From assembly GCF_964204645.1 (NCBI RefSeq), contig NC_134036.1, positions 4,742,600 through 4,806,599 of the forward strand: a DNA stretch of 64,000 nucleotides, given 5' to 3'. The stretch comes from Tubulanus polymorphus. Lineage: Eukaryota; Animalia; Nemertea. The notes beneath the pieces were generated by a model. That model saw only the letters and a program-made list of their open reading frames with translations. It was not told the origin of the DNA and ran no database searches. Below are positions 1-64,000 of this stretch, piece after piece; positions within the stretch are counted from its first letter, which is position 1; each line of letters begins with the position of its first letter. The position numbers and the translations under genes are program-made.

Positions 1-841
1 GCAGAGCAATGAATACAAACTAGGAGAGGAAAAGAAAAGGAGCCGTTTTAAACCTGACGTCGAATCAGAAAACGACGTAAAGACAGACAGAACTATGAAT
101 GTTGAAATTCAACTGTTTGTGTTTAGATTACGGGCTCTCGCTGCTAGTGTTATGTAGTTCGATCAGGGAAATACGAAAACATTACACTTAAATACACGGA
201 TTAACATTAAACGTCTATATGGATTATCTGGCATATGTGTATATCGTTTAACAAAAAGTAAGTCAGCCAAACGAGTTTGCCCCGAAAGTATCAATGAGCG
301 ACTTCAACCAGAAGCCCACGCGCGAACCTATAGTATAGATGCTCGAATGCCACTGACGAACGTACAGTTATCAAAATCAGAATTATTTCTAGGTAGAGTA
401 GTTCCTAAATCGGCTAAACATCGATTAACATCCATAGTAGAATAAACACAGTATAAACTAGCTAAGATTCGATTAACATCTACAGTAGATACACTCAAAC
501 GTATAGAATAGATGATTAAACCCATTATGCGCAAATTCAAAATTTCAATGTATTACTCCATGCTTGATTACTGAGAAATATACTCAATTAACTTCTTCTT
601 TCCTGTATATAAAGGCCTCGTTTGTAGTATATGCATGGCAACACTGACAGTTTCATTACTAATTTCAAATTTTGACTTTTGAATACCAATTTTCTTCTTT
701 AGTAGTTGGTTTTTCTATAAAAATAACTACCGTATACATATCACAGATAATAGCGCGCATACCGAAGCCATGTCCAATTAAAAGTCGGTCATTTATCACA
801 GAATGTAGCCCATATGAATATATTACGAGGAAAACTCGGCG

Positions 842-3608
842 TCAGTCGGATTGAACCTCGCATCGACTACTGCGACACTCGTTGCAGGCCCGTATCAACT
901 TCTTCAGCTCCGACTCCTGGTAGCGCACGTGTTTCAGGTTATCTTCGTACGTACGTCGCAGCGTGCCGTTCATCGCGTCCTGGGCCGGGTCGGTCTCGTC
1001 TGCGTACGCCTGTTCTAGGGTGTCCTCCAGCCAGGCCCGGTCGGCGCAAACTTGCCGCAGTTCGTTGACCAGCAGCTGCAGGTAGCGCATGTGCTCGGCG
1101 CCGCGTACCTCGACGCGCTGTCCGCCGCCGCGACGTCGAGGCGTCGTAACGTCGATAGGCGGCACCAACGGGCGGGCGGCGACTGCCGGGTTCTCGGCAA
1201 AGTTCGGCGCGCTGGCCGGACCACTGAAATTCTGATTAACGCTCAAAGCGTCGGTCGTTTTTCGACTGACGTTCGACGCCTCTTTGCGAAGCTTCGCGTC
1301 GGTAGTAGGCACCCGGTCGTCTCGGAGTTTCTCGGGCTTCGTCGCATTCGACGTGCCGACCCGTTCGCCATCTAGCGGTCGTTGTTGACCGCTCTCTTGC
1401 GACGCTAGGTAATTGCGGTACATAGTGTTCTTCGACGATCTCGGGCTTTCGGCATCCCACGGTAAACTGCGCGCGCGTATGCGTATGTTTCGTTTGTTTG
1501 TCGCCTCTTTTTCGGTCGTCTTTTCGCCGGTGTCGACCGGGCTGGTTTGACTGTCGTTCTCGAGGCGGCTCGCCGGCGGGATCGCGTCGGGCGTGTCCGT
1601 CTGGACTGCCGTGTCGACGCGATTCGAATCGGCGACGCTCGCCGGCGAAGTCGGTACCGACGGAACCCGATAGATGTCGACGTTGTTCTCGGCGTATGGG
1701 GCGATATCGTCGGTTTGAGTAACCATCGAAAGTTTCCTCGGTTCTTCGTCAGTTTTATCTTTAACCGAAGGTGCTTCGTTCGTAGCATTTGCCGGTTTTC
1801 CAGCGTCCATCACATCCGAAGCGGTTTTTACCGTTTCCTCGTCATCGGCATCGTTTGCTTTGTCATCGTCATCAACCACAACGGCATCACCGCCATCGTT
1901 GTCATTATCGCCGTCATCTTTCATCTTCTCCTCATCCGCTTCGGGTAACTCTTCCAATGTGGGCCCGGCGTCGCGATCTCGCTGGCGACGCGCGGACGTG
2001 ACGTCACGAGATAGGCTATCGAGCGCCGTCTGGCGGTGGATCATGTCGTCCTCGATGTGGTTGAAGCGGTACAGTATATTATTCTGGACGGCGTTGATCG
2101 TGTGCAGCGACTGCAACATGCGCGCCATCAGTACATCGCTTTCAGCGATCTCGTTGCTCAGATGAACCCGCGGTCTGCCGTCGACGGGTATCCCTACGAC
2201 CACTTCCCGGTGATCGCTACCTCGTCCGGACTTTGTCCGCTTATCGACCGAACTCGCCCGGTCCAGTCGATCGCGCTTATTACGCGAAGTCGCAGGCGAT
2301 TTACGAGCCCGGCGTTCGTCTAAACCGTCGAATCCGGCGGCGCGGTCGTCGTCCACTGGAAGTACGGCGGGTATATGGCCGAGCGGTCTTTCCGTGTAGC
2401 GGGCCGGGGCTAGCTCGGCGCTGCATCGGCTCTCCAATCGTTCACGGTGATGCAACGGTCGCGGCCCGCGATGTTTTTTGACGAACGTTTTCTGTCGGGA
2501 TAGCCCTTCGTCCTCCATCGCCAGCCGCGCGATGTAGTCATCAGCGGCCGATATATCGTTATTAAGGATGGTAGCCGTTTGACGGGCGATGTCGGCCACG
2601 TACGGTTCGATTATAACCGGCTGGTTTCGCCTCGCGTCCGCCCATCCCCGCTCGGTCGACGCGGTGTTGGCCACGAACGTGCGGCTTCGTCGTCGCTCGT
2701 CCGAGTTCTGTTCGAGTTGAAACCTGACGCGCGGATCTCTTCGACCGGGCACCGGTACGGTCGACACGCGGCCGCGACGACCGACGTTCGAAGCCGTCGG
2801 CTTGTCGACGGTATCGCCGATGTGTATGACACCGAGTTCGTTGACCAGTTCACGCGTGAGTTGTAGTTTCACGCCGATCGGTAGATTTTCGTCCCACGAC
2901 GGTTTTCTCGTTACCAATTCCTCACCCGCACCTATGATTCCGTTCATCGTTTCTCCGCGGGGCGGCGCCACCAGCCCGTGACTCCACCGCGACTTTTCTT
3001 CGAAGTTGAACAGATTTATATCTCGGATATTTCCGCCGCGGGGTCTGATCTGCCCTTTCTTCTCATTATTTCGCCTACGCCCGACGCGCTTTTTATGATC
3101 GCGCGAGTCGTGCCCGGGAGATGACGTAACGGCTCCGGTGACGTCAACGTCATTGTCGTCGTTGTCTACTTCGACCATGGGAACGAATCGCACGGTGCGC
3201 GCGTGGCCGTCGATGTAGATGGTTTGCGGTTCGGAGACGATGAACGTACGATTGGCGATCCTCGACCCGAGACCGGGTTGACCGCCACCGTGGGCATGCG
3301 TCATATTTATTTGACCGTTCTGAGGTCCATGTGCTTGGGTCATATGATGATTTGGATGTTCATGTGCCATGATTGCATTACCATCCTGTAACCCATGTTG
3401 TGCCATGTTCGAATGACGAATCGTTGATCCATGTGCCATGTTCATGTGATCGTTCTGGGGCCCGTATTGTGCCATGTTTATATGATGATTTGTTGCTTCA
3501 TTCGCCATCTTCGTGTCGTGACCAATAGGGGCCGTTTGCGTCATATTCACGTGACCATTCGGAAGTGTACGTCCGTACCACTGGTTACCGGGCATCGGCA
3601 CATTTGTT

Positions 3609-3689
<81 letters not shown>

Positions 3690-5514
3690 CCATCTGTCGC
3701 AACCGTAACGTACGAATTATAATCCCAGTCCGTTTTGGAGTCCGAGTCCGTGTTGCCCGGATCCGAGGCACCGCGCAGCGACTTCCGTATGTCCGGGAAC
3801 CTCGATTCTCGTAATTGGGCCAATTCTTTGACTACCGGATCCACGTCGGGCTTCGCGGTAGGATCCGGAGCCGTATCGACCGCCAGTTTTCTCGGGGTCG
3901 GCTCCGGCGGAGTCAACACGTGGCTGGGACTCTCCGGTACGATCTTCCTGACGCCGATTCTGCTCGACTGTCCGGGAGCTTGCGCGTTCTTCGTGTTCTC
4001 TTCTCGCGCCTTATCAATCGTCTCGGCGTCTTCGCTCTTCTTAGGCGGTCTCACTCGTTCTTCTCGCTTTCGCTTCGGCGCCGCCGTCTGCGTCGCGGCG
4101 TTGGATTTTGTCGTGCCCGCGTCGCTACTCAACGAGCTTACACCGCCGTTCACGTGGCTCCTCCTGGCAGCCGAGGAATCGACTACCCGCGGCGTTTCGT
4201 TATCTTCCAAATATCGATTCAGAGTCTCCTGCAGTATTTCGCTGTCGATCGTCGACGCCAGGCCGTCTTGTTGTTCCGCCGATTGATAACTTCGGCCGGT
4301 GTAGCCTTCCGTTCGATCACCGCGATTACCGTATCGACCGCTGCGATTAACCCTTTCCCCACGTTTACCGTATTCGCCTGGTAATCGCGTATTTCGCCCC
4401 GTCGAATTAATCCTTTCGTGGCGATTATCGTACCATTCGGTCGAGTTCTGACTCCGCCCGCTGAGTCGTTTTCGTGCGAGTCTTTCCGGGCCGGCTGTCG
4501 ACGTGGTTTTAGCCGTGCGCGGCGTTCGGGAGTTTCCAAAGTTCGCCGAAGACGTCGCGCTATCGGCGGCTGTCAACCAGCGAGGCGGACTTACAGTCAC
4601 GACGGTTTCGTCTGCTTCCGAGTCGGTGGCACCACCGCTCGGCCGCTGTCGCAACTTGTGGCTCGTCCGGAACGAAATCGTCTGCTCGTACTGATCGTCG
4701 ATATCGTCATCACTATCGCCGTACTCCTCGCGTATCTGGTCGAGTTTTTGTAACGTTTGTTTCTGATATCTGAAAGAAATGGAGTAATCTGGGATTATTA
4801 ATTGTGCAAACTACGGCGCCAAGAACACGAACCACTGCTTACATTCATCTAACGCAAAGCACAGCCAGTGTCTTAAGGATGACTTATCACTAATTGAGAG
4901 CCTGGTTCGAGAGCCTGCCATACCAATTAATGACATTGTAGACTCACAAAACCTGTTTAGTGGAATACACGTAAAACAGTGGCGTCATCAGATTCTGAGC
5001 GTCTGCTTCATTGATTGGCTCAGTATGGCGGCCGTTTGAACTGCATTTCGTAGTGCATACCCCAATCGTACATCCCATTTTTTAACAAGGAGATAATTTG
5101 TGACTCTTGTAGCACTGCCCTTAAACATATACCCCAGCTTTTCCATGGTGACGATTTGTGTCTTTTCTAACAGTACCCTACCCCGGTTTTTCATTTTCTC
5201 TACATAATCGTAGGTGTTCTGTCAATTTTGTTATTTTACCTGGCGACTGTTCCCAGCGACACTTCCACTTTGTTGACGATCGTTCCCACGAGTTTCTTAA
5301 AATTGCGGCACGTGTCGGGCATCAGCTCCCCTCCGACGCCGACGGCTGGAGTCGACGCCGGTTCGCTCGACTGCCTCAACCACTTCGGCGTCGACGACGA
5401 CCGGTAACTGACGGAAACACCCGAACGATACGACCGGGTCCGATCGGTGTCCGTTGCCACGTCTTCGCGAGGCGTTTCGTAGCCCAGCATCTGGCGCCCA
5501 CGATTTCGAGGCAT
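842..5514 (-). CDS. Uncharacterised ~1,400-aa low-complexity/disordered protein with polyQ, His/Asn/Met repeats and short coiled-coil-like segments; 2 coding exons: 5514-5240 and 4769-842
   Basis: ORF 5236..5514 has a donor AG|GTAAAA at 5240/5239 (phase 2). Acceptor TTTCTTTCAG| at 4770/4769 restores the frame (AG+A=Arg, then YQKQTLQKLDQIREEY...) into ORF 842..4654. 275+3928=4203 nt = 1400 aa + stop. GC-rich coding composition; no family recognised. Confidence 0.8.
3608..3688 (-). repeat. (CAG)n trinucleotide repeat encoding 27 Gln
   Basis: Plus-strand (CTG)n run, in frame within the large exon. Confidence 0.95.
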
Positions 5515-6692
5515 GATTACAAAAAACTTGCGCGATAACTTTTCTGTTTCTTAATGATTTAATTGCAGAGAAGTTCTTAATACTAACGCTATTGTGGATT
5601 ATTTACTGGAATATGATATTTGTGAAGAATTCGATTTTCTTAGATTTTCTTAAATTCTTAAACTAAAGTCTTTTAAAATGCGCTACTTTAACCTTGAGAA
5701 AAAGTTTGTATTTCCATTTCACTCGTTCTTTTGACGTTTGACACCAAAACCGCTTTTCCGACGCTACAACTGTTCAAATGTCCATTTTTCCATTGGAAAT
5801 GTCAAAATTCCGATATCACCCAATTATTGATATAGTGTTTGCATACCAAACGAAATGACTCTTCATAAAAACCTTTCCACCATCGGTTAATTTGTTTAGT
5901 TATTTTCTACTAACTAGCAAATATCTTATTAATCCTAAACCACCGAAAACATTTGCCACAAAAGCTTATCCCATAAAAAGTGACAATAATCAGACGAATA
6001 TATCCAAGAAAGTATTTTTTTGTATCTTTAACGCATATTCTTCCTTAGTTTCGACAAATCGTTCGACAACTCGGTACTTCTTCCAATCTACGTCTAAAGC
6101 ACTATTTAAAAAGTTCGTAAAATTCGATAGTTCTTACACGTGTTCGCTCATCAAGATCTTAAAATATCTAACCGCTTCAAAAATACAGTTCCCGACTGAG
6201 GAAAAGGTCGCTCCATACCCTCAGCCCCACGAGCCGGTTTTCGACAATCGAATCGCGAAATAATTACTCCGATATAAAGACTCCGGAAGACGATCTCAGA
6301 TCGCTGGACCAAGAAACGCCCGGACGACGAATTCTAAACCGTCAAAGTTAGTCTTTATCCTAGCAAACATTCGACTCCGTGGACTCATAATATACTAACT
6401 AAGTTACGTCTTATGTATATATGAAATCTATGCATCGTCAACGATTCAATACGTCTTATTTTCATGGCGTTTTCATAACTTCATTTATCGCGATACACGA
6501 CAACAAAAGCGAGTTCGTTTATGGAAAGCGCTCGCTGGGAAAATCGAGGCGCACTTTCCCACGCGTTCTATTGTGCTATCGCCGAACGGTCGCACGCGCG
6601 CGCGCGCCCTAATTTCAGATCTTGTTTTGGTCGATCTATTTGTCCTCGGCGGCGAATACCTCCGCCTATGGTTTGTCACTAATAAACACCGG

Positions 6693-6830
6693 GGGCCGGT
6701 TCCATAGTCATGGCTTAGACTTAAGACTAGTCTAAGACTCTTTTAGTTATATAGCTAATCTAACAGCTTAAGACCAGTCTTAAGATTTAAGACCACTTTT
6801 GGACTTAAGTCTCGACTATGGAACCGGCCC
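6693..6830. mobile_element. MITE (~140 bp), PIF/Harbinger-like
   Basis: TIR GGGCCGGTTCCATAGTC ... GACTATGGAACCGGCCC with CGG/CAG flanks. A second near-identical left end occurs at 63958-64000, and decayed copies at ~29024-29108 and ~42955-43040. Confidence 0.85.
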
Positions 6831-7224
6831 CAGCAACGCACGCATCGACTGATAGTAGTAGAACATCGTTATGACGACCTCGGATTTTTAAAGATTCAAT
6901 GATTTAAAGATGTATCGGTTATTACGAACATTGAAAACGGTATTAACTTCTATTACTGGTACCATCTCGTTAGATCGGCTATTAAACTAAGTTGGTGTTA
7001 GCCCGGTCTTAGGGCAAATCCATTACTTAATATGGATCCACTTCCTTCGTGTGATATGTATATACGTGTATTCTATATTACTCAAAGGACAATAAAGATA
7101 TATTGAATTGAATTGGGATTGTGATCTCAGCAGTTAGACTGATGAACATTTATTTTCATGTCAAGTGCAATCCGAATTCACATGGCCAACAACCTTGTTA
7201 CGGTTAGAAATATACATTCAAACG

Positions 7225-7583
7225 ACAAATTCTCTCCTCCCACGTCACTACGGTGAAGGTTTTAATGACTCCAATGCGTGGTACTTAGTAAAATCCCTAG
7301 CTCCGCGAGCCGATGTAATTCAGTATTCATTAGCAATGACTTGAAATTCAATTTTTCCTATCGATCCTACGACGACGCCGACGGCGCCAGCGGCATCGGC
7401 GCGCGTGATGATAACGAGCATACTACATCGTTCGTACAGAGTCCGGTGAAAATCCCATTTAACGCGTCTAGCTGCAGCATGTGATACGGATTCGAATTCG
7501 ACTCCTATACCAGGTGAGCTTATGGTTTTTCACTCATGTGTTCCTTATTCGATCGGTAAACGCGATTATAAATAGTTCCCTCG

Positions 7584-7610
<27 letters not shown>
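7225..7610 (+). repeat. Dispersed ~400-bp repeat, homologous to ~32745-33130
   Basis: Shared blocks such as TAATTCAGT..CATTAGC..TGA.TTGAAATTCAATT, ACGGATT.GAATTCGACTC and ACTAGATTTATTT occur at both sites. Confidence 0.7.
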
Positions 7611-7796
<186 letters not shown>

Positions 7797-8124
7797 GTAC
7801 GTATCATCATATAATGATGTACGGTAAAATAGCGGAAGTATACGGTTAAATATCTACTTCGTTAAAGGCTAAACGCTGGTGTAATAATCTTGGGTCCGTA
7901 TCGCAGTCCGGAAAAATTCGGCGTTTCGGCGTTTAGCGGTTACCCCTGCACACACACACACTATATTTTCCCATATACATAAAACCCTATAACTATTTAT
8001 TCTACAGCGACATAAAATGTCACTGTTGATATTGAAAGATGTTACTCGTAGAATTGTAACTCGTAAGTCGTATGTTGGTTCAGGAATCTAGCGGATGGAT
8101 GTACATTGTATTTATTATTTTTGT

Positions 8125-9252
8125 TTAGTTTTCATACTGATTTCTTTTTAACGACAACATCGCTTTCAGTTGATTTCGAAATCGACGCCTCGAAGCGCAA
8201 TAAATTACGAAATTAGAAGACGCTACGATCATTCTGACTATATTTCGAAACTGGTTAAACATTGCAGCTGAAGAGTATTTACCAATTTGAACTTTTAAAG
8301 GAGAAAATAGATTAATGATGACTGTTCTTAATAAAAACGCTTTTTTCAGTAAGAAAAAACATGAAATGAGAACTAACGACAGAGTTAAACCGCGGTCACT
8401 GCTGCCGCTACTGCTGTTATAAGTTCGATTATTTGTAGACATGGTTTTTCTCGCTGCTCCCGCGCGTCTCAACGTGAAAATCAATCTGATAGTTATCAGA
8501 ACCACAACCACTGTCGGGATTACTGTAAACAACAATGAACGAATTGACACCTCATAGTACTTAAGATAAATGTTCTTAGCAAATAAGGTGAGTTTTTGAG
8601 TCCATCTCTCGTGTCCGGTGCACGGATTGATAGAACGACGAGTATAATACCTGAAATAGTTTCTACAGTGATCACCTATTGTAATTGCCGCCACAAACGT
8701 GACATAAACGTAACATTTCCTTAAACTAATAATTGTCAGAGCGTTCAGAGGCCAACAAACAACAATATATCTGTCTATAGCAATAAGCAATGTTATCAGA
8801 TCACTGACAGTTGAAAACAAAAGTCGAATGTTTTGAGTGTATGAATACATGCGCTTCATAGCGTGGTTTATTTCAGCAGTCATGTCCAGTAACAATGTGT
8901 GACTGTAGAGTCAATAGTGAAAGCCAAATACGATATAAGACAAACAAATAAACATATCCGAAACAGATATACACCGCAAATAGAATATACTGGTGTTGTT
9001 CGAACGCTGTTCTTTGGTAAGGACAAGAAAAGACAGCAAATTTGTACCAAAACCGCAGGTTGCAATGCCAAGAATTAAATGAGACGTGATCTGTAGATAC
9101 AAATTCACGTGAAACGGTTTGTAATCAGCGTGATGAATGTATTTACACCGCGGATGAGGTTTAAACCCCGCCTCCTCGGTGATGGTTGTCAGGTCTGTTC
9201 CATTGAGGTCGAGAAACTGAGCATTAAGCGATATATTTTCTGAAGCCATCAT
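8125..9252 (-). pseudogene. Intronless class A GPCR, FMRFamide/sex-peptide receptor-like, with one in-frame TGA (8913-8911) at a conserved Trp; pseudogene or readthrough allele
   Basis: ORFs 8911..9279 and 8125..8895 are in the same frame: CAC TAT TGA CTC TAC AGT CAC versus HYWLYSH in paralogs. DRY and TM7 SSNFVIYC are present, with 7 hydrophobic segments. Confidence 0.85.
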
Positions 9253-9710
9253 AGCAGTCACTGGTCGAATTGGAAACAATCGGTTTTATTTTCCAAATCG
9301 GCGAATGTCACACTTTCTCGAAGGTGTGCGCTGACGCTGAGCGAGTATAAATTAACATACCGCAATTATCAACTTTCTAACGGAAAACAAATTATTCAAT
9401 TTTTTAGTTAATGCTAAGATTACTACCAATTACGCGCTACCAATTACGCGCTCAAAAACGTCTTTTTTATTAACTAGAAATTCGCATTCCATTAGAATCG
9501 AGATATGACAGGGTTACATGAGATGTGACCAGTACTACATATAAACAGATCTAATACAACGCGTCTTTAACTACTGAAATATCTGCGTTTTAAGTCGCAT
9601 GAAGAGCGTTCGAAATTCTAGAAACAAAGCGTCAATTCTCTTTTATTTTCTGAATTATCGCTTCACGCTTTACCGAAAGTAGGTATTCAAACACTTTCAC
9701 AAATTGTACA

Positions 9711-9870
9711 ATTATAGTAATAGGGTAAGTGTTGTTTCGTACCAGAGGTCGAAAGGTCGAGCTCATAAAAAATGAAAATAAATTCTCACACGCTCGAATT
9801 TATTTATATTCTTCACTCGCTCAACCTTTCAATCTCTGATATGAAACAAGACTTACCCTGTTACTCTAAT
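9711..9870. mobile_element. ~160-bp foldback/MITE-like imperfect palindrome
   Basis: AGTAATAGGGTAAGTGTTGTTTCGTACCAGAGGTCGAAAGGTCGAGC pairs with GCTCAACCTTTCAATCTCTGATATGAAACAAGACTTACCCTGTTACT. The inner AAATAAATTC/GAATTTATTT also pair. Confidence 0.7.
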
Positions 9871-9949
9871 GATATTATTCATATATATGAACATTATATA
9901 AGTGAATATTGTAATAATGAAATCAATTTTAATAAAAAATATGTATAAT

Positions 9950-10975
9950 AAATGGAGAGTAAACAGTGAATTCCTAGCTAGAATTAAAGATATTACAAAT
10001 GTCAAATAAGTAGATTATGAATCCAAAAAGTTAACAGCATGAACATTACATAAGAAATATTTAATCACAAATATTGAAATAATTACTTATAGATATGGTA
10101 AAAAATTAATAATTCATTTAGAATATGAGGGATTAAAAGGAAATAAATATAAATTCAGAACGTATTTACCAGATAGATTTCATAGATTATCTAGTGAAGA
10201 TATAGAAGAATTATATTCAGGTGATTTCTATTTCATATATAAAGGTAAAAATGAAAAAGAGAACATGATATAGAATTCGAATAAAAAAATATTTAAAATA
10301 AATGCAAAATAAATTGCAAGAATATAGAATATGTATTGATACTAGAAAATTTACAAAATTTAAATCTACTAGTACAATTAGAATTTAGAAATTGTTTTGA
10401 TTTAAAATTAGCAAATATTAGTGTATGTAACTCATTTTACAATCGAATAAAACTATTGAACAAAGAGTCTTTTTAATTTTTGATAAACATGAAAATGAAT
10501 GGTTCTATATATATTTAAAACCAGGGTTATATAATTTAGATACATTGTCATAAGAAATTAATAGAAAAGCCTGTCACAAGTTAGGTAGTGATCCCGGGTT
10601 GAACATTCGATTTAAAAAAAAGTGATAGTTCTGATAAGATAAAGATAAGGTTAACTCATAGTGAAAAACAGAAATTTATGGTAAAACAACCTATAGCTTA
10701 ACTGTTAGGAATTCCTCCAAATAGATCTTTTACAAATATTGATGCTACACCAAACTTAATACCTTACACACATTTATATATCTAATGTAATTTAATTAAT
10801 CTTACAAAAACATTTGAAGCAAATAAAAGTACAACTTGTAATTGCAGTAAATAAATATTTTACCATTGAAGAACATTAAAGAATTTGGAATGCAAATAAA
10901 TTATAATTTAACAGAATGTTAGCCTTGTATTTCACAATTTAATCATTTTATGTAAGAAGTTAGAAATCATAATGT
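9950..10975 (+). pseudogene. Decayed AT-rich viral/Polinton(Maverick)-like fragment: small ORF remnant (~9950-10273) followed by a minor capsid/penton-like remnant (~10302-10975)
   Basis: Manual translation across stops and frameshifts gives ICIDTR, LKLANISVCNSFYN, IYLKPGLYNLDTLS*EIN, IA*LLGI, PNLIPYTHLYI*CNLI, LPLKNIKEFGMQINY, FM*EVRNHN. This motif order resembles Polinton/NCLDV penton proteins. There is a sharp AT-rich compositional shift. Confidence 0.6.
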
Positions 10976-11209
10976 TTTTCTAGTTCGACACCCAACCGGA
11001 TGAATCCCAGCCGTGGGAGTATATGGGGATATATACATTGATTTTTTGGCCAGTACGGATTTCATTTCATTTATGCATTTACACCATGAAAATTGTTCCC
11101 ACCGGAAAATGGTATTGAATCAACGTTTTGACTAAAAATATTTACCTATGACTCTGTATTGGGTAAGTAGTATTTACTATTATTTTTCTTAGAATTTGTA
11201 TTCATTACT

Positions 11210-14200
11210 TTATCGATGTCGTTTAGTTTTAGCCCGTATTGATTTCATATCGATAGTCAGTATTGTGTAAAGAAGGGGATTGAGGGACGAGTTGACCGGT
11301 AAGAAAAGAACCGCCAGCCAAGCCGCCACCTGATTCGGTATTTCTACCCGTAATACGGCGCAAAACTGAACAGTAATTAAAGGCAGCCAGCAAAATAGAT
11401 TACATAGATTTATTACTAAACTCCTGCGGGCCAAAACTAGTTCCGTAGGGTCGATTCTACCCGAACCCGTCCTGCTTCCTGAAACGAGTCGGTACATTTG
11501 CGCATAAGTCACCATTATTGAAGCAAGTATGAATGAGTTGAACACGGCAAAAATACCGAATGAATATTGCCAGGCGGTGACATCAATTGAAATCAAATTC
11601 ATTGGTAAACAAACTCCTGTACTGCTGTAGAAATTGTTTCTAAAGTAAGGGATCGGTGTATGAGGCAGCAACGCAATAGCACACAAAACAATCCAACATG
11701 TGCAACATATAATGCAAACAAATCTCAGGGACGTATTGGGGCCTCCAGAAAACGGATTCACGATATTTGAGAATCTGTGACGCGTCATATAGAGCAGAAA
11801 GATTAACGAACCTTCACAAGAAATGGACACCACGATTCCAGCAAAACGACAAAACAAACTGTCCGTCCATAATTCCGCATTGAGAAAATAAGTACCTTTA
11901 TAAATATAATCGGCTCCAGCAATCAAAAACAAATATATAGACATCAAGAAATCGCACAGAGCAACATTAATAATGATGATGTCTGAAGATGGATTTGAGG
12001 AGGAGAATCGAATCGCTCGAACGCGAAGAGAAATGACAATTCCGTTAGCTACAAAACTGAACACAGCGATGACCCAGATGATAGCTCTGAGGACTGTGTT
12101 ACTCATCAGGTCAGAACAGGAGGAAAATTGATCAGCTTCGGGGAGGCACCGGTCAACGTTCGGAGCCAAACAGCAAAATTTGTAAGAATCAGACTTTAAG
12201 GAGACTAATGATGTAAGATTGTTGAAAACATTTCTGTCGACCGAAATAACTTTGTAGTTTTTGGTTATATCCAGAATTTGAAGTGAGGTTAATCCAGAAA
12301 ATGCGTAAGGCGAAATATGATGGATTCTGTTACTGCTGATATTCAATGACTTTAGTGCTGGCAATCCTTGAAATACACGGTCAGAAAGCATCAAAATAAA
12401 AAGTCCACGAAGGTCAAGGTTTTGGAGCGAGCGCAAACCTTGTAAACTGTCTTCTTGTAAATAACGAATTGGATTTTTAGTTATCAATAACTCTTTCAAA
12501 CTGTACAAACCGGTGAATGTATCTGCCGATAATGATGTTATGTTGTTATATGTAAGGTCTAATGTACGCAGATTATGCAGGTTTGTGAACGAGTTTGGTA
12601 AGATATAAGACAATCCATTGAAGGAGATGTTGAGCATTCGAAGATAAACGAATGAAGAAAACGTCGACTCATTTAATCGAATTTCGTTATTTGACAAAAT
12701 TAAAACCCGAGTTGATGCCGGGAAAAGACCAGCAGTATCCGTCATACCATTATTTTTGCAATCAACTAAATTTCCTTGACATTTACAGCCCTTAGGACAC
12801 GTGATGTTACAGAAAGCCTCGTCGTCAGTTGTATGTTTACAATTTACGACTCCGTCACAAACTTCAGATTGTGAGATACAACGATTTTCCTGACCACATT
12901 TAAACATTCCTGGACATGAAAATGTCTCGCAGTTTTGTTCATCTTCTGAATTAGGACAATCTGATTGACCATCGCACACCTGTCTGACCGGTATACAGTA
13001 CGATGCTGGACATTTAACAGTACCAGCTGGACATTCAAATTCTTCACATCTCAATACGTGCTCAAGATTTCTACAAACTGGGAAACCATTTGTCATTCTT
13101 TCTAGAACACATCTGTGACGTCTTGAATAACAATGAGGAGAATTGAAAGAACATCTTTGTTCATCAGATTCCGTACAGAGATTTGTGAAGTTAGTCGTAC
13201 AGTCGTTTTTATTATTGCAATGGACCATAGGATTCACTGTAACATTAGTAGTTGTTACTAATTCATCTTCTTCGAGGCTTCCACTACAATCCACGACACC
13301 ATCCTGATATAACTGAGAACTGATACAGTCCCCGCTGTAACATAGGAATCCTTGACACATTTTAGTAGTGCATCCCACTTCATCGGAGCTATCTCTACAA
13401 TTATTAACACCGTCACATCTGTTAAAGCTACTGACACATTGACCACTTTTACAGCGAAATTGTTCGGGCAAACACGGGGGATGAAAACACGAGTTCTCAT
13501 CTGAACCATCCACACAATCCAGTATGAAATCACAAAAACCACTTATTGATATGAACTGACCACCATTACATTGAAACTGACTGTGTAAATTGATATCCGT
13601 ACAATTGAGTTCATCTTCGCCGTGTCGACAGTCGTGTCTGGTATCACATACGCGATGATCGCTGATACATCTTTGATCGTTACATTTAAACTGCCACGAT
13701 TTACAACCGCTTATAGAAGCTAACTCTTCATCAGTAACATTGTAGGAACACAAAACAGAATGCGCTGTATCTGTCGCATTATCAAACTGTTTCATCGTCC
13801 ATTTAACTGATTGAATATAAGTAATGTCATCTCTAGTGATTATTGGGTTTATAACTTGCAGTCTGTCATTAGATGTCATCATGAGAATAGAGCTATATTG
13901 ATGTTGATATTCAAATATTCTTAAAAAATTGAAAATATCATTTCTTGTGTACCTGTTTATTCTGCCTATTTCACTTCGGATGCTATGACACATCTTTGTC
14001 GCAGTTTCTGTATCTAAACCTCGATGCGTGTTCCAGTCTGTCAGTATTTGATAGGATTTTCTGCCTATGTTTACCCAACCAATCGTACAGCTCGATTCAT
14101 TGAAGCCAGTATTTTTGAAAAATGTGTCGTTTGTTGGTACATTTAACATTGTAACTGTTTTACTTTCGGCGTTGATTCTTTCTTTTTCGCAAATGAAACT

Positions 14201-17163
14201 CGTATGAACCTCTTCGATTTCGCAGGGGAATCGAACCCAGTTCGCTGATCCTCGTGGATTATTCAGTATCATCGCTGTACACGGCATATTGACGTCATTT
14301 ATCGGTTGTTTTCTGAGAGAAGATATCAATCCTTGAATAACTTCAGGTATCGTGTCGTTATTCGTAGGTTTATACCACTCTGTGTAGCTCAATGGTTTTC
14401 CATCAGTCCACGTGTAATAACCAGATCTAGCCTGAAATTTGAGTTAGAAATACATGATCCAAACGTAATTTCAAATTAAATCGTATTTTACAGATGTTTT
14501 AAAATTCACCTGCAGTTTTAATCCAATCATCATAATGAGCGCCCTCTGTGAATACGCACGTCGTAGAAGTACCGTAGCGAATAATGTTTTAATTTTAATC
14601 ATTTCCTGTTCTGAGTTGATACTGAGTAGATGTCCCGCGTACTTCTGTCTACAGTACAATTCGGCATTCTCCCAATTCACACGTTCGTCTCTGATGTATT
14701 TGATGCATGAAATTCCCGAATCTAGGAATCCTGATTTACAAAGTTGTTTAGCCGGTTTCACCGGTAACGACTGCTCCAATGTGTATTGCATTTTGAAAAG
14801 GGGGATGCGATTTGTCACTTCTAGTTTCAGACCAAAATGTGTTAGACTCTGAAATACAACTCCCGACATCGCTTTCTTGCCACATATTTTATATTCGTGT
14901 TGATGCGTTTGACCGTTAGATTCATGACCGACTATTTGTTGCATTACAATCGGGTCCTTGTCTATTTGAGTTGTCTTATCACATCGTATCGGTTCTATCC
15001 GTTTCAATACGAAACGATAATATCGAATCGGTTCAATCCTCTTGAATCGAAAATCATATATCAATGTTTCACTGCTGGTGAACGCTGGCATTCCGGCAGG
15101 GTAGTTTGGCGACTGAATGACCCCGCAATTGCCGTCCGGCGGTTTCTGGCTGAGAGCGTTTCTAGCAGATAGGGATGCTTGACATCGACGCCGTAGTTTA
15201 ATCAATAACGGATAGATCAGGAATGAATTCGTTTTACGCAATTTCACAGTGTTTAACACCAGACGATTTACTCGAGACTTACTAACCAAACTCATATACC
15301 TGTTACAAAACCCGATGAATAGATGTTCCTGAACACATCGGTCAATTTGATATTCGTGTTCTGATAATATATAAATGTTTCTCAAAGGAAGGCGTCGGTT
15401 TTCGGGTGTAATCACGAGACAGTGTGACGTTATATTGATCTGACGTTCTCGTTCCTTTAAAAGATACCCGTCACAGTCGGTAGGACGAAATCTGAGATAT
15501 GATTCATTTTCGACTGTTAACTGACCGTCCCAGTTATAAGCGTATCCTACTACAGTAACCGATCCACCTGATGTAATCAGACTGACGACGTTACGGTCTA
15601 ATGGGGCCTTCATGCGAGGACAATACGGACCGTATCGTCTAGCCGTGAAATTACCACCGTCGAATATGTAAAATCCAGCTCGCTCGCAGTTCTCTGATAA
15701 AACTGTTAGTTCCATATTCTCTTCATAAATATCAACTTTCCATTTAAACTCGAATCTAGTGACGCGATAATTCACGCCGATCTCCGTTCGTTTTTGGATC
15801 AATGACGTCGGCGTCGTGGATGTAATTCCATCCACAGGTACCTAAACACAAGACAGCCAAACATTAAGTACATTAAACAATTTTTGTCGATTCAACTATT
15901 TTTGATACAGAATAAGATAATTCCAACGCTGTTACTCACCAAACGGTTGTGAAATTTCATGTCTTGCATCGAAAGCGATTCTATCTGATAGTCTATTTCA
16001 AATCTCACATTTTCGTGGACTGTTGCTTTCAAAACGCACATTATCACGAGGAAACCGTCAGATTTAACACTCAGTGATTCTAGGTAGTTGTAACCGAGTA
16101 AAATATCAGTTCCTACAACGCGTAACCCTTCTAGTTTATATACACCAATGACGTCACCGGATGTGACGAGATGACGTGTCCAGTTGAAGACGACGTACTG
16201 TAACACCTGCACTGTGATAGACCAGCAGTGTAAGTGTTTCGATCGAGTTATTACGTGTAAACTGTTGTCGTCGGGGATGAGCACTCCCGACTCGCTATCA
16301 GAGATCTGAATCAACGGATTAGAGACGTTCCAATCTGATATCTTGTACGTCTGGACTAGAAAATATGACTCAAACATCTCCGAATTTGGTAAATAAATGA
16401 AGGCTTTATTTGTTTTAGTATAAAATGATGATGGTGGATGTCCGGACCTTTCTCTTATCATGCCTATTGTTTTACTTTTACTGTTCAGACCATCGTGTAT
16501 CGTAATAGGTTTTGATTGATATCGAGCATCCGATTTCAATATCATCTGAATAAATGTGAGATTCAAGGCATGGCCGTGAGATATTTCTATCCATTCAACA
16601 AACAACTGACATCGAAGACGTAATTTCATGTAGAACTTATATCCAATCGATGTCGGTAGATTTCTCAATTCTGGCGGAATGTTTTTGCAGACGGGGGTGA
16701 TTTTCAGTCGGCTTCGTTCAAACCGATATATGACATAAACCCGACTACCTCGCGCACCATCGACGTTACTCCTAAACATCAACGAGATCGAATCGTTACG
16801 GTGGATTTCATGTTTTCCATCGCCGCACAATCTATATTCAGACTCGTGGATGAGAAGGTAGTTATCACTACAGAATATTGACAGCTCGATATCGTGGTAA
16901 ACTTCGACGTGAAAAGTTCCCGGTAAAGAGCTGTTGACGAACCAACGACATTCAACACCGCTCGTAAACGAAGGGTAATTCGGTGAAACGATGTAACCGG
17001 ACGTTGAATCTAGCGGGTACCACGTGTTGTTACAAGAGGAACTTACCGTCACAGACGATTCATCGATAGAGTCTGTGCGATTAGCGCGCGCGATGCGAAC
17101 TCGACAGACGATCAGCGACCCTATAAACAGCGCTCTCAGTCGCTGCTCCATACCGAACAACAT
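11210..17163 (-). CDS. GRL101-like LDLa-LRR GPCR with CUB and C-type lectin ectodomain, copy 1 (~1,925 aa); exons 17163-15940, 15841-14510, 14431-11210
   Basis: Phase-0 introns 15939-15842 (GTGAGT..TTTAG, 98 nt) and 14509-14432 (GTGAAT..TTTCAG, 78 nt). Splicing restores the CTL motif MIGLKLQ|ARSGYYTWTDGKPLSYTEW. Also present: CUB (SGYIVSPNYP..CRW..LCG), ~7 LDLa, ~7 LRR, FSSCSDL hinge, 7TM ending NPLLY. Confidence 0.9.
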
Positions 17164-17463
17164 CAACGCGATGCAATTCCTTTACTATACAAATTCTGCT
17201 CGTCTCTCCTCAAGTCGTGTACATAAACGATGTTGAACTGTTCACTCGTGACTCTCGAAAGCAAATGTTCCCTGCACTCATTGATTTTTAGGATCCGAAT
17301 ATTTCAGCTTCTGATATTTTCCCGAAGGCGATTCGGGTATAACTTACTCGTACAGTCATCAACTCGAGTTTTCTCCGACTCAAAGGTATCTATTTCCCCG
17401 GTAATTACCATCCATCTACATATCTATGACAATTTTCGGCGCCACGTTCCGTCGCATCGACAG

Positions 17464-17480
17464 TATCCATGTCCAATTAC
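17464..17480 (-). promoter_or_regulatory. Conserved upstream element (plus strand TATCCATGTCCAATTA, containing CCAAT) of the GRL101-like genes
   Basis: The same 16-mer lies about 200-320 bp upstream of all four start codons (~17464, ~27195, ~40937, ~52679). Confidence 0.55.
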
Positions 17481-19828
17481 ATTTTTTAAAAATATCTGAT
17501 CATTTTCGCTATATGCATATATATTTATTAATTTTTCATATGTTATTTTAATATTTTCGCATATGTATGGTGCGTGTATAGAGAGCAGAGACAAGACTAG
17601 CTCTACGCCGTTATATGCGATAGCTACAAAACTAGACAACCTAAAAACGACGACTTGAATACTGCTTCATGAAGACGACATTGAACGACCCATGAAAGGG
17701 AGGACGACGAGGACGATATAGAAAAAAAAATAGGGGGATATTTATCCGAATACGACATCCGCGCGAAAGTTCTCTTTTAACTCGGCAAACGTTACTTTCT
17801 GCTGAAACCTTTTCGCGTAGTAAAATAAGCGAATGGATTGTACGACTCGAATAGCAAAGCGTCATAAAATCCTCAAGAATACCACTGTCAACACTGACCT
17901 GACCTTCGGATACCGCTTGCCACGCTCTGATGGCAAATATTGATAAGATTATTGAAGAATGTCTAATTTCCATTTGGGATATGTTTCGATTAGATCATTA
18001 AGCTCATCAAGAAAATTAATCACTTTTATCATTATATCGCCATTTTCGAGTGCCAATTTCATCTAATTTTCATTCTTAATCCTGATACTTTCATATCCCG
18101 TTATCAGATACCTCTTATGATACGGCATTGTCCCGAGGACAGGAACCAACAATGCTACGAAGGAGCCTATTCGTTTTTAGTTTTCGATCGACCATTTCTT
18201 TTTCTGGTTCAGTTAATCGACAATTTTAAATCCATTTTCGTTTCGTTCGAAATTCTAAAAAGTGGATAAAACGGTGACGAAGTACGAAAAACCACGGCAT
18301 TTGAATAATTTGACTAGAATGCTTGAATTGCATAGCCTTTATTTCAATGTGAATGAATATTTTTTTTACAAATTGTTGAAATTCAAATTGATCTAAATCT
18401 CACAAAATAGTATCTCAGAGAGAGAACTAGAAATTTGAAAGGAAACCTTTTATTTCGTTCAGCCACTAGCAACTACATTGTAAAATCGGTAGAAATAGTC
18501 ATCAATGGAAAATCAATCAACTTATGCCGATTTAAATCCGGCAAAACGATTTTTCATAGTAAATGAATGTTAATCAACTCGATATAAAATCGGAACGTTT
18601 TTGAATTAATGTTCAATCATTTTTAACAACTCGACATAGAATCAGATTTTTGTTTTTCCTTTTGCCCAGGACGGCAGTAGATCTCGGCGAGGAATTATAT
18701 TTTGAATTAAACATTTCTGAAATTTCTCAACATTGATTTATGTATATTTTATTTGGATTTATTATCTCGACAAAAAAACCATTTTACGATTACTAAAAAT
18801 GTTTTACGGTTTTATGTCGAGTGATCATCTCGTCATGAATTCAATTTTTAGTTTTCGCCAATCATTCTTTGTCGACATAACAATAATCATCGTCGACATA
18901 AAACTTGTCATTAATCGGAAATGAATCAATGTTGAGATAAGAACTCGACAGAAACAAAAAATCAATATTTCATTTATCATAAATGATGTCCACTTGACGT
19001 GTTGGTCTCGTCAGAAAATCGAATTTTGAATAAAAGAAGAAAGTTTCCGTTTTCATGGTGAGATGATAACTCGACCTAAAATCGGCAAAGGTTTTCTTTG
19101 ATCGAAAATGATTTGGTGTTGAGATATATATCCTGACATAGAATAAAATCTTTTGTTATTCCTAAATGATGTTCGAGAGACTCTTCTATATCTGGACGCT
19201 TCCATTTGTATTAACAAGTGGACTTCTGCAACGGAATAGGAATTAGAAGATGTCTTATTTATATGCTTTGCACTAAGGATCACGTAGACAACGACTAGGC
19301 CTAACTGGGTTTTAAAGATTTCTTGACAAAACTAAAACGGATGAAATTGGCCTGTTTAATATCGATTTTTTTCTAGAAAATGTATATCTTAATTTTCGTA
19401 ATGCCTTTGAATGATTTATTCCAATAATACATGAAAATGAATAACATAGAAAATAAATTGAATTAATTTGCTTACGAAGATATTCAATTTTGCCCTTTGA
19501 AAAAAACTCCTTCTGCAAAGCACTTAAAGTATATCAAGGTGTGTATATACGTGTTTGTATGTACGTATGCGAGTGTCATGTATATGTGTCAATGGTCTCT
19601 AGAACTAAACCAAATAAATGACGCCTTTGAGAAAAAAAAACGCTAAAATTAATGACTGATCTTCATCGTGGCTCAGTCTCAAGCACAGATTTTAGCTCAC
19701 TTTTTCGCAAACTTTTTATTGATCAAACAAGCAGACAAACAAAAGCTAAGAAATCTTGAAACAATGATTTTTTTTACCAACCGAAATGAAAATCGTATAT
19801 CTTCATACCGACTAGCAAGATTGACAAC

Positions 19829-19908
19829 CTGGGCCCGGTTCCACAATTGTGAGTTAGAGTTAACTCTCTGAGTTAGGATTTAACTCAGAACTGTGGAACT
19901 GGATCCAG
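19829..19908. mobile_element. Tiny MITE-like element related to the 6693 family
   Basis: CTG-GGCCCGGTTCCACA ... TGTGGAACTGGATC-CAG inverted termini with CWG flanks. Confidence 0.6.
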
Positions 19909-20642
19909 AATTTGTTATTTTTGCATTGACCTTAAATGTTAGAGTTAATTAACGCATAGAAATAGATCGAAATATCATTGATGGAAAGATCACCGCACCA
20001 TGGAACAGGTTATGGGCCCGATTTGCATTTATTCTCGAAAGTCACAGGTCCACTAGTCAATGAACAGCCAGTGATAGTAGCTTACGTCTGAACTACATTT
20101 ATAGGAACTTACGTCTGAACAACATTATATTAAAAAGACGAAATCAAAACGCTCAATAACTATGATGAAATCAACATTAAGTTACTTATCAACAACCTCG
20201 GGTAATAAAACATTCAACTGTGGAGACCTCATATCCAACCGTTGTTTGGACAGTTAAAGTGAAGAATCCAAAAGAGAAGTTTATTTAATCGATAAGCGTA
20301 TTCCTTATAGTCAGGGAGCCAATCCCGTTTCACTTATATACTTCGTGTTAATTTTTGGCAACACTTATATTCGGTTGCTAGGGTACCCGGGCTCTTCAAA
20401 ACGATTGTTGCCAACCTGGCAAAATTGGTACCTTACTACCAGCACCCCTTAGTGGTCGCTATAGGGGGAAATTTTGGTTGAAAATATCAATTTTCAAACT
20501 AAAAAATGTTTCAATCCGAAATCCAATGTGGAACATGCATTCATGTACATTTTATACATAAGGGAATATTGCATATTAAGGGTTATAATATGGACATAAT
20601 TCGGCAAGGTTCAATAAACATTTGAGGTCCCAAAAGAAATAT

Positions 20643-23600
20643 TCAATGTCGCAAACGTTTAGTTTTTGCTCGTATTGATTTCATATCGATAGTCAGTATT
20701 GTGTAAAGAAGGGGATTGAGGGACGAGTTGATCGGTAAGAAAAGAACTGCCAGCCAAGCCGCCACCTGATTCGGTATTTCTACCCGAAATACGGCGCAAT
20801 ACTGAACGATTATCAACGGCAGCCAGCAAAATAGATTACATAGGTTTATCACCAAACTCCTGCGTGCTAAAATCAGTTCGGTAGGATCGATTCTACCCGA
20901 ACCAGATCTGCTTCCAGATACGAGTCTGTACATTTGGGCATAAGTCCACATGATGGCAGCAAGTATGCCAGAGTTAAACACGGCAAAAATAACGAATGAA
21001 TATTGCCAGGCGTTGACATCAATTGAGATAAGATTCATAGGTAAACAAACTCCTGTATTGCCATAGAAGTTGTTTCCAAAGTAAGATGACTGTGACAGCG
21101 GTATTATAGAACTTGTACAAATGCATAACCAACATATGCAACACATAAAGGACACATATCTCGGAGAGGTAATTGGGCTTCCAGAAAATGGATTAACGAT
21201 ATTCGAAAATCTATGACGAGTTAAAATAAATAGAAACGTCAATGAGCCTTCACAAGAAATAGTCACCACAATTCCAGCGAAACTACACAATGAACTGTCC
21301 GTCCAAGTTTCAGAATTTAGGAAATAATCTCCTTTATAAACATAATCTGCACCCGCAATCAAAAACAAATAAATCGACATCAGAAAATCACAAGCTGCGA
21401 TGTTGATAATGAGGATGTCAGAGGATGTGTTGCGCTTTTCGGATGATGAAAGTCGAATAGATCGAACACGAAATAAAATGACAATACTGTTTGCGAAGAA
21501 ACTGAACGCAGCGATGACCCAGATGATAGCTCTGAGAACTGTGTTACCCATCAGATCAGAACAAGAGGAAAATTGATCGGCTTCGGGAAGGCACGTGTCA
21601 ACATTCGGAGCCATGCAGCAAAATTTGTAAGCATCAGACAATAGGGAAACTAATGATGTCAAATTTTCAAAAGCGCTAGTATCCGTGGAAATGAATTTAG
21701 AGTTGTTGGTTATATCGAGAATTCTAAGTTTTTTCAATCCTGAAAAAGCATATTGTGAAATATGATTGATTCTGTTCGTGCTGATATTCAACGACTGTAA
21801 TGCAGATAAACCTCTAAATACATTCCTTCCAAGCACCAACAAGCTGAGTCCATGAAGGTCGAGAAATATTAGTGACTTTAAATCTTGGTAGGTATCGCCC
21901 TCTAAATGACGGAGTGGATTTTCAGTTATCAATAATTTGTTCAAACTGTACAGACCGGTGAATGTATTTGTAGATAATGATGTTAAGTTGTTGTATGTCA
22001 GGTCTAATGTATGTAGATTATGCAGGTTTGAGAACGAGTTTGGGAAAATATAAGACAATTCATTGAAGGAGATGTTGAGCATTCGAAGATAAACGAATGA
22101 AGAAAACGTTGACTTACTTAATAGTATTTCGTTATTTGATAAAATCAAAACTCGAGTTGATTCCGAGAAAAGACCAGTAATATCTTTTAAACGAGCATTG
22201 GCACAATCGATCAAATGACCTTGACATTTACAGCCCATCCGACACGTGATGTTACAGAAAGCCTCGTCATCAGTCGTGTGTTTACAATTAACGACACCAT
22301 CGCAAATTTCAGATTGTGGAAGACATCGATTTTCCTGACCACATTTAAACATTCCTGGACATGAAAAATTCTCGCAGTTTTGTTCATCTTCTGAATTAGG
22401 ACAATCTGATTGGCCATCGCACACCTGTCTGATTGGTATACAGTATGAGGCTGGGCATTTCATAGTACCAGCTGGACATTCAAATTCTTCACATTTCAAT
22501 ACGTGCTCAAGATTTCTACAAACTGGGTAACCATTCGTCATTCTTTCTAGAATACATCTGTGACGTCTAGAATAACAATGCGGAGAATTAAAAGAACATC
22601 TTTGTTCATCATATTCTATACAGAGATTTGTGAAGTTAGTCGTGCAGTGGTTTTCATTATTACAATGAACAGTAGGATTCACTGTAACATTAGTAGTTGT
22701 TACTAATTTATCATTTTTAGGGCTTACACTGCAATCCACGACACCGTCCTGATACAACTGCGCACTAATACATTTCCCATTTGTACACAGGAACCCCCTA
22801 CAGAGTTTAGCAGTGCATCCAATTTCATCTGATACATCTTTACAATTAGGTATTCCATCGCATCTTTGAGACAATAAGAGACATTGACCACTTTCGCAGC
22901 GAAATTGTTGAGAAAAACAAGGAGGATAAAAACACGAGTTCTCATCGGAACCATCAACACAATCTTGTTTAAAATCACAGAAAGAACTCACTGATATAAC
23001 CTGACCATCACTGCATTGAAACTGACCGCGCGAATCAAGTTTATTAGATGTTGCTAATTCATCTTCTTCAAGGCTTCCAGTACAATCCACGACACCATCC
23101 TGATACAACTGAGAACTGATACACTCTCCACTTTTACACAGAAACCCCTGACACATTGCTGCGGTGCATCCTATTTCATCTGATCCGTCTTTACAATCAG
23201 TGACTCCGTCACATCTGTTCGACCTACTGACACATTGACCACTCTTACAGCGAACTTGTTCGAACAAACACGGGGGATGAAAACACGAGTTCTCATCTGA
23301 ACGATCGACACAATCCTGTATGAAATCACAGAAACCACTTATTGATATCACCTGACCATCGTAGCATTGAAACTGACTGTGTAAATTGATATCCGTACAA
23401 TTGAGTTCATCTTCACCGTGTTGACAGTCGTGTCTGGTATCACATACGCGATGGTCGCTGATACATCTTTGATCGTTACATTTAAACTGCCACGATTTAC
23501 ATCCGCTTATAGAAGCTAACTCTTCGTCAGTTACATTGAATGAACACAAAACAGAATGCGCTCTATCTGTCGCATTATCAAACTGTTTCATCGTCCATTT

Positions 23601-26600
23601 AACTGATTGAATATAAGTAATTTCATCTCTAGTGATTATTGGCGTTATAACGTGCATTCTGTCATTAGAAGTCATCGTTAGTATAGAGCTATATTGATGC
23701 TGATATTGAAATATCTTTATCATGTATGCAATTTCTTTTCCAGTGTAACTGCCAATTCTACCTATTTTACCACGGATGCTATGACACATCTTTGTCGCAG
23801 TGTCTAGATCAAAGCCTCGATGTTTGTTCCAGTCCGTCAGTATTTGATAGCATTTTTTATCTATGCTTACCCAACCAATCGTACAAATCGAGCCATGGAA
23901 ACCAGTATTTTGGAAATCTTTTTCCCGTATGATAAATGTGTCATCTTTGGTTACATTCAACATTGTAACTGTTGTATTCTCAATGTCGATTCTATTTGTT
24001 TCACAAATGAAACTCGTGTGAACCTCTTCGATTTCACAGGGGAATCGAACCCAGTTCGCTGAGCCTCGTGGATTATTCAGAATCATCGCCGTACACGGCA
24101 TATTGACGTCATTTATCGGTTGTTTTCTTTGAGGAGAGATCAATCCTTGAATAACTTCTGGGATCGTGTCGTTATTTGTAGGTTTATACCACTCTGTGTA
24201 GCTCAATGGTTTCCCATCAGTCCACGTGTAAACATTAGTCTCAGGCTGAAACGTACGAATGGAAAACGAAAGACAAAAAAGTCTGCATATTTTCCTGAAA
24301 AATAAGAAAAACGCCTTTTTAAAAGGAATTAAAAGTGTTTCATTACCTGCTGTTTCAATCCAATCATCATTATGAGCGCTTTCTGTGAATACGCGTTTAG
24401 AAGAAGTTCTGTTGCGAATAACGCTTTGATATTGACCATTTCCTGTTGTGAGTTGATACTGAATAGATGTCCAGCGTACTTTTGTCTACAATACAGTTCA
24501 GCATTCTCCCAATTCAGACGTTCATTTCTGATGTATTTTACGCAAGACATTCCCGAATCTAGAAATCCTGATTTACAGACATTTTCAAACTGTTTTATCG
24601 GTAAAGACTGTTCTAATGTGTATTGTATTTGGAATACAGGTATTTGATCCATTGATTTAATAAACAGATAGTAATGAGTAAAACTATGAAATACAAGTCC
24701 TGACATAGCATTATTGTCACATATTCTATTTTCGTGTCGATGTGTTTGACCGCTAGTTTCGTCACTGACCTGTTGTTGCATTACGATTGGGTCTTTGTCC
24801 CTTCGGCTTGCCTTCTCACATCGTATCATTGCAATGTGTTTTATGATAAATCTGTAGTATTTAATTGGTTTAAAGTGCCTTGGTCTAAACCCATACATTA
24901 AAATGGAACCCATCCCAAGTTGTGCTGATCCCGGGTAGTTTGGTGACTGAATGATTCCGCAATAATCATTCAGCGGTTCCTGAATGATACTACCGATCAT
25001 CGCATTCTTAGATCTTTGACATTTTCGTCGTAATTCAACGAATAATGGATAGGCCCAGAATAAATAAGTCCTTGCTATTTTCACGGTGTTCAATACGATA
25101 CCGTTATTGAGAATTTGGCGACTCAAACTCACATAACTGCTACAACGACCGTGTAATAGATGATCCTGAAAACATCGGTCAATTTGATATTCGTGTTCTG
25201 ATAATATATAAATGTTTCTCAAAGGTAGGCGTCGCTTTCCCGGTGTAATCACGAGACAGTGTGACGTCATGTTGATCTGACGTTCTTTATCCTTAAAAAC
25301 ATACCCGTCACAGTCGGTCGGACGAAATGTGAGGCGTGATTTCTTATCGACTGATGTTATTCCACCATCCCAGTTATAAGCGTATCCCACAACAGTAACC
25401 GATCCACCTGATGTAATCAAACTGCCGACATTTCGGTCACTCGGGCCACGTAAACGAGGACAATACGGACCGTATCGTCTAGCCGTGAAATTACCACCGT
25501 CGTATATGTAAAATCCAGCTCGCTCGCAGTTCTCCGATAAAACTGTTAGTTCCATATTCTCTTCATAGATTTCATATTTCCATTTAAACTCGTATCTATA
25601 GATGCGATAATTCAATGTGATTCCCGCTCGTTGTTGGATCAGACCGGATTGCGACTTGAATAATAGTCCGTCATAAAATATCTAAACACAAGTTTTCCAA
25701 TATTGAGTACATCAGGCAATTTTTTCGATTTAAATAATTTTAATGCCGAAAAAAATGATTCTACAGCAGTTACTCACCAAACTTTCTGTGATGACTTGTC
25801 TCGAAATAGAATCCGCTTTAAACATTATTTCAAATCTCATTTTCCCGTGAACTGTTTCTTTCAGAACGCACAGTATGACGAGAAAGCCGTCAGATTTAAC
25901 ACTCAATGATTGCAGGTAGTTGTATCCGAGTAGAATATCAGTTCCTACAACGCGTAACCCTTCTTGTTTATATACACCGACGACGTCACTGGACGAGACG
26001 AGGTCACGTGTCCAGTTGAAGACGACGGACTGTAACACCTGCACTGTGATAGACCAGCAGTGTAAGTGTTTCGATCGAGTTATTACGTGTAAACTGTTGT
26101 CATCGGGAATGAGCACTCCCGACTCGTTATTAGAGATCTGAACCAGCGAATTAGACACGTTCCAATCTGATATTCTGTAAATCTGGACTAAAAGCTGTGA
26201 CTCAAACATCAGCGAAAACGGCAGAGAGATGACGGCTTTATTTGTTTTGGTGTAAAATGATGACGGTGGATGTCCGGATTGTTCACGTATTGAACCTATA
26301 GGTTTACTTTTGGTCTTCAATCCGTCGTGGATTACAATAGGCATTGACTGAATTCGGACATCAGACTTATATATTAACTGAATGAATGTGATATTCATCG
26401 CATAGCCGTTTGAAATTTCCGTCCATTCCACAACCAACTGGCATCTAAGACGTAATTTCATGTAGAACTTATAACCAATCGATGTTGGTAGATTTCTCAA
26501 TTCTGGAGGGAGGTATCTGCAGTCGGGTCTGATTCTCAATCGGCTTCGTTCATAACGATATATGATATAAACGCGACTACCCCGCGCACCATCGACGTTA

Positions 26601-26995
26601 CTTCTAAACATCAACGAGATCGAATCGTTACGGCGGATTTCATGTTTTCCATCACCGCACAATCTGATATCAGACTCATGGACGAGAAGGTAGTTATCAC
26701 TACAGAATATTGACAGCTCGATATCATGGTAAACTTGGACGTGAAAAGTTCCCGGTAAAGAGCTGTTGATGAACCAACGACATTCAACACTGCGCGTTAA
26801 CGAAGGGTAATTCGGTGAAACGATGTAACCGGCCGTAGAATCTAGTGGGTACCACGTGTTGTTACAAGACGAACTTACCGTCGCAGACGATTCCTCGATA
26901 GAGTCTGCGCGATCAGCGCGCGCGATGCGAACTTGACAGACGATCAGCGACGCTATAAACAGCGCTCTCAGTCGCTGCTCCATACCGAACAACAT
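20643..26995 (-). CDS. GRL101-like CUB-CTL-LDLa-LRR GPCR, copy 2 (~2,051 aa, 3 extra LDLa modules); exons 26995-25778, 25681-24347, 24245-20643
   Basis: Phase-0 GT-AG introns 25777-25682 (96 nt) and 24346-24246 (101 nt) at positions homologous to copy 1. An alternative in-frame ATG lies at 27049. Confidence 0.9.
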
Positions 26996-29900
26996 CAACA
27001 CGACACAACGTTGGAATTCATTCACGATACAAATTCGAATTTCAATCATTGATCTGTTGTTTGCATCAGTTTCTATCTTCGAGTTCACTCCACAAATGAT
27101 GCAAAATCTGAAAGTTTTACGCTTCCCAGTAATCACGACAGATCTGTGCAGCAATTTCCAATATCACAGTTGGTTTTTTGCTACGCGCAGTAAATATCCA
27201 TGTCCAATTATATATAAAAACGTTCTAATATTTTCGTGTCGTTCGTTTGAATATTTATTTTCTAAATTAAAGTTTTCGTACGTGCTTAGAAATTAGATTT
27301 TCATCGTTCTGGCCGCATACGGACAACCGACGTAATATAACGTCTTGAATCGTTATGAAATCCCAGTACATACGTTTCAAGTTGTTTGTTTCTCTTGAAA
27401 TATAGATTGTTGTTCTTATTCACTCGATTCGTTAGTTTGTCTTAATGCGTATTTCATTTAGGTTCCAAAAACCGATTCTAGTACAGCTACGAAAACTTGA
27501 TACATGGCAGCGATGTGTGAAATTCCTATCAAAGATTCAATGATGCAACACCTCGAGGTTTTAGCTTCTTTTTTGTTCCGAATGGATCAAACTCGGTGGC
27601 CTAATTATTTTCATCCCCGCCTTAAGGATCGTAATCCTCTTGTCACCTCGGTCGTTTGAATTCTTCTTTTTTTTCAGGAAAGGCTCGTCGCTTTTCGACT
27701 TTATCTTAAAGCTTACACTTTTGGACGAATATACGAAGTTTAAGATAGCTTCCTAATACGTTATTACACATGCCTCGTGTGATGCAGCGATGTCCCTTGG
27801 ACATGAATGGACTATACTACGATTTAGTATATTGAACATGCGGTTTTTCCATTGGCTTTATTTATGGCAGTTAAAATTGACAATTAAAATCCCTTTTATC
27901 TTGCACAAAATTCTACGATGAATTTTCACAACGAATACTGAGTAGGAAGAAAAAGTCATACGTTTCATTTACAAATAACGGGGAGCTGGAGCCGGTTTCA
28001 CTGAAATCATTCGTTCAATCGCTACTGGCAAATTCATGTTTTCAATATCGACATCAATTAAAACTAAAACTAATTATTTTTTTTTTTCATGAAAATTATT
28101 CCTGCCTCGCTAGAGAAATGTCATACATCTAAACCATTACCATTTCAACAGAATATAGTCATTACGTCACGCGGCGAGGAAGACTATCGAGGCCACAGTT
28201 GTCACAGAAAAAAATGTTTAGGTAGAAGAAAGTTGAACTAGGTTATTGAGCAGTCTTTCGTAACAATGGCTACTGATATTAAGAACATCCGATCAAAAGT
28301 TAGAACCGAGTTCCACATGCGTAATTTAAGACTTGATTCGCTAAATAATTCATTAGTTGATGAACTTATTTCAACTGAATTCATTATCCAGTTTCATACT
28401 TGCGAATTGAGTTAACTTTTATTCAAAGCAAATAGAACTGGGATCCAGCATTTGCTACTGTAGCCATTCTGTCATGCAAATTTAGAACATATCTACAGTT
28501 TCCATAGAAAAGTGGATGTTCAACTTTTTAGAAGTAATTGACTCATTCGACCCTGAGATAAAACATTGTAGTTTTCTAAGAATAACCAACTTGTGCTTAT
28601 ACTATGCCTATATCATAAGTTGCTCTAGCCAGTTCTTGCTAGTTCCGCCTGGATTTTTTTCCTATCATCAGTTCTAGGCACGGTTGCATGGATTCTATTA
28701 GAGTTACGGATAGGACATCGCGCTTTATCGCCCTATAGCCTAAAGATAATCGTGATTTCATCGATAGAGACACGAAACACCTCGTCTCTGACATGTGATG
28801 CAAAAATCGGTATTACCGAGAGATGTCAATACCGTCACCGACAAGTGATAGAAATAGAATAATAGCCGCGGTCCACGCTCTTCTACAAAACTACTACAAC
28901 TGCCGCCCTAATGTTACGAGTAAAAAATAAAAACGAAAAAAAAAAACAAATGCCCCGCTTAGAACGAAATAGATAGAAAATCTCTCCCTAAGCCGATACC
29001 CCCGGCGCGTGGATCTACAGCCGAGTCCAGTTGCTCAGCCGCGGCTAAAAGTCCGAAAGTGGTCTTGAATCCCAAAGCTGGTCTCAAGTTGTTAGTTTGG
29101 CTATATTAGGAGGTTTGTCTTAATTATACTGATATTTAATTCAAGCTATGATTATTAATTAGGATTTATAAGTAGGTATCGTATTTCAGCGAGTTTCCTC
29201 GGTACTGACTATACTGCCTACACACTACTTCCGCGGGGACACATCTCTAGTTTATTGACGTGTATACAACAGCATATTCATGATAATCGAAGAAATCCCA
29301 CTCTTTCTATATTCTATATAGAATATATATAGAATTCTATGTGATAAGATTTATCATTTTGAAACTACAAAATTTGAGTGGTTTCGAAATAATAAATTTC
29401 ATCATGTGAAATTCGAATTGTGGGATTTCTCCAATTATCTACAGTGTACACGGATTAGAGAGTTTCTTTTGACTACATATATATTTACGAGTCCGGGACG
29501 AGGGAACGACAAGTAAGACATCTACAGCGCGTAAAGCAACAAAGAGAAATAAAATTATGTTATCGACTTACATGACATTTTTCAGTTCCAGTCATTATCG
29601 TCGACGTCCTCTTCGTAATTGCCTGTCTCACGAACGACCTAAACGCGGACTTGCCATCTGAAAAAAATGAGACAAAGTTCCAATTCACTTTACTTGAAAA
29701 AATAAACGAATCTTTGATTTCGGCGTCATTGATTCATTCTCTTTACTTGCCTACTGCACTGAATAGTCGGTTTGAACGATTTCAATTTTCATGGCTACAT
29801 ATCGTCCTCTACTAATAAACCCTTTTCATTTGTAATATATCGTTTGAATTCATTAACTTTTTCTCAAATGAATTAAAGTTTTCACTGTTTTATGTTCGCT

Positions 29901-30297
29901 TTTTTATATGATGTAAAGCCAAAGAGCATATTTTATATGGATCTTAGGCTGAATAAATTATTATAATTGTTATCATTGTTATTATCATTATCAACAGACG
30001 AGTCTGAAAGATCCTCGGACGCTCCGGCTGCGATAGAACAGAAACTGTATTCGTTTGTTACCATTAGCAATAAAGGAAGAAAGGTAGGTTCTGATAGTAT
30101 CGGTGTCATCGTAACACGCCCCTGAGGATTGCTATATTAATTTGTTACAGATTAAAAAGATCCGAGGCGTCCTGAATCTATTTAAGATAATGGTTTGACA
30201 GTTCATAGCTACGTTATACGATCATTAAGCCGTCCGTATGAATCGACTAACTATTCCGACATAGGAAAAGTTTCTGACAAGCGGTTTGAAAGTATTC
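25850..30297. repeat. Recent segmental duplication/conversion tract, near-identical to ~39590-44534
   Basis: Exon 1 and ~3.3 kb of upstream DNA of copy 2 align almost base-for-base with those of copy 3. Homology ends at GCGGTTTGA.AGTATTC. Confidence 0.9.
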
Positions 30298-30409
30298 ATT
30301 TCTTTTGGTACGTATCTTTCGCATGGCCGTACTACAATATCAGGGGCCTGGCGTTGAATACTTAATATATATTCTGAATACAGATTCTTTGATTTCGTAT
30401 ATTCTGTTA

Positions 30410-30726
30410 CTAATCATGATTTGTCTTAATCGAAAAAATCGCTTCCGCAACAGACAAACATCTCAAATAGAATATACTAGTGTTGTTTGAGCGTTCTTTG
30501 CTGAGAATAATGAAAGACAGCAAATTTGTGCCCAAACCGAAGATCGCAAGGCTGACAATAATGACCTGTATTATCACTTTCTCTAGAAACGGTCTGTAAT
30601 CTGCATGGTGGATAGTCTTACACAAAGGGTGAGGTTTAAACCCCGCCTTCTCGGTGGTTGTTGTCAGGTCCAATCCATTGTGGTCGAGAAACTGAGCGCC
30701 ACCCGCTACATTTCTGAAGCCATCAT
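30410..30726 (-). pseudogene. Internally deleted FMRFamide/SPR-like GPCR pseudogene
   Basis: The N-terminus/TM1 (…FYLRCLSVA) is fused directly to the C-terminal tail (AIFSIKTNHD). There is also a frameshift after ATG ATG GCT TCA GAA and a 9-nt deletion (TTY). The flanks match those of the 59359 paralog. Confidence 0.9.
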
Positions 30727-31882
30727 TTCAGTCCACGCCCAGCGCGCAGACGCTGCTCGTTAATTAGAGACAAATCAGAAAATCCTCCAAGAACAACTGA
30801 AATCTCGGTTATTAGCGATATCCTTGCACGAATTGACGACGATTTAATTAAAGCTGATGCCTAGCCGCCAAACGCGCGCAGACACTGAGAGACTAGAAAT
30901 ACTACGTTTCTAGTGTCTAGAGTTCTGACGCCCAACAGGGAGAATTCTTAGTTAATTTTTTTTTGAAAGGCTTCGCGATTTTGTTGACGTATCATTATCG
31001 CATGGAGTCGCAATATCGCTGTTTTTACGGTTCCATATCATTATTCTTTGACGGTCAGTTGATGGGGTAGATATGAGAAAGCCCCTCGAAATACAGAATC
31101 ATATCCATATCCCTTTCTTCTAAGTGAGCTAGATATATGGAATATTTCTTAAAGTATTAATCTTGAATACAATAGCTGAAAATTCAAGCTTATTTGTTCG
31201 GGAATTGTTCGTAATTCACCTGTTAATTGCGGTTAGTTTAACGTATAAGGTTTTACCGTAAACCAGGATACAAGTACCGTGTTTAAAATGCAATTTCAAT
31301 TTTTACCACGAATTTATCCACCGCGGTTGATATTGAACCAAGATTTTCAGCAACTGTGGCCCGTAGCATTAATCAATCGGTAAGTAATTAGACCTGGCCT
31401 ATTTTATCATCTTTATCGAGATTTTATACACTTGTCCGATAAAAGTGTTGGCCTCGAGTCTATCCTGATAATCCCAATTTACAACACTACATCTCTTTAG
31501 ATGGAGAATTAGGTTTCTTAATAAGAAAGTCAATATTTAATCCGACCGAATTGCTGCGAAATCCTGCCTACCCGTTTTCCTATCTCTCCCGGCCCTACTA
31601 TTTCGTCGTTTTCGTGTTAGCGATATGTTCGATGAATTCTAACGAGAATAGTGAAAAGAATCCAGATTTTTACGATTGCATAATGTGTGCCAGACGATGC
31701 ATATAAGTAAAAAATGCAGATGGCGTCTGAAATACGTAGAATTGGTTTGCAGTAGATGATATTATTTTAAGGCTTTTATGGTCTGAACTGTGTTATATTC
31801 TATCGAAATAATAGTTGAAAGAAGCAAACTTTGTTGGATACATATAATATTTTGGACCATGGTTCAGTAAATACTCCATATA

Positions 31883-32160
31883 AGCCGCAATCACACGAGC
31901 ATTATTGGCCCGGGCCAAATTTCGCCCGACCAAAAGCGTCGGACGAGGCCCGAGCCAAATTTTAGCACCAGACAAATGATTTCGTTTGAATTGCAACTGG
32001 CACCGGAAATGATCCACTCCGCTTTGATTGAGCATTGTTTAGTATCGAGTGAATGGTTTGCGTGTGAACGCGCTCTCCTATTAGACATGGGCCAAATTTG
32101 GCCCGAGCCTGATCCGTGCCAATTTGGCCCGGGCCAAATCGTGTCCGTGTGATCGCGGCT
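31883..32160. mobile_element. MITE (278 bp) with 3-bp TSD ATA, PIF/Harbinger-like
   Basis: ~40-bp imperfect TIR AGCCGC.ATCACACG...TTGGCCCGGGCCAAATT at both ends, ATA on both flanks, and internal GGCCCG(G/A)GCCAAATTT subrepeats. Confidence 0.85.
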
Positions 32161-33747
32161 ATAGTTAACAGTTATAGACAGTATGGAGCGAGTTGAATCG
32201 TCGTGTTTTAATAATCTAAATTTCTCTGGCTACATTACGGTCCCAAAGAAGTTGCAGTGAATGTTTATGGATAATGTGCTGATATCATTTAGAAAAATGG
32301 CTTCAAAGGTTCTAGTTTATTTTTCCGGCTCCATGCCATCCTGAAGACGTGTTTATCAATAGTGATACGTGGCCTGATCGGCGATAGATCGGCTTTAGAA
32401 CTAAGTTAGTGTGAGATCTTGGGTAAAGAGTTCAAATAGTTGAAAATCCATACAAGCAAAAACAGTACAAATCTCATTTTCTAATGAGTATATAAATCTA
32501 TTTTAGCAACGTTTTCGGTAGTTACATTTTCCCCTCATCGGGCATAGCGCAAGTGATCAAATCTACATGATATGAAAACATGATATGAACAACTTCTATT
32601 ACTTGCCCTATGCCTGATGGATGTTCAAGTTAGCGTAAGATCTAGAGGCACCTAAATGACTCAGCCGGTCAGAAAATAACGTTGAGTCGGGCGAGATAGA
32701 AATTCAATTTCTCATCGCCAACCAAAAGTTGAAGAAACACATTTTAATCAGAATTGCATATTTCTACCCGCGACACTCTGATGAAGGGGTTTAATGGCAG
32801 AATCGAGTGATAATTAGTTAAACCCTGGCTCCGCGCTGATATAATTCAGTCATCATTAGCGCTGATTTGAAATTCAATTCTTTATCGATCCAACCATACA
32901 AACTACATCGACGTGTGACGACGGCGAGTAAAAGTATACATCGTTTGTAGTTCTGTGTTGAAATTCCGATTTAACGCCTGCAGTATCTGAAACGGATTTG
33001 AATTCGACTCTTTCCACGGTAAGAAAATGTTACGGTCAAAAAAATGTTACATGTAATTCATTCGTGAATTTCTTATCAATCATTAAGCTTGAAGACATGT
33101 ATTTCTTTAGGATTAACTAGATTTATTTGAAGTGCGAGCTTCCGCGTTTCGGATTTAGTTTTTGGCAACCAGTATAAGCACAGTAATTTTTAGAATACAT
33201 TATCGTACTGAAAGTTTGAACGGACCTTTATACGGAATAGACGGGTGTGGCTCGGGACTGCACTTTCAACTGTCGGGAATCAACTAAATTATTAGAATCA
33301 TCTGATTATGCTATCGATAATCACGAAATGCTTTTTGTAGTTAACATAAATTCTTTTCTCGCTGAAGCGGAATTCTGTCTTCACGTATAGTACAACCGTG
33401 TCCTAGCAACCTTGATTTATAAATTTGATAATCATTATTTATTGACGCCGAACAAATCAACAATGTGTCAAGTGCATGCAATACAACACGCTTAACAAGT
33501 AACAAAAAAGTACCCAAATTATAAACAGAAAATAAACCTGTATCGCAGTTAACACGTTACGTACAAGTAAAGAAGTTAACTGTCGTTTCAATGGACCGCA
33601 GCAAATCGCTCATAACGATATGCGGCGCGCATGGGCGCTGGAAAGTTCTAGCGACTTTTGCGTCGGTATACTAGGGTCTATTTGATTTAAGTAGTATAAT
33701 GTTTTAAAATGACATCAAACGAATGCCGAATCCGACAACCTTTGGTG

Positions 33748-34318
33748 CTAAATGAGGAAATCCCCGACTTCGAATTAAAAATCATACGATCGAATTTTAT
33801 GAAACCACAACGTTTAACAAGTAACGAAGCATATAAACTCACAGGATCCAAAATAGAAGCAGTGTGTCAAAACAAAAGATAAACAGACCAAGCAATAAAA
33901 AATAAAGGGGTACCGTAGAAACCACAGCGATTCTAACCAGTTCAGAGTAAAAACAAATTATGTAACTAAGTGAAGTGGACTGAAGAGGGTGGCGATAACA
34001 GAGTGGCACATAGTAACATTAAACCCAAATCTAATAAAGAGTTGATGTGTCTGGATAATAATTGGTTATGTGGAGAAAAACCAGTATCTAAATTAGTAGA
34101 TAAATTGGATTTCGAAAGTTTACATATTAGGGCTGATTCCACTATGTGTCTCTTATGAATAACTTTACACGGATAAATAAGTTACGAATTCTGTAGTTAG
34201 TCAACGGCCGAAACGTTGTGGTTTCATAAAAATAAATTTGATCGTATAATTTTAAATTCGAAGTGTGGGATTTCCTCATTTATCTACAGTATACACGGAT
34301 TATAGTGTTTATTCGACA
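33748..34318. repeat. Inverted pair of Penelope/retrozyme-like repeat fragments (33748-33815 minus; 34200-34318 plus)
   Basis: CCGAAACGTTGTGGTTTCATAAAA...TTCGAAGT.TGGGATTTCCTCATTTA occurs in both orientations; the same family occurs at ~29378, ~43306 and ~55170. Confidence 0.65.
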
Positions 34319-34725
34319 ACTAACCTTTGGTGCGTTGGCTCATGGCCGTTACCAGCGGTGGCCAGCAGAAAATTTGGGCCGATTTATTCACCGGCTCTCT
34401 ATTAAAATCAGGATGGGTTCAGACAATTGAGTCGGTTTTTAGGTTACAAGATAGATTAGATTGTTAATTGCGGATTAGTTTTCGAATCTGAGAGAGGATA
34501 CACGTTCGTCCGAAAAATGTTTGAATACATCGCAATAATCTGGACAAATGCAATAGGGTTTTCTGGCCGTCGTCAGACAACAAAACATAATAGTAATTAA
34601 GAGAATAATAAGGGGCTTTTTTGTGAATAAGCAGAATATCCTAAAATGACGTTCAAATGATTTTCGTATTTGAAAGCGGACACTAATTGGGACAGATAAA
34701 CGTTTAAGCTCCCAAAAGCAATATT

Positions 34726-37700
34726 TCAATGTCGCAAACGTTTGGTTTTTGCGCGTATGGATTTCATATCGATAGTCAGTATTGTGTAAAGAAGGGGATT
34801 GAGGGACGAGTTGATCGGTAAGAAAAGAACCGCCAGCCAAGCCGCCACCTGATTCGGTATTTCTACCCGTAAGACCGCGCAAAACTGAACGATAATTAAC
34901 GGCAGCCAACAAAATAAATTACACAGATTTATCACTAAACTCCTGCGTGCCAAAACCAGTTCGGTAGGGTCAATTCTACCCGAACCAGACCTGCTTCCAG
35001 ATACGAGTCTGTACATTTGCGCATAAGTTGCCATTATTGTACCAAGAATGGTAGCGTTAAAGACGGCAAAAATAGCGAATGAATATTGCCAGGCGTTGAC
35101 ATCAATTGATATTAAATTCATAGGTAAACAAACTCCAGTAGTACCGTAGAATTTAATACTGAAATAGGGTAATTCTGATAATGGAATTATGGCAATTGCA
35201 CTAATTGATAACCAGCATATGCCACAAATAATGGACACATATATCGGTGATGTAATCGGGCTTCCGGAAAATGGGTTAACGACATTTGAGAATCTATGAC
35301 GAGTTAGAATAAACAGAAACGTCAACGAGCCTTCACAAGAAATAGTGACCGTAACTCCAGCGAAACTACACAATGAACTGCCCGTCCAAGCTTCAGAATT
35401 TAGGAAATAAACTCCTTTGTAAACGTAATCTGCTCCCGCGATCAAAAACAAATAAATCGACATCATAAAATCGCAAGCAGCGATATTAATAATGAGGATA
35501 TCAGAAGATGCGTTACGCTTTTTGGAGGACGAAAGTTGAATTGATCGAAAACGTAATAAAATGACAATCGTGTTCGCGGAGAAACTAAACGCAGCGATGA
35601 CCCAGATGATAGCTCTGAGGACTGTGTTACCCATCAGATCAGAGCAAGAGGAAAACTTACCAGCTTCGGGAAGGCACTGGTCAACATGCGGAGCCATACA
35701 GCAAAATTTGTAAGCGTCAGACATTAGGGAAACTAATGATGTTAGATTGTCAAAAACACCTCTTTCTGTCAAAATGTAATGGGAATTATTGGATAAATCA
35801 AGAATTCTAAGTTTATTTAATCCAGAAAAAGCGTATTGTGAAATATGATGGATTCTGTTACTGCTAATATTCAACGACTGTAATGCAGATAAACCTTTAA
35901 AGGCATTTCTACCAAGCACTAATAAATAAAGTTCCTGTAGATCGAGAACTTTGAGTGATTTCAAATCTTTGAAGGTCTCATCCTCTAAATGACGTAGTGG
36001 ATTTTTAGTTATCAATAGCCCTTTCAAACTGGACAAACCGGTGAATGAATTTGTAGATAAGGATGTTATGTTGTTGTATGTCAGGTCTAATGTATGTAGA
36101 TTATGCAGCTTTGAGAACGACTTTGGTAAAATATCAGACAATTCATTGAAGGAAATGTTGAGCATTCGAAGATAAACGAAAAGTGAAAACGTCGACTGAT
36201 TGAATCGAATTTTGTTACTTGACAGAATTAAAACTCGAGTTGATTCTGAGAAAAGACCAGTAATATCTGTAAAAAGTGAATGGCTACAATCGATCAAATG
36301 ACCTTGACATTTACAACCTCGAGGACACGTGACGTTACAGAAAGCCTCGTCATCAGTTGTGTGTTTACAATTGACGAAACCGTCACAAACTTCAGATTGT
36401 GGAATACATCGATTTTCCTGACCACATTTAAACAAACCTGGACATGAAAATGTCTCGCAGTTTTGTTCATCTTCTGAATTAGGACAATCTGATTGACCAT
36501 CGCACGCCTGTCTGATCGGTATACAGTACGATGCTGGACATTTTAAAGTTCCTGCTGGACATTGAAATTCTTCACATCTCAAAACGTGCTCAAGATTTCT
36601 ACAAACTGGGAAGCCATTCGTCATTCTTTCTAGAATACATCTGTGACGTCTTGAATAACATTGAGGAGAATTGAAAGAGCATCTTTGTTCATAAGATTCC
36701 GAACAGAGATTTGTGAAGTTAGTCGTACAGTGGTTCTCATTATTGCAATAAACAGTAGGATTCACTGTAACATTAGAAGCTGTTACTAATTCATCTTCTT
36801 CGAGGCTTCCACTACAATCCACGACACCATCCTGATACAACTGAGAACTGATACAGTCTCCACTGTTACACAGAAACCCCTGACAAACTTGAGCGGTGCA
36901 TCCCAACTCATCTGAACCATCATAACAGTTTGTGACTCCATCACATATGTGAGTCCAACTGACACATTGACCACTTTTGCAGCGAAATTGCCTGGCTAAA
37001 CACGGTGGGTGAAAACACGAGTTCTCATCAGAACCATCCACACAATCCTGTATTAAATCACAGAAACCACTTATTGATATCACCTGACCATCGTAGCATT
37101 GAAACTGACTGTGTATATTGATATCCGTACAATTGAGTTCATCTTCACCATGTTGACAGTCGTGTCTGGTATCACATTCGCGATGGTCGCTGATACATCT
37201 TTGATCGTTACATTTAAACTGCCACGATTTACATCCGCTTATAGAAGCTAACTGTTCATCAGTTACATTGTAGGAACACAAAACAGAATGCGCTGCATCT
37301 GTCGCATTATCAAACTCTTTCATCATCCATTTAACTGATTGAATATAAGTAATTTCATCTCTAGTGATTATTGGGTTTATAACTTGCAGTCTGTCATTAG
37401 ATGTCATCGTTAGTAAAGAGGTGTATTGATATTTATAATGAAATATTCTTATCAAATTTGAAATATATTTTTTTGTGTAAACGCTTATTCTGCCTATTTC
37501 ACCTTGGATGCTCTGACACATCTCTGTCGCAGTTTTTATATCTAAACCTCGTTGTTTGTTCCAGTCTGTCAGTATTTGATAGCATTTTTTATCTAGGTTT
37601 ACCCAACCAATTGTACAGCTCGAATCATTGAAACCAGCGTCTTGCAATGATTTTTCCCATATCAGAATTCCATCGTTTTTTACATTTAAAATTGGTACCG

Positions 37701-40700
37701 TTCTATTTTCGTTGTCAATTCTTTCCGTTTCGCAAATGAAACTCGTGTGAACCTCTTCGATTTCGCAGGGGAATCGAACCCAGTTCGCTGATCCTCGTGG
37801 ATTATTCAGTATCATCGCCGTACATGGCATATTGCCGTCATTAATTGGTTGTTTTCTTACAGCAGATATCAGACCTTGAATAACTTCTGGTATCGTGTCG
37901 TTATTTGTAGGTTTATACCACTCTGTGTAGCTCAATGGTTTTCCATCAGTCCACGTGTAACTATTAGTCCCAGGCTGAATTGTAAGATCAGACAACAATT
38001 GAAAAAATTCGACATTTTCTTCGTGAAATAAGATGGAAATAGCCTTTGTATAATCAAAATATTCTAAAAGGTGTATTTTGAATTTACCTGCAGTTTTAAT
38101 CCAATCATCATTATTAGCGCTTTCTGTGAATACGCGTTTAGAAGAAGTTTCGTCGCAAATATTGTTTTGATTGCCATCATTTCCTGTTCTGAGTTGATAC
38201 TGAGTAGATGTCCCGCGTAATTCTGTCTACAATACAATTCAGCATTGTCCCAATTCAGACCTTCATCTCTGGTGTATTTAACGCATGAAATTCCCGAATA
38301 AAGAAATCCTGATTCACAGATATTTTCAAACTGTTTTACCGGTAACGACTGTTCTATTGTGTATTGAATTTGAAATATAGGTATTTTATTTATCACCACT
38401 AAGTTGACACTTCTATCGATAAAACTATGAAATACAAGTCCCGGTATCGCGTTATTATCACATATTTTCTTATTGTGAAGATGTGTTTGACCGGTAGATT
38501 TATCTCTGATCTGTTGTTCTATTACAATCGGGTCGTTGTCATTTCCAGTTTCCTTCTCACATCGTATCATTGTAATATATTTCAATACAAATCTGTAATA
38601 TTGATACAGTCCCCTAGGCCTGAAACTGAAAATACATTTGAATGTTCTTATGGTGGTTGTTTGTAATCCCGGGTAGTCTGGTGATTGAACGATTCCACAA
38701 TTGTCATCTGGTGGTTCCTGGTCGATGAACCCTGAATAAGTCTTTACCCTTTGACATTTACGTCGTAGTTTAACGAATAATGGATAGATCCAGAATAAAT
38801 TCGCCCTTGTTATTTTCACAATGTTTAATACGAGACCGTTACTGAGAAACTGACTCCTCAATATCAGAAACCTGCTACAATATCCGTACAATAGGTGATC
38901 CTGAAGACATCGGTCTATTTGATATTCGTGTTCTGATAATATATTAATATTTCTCAAAGGAAGGCGTCGGTTTTCGGGTGTAATCACGAGACAGTGTGAC
39001 GTCATATTGATCTGACTTTCTCCTTCCTTGAAAACATACCCGTCACAGTCGGTAGGACGCAATCTGAGATATGATTCCTCATCGACTGATGTTATTCCAC
39101 CATCCCAGTTATAAGCGTATCCTACTACAGTTACCGATCCACCTGATGTAATCAAACTGCCGACATTTCGGTCGCTCGGGCCACGTAAACGAGGACAATA
39201 CGGACCGTATCGTCTAGCCGTGAAATTACCACCGTCGAATATGTAAAATCCAGTTCGCTCGCAGTTCTCTGATAAAACTGCTAGTTCCATATTCTCTTCA
39301 TAAATATCAACTTTCCATTTATACTCGTATCTTGTGACGTAGTAATTCACGATGATCTCCTTTCGTCTTTGAAACAGGTTAGAAGGATGCAAAAACCACG
39401 ATCTTTTGATTACCTAAACATAGGTTAGCAAATATTAAGATAATCCTGACACTTTTTTAAACTTAAATGATTTCGATATAGGATAGAATAATTCCACAGC
39501 TGTTACTCACCCAACCGTTGTATACCTTCACGTCGTCTATCGAAAGAGACTGCGTTTTATACTTAATTTCAAACCTCACATCATCGGGAACTGTTTCTTT
39601 CAAAATGCACAGTACGACGAGAAAGCCGTCAGATTTGACACTCAGCGATTCCAGGTAGTTGTAACCGAGTAAAATATCAGTTCCCACAACGCGTAACCCT
39701 TCTAGTTTATATAGACCGATGACGTCACTTGATGAAGCGAGATCACTTCGTGTCCAGTTGAAGACGACGTACTGTAACACCTGCACTGTGATAGACCAGC
39801 AGTGTAAGTGTTTCGATCGAGTTATTACGTGTAAACTGTTGTCATCGGGAATGAGCACTCCCGACTCGTTATTAGAGATCTGAACCAGCGAATTAGACAC
39901 GTTCCAATCTGATATTCTGTAAATCTGGACTAAAAGCTGTGACTCAAACATCAGCGAAAACGGCAGAGAGATGACGGCTTTATTTGTTTTGGTGTAAAAT
40001 GATGACGGTGGATGTCCGGATTGTTCACGTATTGAACCTATAGGTTTACCTTTGGCCTTCAATCCGTCGTGGATTACAATAGGCATTGACTGAATTCGGA
40101 CATCAGACTTATATATTAACTGAATGAATGTGATATTCATCGCATAGCCGTTTGAAATTTCCGTCCATTCCACAAACAACTGGCATCTAAGACGTAATTT
40201 CATGTAGAACTTATAACCAATCGATGTTGGTAGATTTCTCAATTCTGGAGGGAGGTATCTGCAGTCGGGTCTGATTCTCAATCGGCTTCGTTCATAACGA
40301 TATATGATATAAACGCGACTACCTCGCGCACCATCGACGTTACTTCTAAACATCAACGAGATCGAATCGTTACGGCGGATTTCATGTTTTTCATCACCGC
40401 ACAATCTGATATCAGACTCATGGACGAGAAGGTAGTTATCACCACAGAATATTGACAGCTCGATATCATGGTAAACTTGGACGTGAAAAGTTCCCGGTAA
40501 AGAGCTGTTGATGAACCAACGACATTCAACACCGCGCGTTAACGACGGGTAATTCGGTGAAACGATGTAACCGGACGTAGCATCTAGTGGGTACCACGTG
40601 TCGTTACAGTACGAACTTACCGTCACAGACGATTCATCAATAGAGTCTGCGCGATCAGCGCGTGCGATGCGAACTCGACAGACGATCAGCCATGCTATAA

Positions 40701-40737
40701 ACAGCGCTCTCAGTCGCTGCTCCATACCGAACAACAT
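34726..40737 (-). CDS. GRL101-like CUB-CTL-LDLa-LRR GPCR, copy 3 (~1,933 aa); exons 40737-39511, 39413-38088, 37974-34726
   Basis: Phase-0 GT-AG introns 39510-39414 (97 nt) and 38087-37975 (113 nt). An alternative in-frame ATG lies at 40791. Confidence 0.9.
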
Positions 40738-43700
40738 CAACACGACACAACGTTGAAATTCATTCACGATACAAATTCGAATTTCAATCATTTATATGTT
40801 GTTCGTATTAGTTTCTATCTTGGAGTTCACTCCACAAATGATGCAAAATCTGAAAGTTTTACGCTTCCCAGTAATCACGACAGATCTGTGCAGCAATTTC
40901 CAATATCACAGTTGGTTTTTTGCTACGCGCAGTAAATATCCATGTCCAATTATATATAAAAACGTTATAATATTTTCGTGTCGTTCGTTTAAATATTTAT
41001 TTTCTAAATTAAAGTTTTCGTACGTGCTTAGAAATTAGATTTTCATCGTTCTGGCCGCATACGGACAACCGACGTAATATAACGTCTTGAATCGTTATGA
41101 AATCCCAGTACATACGTTTCAAGTTGTTTGTTTCTCTTGAAATATAGATTGTTGTTCTTATTCACTCGATTCGTTAGTTTGTCTTAATGCGTATTTCATT
41201 TAGGTTCCAAAAACCGATTCTAGTACAGCTACGAAAACTTGATACATGGCAGCGATGTGTGAAATTCCTATCAAAGATTCAATGATGCAACACCTCGAGG
41301 TTTTAGCTTCTTTTTTGTTCCGAATGGATCACACTCGGTGGCCTAATTATTTTTATCCCCGCCTTAAGGATCGTAATCCTCTTGTCACCTCGGTCGTTTG
41401 AATTCTTCTTTTTTTTCAGGAAAGGCTCGTCGCTTTTCGACTTTATCTTAAAGCTTACACTTTTGGACGAATATACGAAGTTAGATTATGTATATTATAA
41501 TTTCTTCTGAACAGCTCGATATCTTTATTGTATCTTTTTTTTTAGTAAAGTGCGGTGATTTATTTTAAGTACTACTGCGGTTCTTTAAGAAAGAAAAAAA
41601 GAATAATCATTATTACATTATTTTCAGTTGTTCCTGTCATAATCTAACCTAATCATTTCGGTTCACTTAGATAGCTTCCTATTTCGTTATTACACATTCC
41701 TCGTATAATTCGGCGATGTCCCCCTAGGACATGAATGGACGATACTACGATTTAGTATATTGAACATGTGGTTTTCTATTGGCTTTATTAATGACAGTTA
41801 AAATTGACAATGAAAATCCCTTTTATTTTGCACGAAATTCTACGATGAATTTTCACAACGAATACTGAGTAGGAAGAAAAAGTCATACGTTTCATTTACA
41901 ATTAACGGGGACCTGGAGCCGGTTTCACTGAAATCATTCGTTCAATCGCTACTGGCAAATTCATGTTTTCAATGTGGACATCAACTTAAACTAAAACTTT
42001 TTTTTTTTTTCATGAAAATTATTCCTGACTCGCTAGAGAAATGTCATACATTTAAACCATTACCATTTCAACAGAATATAGTCATTACGTCACGCGGCGA
42101 GGAAGACTATCAAGGCCACAATATTGTCACAGAAAAAAATGTTTAGGTAGAAGAAAGTTGAACAAGGTTATTGTGCAGTCTTTCGTAACAATAGCTACTG
42201 ATATTAAGAACATCCGATCAAAAGTTAGAACCGAGTTCCACATGCGTAATTTAAGACTTGATTCGCTAAATAATTCATTAGTTGATGAACTTATTTCAAC
42301 TGAATTCATTATCCAGTTTCATACTTGCGAATTGAGTTAACTTTTATTCAAAGCAAATAGAACTGGGATCCAGCATTTGCTACTGTAGCCATTCTGTCAT
42401 GCAAATTTAGAAAATATCTACATTTTCCATAGAAAAGTGGCTGTTCAACTTTTTAGAAGTAATTGACTCATTCGACCCTGAGATAAAACATTGTAGTTTT
42501 CTAAGAATAACCAACTTGTGTTTATACTATGCCTATATCATAAGTTGCTCTAGCCAGTTCTTGCTAGTTCCGCCTGGATTTTTTTCCTATCATCAGTTCT
42601 AGGCAAGGTTGATTAGATTATATTAGAGTTACGGATAGGACATCGCGCTTTATCGCCCTAGCCTAAAGATAATCGTGATTTCATCGATAGAGACACGAAA
42701 CACCTCGTCTCTGACATGTGATACAAAAATCAGTATAACCGATAGATGTCAATACCGTCACCGACAAGTGATAGAAATAGAATAATAGCCGCGGTCCACA
42801 CTACTACACAAACTTCTACAAAACTACTACTACTGCCGCCCTACTGTTACGAGTAAAAAATAAAAACAAAAAACAAAACAAATGCCCCGCTTAGAACGAA
42901 ATAGATAGAAAATCTCTCCCTAAGCCGATACCCCCGGCGCGTGGATCTGCAGCCGAGTCCAGTTGCTCAGCCGCGGCTAAAAGTCCGAAAGTGGTCTTGA
43001 ATCCCAAAGCTGGTCTCAAATTGTTTAGTTCGGCTATATTAGAAGGTTTGTCTTAAACTGGTATTTAATTCAAGCTATGATTATTAATTAGGAATTATAA
43101 GTAGGTATCGTATTTCAGCGAGTTTCCTCGGTTCTGACTATACTGCCTACACAGTACTTCCGCGGGGACACATCTCTAGTTTATTGACGTGTATACAACA
43201 GTATATTCATGATAATCGAAGAAATCCCACTCTTTCTATATTCTACATAGAATATATCTAGAATTCTATGTGATAAGATTTATCATTTTGAAACTATAAA
43301 ATTTGAGTGGTTTCAAAATGATAATTTTCATCGTGTGAAATTCGAATTGTGGAACTTCTCCAATTTATCTACAGTGTACACGGATTAGAGGGTTTCTACT
43401 TTTGACTACAAATATATTTACGAGTCTGGGACGAGGGAGCGACAAGTCAGACCGCCTCTACAGCCCGCGGCCAACATTCAGTGCGTAAAGCAACAACGAG
43501 GAATAAAGTTATGTTATTGACTTACATGACATTTTTCAGTTCCAGTCATTATCGTCGTAGTCCTCTTCGTTATTACCAGTCTCACGAACGACGTACGCGA
43601 AACTGCATTCTAAAAAAATGAGAACAACTACAATTTTACATTACTTGCAACAAAAACAAAACAATCTTTGGTTGATTTCAGTGACATTGATTTATTCTCA

Positions 43701-43906
43701 TTACTTGCTTACTGCACTGAATTATAATTATGATTATGATTATGATTATGATTATGATTATGATTATGATTATGATTATGATTATGATTATGATTATGAT
43801 TATGATTATGATTATGATTATGATTATGATTATGATTATGATTATGATTATGATTATGATTATGATTATGATTATGATTATGATTATGATTATGATTATG
43901 ATTATG

Positions 43907-43938
<32 letters not shown>

Positions 43939-44041
43939 CATTATCATTATCATTATCATTATCATTATAATTATAATTATCATTATCATTATCATTATCA
44001 TTATCATTATCATTATCATTATCATTATCATTATCATTATC

Positions 44042-44106
<65 letters not shown>

Positions 44107-44182
44107 TATTACTATTACTATTACTATTACTATTACTATTACTATTACTATGATTATGATTATGATTATGATTATGATTATG

Positions 44183-44229
<47 letters not shown>

Positions 44230-44534
44230 CAACAGACGAGTCTGAAAGATCCTCGGACGCTCCGGCTGCGATAGAACAGAAACTGTATTCGTTTGTTACC
44301 ATTAACAATAAAGTTAGAAAGGTAGGTCCTAATGGTATCGGTGACATCGTAATACGCCCCTGAGGATTGCTATATTAATTTTTTACAGATCATAAGATCC
44401 GAGGCGTCCTGAATCAATTTACGATAATGGTTTGACAGTTCATAGCTACGTTATACGATCATTAAGCCGTCCGTATGAATCGCCTAACTATTCCGACATA
44501 GGAAAAGTTTCTGACAAGCGGTTTGAGAGTATTC
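39590..44534. repeat. Second copy of the recent segmental duplication (partner of ~25850-30297)
   Basis: Near-identical sequence, with a ~185-bp extra segment at ~41483-41667 and an expanded microsatellite. Confidence 0.9.
43721..44230. repeat. Compound microsatellite (ATTATG)n-(ATTATC)n-(ATT)n-(ATTACT)n-(ATTATG)n-(ATT)n
   Basis: Read directly from the sequence. Confidence 0.97.
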
Positions 44535-46388
44535 TTTTTAGATTAATATTCCACGCGTGCTTTGAACATATATTTCCAACGTTTTGCATTTGGACAACCG
44601 ACGAAATGAACCGTTTCGAATACTTGTAACGTTGGAGTATATACAGTTAAATGATAACTTATCGATCTTGAAATGTACATGGCCTTTCTGATTCCTACAA
44701 TTGTTTGCGTTCCTCAACTCAACAGTCAAACCTGCTGGGAATGAAACGCTGGGTTTGATTTTGAAATATTGGAAATCGATCGTTGAAATGTAGCCAGTGG
44801 TAGGTGAAATTCGCAGTATTGTGTGTCTATAAACCGAAATACTTCAATTTCGGTGTAAACACTTTTGCATGTACCGGTTCACATCGAGATATGGTAATAC
44901 TAAGGGTCGAGTTAATTAACCGGACTGACGTACTTTCGTTGCAACTTCGATAAAATCGTGACATCGAAATCGATTTTTATCGGCGCACGAAAACTGTCCG
45001 TAGCGGTTCAACTATGACGGCAGAGAACTTCGAGAAAGATTTGTTTCAATACCGACAAATTATGAGTACACCTATGAATACTTGAATCGATGTTAGAAAC
45101 TCGACTCAACGTTATTGAACTTGGCGGTTCACCGAACAATTATTATCTATTATCCCTGCCTTCTAAAAATCGTGATTCTTTTTTTCAGTTTGATCACTTT
45201 GTATAAGTTTACTTTTCAGGGAAAGCCCCCGTCTGTTGATGGTTTTAGGCGTTGTAATCGAACTCACCTTTCTAGAAGAATTTACGTATTTGAACTACAG
45301 CTGTTTCTGCCGACTTTGTATCTCAGTGTATTTATTGTATCTTATATTAATATTTCGCGTGAAGAGCCACGATTGATTTGCATTAGCACGGTGCTCTAAA
45401 AAAACTATTAATGCTATTAAATAATTATCAACGTTAATTATTGTTACTAAATAATCATGATTAATTAAGTAGCTGTTAAAATCTAATCTAAATTTCAATT
45501 CTATCTTAAGCCTCATATTCACAATTGTACTATTCGCATACTATTCGATAATTTGTTCACGATCGAATATTTGTTTGGCAGTTCATCGATACCAGTAATT
45601 AAAATCTTTTTTATTTTGTAGATATAACTACAAAGATATTTAACATCGAATATTAAGCGTATCCAAAAAATATTATTTTGTAATAGAAGTACTATTCGTT
45701 TCGAATGAACGCTCAATAGAATCATTTTGATAGCTTATGATTATCGTTGAAAGACACGGGTCAGCCACTAGACGACCAGATATAATGATTGTAGCTTGCG
45801 TGTGAACAAGAGATTTATACGAAATAGTCATTGATAACGTCCCTTCATAACTATTACTAAGTCATAATTCATAATATTTTCATCGAACTTGATGTATCAT
45901 CTTGACGTATTGTTTTAACGTCGCGTGAACGGAACGAATAATGAATTCAAAACGCGACATTTATTCTAAATTTGCTATATCAATAATGCAAAGATATGAA
46001 TAATTGAATCCTGATTATTTCAAAGGTGATGATTCCATTTTTTGTATTAACCAATTATTTCATCTGACAATCTCGCATTCTTTTTTCTCGGACGATTCCA
46101 AAAACAATTTTCTGTTCCATATTACCACGTGTTGTAAATACACATGTCTGATTGCATTTTGAAAAACGTCCTGATATTTTCACTTCGTTTGCACAGGTTT
46201 TCGAAAAATTCATATTCAATATGACATTTGAATACTTTCTACAGCCATGTCTTGAGAACACGCGATTTTAAATGAAATATGTATGCTATGGATTCCATAA
46301 GGGCCCGAAAAAAAATTATTTCAGGGTATATCATTTTGTCATCTAGATAATTAGGCCAGATGAACGCGCTTCAAACTGTGAGAACCAT

Positions 46389-49300
46389 TTAATGTCGTGC
46401 GCGTTTAGTTTTTGCTCGTATGGATTTCATATCGATTGTCAGTATGGTGTAAAGAAGGGGATTGAGGGACGAGTTGATCGGTAAGAAAAGAACCGCCAGC
46501 CAAGCCGCCACCTGATTCGGTATTTCTACCCGTAATACCGCGCAAAACTGAACGATAATTAACGGCAGCCAGCAAAATATATTACACAGATTTATCACCA
46601 AACTCCTACGTGCCAAAATAAGTTCGGTAGGATCAGCTCTACCCGAACCGGACCTGCTTCCAGATACGAGTCTGTACATTTGCGCATAAGTCACCATTAT
46701 TGTAGCAAGTATGAATGAGTTAAACACGGCAAAAATAGCGAATGAATATTGCCAGGCGTTGACATCAATTGAAATCAAATTCATAGGTAAACAAACTCCA
46801 GCTGAGCCGTAGAATTTGTTCCCGAAGTAAGATGATTGTGACAGCGGTATTATGGAAATAGTAGTAATTGATAACCAACATACGCAACAAATTATTGATA
46901 CATATCTCGAAGATGTAATCGGGCTTCCAGAAAATGGATTAACGATATTCGAAAATCTATGACGGGTTAGAATAAATAGAAACGTCAATGAGCCTTCACA
47001 AGAAATAGTGACCGTAACTCCGGCGAAACTACACAATGAACTTTCCGTCCAAGTTTCAGCGTTTAGAAAATAAACTCCTTTATAAATGTAATCTGCACCC
47101 GCGATCAAAAACAAATAAATCGACATCAGAAAATCACAAGCTGCGATGTTGATGATGAGGATGTCAGAAGATTTGTTCCGATTTTCGGAGGATGAAAGTC
47201 GAATTGATCGAAGACGAAATAAAATGACGCCACTGTTCGCGAAAAAACTGAACGCAGCGATGACCCAGATGATAGCTCTGAGGACTGTGTTACCCACCAG
47301 ATCAGAACAAGAGGAAAATTGATCGGCTTCGGGAAGGCACGTGTCAACATTCGGAGCCATGCAGCAAAATTTGTAAGCATCAGACGCTAGCGAGACCAAT
47401 GATGTCAGATTGTCAAAAAGGCCTCTTTGTGTAGAAATGAATTTAGAGTTGTTGGTTATATCGAGAATTCTGAGTTCATTCAATCCTGAAAACGCATATC
47501 GTGAAATATGATGGACTCTGTTACTGCTGATATTTAGCGACCGTAATGTAGATAAACCTCTAAATACATTTCTATCAAGCAGCAATAGCGAAAGGCCTTG
47601 AAGGTCGAGAATTTTGAGTGCCAATAAATCTTGGAAGGCGTCGTCCTCTAAATGACGTAGTGGATTTGCAGAAATCAATAAGTGTTTCAAATTATACAAA
47701 CCTGTGAATGTATTTGTAGATAATGATGTTATGTTGTTGTATGTCAGGTCTAATGTATGTAGATTATGCAGGTTTGTGAATGAGTTCGGTAAAATGTAAG
47801 ATAATTCATTGAAGGTGATGTTGAGAATTCGAAGATAAACGAATGTAGAAAACGTCGACTCATTTAAACGAACTTCGTTATTCGACAGAACTAAAACTCG
47901 AGTTGATGCCGAGAAAAGACCAGTAATATCTTTTATACCAGCATTACCGCAATCCATTAATTGACCTTGGCATTTACAGCCAGTAGGACACGTGACATTA
48001 CAGAAAGCCTCGTCATCAGTTGTATGTCTACAATTTACGAAACCATCACAAACTTCAGATTGTGGAATACACCGATTTTCCTGGCCACATTTAAACATTC
48101 CCGGACATGAAAATGTCTCGCAGTTTTGTTCATCTTCTGAATTAGGACAATCTGATTGACCATCGCATACCTGTCTGATCGGTATACAGTACGATGCAGG
48201 ACATTTTACAGTACCAGCTGGACATTCAAATTCTTCACATCTCAATACGTGCTCAAGATTTCTACAAACTGGGAAACCATTTGTCATTCTTTCAAGAATA
48301 CATCTGTGACGTCTTGAATAACAATGAGGAGAATTGAAAGAACATCTTTGTCCATCATATTCTACACAAAGATTTGTGAAATTAGTCGTGCAGTGGTTTT
48401 TATTATTACAAAGAACAGTAGGATTCACTGTAACATTAGTAGTTGTAACTAATTCATCTTCTTCAAGGCTTCCACTACAATCCACGACACCATCCTGATA
48501 CAACTGCCAACTGATACACTCTCCACTGTTACACAGGAACCCCTGGCACATTTTAGTAGTGCATCCCATTTCATCGGAGCTATCTCTACAATTATTAACA
48601 CCGTCACATCTATTAAAGCTACTGACACATTGACCACTTTTACAGCGAAATTGTTCGGACAAACACGGGGGATGAAAACACGAGTTCTCATCTGAACCAT
48701 CAACACAATCCTGTATGAAATCACAAAAACCACTTATTGATATAACACGACCATCATCGCATTGAAACTGACTGTGTAAATCGATATCCGTACAATTGAG
48801 TTCATCTTCACCGTGTTGACAGTCGTGTCTGCTATCACATACGCGATGGTCGCTGATACATCTTTGATCGTTACATTTAAACTGCCACGATTTACAACCG
48901 CTTATAGAAGCTAACTCTTCGTCAGTTACATTGTACGAACACAGAACAGAATGCGCAGTATCTGTCGCATTATCAAAATGTTTCATCGTCCATTTAACTG
49001 ATTGAATATAAGTAATTTCATCTCTAGTGATCATTGGGTTTATAACTTGCAGTCTGTCATTAAAAGCTATCGTTAGTATAGAGCTATATTGATGTTGAAA
49101 GTGAAATAATGTTATTAGGTTCAACGTTTCATTTTCTGTGAATCTGTTTATCGTGCCTCTTACGGCCCCGATGCTATCACACATCTCTGTCGCAGCTGTT
49201 GTATCTAAACTACGATGTTTGTTCCAGTCAGTCAGTATTTGATAGCAGATCTTTTCCATGCTTACCCAACCAATCGTGCAGCTGGAGCCATTGAAAACAG

Positions 49301-52300
49301 TGTCATGAACCGTTTTTTCCCGTACTAGAATTGTGTCGTTTTTTGGTTGCATTAAACATTGCAACTTTTGCATTTGTTAAGTCGGTTCTATCCGTTTCAC
49401 AAATGAAACTCGTGTGAACCTCTTCGAGTTCGCAGGGGAATCGAACCCAGTTCGCTGATCCTCGTGGATTATTCAGTATCATCGCTGTACACGCCATATT
49501 GACGTCATTTATCGGTTGTTTTCTGAGAGGAGGTATCAATCCTTGAATAACGTCTGGTATCGTGTCGTTATTTGTACGTTTATACCACTCTGTGTAGCTC
49601 AATGGTTTTCCATCAGTCCACGAGTAATAAACAGATGTAACCTGAAAATTGAAGGTTGCAAATATATGATCAAAAGATTTCATCACAATCCTATGAAATA
49701 ATACATTAATGAGGTTACAAAATTTACCTCCAGTTTTAATCCGATCATCATTATGAGCGCTTTTTGTGAATACGCCTGTCGGAGAAGTTCAGTTGCGAAT
49801 AATCGCTTAATAGCCATCATTTCCTGTTCTGAGTTGATACTGAGTAGATGTCCCGCGTACTTCTGTCTACAATACAGTTCAGCATTCTCCCAATTCAGAC
49901 GTTCATCTCTGATGTATTTTACGCAAGAAATTCCCGAATCTAGAAATCCCGATTTACAGACATTTTCAAACTGTTTTATCGGTAACGACTGTTCTAATGT
50001 GTATTGTATTTGAAATGTAGGTATACGATGTTTTGCCTCAAAGAAGAGATCGTAATCAATAAAACTGTAAAGTACAAGTCCCGGTATCGCGTTAATGTCA
50101 CATATTCTCTTTTCGTGTTGATGGTTTTGGCCACTCAATTCACCGTTGATGCTTTGTTTTATCACAATCGGGTCCTCGTCCTGCGGAATTGATTTTTCGC
50201 AACGCATCTTTGCAACGTATTTCAAAATGAATCTGTAATATCGACTTAGCACCGCGGTGTTACTTCCAAAACTATATCTTAATATTTCTGCGGTGTATTC
50301 CGCCGTGCCTGGGTAGTTTGGTGACTGCATAATACCGCAGCTATCATTCGGTGGTTCCTGGTTATTACGCCCGCCGACTGTGGCTATCTTCGATCGTTGA
50401 CATTTACGTCGCAGTTTCACCAATAGCGGATTAAACCAGAATGGATTCGAGAACTGTATTTTCACAGTATTCAAAAGGACACTGTTATCTAGTGACTTAC
50501 TACTCAACGTCAGATACCTGCTACAAGATCCGAATGATATAGAATCCTGAAAACATCGGTCAATTTGATATTCGTGTTCTGATAATATGTAAATGTTCTT
50601 CAAAGGAAGGCGTCGGTTTTCGGAGGTAATCACGAGACAATGTGACGTCATATTGACCTGACGTGTTCCCTCCTTTAAAACGTACCCGTCACAGTCGGTA
50701 GGATGTAATCTGAGATATGATTCCTCATCGACTGTTAACTGACCCTCCCAGTTATAAGCGTATGCCACTACAGTAACAGATCCACCTGATGTAATCAGAC
50801 TGACCACGTTACGGTTGTATGTCCATAAACGAGGACAATACGGACCGTATCGTCTAGCCGTGAAATTACCACCGTCGTATATGTAAAATCCCGCTCGCTC
50901 GCAGTTCTCTGATAAAACTGTTAGTTCCATATTCTCTTCATAAATATCAACTTTCCATTTAAACTCGTATCTAGTGACGCGATAATTCACCGAGACTTTA
51001 TTTCGTTTTGGGAACAGCGAGTGGGGAATCATAAACCACATTTTGTTCACAGACACCTAAACATAAGTTAGCCATTATTACGTACAAAATTTTGCATATT
51101 CTTTATCATTTTCGATTAACTCAAATTTGTAACTCACCGGACGGTTGAGGATCTTCATTTCTTCGATCGAAATCGATTCGATTCTGAAATTTGTTTCAAA
51201 TCTTATATCGCCGTGAACCGTCACTTTCAAAACGCACAGTATGACGAGAAATCCGTCAGATTTTACACTATGCGATTCCAGGTAGTTGTTACCGAGTAAA
51301 ATATCAGTTCCCACAACGCGTAACCCTTCTAGTTTATATACACCGATGACGTCACCAGCTGTGACGAGATCACGTGTCCAGTTGAAGACGACGTACTGTA
51401 ACACCTGCACTGTGATAGACCAGCAGTGTAAGTGTTTTGATCGAGTTATTACGTGTAAACTGTTGTCATCGGAAATGAGCACTCCCGATTCGTTATTAGA
51501 GATCTGAATCAACGGATTAGATACATTCCAATCTGATATCTTATAAACCTGAACTAAAAGCTGCGACTGAAATCGCACTCGACGATAAAGCAATGATATG
51601 ACGGCTTTGTTTGTTTTAGTATAAAATGATGAAGGTGGATGACCGGTTTGTTCTCGTATAAGGCCTATAGGTTCACTGCTGGTGTTCCATCCGTCGTGGA
51701 TTTTAACAGTCATCCCTGGATCAGCACCTGGTATTACTTCCAATTTCAACTTGCTTAAAGTCAAGTTTATACCAAAACCATCCGGTATCCCGATCCAGTC
51801 CAAAAACAATTTACACGTTGGCAAGTAGCTTAAATGATATTTATATCCTATCGATGTTTGTAATTCGTTCAATCCGCGATATTTGTGGCAATCGTGACTA
51901 ATTGACAAACGATTTCGTTCATAACGATATATGACATGAACCCGACTACCTCGTGCACCATCGACGTTACTTCTAAACATCAACGAGATCGAGTCGTCAC
52001 GGCGGATTTCATGTTTTCCATCACCGCAGAATCTGTTATCAGACTCGTAGACGAGAAGGTAGTTATCACTACAGAATATTGACGGCTCGATATCGTGGTA
52101 AACTTGGACGTGAAAAGTTCCCGGTAAAGAGCTGTTGATGAACCAACGACATTCAACACCGTGCGTTAACGAAGGGTAATTCGGTGAAACGATGTAACCG
52201 GACGCAGAATCTAGTGGGTACCACGTGTAATTACAAGACGAACTTACCGTCACAGACGATTCCTCGATAGAGTCTGCGCGATCAGCGCACGCGATGCGAA

Positions 52301-52364
52301 CTTGACAGACGATCAGCGACGCTATAAACAGCGCTCTCAGTCGCTGCTCCATACCGAACAACAT
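46389..52364 (-). CDS. GRL101-like CUB-CTL-LDLa-LRR GPCR, copy 4; exons 52364-51138, 51056-49728, 49641-46389; +1 frameshift at the T6 run 49339-49344 (pseudogene allele or sequencing error)
   Basis: Phase-0 introns 51137-51057 (81 nt) and 49727-49642 (86 nt). Removing one A from ACC AAAAAA CGAC restores NATKNDTILVREK, matching paralog NVTKDDTFIIREK. Confidence 0.82.
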
Positions 52365-54901
52365 CAACACGATACAATTCTCTTACTATACAAATGCTGC
52401 TCGGTTGTACACAGATTTTAAAGTTCTCTTCATAAATGATGCTGAACTTTTCGAATGCCGAAATTTAATGTTTGCTGCTCTCAGCGATTTCAGAATGCGA
52501 ATATATTTTCCAGCCTCTGATGCCGAAAGCGATTGTGGTATCATTTACTCGAACAGTCATTAATTCACGATTGCTTCGAATTAAAGCTATCATCTTCCCA
52601 GTAATTACCATCCGTATATTATATATATATATATATATGTGCAGCAATTTTCAGCTGCACGTTTCCACGCATCGTAAATATCCATGTCCAATTATATTTC
52701 GAAAATATTTCGAATTTTTTTCGCTACATATATTATTTTCTATATGTTATTTTAATATGTTCGCTGATGTACTGCGTGTATAGAACACGACATTCTGACT
52801 AAAGCACCGATCTTACATACGCGATAACTGCAAAACTAACAAACTTACTTAGATGTTCAATTGACTCTTTCAAAAATGATATAAATACAGCTGGATAACG
52901 TCGACAATGAACAACAACACGATATAACGGGACCATCACGAAATCCGTACGAATATTCTATTTATCAAGGCAAATGTTACTACGTTCTACAAAACCTCTT
53001 CGCGTGGTAAAATTATCGGAAGAAAATATAACTCGAATGGTAAACCGTAAAATAAGTCTTCAAGAACAAAGGGCATCCGCGGTGTGCCTGACTTTCCTAT
53101 ACGACCGGCCACTAATCGATGGCAAGTATCGACAATGCTCTTTAAGAATGGCCAGTCTAACTGCCGTATGAAAATATTACTTCACGTTGCGTTAAGCGTC
53201 GTGATTGATATCAATAAGCACGGCGCTCTTTAAGAAGATAAATCATCGATATTATTTAAAGAAGGTTCCAGTTTCTAGGCGCCATTCTGTGGCGGTCCCT
53301 CGAGGTCCCCATTAAACCTATAAATTACCGTTTAAATGTCGACTAATTTGTTCATTTTAATTTACTAATGATATCTTATATTTCGTTATCACGCTTTCGA
53401 GAAGATGGAATTTTGAACATCTGTTTGGGTGTTCTTTTTAGGTACATCGTATTTTCGATCCGTTTCACTTATATAGAATTTATTACATTTACCACGAGAT
53501 ATTTCCATAAACCCCACATTCAATAGGTATCATCTTTAGGTTTATGGGAACTTAGATTGTTGACAAGTTTACATTCCAATACCACTCCGATATTAAACGT
53601 TCCTAGATGTTTTTTTTAAATAAACCAATTAAGTGACAAATACACGAGACAAATACGAATATTTCAAACTTGTGGGATCAGGATGCCTCATTTTTTTCTG
53701 CTGAAATATATCAATCTTGCCCTTTATATAGGCAAGATTCGATTGAGTTGTATATAAAGTGTACAACGTGTCTGGAGCAAACAAGATTGATGACTTACAT
53801 GATTTTTCTTTCTGTTTCAGCCAATATCGCCGGTGCCCTCTTCGTTTTTTCTTGCCTCTCTAGGAACTGCAATAATAACGGAAGAAATCAGAAACAAATT
53901 ACCAATTTACTTCACGTGCGCGGATTTGACGAATCAACGACCTCGATTTACTTATTAGATCGAACTAGAATGAACGATAATTCAAAAATGTTGATTCAAC
54001 TATCAAATACTGGCTTTTCATATACACGCGAGGCCGCGGTGTTTCCCTCCTGAAAAACCTGGCATCGGAAATAATGCCAGAAAACTCCCTCGTAATTAAA
54101 AAGCTGATTCGAGCTACTCTGAATAGTGCGAATACATCGAACTTAGCAAAATGTATAAAAATTCACTTTCAATGAATACAAGTTTTTCTTTAAAGTTTTT
54201 CTGTTTGCTTTACTTTCATTTCATTACGAGATTAAGCGCGTGTTGTCTTGAAAAAAATCCCACCATAGAATTTTATGTGATAAAATTCAATCGTTGGATT
54301 TCTTCATTCGCTTACACTTTTCACAGATAAGAGTATTTTGACCGACGTTGTGTGCAAGTGACTATATATGTACTTATGGAGTCGGACTATGCATTCATTT
54401 CATAGACATCTATTTCGTATGTTCTTTTATTCGTAAATTTTGCAGGTGATCCATCTTATGTGTAAGATTCATATATGCTATAATTTCCCCAACTACTTAA
54501 TGATATTTATGATATTGCGACCTATTCTTATGATGTTGCATTCGTTTATAGGATGGTCTGAAGCGAGGTGAATTGATATATGATAGATGTTTAATATCCG
54601 CGCTGGTTAGAAAGAAATTAAAAGTCCCTCCTAGGTAAAAGAATACCCGCTGATAAAAATACCCCGAATGTTGATTTCGGAGCAAAATTCGACGAAACGT
54701 TTTGAAACTCTTATGTCGGAGAACTTCGATAGATATCAAAAAAATTAAAATTCTCAGTGGTGTTGGTCACAATATTCAGTTTGAGTAATCTGCTACTTTT
54801 TACCAAGCCAATTGCATCAAAAATCGCTTTATTCTGTGACTTGTAGCATGTTACATTCAAGCAAAATATCTATGAAGAAAGATAGGTCAAAAGTAATAAT
54901 G

Positions 54902-54903
<2 letters not shown>

Positions 54904-54969
<66 letters not shown>
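54904..54969. repeat. (TA)n microsatellite
   Basis: Read directly from the sequence. Confidence 0.95.
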
Positions 54970-54973
<4 letters not shown>

Positions 54974-55169
54974 TTATGTATACCTAAATAATGTTTTAAA
55001 CAGTATTATCTAGTTTATATTTAAGTTTCATATTCTACTCTGATCGAATACTGAATTTCAACCCAAGGGAGATATTTACCGCTGTAGTTTTTTTTACCGT
55101 GGGACGATTACCATGTGGCCTACATTCATAATTTAGACAGCTAGTACGGTCCTAGTATCATACATCATT

Positions 55170-55214
55170 CCACCTGATGACGGCTGTTAATAATCAACAG
55201 CCGTAACGTTGTGG
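55170..55214 (+). ncRNA. Degenerate minimal type I hammerhead ribozyme of the Penelope/retrozyme kind
   Basis: CCAC-CTGATGA-C-GGCTGTT-(AATAATC)-AACAGCC-GTAA-CGTT-GTGG: stem I CCAC/GTGG, core CUGAUGA, 7-bp stem II. GAAA is mutated to GTAA, but the sister copy at ~34209 retains GAAA. Confidence 0.65.
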
Positions 55215-55437
55215 TTTCAAAATTATAAATTTCATCATATGATTTAATTCGAATTTTGGGATTATTTCATTTATCATTTATCATTATATATCATATTTCG
55301 ATAATATAGGATGAATCTAGAAGCTCAAACGTATATAAAATTAGGACCTAATCTAACAAAATTAGAGCATTTCAGATCCGTCTTAGGGTAATATTACAAT
55401 TCCAGGGGTCCCGTGTTGAGAATTATTCGGCGTCGCG

Positions 55438-55740
55438 TTAATTCGTTCTTTCCTTTTTCCTAGTTAAATCGTGATTTGTCTTAATCGAAAACATCGCCTT
55501 CAGTTGATTTCGAAAGCGACGCCTCGACGCGCAATAAATGACGAAATTAGTAGACGCTACGGCCATTCTGGCTATGTTCTGGGTCACGATAAAAACTAAC
55601 ATGTCCCAAGGAGTTTCTTTATACGTAGGCACTTTTCCAAATACCCGTATTAGGTTGTGAATGCCTGCCTTCATACTAAAAGATTTCTTCAACAAATAGA
55701 AACATGAAATGAGAATTAACGTCAAAGTTAAACTACGGTC

Positions 55741-55776
<36 letters not shown>

Positions 55777-56604
55777 GCTATTAGAAGTTTGATTACTTGT
55801 AGACATGGTTTTTCTCGCTGCTCCTGCGCGTCTTAACGTGAAAATCAATCGGATAGTTATCAGAACTACTATCACTGTCGGGATGAAAACTAGAAAAGGG
55901 ATAGTTACGAACACGACGTAGTATCTCACATAAAGGTCTTGTTTCCAAAATCCGTTAATTTGTATAACCCATCTGACGTGTCCGGTGCACGGGTTGGTGG
56001 TCATAAGGGAACGATATTTAGCAAACTCCCTGGACCGATCACACACGGATATTACAAACACAAAAGTGATGTAGATATAACATTTCTTCATACTTATAAT
56101 TCTCATAGCTTTCAGGGGCCAACAAACAACGATATATCTATCGATGGCTATTAACAATGTTATCAGATCGCTGATATCCGAAAACACTAATTTGATGTGC
56201 CTGGTGTATGCGGACGCACGCTTCATAGCGTGGTTTATTTCAGCAGTCATGTCCAGTAACAGCGTGTGACTGTAGAGCCAATAGTGAAAGTTGAATACAA
56301 TATAAGACAAACAAATAAACATGTCCGCAACTGATATACACCTCAAATAGAATATACTGGTGTTGTTCGAACTTTCTTTACTGAGAATAATGAAAGACAG
56401 TAAATTTGTGACGAAACCGAAGATGGCAAAGCTGAAAACGACATAAGTCGTGATCTGTATCATCAGGTTATCGGCAAACGGCCTGTAATCGGCGTTGTGT
56501 ACGTGCCGACACCACCAACGTGGTTTAAACCCTGCCTTCTCAGTGGTGGTTGATCCGTTCAGGTCGAGAAACCGAGCGCCAACCGATACATTATCCGGTG
56601 TCAT
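55438..56604 (-). CDS. Intronless class A GPCR, FMRFamide/sex-peptide receptor-like (388 aa)
   Basis: 7 TM segments, IAIDRYIVVCWP, TM7 STNFVIYC, poly-Ser ICL3. Confidence 0.92.
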
Positions 56605-57193
56605 CTCATTTCAGTCAGCACAGCGTTATAAAGTTTATATCGCAGTCCGTATCGGCCACTGATTGTTAAAAGATTATCGAAATCCGTGTGGAATTACTAT
56701 TCGGTAAAGTCTTTCAGCCAGTTCCTTTTAGATATCATCGATCGACAAGAAGTGCCTTCGATACAAACGGGCGTCAATTCAATAAACTGCACAGACTCTC
56801 AAATGCGCGCTGACGCTGAGACGAAGTCGAAATCTAAATACTGCAGTTTTTCATATGACGCCCAATAGCGAAACTATTTCATTCTATATCGAACTACAAT
56901 TTCGCGCTGTAGCAAACTGTCCCGTATCATTATTGTCTGACGTCATAGAATCGATGAAAAGAAGCGATGCAGAGAGACAATATATCAGTACAGCGCGATG
57001 CTGAATAGTATCTGTAGCTTTTCTATGTAGTAAAATAGTTAAAGCAGTAGAATAGGAAACAACAGCGGAAAATTCCACCGTTTCACCGCTCACTATGAAC
57101 CGGTTTTAATTGACCGATCAATTAGCGATTTGTTGATTAAAAGAGCCGGTTTCAATGGACTAGCACTAGCTTAAAAAAACTCTTTCGTTACAA

Positions 57194-57223
57194 AGCAGTC
57201 CAACAGTCGACTGTTGGACTGCT
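57194..57223. repeat. Perfect 30-bp palindrome
   Basis: AGCAGTCCAACAGTC|GACTGTTGGACTGCT. Confidence 0.9.
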
Positions 57224-59054
57224 CTACAGCATGCCAGTGCAGTTTGAGCAGACGTCTTCGACTAGTTCGCCATCTAACGGACATCTAGGTCAGTTGGCCT
57301 GCGAGGTGACCGCCAAAATCTAAAGGATTTCGGTGTCACTGCCCAGATTGTCGGGTTTTAAACCCGGGGTCTCAAACCGCTATAGTCGGCTTGTTGATAA
57401 CATAATAACGATGTGTTGTCTAATTGCGTTACATTACTAATCATTGCCCTCAATCCGGGATTCGGTAATTAAGCGCAATATCCGATGTACAATCGGTGAT
57501 ACGTTCATTGACGGCTTGTTCAGTAAAGAACAGGTTTCCAACAACAGCGTATAAATCGATGGTTTCATGATAATAATTTACATTTATATAGCGCATGTAT
57601 TCTTACCAGAGTGAATTCAGATGCGCTCCTTATTTGGTATCAATACCCCCCCTTAGCCTATAGCTCTATCCCATGTATCAGTCATCCCTCCCTTGGGAGA
57701 AGTTACATCCGAGCAGCTACTAAGCGCTTCGGTTTCGCTTACGGTTTTAGTTTAGAGTATATCAACGATAAAGAAGGTTCCTAGGATTCGGGCCAGTTCG
57801 TTCGCGAACGGTGGCGTCTTCCATATTGTGTCGGGGTCGATAGCGTCTATTCGTGTCCAACCTAACGCCCGCACTACACCCGCAAGCTTGTATCATTTCA
57901 CTGAGTTTATTCCCCGCATAAGTGTCTAAAATAGAGGGTCAGGCAATAGTTTAGAATTACTCACGTGGTCATCGAGTCCAAGTATAGCTGATATAGCTAT
58001 ACCGAGAATGTACAGGCAGCCATATTAAAACCGATAATTCCTCAGTGATTTGAACACGGGAAACTGTACAAATCCGATTATCTTTATCAATATCTAACAC
58101 CGCGTACTCTACAGATTCTATTCCACTGAGATAATCACACGAAATACCTTAATAAATCTACTCAAAATAGAGATATTCTAGCAGTGTTCTGGCAATAGCG
58201 TAGCCACTTAAGCCGCGACCTATTTTCGGACGGCTGAGAAATGAATCACAATTGGAAGTGGCCCAACCGCTCCCATTTCTGATTTCCATTGCTCTGTCGT
58301 CTCGGAACGCTAAACAAATCGGCTATTTATTTTGCGACTTCAAAAATATAGCGAATTCTAAAGACCGGTTTTTGATTTGAAACCTGGGACTAAATGTTCA
58401 ATCTGGTCAGTGTATAAGCGGGATGCGTTAATATTACATCTCTCGTATATATTCGCGTTATTTGAATTATCTGCACGGAATGAAACGGTTTTTGTAAACT
58501 AACACGCGCATGGTTTGCACGGACTGCGCTGTCTGTTGGAAACGGGAATAAGGGAATTCGAGGTCATGCTTTTAAGTCGAATTCAATCGACGTCAACCGC
58601 TTAATTTTAGTTTTATCTCACCAACAATACAGAACTTAATTCCAAAACATTCGCGTGAGTGGGTCAATTCAAATCTTTAAGAAGAGACTTAAAACGCATA
58701 TTTTTAACGAAAGTTACTACCTGAAAAGTTTAAGCTCAATAGAATATTATATTTTAAACTATCTGTAATGTTCAGTCGTTTTCTGTAAAGCGCTTAAGAG
58801 TCATTATGAGATTTAGCGCTATATGTCAATAAATTTCATTATAATATTATCATTATCATTATTACATCTCAGAACTTAACTCTCATGGACTCAACGCCAT
58901 TAAACGAAGCAGAAAGCTGATTTAAATATATTCGATTTTCGTACCGTAAACGTTACATGTAAAGTGGAGATATTATTCTGTGCTTCATGCGATGTATATA
59001 TATATACTAATTTTTATCCCTCGGAGCGGTGTGACTAAGGCGTTTCTAAGTCGC

Positions 59055-59190
59055 ATGCGATAATGATACGGTACTGTTCGACTCCGCAAGTTTGCAGCTT
59101 TACCAAAAAGGATTTGGTGTCTCGCTATTGGGCGTCAACAGAAGTATTGCTGTATTTGTATTTCTAGTCTCCTGGCGTCGGCGCGCAATT
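59055..59190 (+). promoter_or_regulatory. Conserved upstream motif set of the peptide-receptor-like GPCR genes
   Basis: ATAATGATACG, CTATTGGGCGTC (reverse CCAAT) and TCAGCGTCAGCGCG-like motifs recur in the same order upstream of 62293, 56604 and 30726; only the last motif is seen upstream of 9252. Confidence 0.6.
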
Positions 59191-59358
59191 GACTCTGTGC
59201 AGTTAGGTGGCTGACGTCCGTTTATACCGTAGTCAAATCTTGAAAGGAAATCGCTTAATAACTGAAATGTTGTCGTGAAAGATTTGCGGATATTAGGAAG
59301 TTTACATCGATTGTTGGTCTATTAACAGCCAGCGGTTGTGCGTTGTGCGCGGACTGAA

Positions 59359-60495
59359 ATGATGGCTACAGAAAATGTATCGGTTGTTGGCGCTCAGTTT
59401 CTCGACCTCAACGGATCGGACCTGACAACAACCACCACTGAGAAGGCAGGGTTTAAACCTCACCCTTTGTGTAAGACTATCCATCATGCAGATTACAGAC
59501 CGTTTCTAGAGAACATGATTATACAGGTCACGACGTACATTATTGTCAGCCTTGCGATCTTCGGTTTGGGCACAAATTTGCTGTCTTTTGTTATTCTCAG
59601 TGAAGAACGTTCAAACAACACGAGTATATTCTATTTGAGATGTTTGGCGGTTGCGGATATGTTTATTTGTTTGTCATTTATTGTTTTTGATTTCCACTAT
59701 TGGCTCTACAGTCACACATTGTTACTGGACATGACTGCTGAAATAAACCACGCTATGAAGCGCTTGTCCGCATATACGCAAAACATTAGATTCTTGTTTT
59801 CGGATATCAGTGATCTGATAACATTGTTAATAGCTATAGACAGATATATCGTTGTTTGTTGGCCTCTGAAAGCTATGAGAATTATAAGTATGAAGAAATG
59901 TTACATCTACATCACTCTTGCTGTGATTATTTCAGTTTCTGATCGGATGAGAGAATTTTTCAAATTTTACTCTCGCTCGTCCATCAACCCGTGCACCGGA
60001 CACGTCAGATGGTCCACGAAGTCGACTACCTTCTCGTTAAAAAACGTTTATTTGAGGTACTACGAGGCGTTTGTAAGCTGTCCATTGCTAGTCATTATCC
60101 CGACAGTGATAGTGGTTCTAATAACTATCCGATTGATTTTCACGTTGAGACGCGCAGGAGCAGCGAGAAAAACAATGTCTACAAATAATCAAACTTCTAA
60201 CAGCAGCAGCAGCAGTGACCGTAGTTTAACTCTGACGTTAATACTCATTTCATGTTTCTATATCGTGAAAAAAGCTTTTAGTCTCAAGGCCGGTATTCAC
60301 AACCTTATTCGGACACTATTCGGTAGAGATGCTACGATTAAAGAAACTCCGCGAGACACTTTAATTTTTATCATGACCCAGAACATTATTAGAATGATCG
60401 TAGCGTCTAGTAATTTCGTCATCTATTGCGCTTCGAGGCGTCGCTTTCGAAATCGATTGATAGCGATGTTTTGGATTAAGTTAAATAAATCATGA
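59359..60495 (+). CDS. Intronless class A GPCR, FMRFamide/sex-peptide receptor-like (378 aa)
   Basis: ATG at 59359 in ORF 59338..60495; DRY, SSNFVIYC; close paralog of 62293 and 55438. Confidence 0.92.
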   Translation: MMATENVSVVGAQFLDLNGSDLTTTTTEKAGFKPHPLCKTIHHADYRPFLENMIIQVTTYIIVSLAIFGLGTNLLSFVILSEERSNNTSIFYLRCLAVADMFICLSFIVFDFHYWLYSHTLLLDMTAEINHAMKRLSAYTQNIRFLFSDISDLITLLIAIDRYIVVCWPLKAMRIISMKKCYIYITLAVIISVSDRMREFFKFYSRSSINPCTGHVRWSTKSTTFSLKNVYLRYYEAFVSCPLLVIIPTVIVVLITIRLIFTLRRAGAARKTMSTNNQTSNSSSSSDRSLTLTLILISCFYIVKKAFSLKAGIHNLIRTLFGRDATIKETPRDTLIFIMTQNIIRMIVASSNFVIYCASRRRFRNRLIAMFWIKLNKS

Positions 60496-62292
60496 TTAGT
60501 AAATTGAATACAAAATCAAAGAATCTGGTCTCAGAATGAAATATATAGTCGAACTTTTTGAACTATGGATTCATAATACGTTGTAATAGAAAAATATGAG
60601 GCTACGAAAACTAGAACCTGTCCATATATCATAAATGAAATAATTCCCTTCATTTCAGGCCACAGGAAAATGACGATCTTTCGAGCCATCTTAATCGTTA
60701 ATGTGTTCGGTAGATTACAGACCAGCTAAAACTTATAATTTGATTCATGAATGAATTTTCTGCCGATAATAGAGCAGACAACACAGATATTAATGAAATA
60801 TATCGACCCTCCTGAAAACAGGGGCTGATCTGGAGAGGAAAATGGAGAGGGAGATGCATGCACCTACTATATTGTAATGAGAAATAATGAACGAAGAAAT
60901 TACAATGGAACAACAAATTCGTGAAACATTAAAAAACATTAATTCATCATTGAAATAAATCTCGTACATTCAAGATGATGTATTTGTGCTACTCAAACGA
61001 GCCGGTAGTAAGTAAACGAAGTAATTTTGTCCATAATAAGCCTTATTTTAGAAGCCAGTGTTTCTAGGTTGGATTCCTGTGGCCGTACACACGCGCGTAT
61101 ATCAAAAGCCCGAATTCGGTAGTCCTTTCACTATTTTTGAATCATTGTTCATTCCATTTAATGGCGGCCGATAAGGGCCATGAAAATATTTCCTGACAAA
61201 CAATTATTTCGTCATGAAAGATGAATTTCCATCGACATATATTCGTTTTTGACAATAATTCCGCCATGAAAAAATAAATCGCCTACCTTAACATATATCC
61301 CGATGATTGAAATATTTTTGCAGTGTAAAATTACTGGGTTTTTCCGTTATGGTAGGATAGCTAATAACTCGCCCTGAGTAGAGTAAACTCACACAGCGTG
61401 TATAAAATCCTACTCGGGGCAAACCGCACGACCCCCATACACACGTACGTGAATCGGGTTACTTGGGGGTAGAGCTTCGTCCTTGGAACCTAAATAGTGT
61501 TCTTACAAGCCTTACGGTACAGGGATGGTGGGATGCTGATGATTCCATTGGCAATGGTCACGTAAGGAGTCCATATGAACACAGATTAGGGTCAAACCTA
61601 TAGATATTTTTATACAGTCAAAATCAACAAATTGAAAACAAAACAAGCGCAAGGATTTTACAGACTTCGCTGTTCGTTCGAAACGGGAACAAGTGGCACA
61701 TGTTTATAAGTCATGTTTATAAGTCGAATGTCATCGGATTGTCATCAACTTCTGAAAAAATTCTGGTTTTTAAATCAACTTCTAAATAAATCCTGGTTTC
61801 TAAATTCTTTTAATCTGTAAATAGTGGGATTTTATCTTATTAAATAAAACGAAGTTAAGTTTTCTACCGATTTGTCTACGAACTGTTAGCGGAAAGCTGG
61901 TGTAAACATATTCTATATTTCTGTACCGTTAAAACTTATTTAACCCTCGGAACAATGTGAATACAGCGTCTCTGACTCGTATGCGATAATGATACGGTAC
62001 GAATCGACTCTCTGCAAAATTGAAGCTTAACCAATAAGGATTTGGAGTCTCGCTATTGGGCGTCGACAGAAGATCTGCAGTATTTTGACTTCTAGTCTTT
62101 CAGCGTCAGCGCGCGTTTAACTCTATGCAGTTTAGGTGGCTTGACGTCCGTTCATACCGTAGTCAATTTTAGATAGGAAATCACTAATAACTGAAATGTC
62201 GTCTTGAAAGATTTACAGATGATATTGGAAGTTTAAACTGATCGTATCTCTATTAACGACCGGTGACTGCGCGCTGTGCGCACACTGAAGTG

Positions 62293-63441
62293 ATGGCTTC
62301 AAAAAATGTACCAGATCAGTTCCTCGACCTCAACGGATCGGACCTGACAACAACCACCACTGAGGAGGCGGGGTTTAAACCTCACCCTTTGTGTAAGACT
62401 ATCCATCATGCAGATTACAGACCGTTTCTAGAGAACATGATGATACAGGTCACGACGTACATTATTGTCAGCCTTGCTATCTTCGGTTTGGGCACAAATT
62501 TGCTGTCTTTTATTATTCTCAGTAAGGAACGTTCAAACAACACCAGTATATTCTATTTGAGATGTTTGTCTGTTGTGGATATGTTCATATGTTTGTCATT
62601 TATTGTTTTCGATTTTCATTATTGGCTCTACAGTCACACGCTATTACTGGACATGACTGCTGAAATAAACCACGCTATGAAGCGCATGTCCGCATACACG
62701 CAAAACATAAGATTCTTGTTTTCAGATATCAGTGATCTGATAACACTGTTAATAGCTATAGACAGATATATCGCAGTTTGTTGGCCCCTGAAAGCTGTTA
62801 GAATTATAAGCATGAAGAAATGTTACGTCTACATCGCTCTTGCTGTGACTATATCAGTTTCCGATCGGATTAAAGAATTCTTCAAATATTTCTCTCGCTC
62901 GTCCATCAATCCGTGCACCGGACACGTCAGATGGTCCACGAAGCTGACTGCGTTTACGTTGAAAAATGTTTACGTAAGATACTACGAGTTGTTTGTAAGC
63001 TGCTCGTTACTAGTCATAATCCCGACAGTGATAGTGGTTCTAATAACTATCCGATTGATTTTCACGTTGAGACGCGCAGGAGCAGCGAGAAAAACCATGT
63101 ATACAAAAAATCTAACTTCTAACAGCAGCCGCAGCAGCAGCAGCAGCAGCTGCAGCAGCAGTGACCGTAGTTTAACTCTGACGTTAATTCTCATTTCATG
63201 TTTCTATGTCGTGAAAAAGACGTTTACTCTCAAGGCAAGTATTCATAATCTAATAAAGACTCTGTTCGGTAGAGATGCTACGATTAAGGAAACTCCGCGA
63301 GACACTTTGATTTTCACTATTACCCAGAACATTATTAGAATGATCGTAGCGTCCACTAATTTCGTCATCTATTGCGCTTCGAGGCGTCGCTTTCGAAATC
63401 AACTGAAAGCGATGTTTTCGATTAAGACAAATTGTGACTAG
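62293..63441 (+). CDS. Intronless class A GPCR, FMRFamide/sex-peptide receptor-like (382 aa); tandem duplicate of 59359 gene
   Basis: ATG at 62293 in ORF 62263..63441. Flanks (~61675-63955) are homologous to ~58530-61055. Confidence 0.92.
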   Translation: MASKNVPDQFLDLNGSDLTTTTTEEAGFKPHPLCKTIHHADYRPFLENMMIQVTTYIIVSLAIFGLGTNLLSFIILSKERSNNTSIFYLRCLSVVDMFICLSFIVFDFHYWLYSHTLLLDMTAEINHAMKRMSAYTQNIRFLFSDISDLITLLIAIDRYIAVCWPLKAVRIISMKKCYVYIALAVTISVSDRIKEFFKYFSRSSINPCTGHVRWSTKLTAFTLKNVYVRYYELFVSCSLLVIIPTVIVVLITIRLIFTLRRAGAARKTMYTKNLTSNSSRSSSSSSCSSSDRSLTLTLILISCFYVVKKTFTLKASIHNLIKTLFGRDATIKETPRDTLIFTITQNIIRMIVASTNFVIYCASRRRFRNQLKAMFSIKTNCD

Positions 63442-63957
63442 AGTAAAACTGAATTGAAAGAATCCGGCCTTAGAATACATAAGTATTCGAACTTTTTAGT
63501 TTGTGGATTTATAATATGTAGTGATAGAAAATTATGCGGCCACGAAAACTTGACCCTGTCGATAAGATGACTGAATAAATTATCTACAGAATATATTTAA
63601 ACATAACTAATAGAACAGAGGCACAAGATATTTATGAAACGCATTGAAACTCCTGAAAACATCCCTGGATCTAGGGAAATTGAGAAGGCGGAGTTCAGAA
63701 GAGAACAAAGGCATCTCTCGGGCAAAGCAGCAGCCGTGTCGTCCCGAGCACCTACCCGTATACAACACGAGAGATTATACTCACGATGAATTATCGAACG
63801 ACGAAAACACTGTGGAACGATGAACTACTTAAACATTAAAACATTTATTCATCATTGAAATACAACTCGTACATTTTGGACATTTTCGTCACTCATACGA
63901 GCCTGTAGTAAGTAGACGAAGTTAAGTTTTCAACCACAGCCTTATTTTAGAAGACTA

Positions 63958-64000
63958 GGCGGGTTCCATAGTCATGGCTTAGACTTAAGACCAGTCTACG
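63958..64000 (+). mobile_element. Left end of a MITE of the 6693 family (runs off window)
   Basis: GGCGGGTTCCATAGTCATGGCTTAGACTTAAGACCAGTCTA matches 6694-6734; it is absent at the paralogous site ~61055. Confidence 0.8.

Follow-up and report, generated by a model that had tools for sequence, protein, structure and literature searches.

GRL101 of Lymnaea stagnalis and the type-C2 LGRs contain several LDLa modules followed by LRR, a cysteine hinge and a rhodopsin-type 7TM domain. Insulin-like peptides have been proposed as ligands of GRL101-type receptors, one of which is expressed in the sensory tentacles of the crown-of-thorns starfish (PMC6267866). Members of this group that carry CTL and CUB domains, as well as large tandem expansions, are prior knowledge in molluscs. 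In Biomphalaria sudanica, a GRL101-like cluster is linked to schistosome resistance and a recognition role has been proposed (PMC12297450). In apple snails, each genome contains 29-132 GRL101 genes in tandem, which are expressed in tentacles and labial palps and are read as environmental or chemical sensors (PMC6573481), and GRL101-type expression in Charonia is tentacle-specific (PMC13403566). The combination of CUB or CTL modules with a GRL101 core is thus not a new idea, since CTL-LDL-LRR clusters have been published for Biomphalaria (PMC12297450).

The window analysed here, 64,000 nucleotides of the nemertean Tubulanus polymorphus, carries a tandem array of predicted receptors with the same succession of LDLa, LRR, hinge and 7TM. 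An unnamed partial product of L. stagnalis (P0019) has matching LDLa-LRR-7TM domains. As with the GRL101-like receptors of protostomes and ambulacrarians, the nemertean receptors are orphans with respect to ligand. Unlike those receptors, they possess an N-terminal extension of about 1,000 residues with no detectable similarity to the N-termini of GRL101-like proteins, have HRF, QRY, HRY or YRF in place of E/DRY, end in a very short C-terminal tail and occur in about 300 copies. The B. sudanica SudRes2 genes share the order C-type-lectin-like, LDLa, LRR, 7TM and the dense clustering of tandem paralogs, but they number 12 in the snail versus about 300, and the nemertean proteins are about twice as long and bear CUB modules, which are not reported for SudRes2 (PMC12297450). 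The ampullariid expansion is likewise a lineage-specific tandem burst, although it is smaller (29-132 genes versus about 280-370) and arose independently in a different phylum (PMC6573481). LRR, hinge and 7TM align as one stretch with those of RXFP1 (PDB 7TMW), in which LDLa is also N-terminal to the LRR. However, RXFP1 is a single-gene hormone receptor with one LDLa and without CUB or lectin-like modules.

On the minus strand of the window, twelve long ORFs (424-1187 aa) fall into four groups of three. Together with a 13th ORF (49303-49686) that is created by a frameshift, they make up four collinear three-exon genes in tandem (Table 1), whose joined exons total about 1925, 2051, 1933 and 1930 aa for genes 1 to 4. 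A preliminary description had linked 13 ORFs through eight short introns into four receptors. Its four genes and its introns stand, but 13 ORFs and eight introns leave five pieces, so a further break must exist. This overlooked break is an extra A in the A6 run at 49339-49344, which shifts the frame of gene 4 exon 3 by +1. Genes 1-3 are intact, and gene 4 as assembled is either a broken gene or a homopolymer error. Genes 2 and 3 share 93-100% identity over their 5' flanks and the greater part of exon 1. In exon 1, the methionine at 17151 (M5) is nearly invariant among paralogs. The array is bordered by small class-A GPCR genes that lack introns.

Table 1. Positions of the four genes in the window and of the domains and variable patches of gene 1
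Feature	Position	Strand	Remarks
Gene 1 exon 1	15940-17163	-	408 aa; frame and start; ATG at 17163
Signal-peptide-like helix	exon 1, N-terminus	-
CUB	exon 1 aa 38-150		Pfam CUB 30.9 bits, cut-off 21.4
Second CUB-like sandwich	exon 1 aa 152-274		AF2 model and Foldseek
Hypervariable patch 1	16480-16698	-	exon 1 aa 156-228, second CUB-like domain
C-terminal 130-aa region of exon 1	exon 1 aa 279-408
Gene 1 intron 1	15842-15939	-	98 nt, GT-AG, phase 0
Gene 1 exon 2	14510-15841	-	444 aa
Beta sandwiches	exon 2 aa 140-357		AF2 model
Hypervariable patch 2	14777-15331	-	exon 2 aa 171-355, CUB-like sandwiches
Lectin-like domain, N-terminal part	exon 2 aa ~365-444
Gene 1 intron 2	14432-14509	-	78 nt, GT-AG, phase 0; inside lectin-like domain
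Gene 1 exon 3	11210-14431	-	1073 aa and stop
Lectin-like domain, C-terminal part	exon 3 aa 1-84
Probable second lectin-like domain	exon 3 aa ~114-235		weak evidence
Six LDLa modules	exon 3 aa ~243-541		Pfam Ldl_recept_a 1.2e-32
LRR	exon 3 aa ~542-760		Pfam LRR_8 1.2e-30
Hinge FSSCSDL	12107-12127	-	exon 3 aa 769-775
7TM	11264-12106	-	exon 3 aa ~776-1056; Pfam 7tm_1 1.4e-18
C-terminal tail	after 7TM		18 aa
Gene 2, whole	20643-26995	-
Gene 2 exons 1, 2, 3	25778-26995; 24347-25681; 20643-24245	-	exon 3, 1200 aa
Gene 2 introns 1, 2	25682-25777; 24246-24346	-	96 nt; 101 nt
Gene 3, whole	34726-40737	-
Gene 3 exons 1, 2, 3	39511-40737; 38088-39413; 34726-37974	-
Gene 3 introns 1, 2	39414-39510; 37975-38087	-	97 nt; 113 nt
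Gene 4, whole	46389-52364	-
Gene 4 exons 1, 2, 3	51138-52364; 49728-51056; 46389-49641	-
Gene 4 introns 1, 2	51057-51137; 49642-49727	-	81 nt; 86 nt

Comparative evidence supports the spliced three-exon models predicted from these sequences. Each of the eight introns has GT-AG borders, lies in phase 0 and measures 78-113 nt; donors read GTGAGT or GTAAxT, and acceptors YAG. The junctions 15940/15841 and 14510/14431 given in the preliminary description denote the exon bases next to the introns and thus differ by one base from the intron limits. In all four genes, intron 2 is preceded by MIGLK(L/Q)(Q/E) and followed, after 5-7 residues, by WTDGKPLSYTEW. The earlier claim that it splits a CTL domain at this boundary is borne out by phmmer and hhalign. 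The lectin-like domain is complete only when exons 2 and 3 are joined, which counts in favor of a spliced gene. All 20 paralogs sampled from eight contigs are intact and have the same three-part structure with identical intron positions and phase. Paralog introns range from 69 to 912 nt, are not bound to multiples of three and in nearly all cases contain in-frame stops. Nucleotide identity falls from 76-94% in exons to 37-74% in introns and to about 30% immediately outside the ATG and stop.

The CUB, middle and LDLa-LRR-7TM ORFs could instead be three independent neighboring genes. No match to the predicted splice joints occurs among Logan contigs of the three sequencing runs that contain this stretch, so the joins are without a spliced read there; these runs are judged DNA-like because an intron is covered. 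However, ORFs 2 and 3 start at AG acceptors without a conserved Met or signal peptide, and ORFs 1 and 2 each read through a consensus GT donor and terminate within a few codons of intron sequence. The gap between ORFs 2 and 3 would also cut the lectin-like domain in two, and exon order, orientation, phase and spacing are constant in 24 of 24 copies (four in the window and 20 sampled). Three separate genes are therefore close to refuted, and we give them almost no credence.

The predicted protein begins with a signal peptide, a CUB and several CUB-like sandwiches. Exon 1 matches the tandem CUBs of C1r/C1s, PCPE-1, cubilin and neuropilin in Foldseek, and exon 2 matches CUBs of Kremen, C1r, MASP-2 and neuropilin. 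Overall confidence in the AF2 models is low (mean pLDDT 49 and 55), and the domains assigned lie outside exon 1 aa 279-408 and exon 2 aa 1-150. Language-model neighbors of exon 2 are CUB clusters, and a CGxIQSPNYP motif lies within its CUB-like modules (gene 1 exon 2 aa 236-250). The several CUB-like folds of the preliminary description thus correspond to one Pfam-level CUB and further sandwiches seen by AF2 and Foldseek. They are followed by a C-type-lectin-like domain and, probably, a second one. Exon 2 aligns to positions 2-36 of the Lectin_C profile at 16-19 bits, under the cut-off, but phmmer matches of the region are true Lectin_C proteins and hhalign pairs the domain with a lectin-domain profile (87.5%, E 3.6e-6). 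Of two lectin-like domains proposed earlier, the one split by intron 2 is thereby upheld, and the other rests on weak evidence. The proposed recognition of glycans fares worse. The domain split by intron 2, among the best-conserved parts of the protein, has QPI and WVR at the sites of the EPN/QPD and WND motifs of sugar-binding C-type lectins, so glycan recognition is not indicated.

Downstream are 6-9 LDLa modules, LRR, LGR hinge and rhodopsin-type 7TM; in gene 2, a 351-nt tandem duplication at 22690-23377 supplies three more LDLa modules. Pfam domains and database matches support assignment of this predicted core to the type-C LGR or GRL101 kind, as first described. The best named matches of exon 3 are GRL101-like (29-37% identity over 50-80% of the exon) and include the L. 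stagnalis product P0019. GRL101-like entries from molluscs and echinoderms in the protein database bear CUB and/or Lectin_C. Among solved structures RXFP1 is the best relative (E 2.7e-70), followed by LGR4 (1e-49) and FSHR, LHCGR and TSHR (about 1e-28). FSSCSDL aligns with the LHCGR hinge FNPCEDI and with the RXFP1 hinge, in agreement with its earlier identification as their counterpart. Hinge, CWLP and NPLLY motifs and Cys patterns are conserved. In contrast, the acidic residue of E/DRY, which other GRL101-like receptors keep, is gone, and G-protein coupling may therefore be atypical.

A genome search with exon 2 yields 366 family candidates, and searches with two motif patterns return 280 and 316 matches, against none in controls. 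The family thus comprises roughly 280-370 copies (about 300 genes) in tandem arrays, consistent with the lineage-specific expansion first suspected. Two hypervariable patches interrupt a scaffold that is similar among copies. In Logan contigs of the three DNA-like runs, depth is about 1e4 on conserved blocks versus about 30 on variable blocks; patch 1 is at single-copy depth beside bins of about 1e4, and patch 2 has a depth of 30-50 versus 1e4. Patch 1 has dN 0.39-0.56, dS 1.3-2.0 and column conservation 0.53-0.63, and patch 2 has dN 0.3-0.8, dS 0.7-2.1 and conservation 0.47-0.67. Mean p-distances are 0.49 and 0.57, respectively. Distances in patch 1 show no correlation with those in the scaffold (r 0.04-0.29), whereas segments of the scaffold correlate with one another (0.44-0.81). 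Synonymous divergence forms a mosaic (dS 0.02-0.15 in conserved versus 1.3-2.0 in variable blocks), and local identity shifts along the genes from one gene pair to another. The scaffold around the patches appears to be homogenized by gene conversion. Within the patches dN/dS is 0.2-0.5 and never above 1, which gives no sign of positive selection.

Alternatively, the array could be mostly evolutionary debris, made up of recent segmental duplications whose frames remain open only through youth or homogenization by gene conversion, with little or no expression. RNA support is lacking in the DNA-like runs and in one possible RNA run under the species label, which has no contig on a queried 3.7 kb of gene 1 that included blocks common to hundreds of copies. 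Gene 4 is frameshifted, two of 95 scored exon-2 copies have stops, and one family-like protein model of the species is found (P0001, 689 aa) in a database that may omit own-genome records. This account is nevertheless improbable. Paralogs share 55-80% protein identity, yet all 20 samples retain three intact exons. Overall dS reaches 0.3-0.6 and dN/dS is 0.24-0.61 in every exon, showing that purifying selection acts on all three. Introns and flanks have diverged past alignment and exons have not, and the Cys patterns, CWLP, NPLLY and hinge are kept. A neuroendocrine role, with insulin/relaxin-like or other peptide hormones as ligands, as proposed for type-C2 LGRs, would suit a nearest solved relative that is a relaxin receptor and the insulin-like peptides put forward in the literature. 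A 2021 bioRxiv preprint reportedly also proposes insulin-like peptides as ligands for GRL101-type receptors. However, a family of about 300 members whose ectodomains carry hypervariable cassettes is ill-suited to a hormone system, canonical GRL101 has no CUB and lectin-like extension of about 1,000 aa, and the DRY motif is changed family-wide. This role is already disfavored and very improbable.

An innate-immune repertoire, in which CUB-like and lectin-like ectodomains would sense pathogens or parasites and the 7TM would signal, is a possible, if doubtful, alternative. It would fit the hypervariable patches of the ectodomain, the large number of paralogs and the mosaic attributed to gene conversion, as well as the Foldseek matches to C1r, C1s and MASP, since CUB and lectin-like domains are frequent in complement-type recognition proteins. 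Against it, the lectin-like domain is highly conserved and lacks the sugar-binding motifs, and the copy number is one more typical of chemosensation: about 300 seven-transmembrane receptors is a usual size for chemoreceptor families. The CTL-LDL-LRR-7TM architecture and dense tandem clustering do recall SudRes2 (PMC12297450), but molluscan expansions with expression data indicate tentacles (PMC6573481, PMC13403566).

The four GRL101-type genes and their family of about 300 members are probably a diversified sensor repertoire. The immune, chemosensory and settlement-cue roles of the preliminary description are all candidates; we consider a chemosensory or environmental role likeliest and an immune role second. 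Tentacle expression in apple snails, Charonia and starfish is counted as precedent for the sensory role, and the small class-A GPCR genes beside the array are counted in its favor. With its variable CUB-like modules, each paralog would recognize an extracellular ligand of its own, for which a protein or peptide is more probable than a glycan. By analogy with RXFP1-type receptors, the conserved stack of lectin-like, LDLa, LRR and hinge elements may relay binding to the 7TM. All paralogs together would then provide the nemertean with a diversified repertoire of sensors.

On the minus strand between positions 11210 and 52364, twelve open reading frames (ORFs) of 424-1187 aa fall into four groups of three, and a thirteenth ORF of 127 aa lies at 49303-49686. 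The preliminary description joined all thirteen through eight phase-0 introns into four receptors. This sum does not come out, because thirteen ORFs joined at eight places make five pieces rather than four; the additional break is found within exon 3 of gene 4. There, translation onward from the 49641 acceptor gives ...FNATKK before it meets a stop, and the homologous sequence picks up in the next frame as NDTIL.... Alignment of gene 4 with genes 1-3 places one extra A in the A6 run at 49339-49344, which is either a true inactivating mutation or an assembly homopolymer error.

Introns were called by reading each gap on the minus strand and testing all in-frame GT...AG pairs. Every gap has a single outstanding pair, in phase 0, whose donor is GTGAGT or GTAAxT and whose YAG acceptor is rich in pyrimidines. 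The three-exon structure and the eight predicted introns described earlier are supported, but the junction numbers given for them name flanking exon bases and are one base off as intron limits. The exons of genes 1, 2, 3 and 4 sum to about 1925, 2051, 1933 and 1930 aa, respectively. The extra length of gene 2 comes from a tandem duplication at 22690-23377, in which the repeated unit is 351 nt long and codes for three LDLa modules. Exon 1 of all four genes starts with MLFGMEQRLRALFI..., followed by a hydrophobic stretch that has ARA at its end and that we infer to be signal-peptide-like. Since the fifth residue of this exon, a Met, is also nearly invariant among paralogs, translation probably begins in exon 1.

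Features of the receptor array and its surroundings (positions in the window)
Feature	Position	Strand	Remarks
Gene 1	11210..17163	minus	three exons
Gene 1, intron 1	15939..15842	minus	98 nt
Gene 1, intron 2	14509..14432	minus	78 nt
Gene 2	20643..26995	minus	three exons
Gene 2, intron 1	25777..25682	minus	96 nt
Gene 2, intron 2	24346..24246	minus	101 nt
Gene 3	34726..40737	minus	three exons
Gene 3, intron 1	39510..39414	minus	97 nt
Gene 3, intron 2	38087..37975	minus	113 nt
Gene 4	46389..52364	minus	three exons
Gene 4, intron 1	51137..51057	minus	81 nt
Gene 4, intron 2	49727..49642	minus	86 nt
Small rhodopsin-type GPCR ORFs, apparently intronless, flanking the array	8125-9279	minus	385-392 aa; 7tm_1 and Srw/Srx chemoreceptor-type profiles, E 1e-7 to 1e-10 (all four)
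	55438-56604	minus	
	59338-60495	plus	
	62263-63441	plus	
Open frame	842-4654	minus	1270 aa; located where the window is GC-rich (57% GC); many R, A, D and S residues

The comparative case that the predicted introns are real is strong. Nucleotide identity among the four genes is 76-94% in exons, 37-74% in introns and about 30% just outside the ATG and the stop. All 20 paralogs sampled from eight contigs have three collinear ORFs as in the window, and the complete ones add up to 1903-1956 aa. The introns of these paralogs occupy the same two positions in phase 0 and span 69-912 nt; many lengths are not divisible by three, and in-frame stops occur in nearly every intron. GT-AG splice sites bound 39 of the 40 introns, and the one GC-AG intron is intron 2 of paralog L019 (L019:3217-3291). 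Intron 2 of another paralog, L020 (L020:3257-3337), is 81 nt long, in frame and stop-free, so that a continuous open frame of about 1,560-1,610 aa runs over exons 2 and 3.

Contigs from public sequencing runs show no splice joint at any predicted splice site on the gene 1 stretch. These contigs come from three DNA-like runs, which are read as DNA because one contig continues out of exon 2 into the sequence of intron 1 with no mismatch. Apparent skips (for example, 14417>14599) were rejected as splice joints, being paralog contigs that align on conserved flanks only. The one possible RNA run under the species label (X4, 2015) gave no contig on gene 1 within 13600-17300, even on blocks common to hundreds of paralogs at 90% identity or more. 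This result is not proof of absence; expression of the family in the sample concerned may be very low.

Domain searches and folding were run exon by exon. In exon 3, Pfam reports Ldl_recept_a (E 1e-32 to 4.5e-52; four to six scored stretches per gene) N-terminal to LRR_8 (E 1e-25 to 6e-44), together with 7tm_1 (E about 1e-18 to 1e-20). By eye, six Cys-rich LDLa modules can be counted in gene 1 and nine in gene 2. The hinge CLPEADQFSSCSDL lines up with the hinges of LHCGR and of the relaxin receptor RXFP1, and the earlier assignment of FSSCSDL to the LGR/RXFP type is upheld, since these residues align with the hinge of RXFP1 and, in LHCGR, with FNPCEDI. When the LRR-hinge-7TM part is compared with solved structures, RXFP1 is matched in one stretch at E 2.7e-70, LGR4 at 1e-49 and FSHR, LHCGR and TSHR at 1e-25 to 1e-29. 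The 7TM region alone matches RXFP1 at E 1.8e-47 versus 1.1e-24 for LHCGR. By the structural criteria tested (LDLa before LRR, a Cys hinge and a 7TM closest to the relaxin type), the predicted core is that of a type-C leucine-rich-repeat GPCR (LGR), with the LDLa-LRR-7TM order of the relaxin/GRL101 clade. Type C1 relaxin receptors have one LDLa module. The genes studied here encode multiple modules each, which is a type C2 trait, and their named best database matches are GRL101-like; membership in the GRL101 (type C2) subtype is likely on these grounds.

The class-A activation motifs of the 7TM region give a mixed picture. Of 23 copies, 21-22 retain CWLP in TM6 and NPLLY in TM7. In TM3, the E/DRY motif has another residue in place of the acidic one and reads HRF (11 copies), QRY (4), HRY (2) or YRF (1), and 13 GRL101-like or relaxin-like receptors of other animals have D/ER at the aligned position. 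Arg3.50 is kept. In view of the altered motif, G-protein coupling is regarded as putative. The best database match, P0001 on contig C9, is the one T. polymorphus protein model among the matches. It has 689 aa with LDLa, LRR and 7TM regions, is 56% identical to exon 3 and reads QRY where DRY is expected; either the family has shorter members such as this one, or the gene model is truncated.

A lectin-like domain is cut by intron 2, as had been proposed: the end of exon 2 supplies its N-terminal part and the first 84 residues of exon 3 its C-terminal part. The exon 2 end fits positions 2-36 of the Lectin_C profile at 16-19 bits (cut-off 22.6), and phmmer matches to the last ~90 residues, down to E 5.5e-13, are true Lectin_C proteins. 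That the domain is cut follows from exon 3 aa 3-84, for which hhalign finds the C-terminal portion of a C-type-lectin profile (87.5%, E 3.6e-6). A domain divided in this way also counts in favour of the predicted introns. In the natural open frame of L020, Lectin_C did not rise above E 0.01 in Pfam. The preliminary description had counted two lectin-like domains. The first is recovered by hhalign, but the second, at about aa 114-235 of exon 3, is not, and is represented by weak PDB alignments and language-model neighbours only; a profile of exon 3 aa 1-255 gives weak lectin matches to PDB sequences (E 0.03).

The N-terminal extension also contains predicted CUB-like modules. Pfam CUB scores in exon 1 are 30.9 bits for gene 1, 26.2 for gene 4 and 20.4 for gene 3, against a cut-off of 21.4, with gene 2 unreported. 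An AF2 model of exon 1 built from 23 paralogs has one beta sandwich at aa 38-150 and another directly after it at aa 152-274, the latter with pLDDT of about 70-88, and residues 279-408 are without a modelled fold. Foldseek matches aa 38-274 to tandem-CUB structures of C1r/C1s, PCPE-1, cubilin and neuropilin (E 1e-6). The exon 2 model is poor (mean pLDDT 49), yet beta sandwiches can be made out at aa 140-357, and Foldseek matches them best to the CUBs of Kremen, C1r, MASP-2 and neuropilin (E 5e-5; TM up to 0.55, to single CUBs). Language-model neighbours of exon 2 aa 1-235 are CUB clusters, taken as a lead only. The CUB-like folds suggested earlier are supported by the Pfam CUB matches in exon 1 and the modelled CUB-type sandwiches in exons 1 and 2, at a model confidence that is moderate to low. 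In a search of 1.84 billion representative proteins, aa 1-350 of exon 2 had no detectable relative, with matches in the last ~90 residues (aa ~340-430) only, and BLAST of exons 1 and 2 against the N-termini of 153 homologs gave no match.

The four genes belong to a far larger set. An exon 2 search of the T. polymorphus genome yielded 366 candidates; 95 were scored, all at E < 1e-141, and 93 of these are stop-free. Degenerate DNA patterns for WTDGKPLSYTE and NSSLNPLLYTI have 280 and 316 genomic hits, with none for reversed controls. These counts of 280-366 copies bear out the idea of a lineage-expanded family, whose size is estimated at roughly 300 members, mostly in tandem arrays on seven contigs (C3, C5, C6, C8, C9, C10 and C12). 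At least 17 more copies lie beyond the four window genes on the plus strand, at 4.82-4.94 Mb of C12. As for the surroundings of the array, the small GPCR gene at 8125-9279 is in two ORFs and possibly broken. The frame at 842-4654 has no Pfam match and contains a run of 27 Gln (TGC repeat 3609-3688); it probably encodes a disordered protein or one large exon of such a protein. Four overlapping ORFs on both strands at 43618-44347 were rejected as genes, because they arise from an (ATTATG)85 microsatellite at 43721-44229.

Variation among copies is concentrated in two hypervariable stretches, patch 1 in exon 1 and patch 2 in exon 2, both inside CUB-like sandwiches. Mean amino-acid distance is 0.49 in patch 1 and 0.57 in patch 2, compared with 0.17-0.24 in most other segments and 0.31 in the LRR. 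Values of dS along the gene are uneven: several blocks have 0.02-0.15, but patch 1 (exon 1 aa 156-228) and patch 2 (exon 2 aa ~171-355) reach 1.3-2.0. Public-contig depth falls to about 30-50, a single-copy level, exactly at the two patches and is about 1e4 on conserved blocks. Between pairs of window genes, dN/dS ranges over 0.30-0.53 in exon 1, 0.39-0.61 in exon 2 and 0.24-0.29 in exon 3, which indicates purifying selection on all three exons. Positive selection in the patches was considered and rejected as a demonstrated effect, since sliding-window dN/dS there is 0.2-0.5 and exceeds 1 in tiny low-dS windows only.

The histories of patches and scaffold seem to be separate. Patch 1 distances show almost no correlation with those of flanking segments (r 0.04-0.29), compared with 0.44-0.81 for scaffold segments with one another, and which copies match best locally changes from place to place within the genes. 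A tract common to genes 2 and 3 is 93-100% identical (mostly 98-100%), reaching from about 0.9 kb upstream (26995-27900, 40737-41640) through most of exon 1; their remaining sequence is 60-96% identical. The tract looks like the product of recent gene conversion or partial duplication. Gene conversion appears to homogenise the scaffold, and the cassettes appear to keep older, independent histories.

The family consists of about 300 copies of mostly intact three-exon type-C LGR genes with a CUB plus lectin-like ectodomain, and its variation is centred on the CUB-like modules. Through these variable modules, each paralog could have a ligand of its own, with a protein or peptide a likelier candidate than a glycan. 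Glycan pattern recognition, as first envisaged, fits poorly with the lectin-like domain. Its aligned positions read QPI(ND) and WVR instead of the EPN/QPD and WND motifs of the calcium and sugar site, and Q42, P43, W65 and R67 are invariant in 23 copies. A domain that lacks these motifs and ranks with the best-conserved regions of the protein argues against glycan recognition as the variable function. As in RXFP1-type receptors, ligand binding would be relayed to the 7TM, here by a conserved stack made up of the lectin-like domain, LDLa, LRR and hinge, and the family as a whole would form a diversified sensor repertoire.

A chemosensory or environmental role seems most likely, given the size of the family, molluscan precedents with expression in tentacles (PMC6573481, PMC13403566, PMC6267866) and the adjoining small class-A GPCR genes. 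The main rival is an immune role, as put forward for SudRes2, a cluster of GRL101-like receptors in Biomphalaria sudanica (PMC12297450). A more far-reaching reading, which we regard as possible though rather doubtful, accommodates either role. The approximately 300 germline receptors would share one conversion-homogenised signalling chassis, each would carry its own pair of hypervariable CUB-like cassettes with a history decoupled from the scaffold, and one or a few would be expressed per sensory or immune cell, so that LGR-type receptors would serve as a combinatorial recognition repertoire. If true, no larger LGR family would be known, and a GPCR would offer a case of cassette-style diversification.

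Systems of this kind are already known, as lectin- or CUB-bearing GRL101-like receptors and tandem expansions have been published or annotated. Lectin-bearing GRL101-like clusters have been described (PMC12297450), as have massive tandem GRL101 expansions of 29-132 genes (PMC6573481). Haliotis, Argopecten, Mytilus and Asterias also have GRL101-like proteins in the databases that carry CUB and/or Lectin_C domains. The nemertean receptors differ from these in the length and composition of an extension without sequence-detectable relatives, in their altered DRY motif, in their copy number of about 300 and in the cassette-like pattern of their variation.

GRL101-type receptors are orphans. The roughly 300 intact copies offer natural variation for mapping the ligand-binding surface of this class. 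Most of that variation falls in the two CUB-like patches, and there is little change among copies in the lectin-like, LDLa, LRR and 7TM regions. Independent bursts of GRL101 receptors would reach from molluscs to nemerteans, and ribbon-worm biology gains a candidate chemosensory or immune repertoire.
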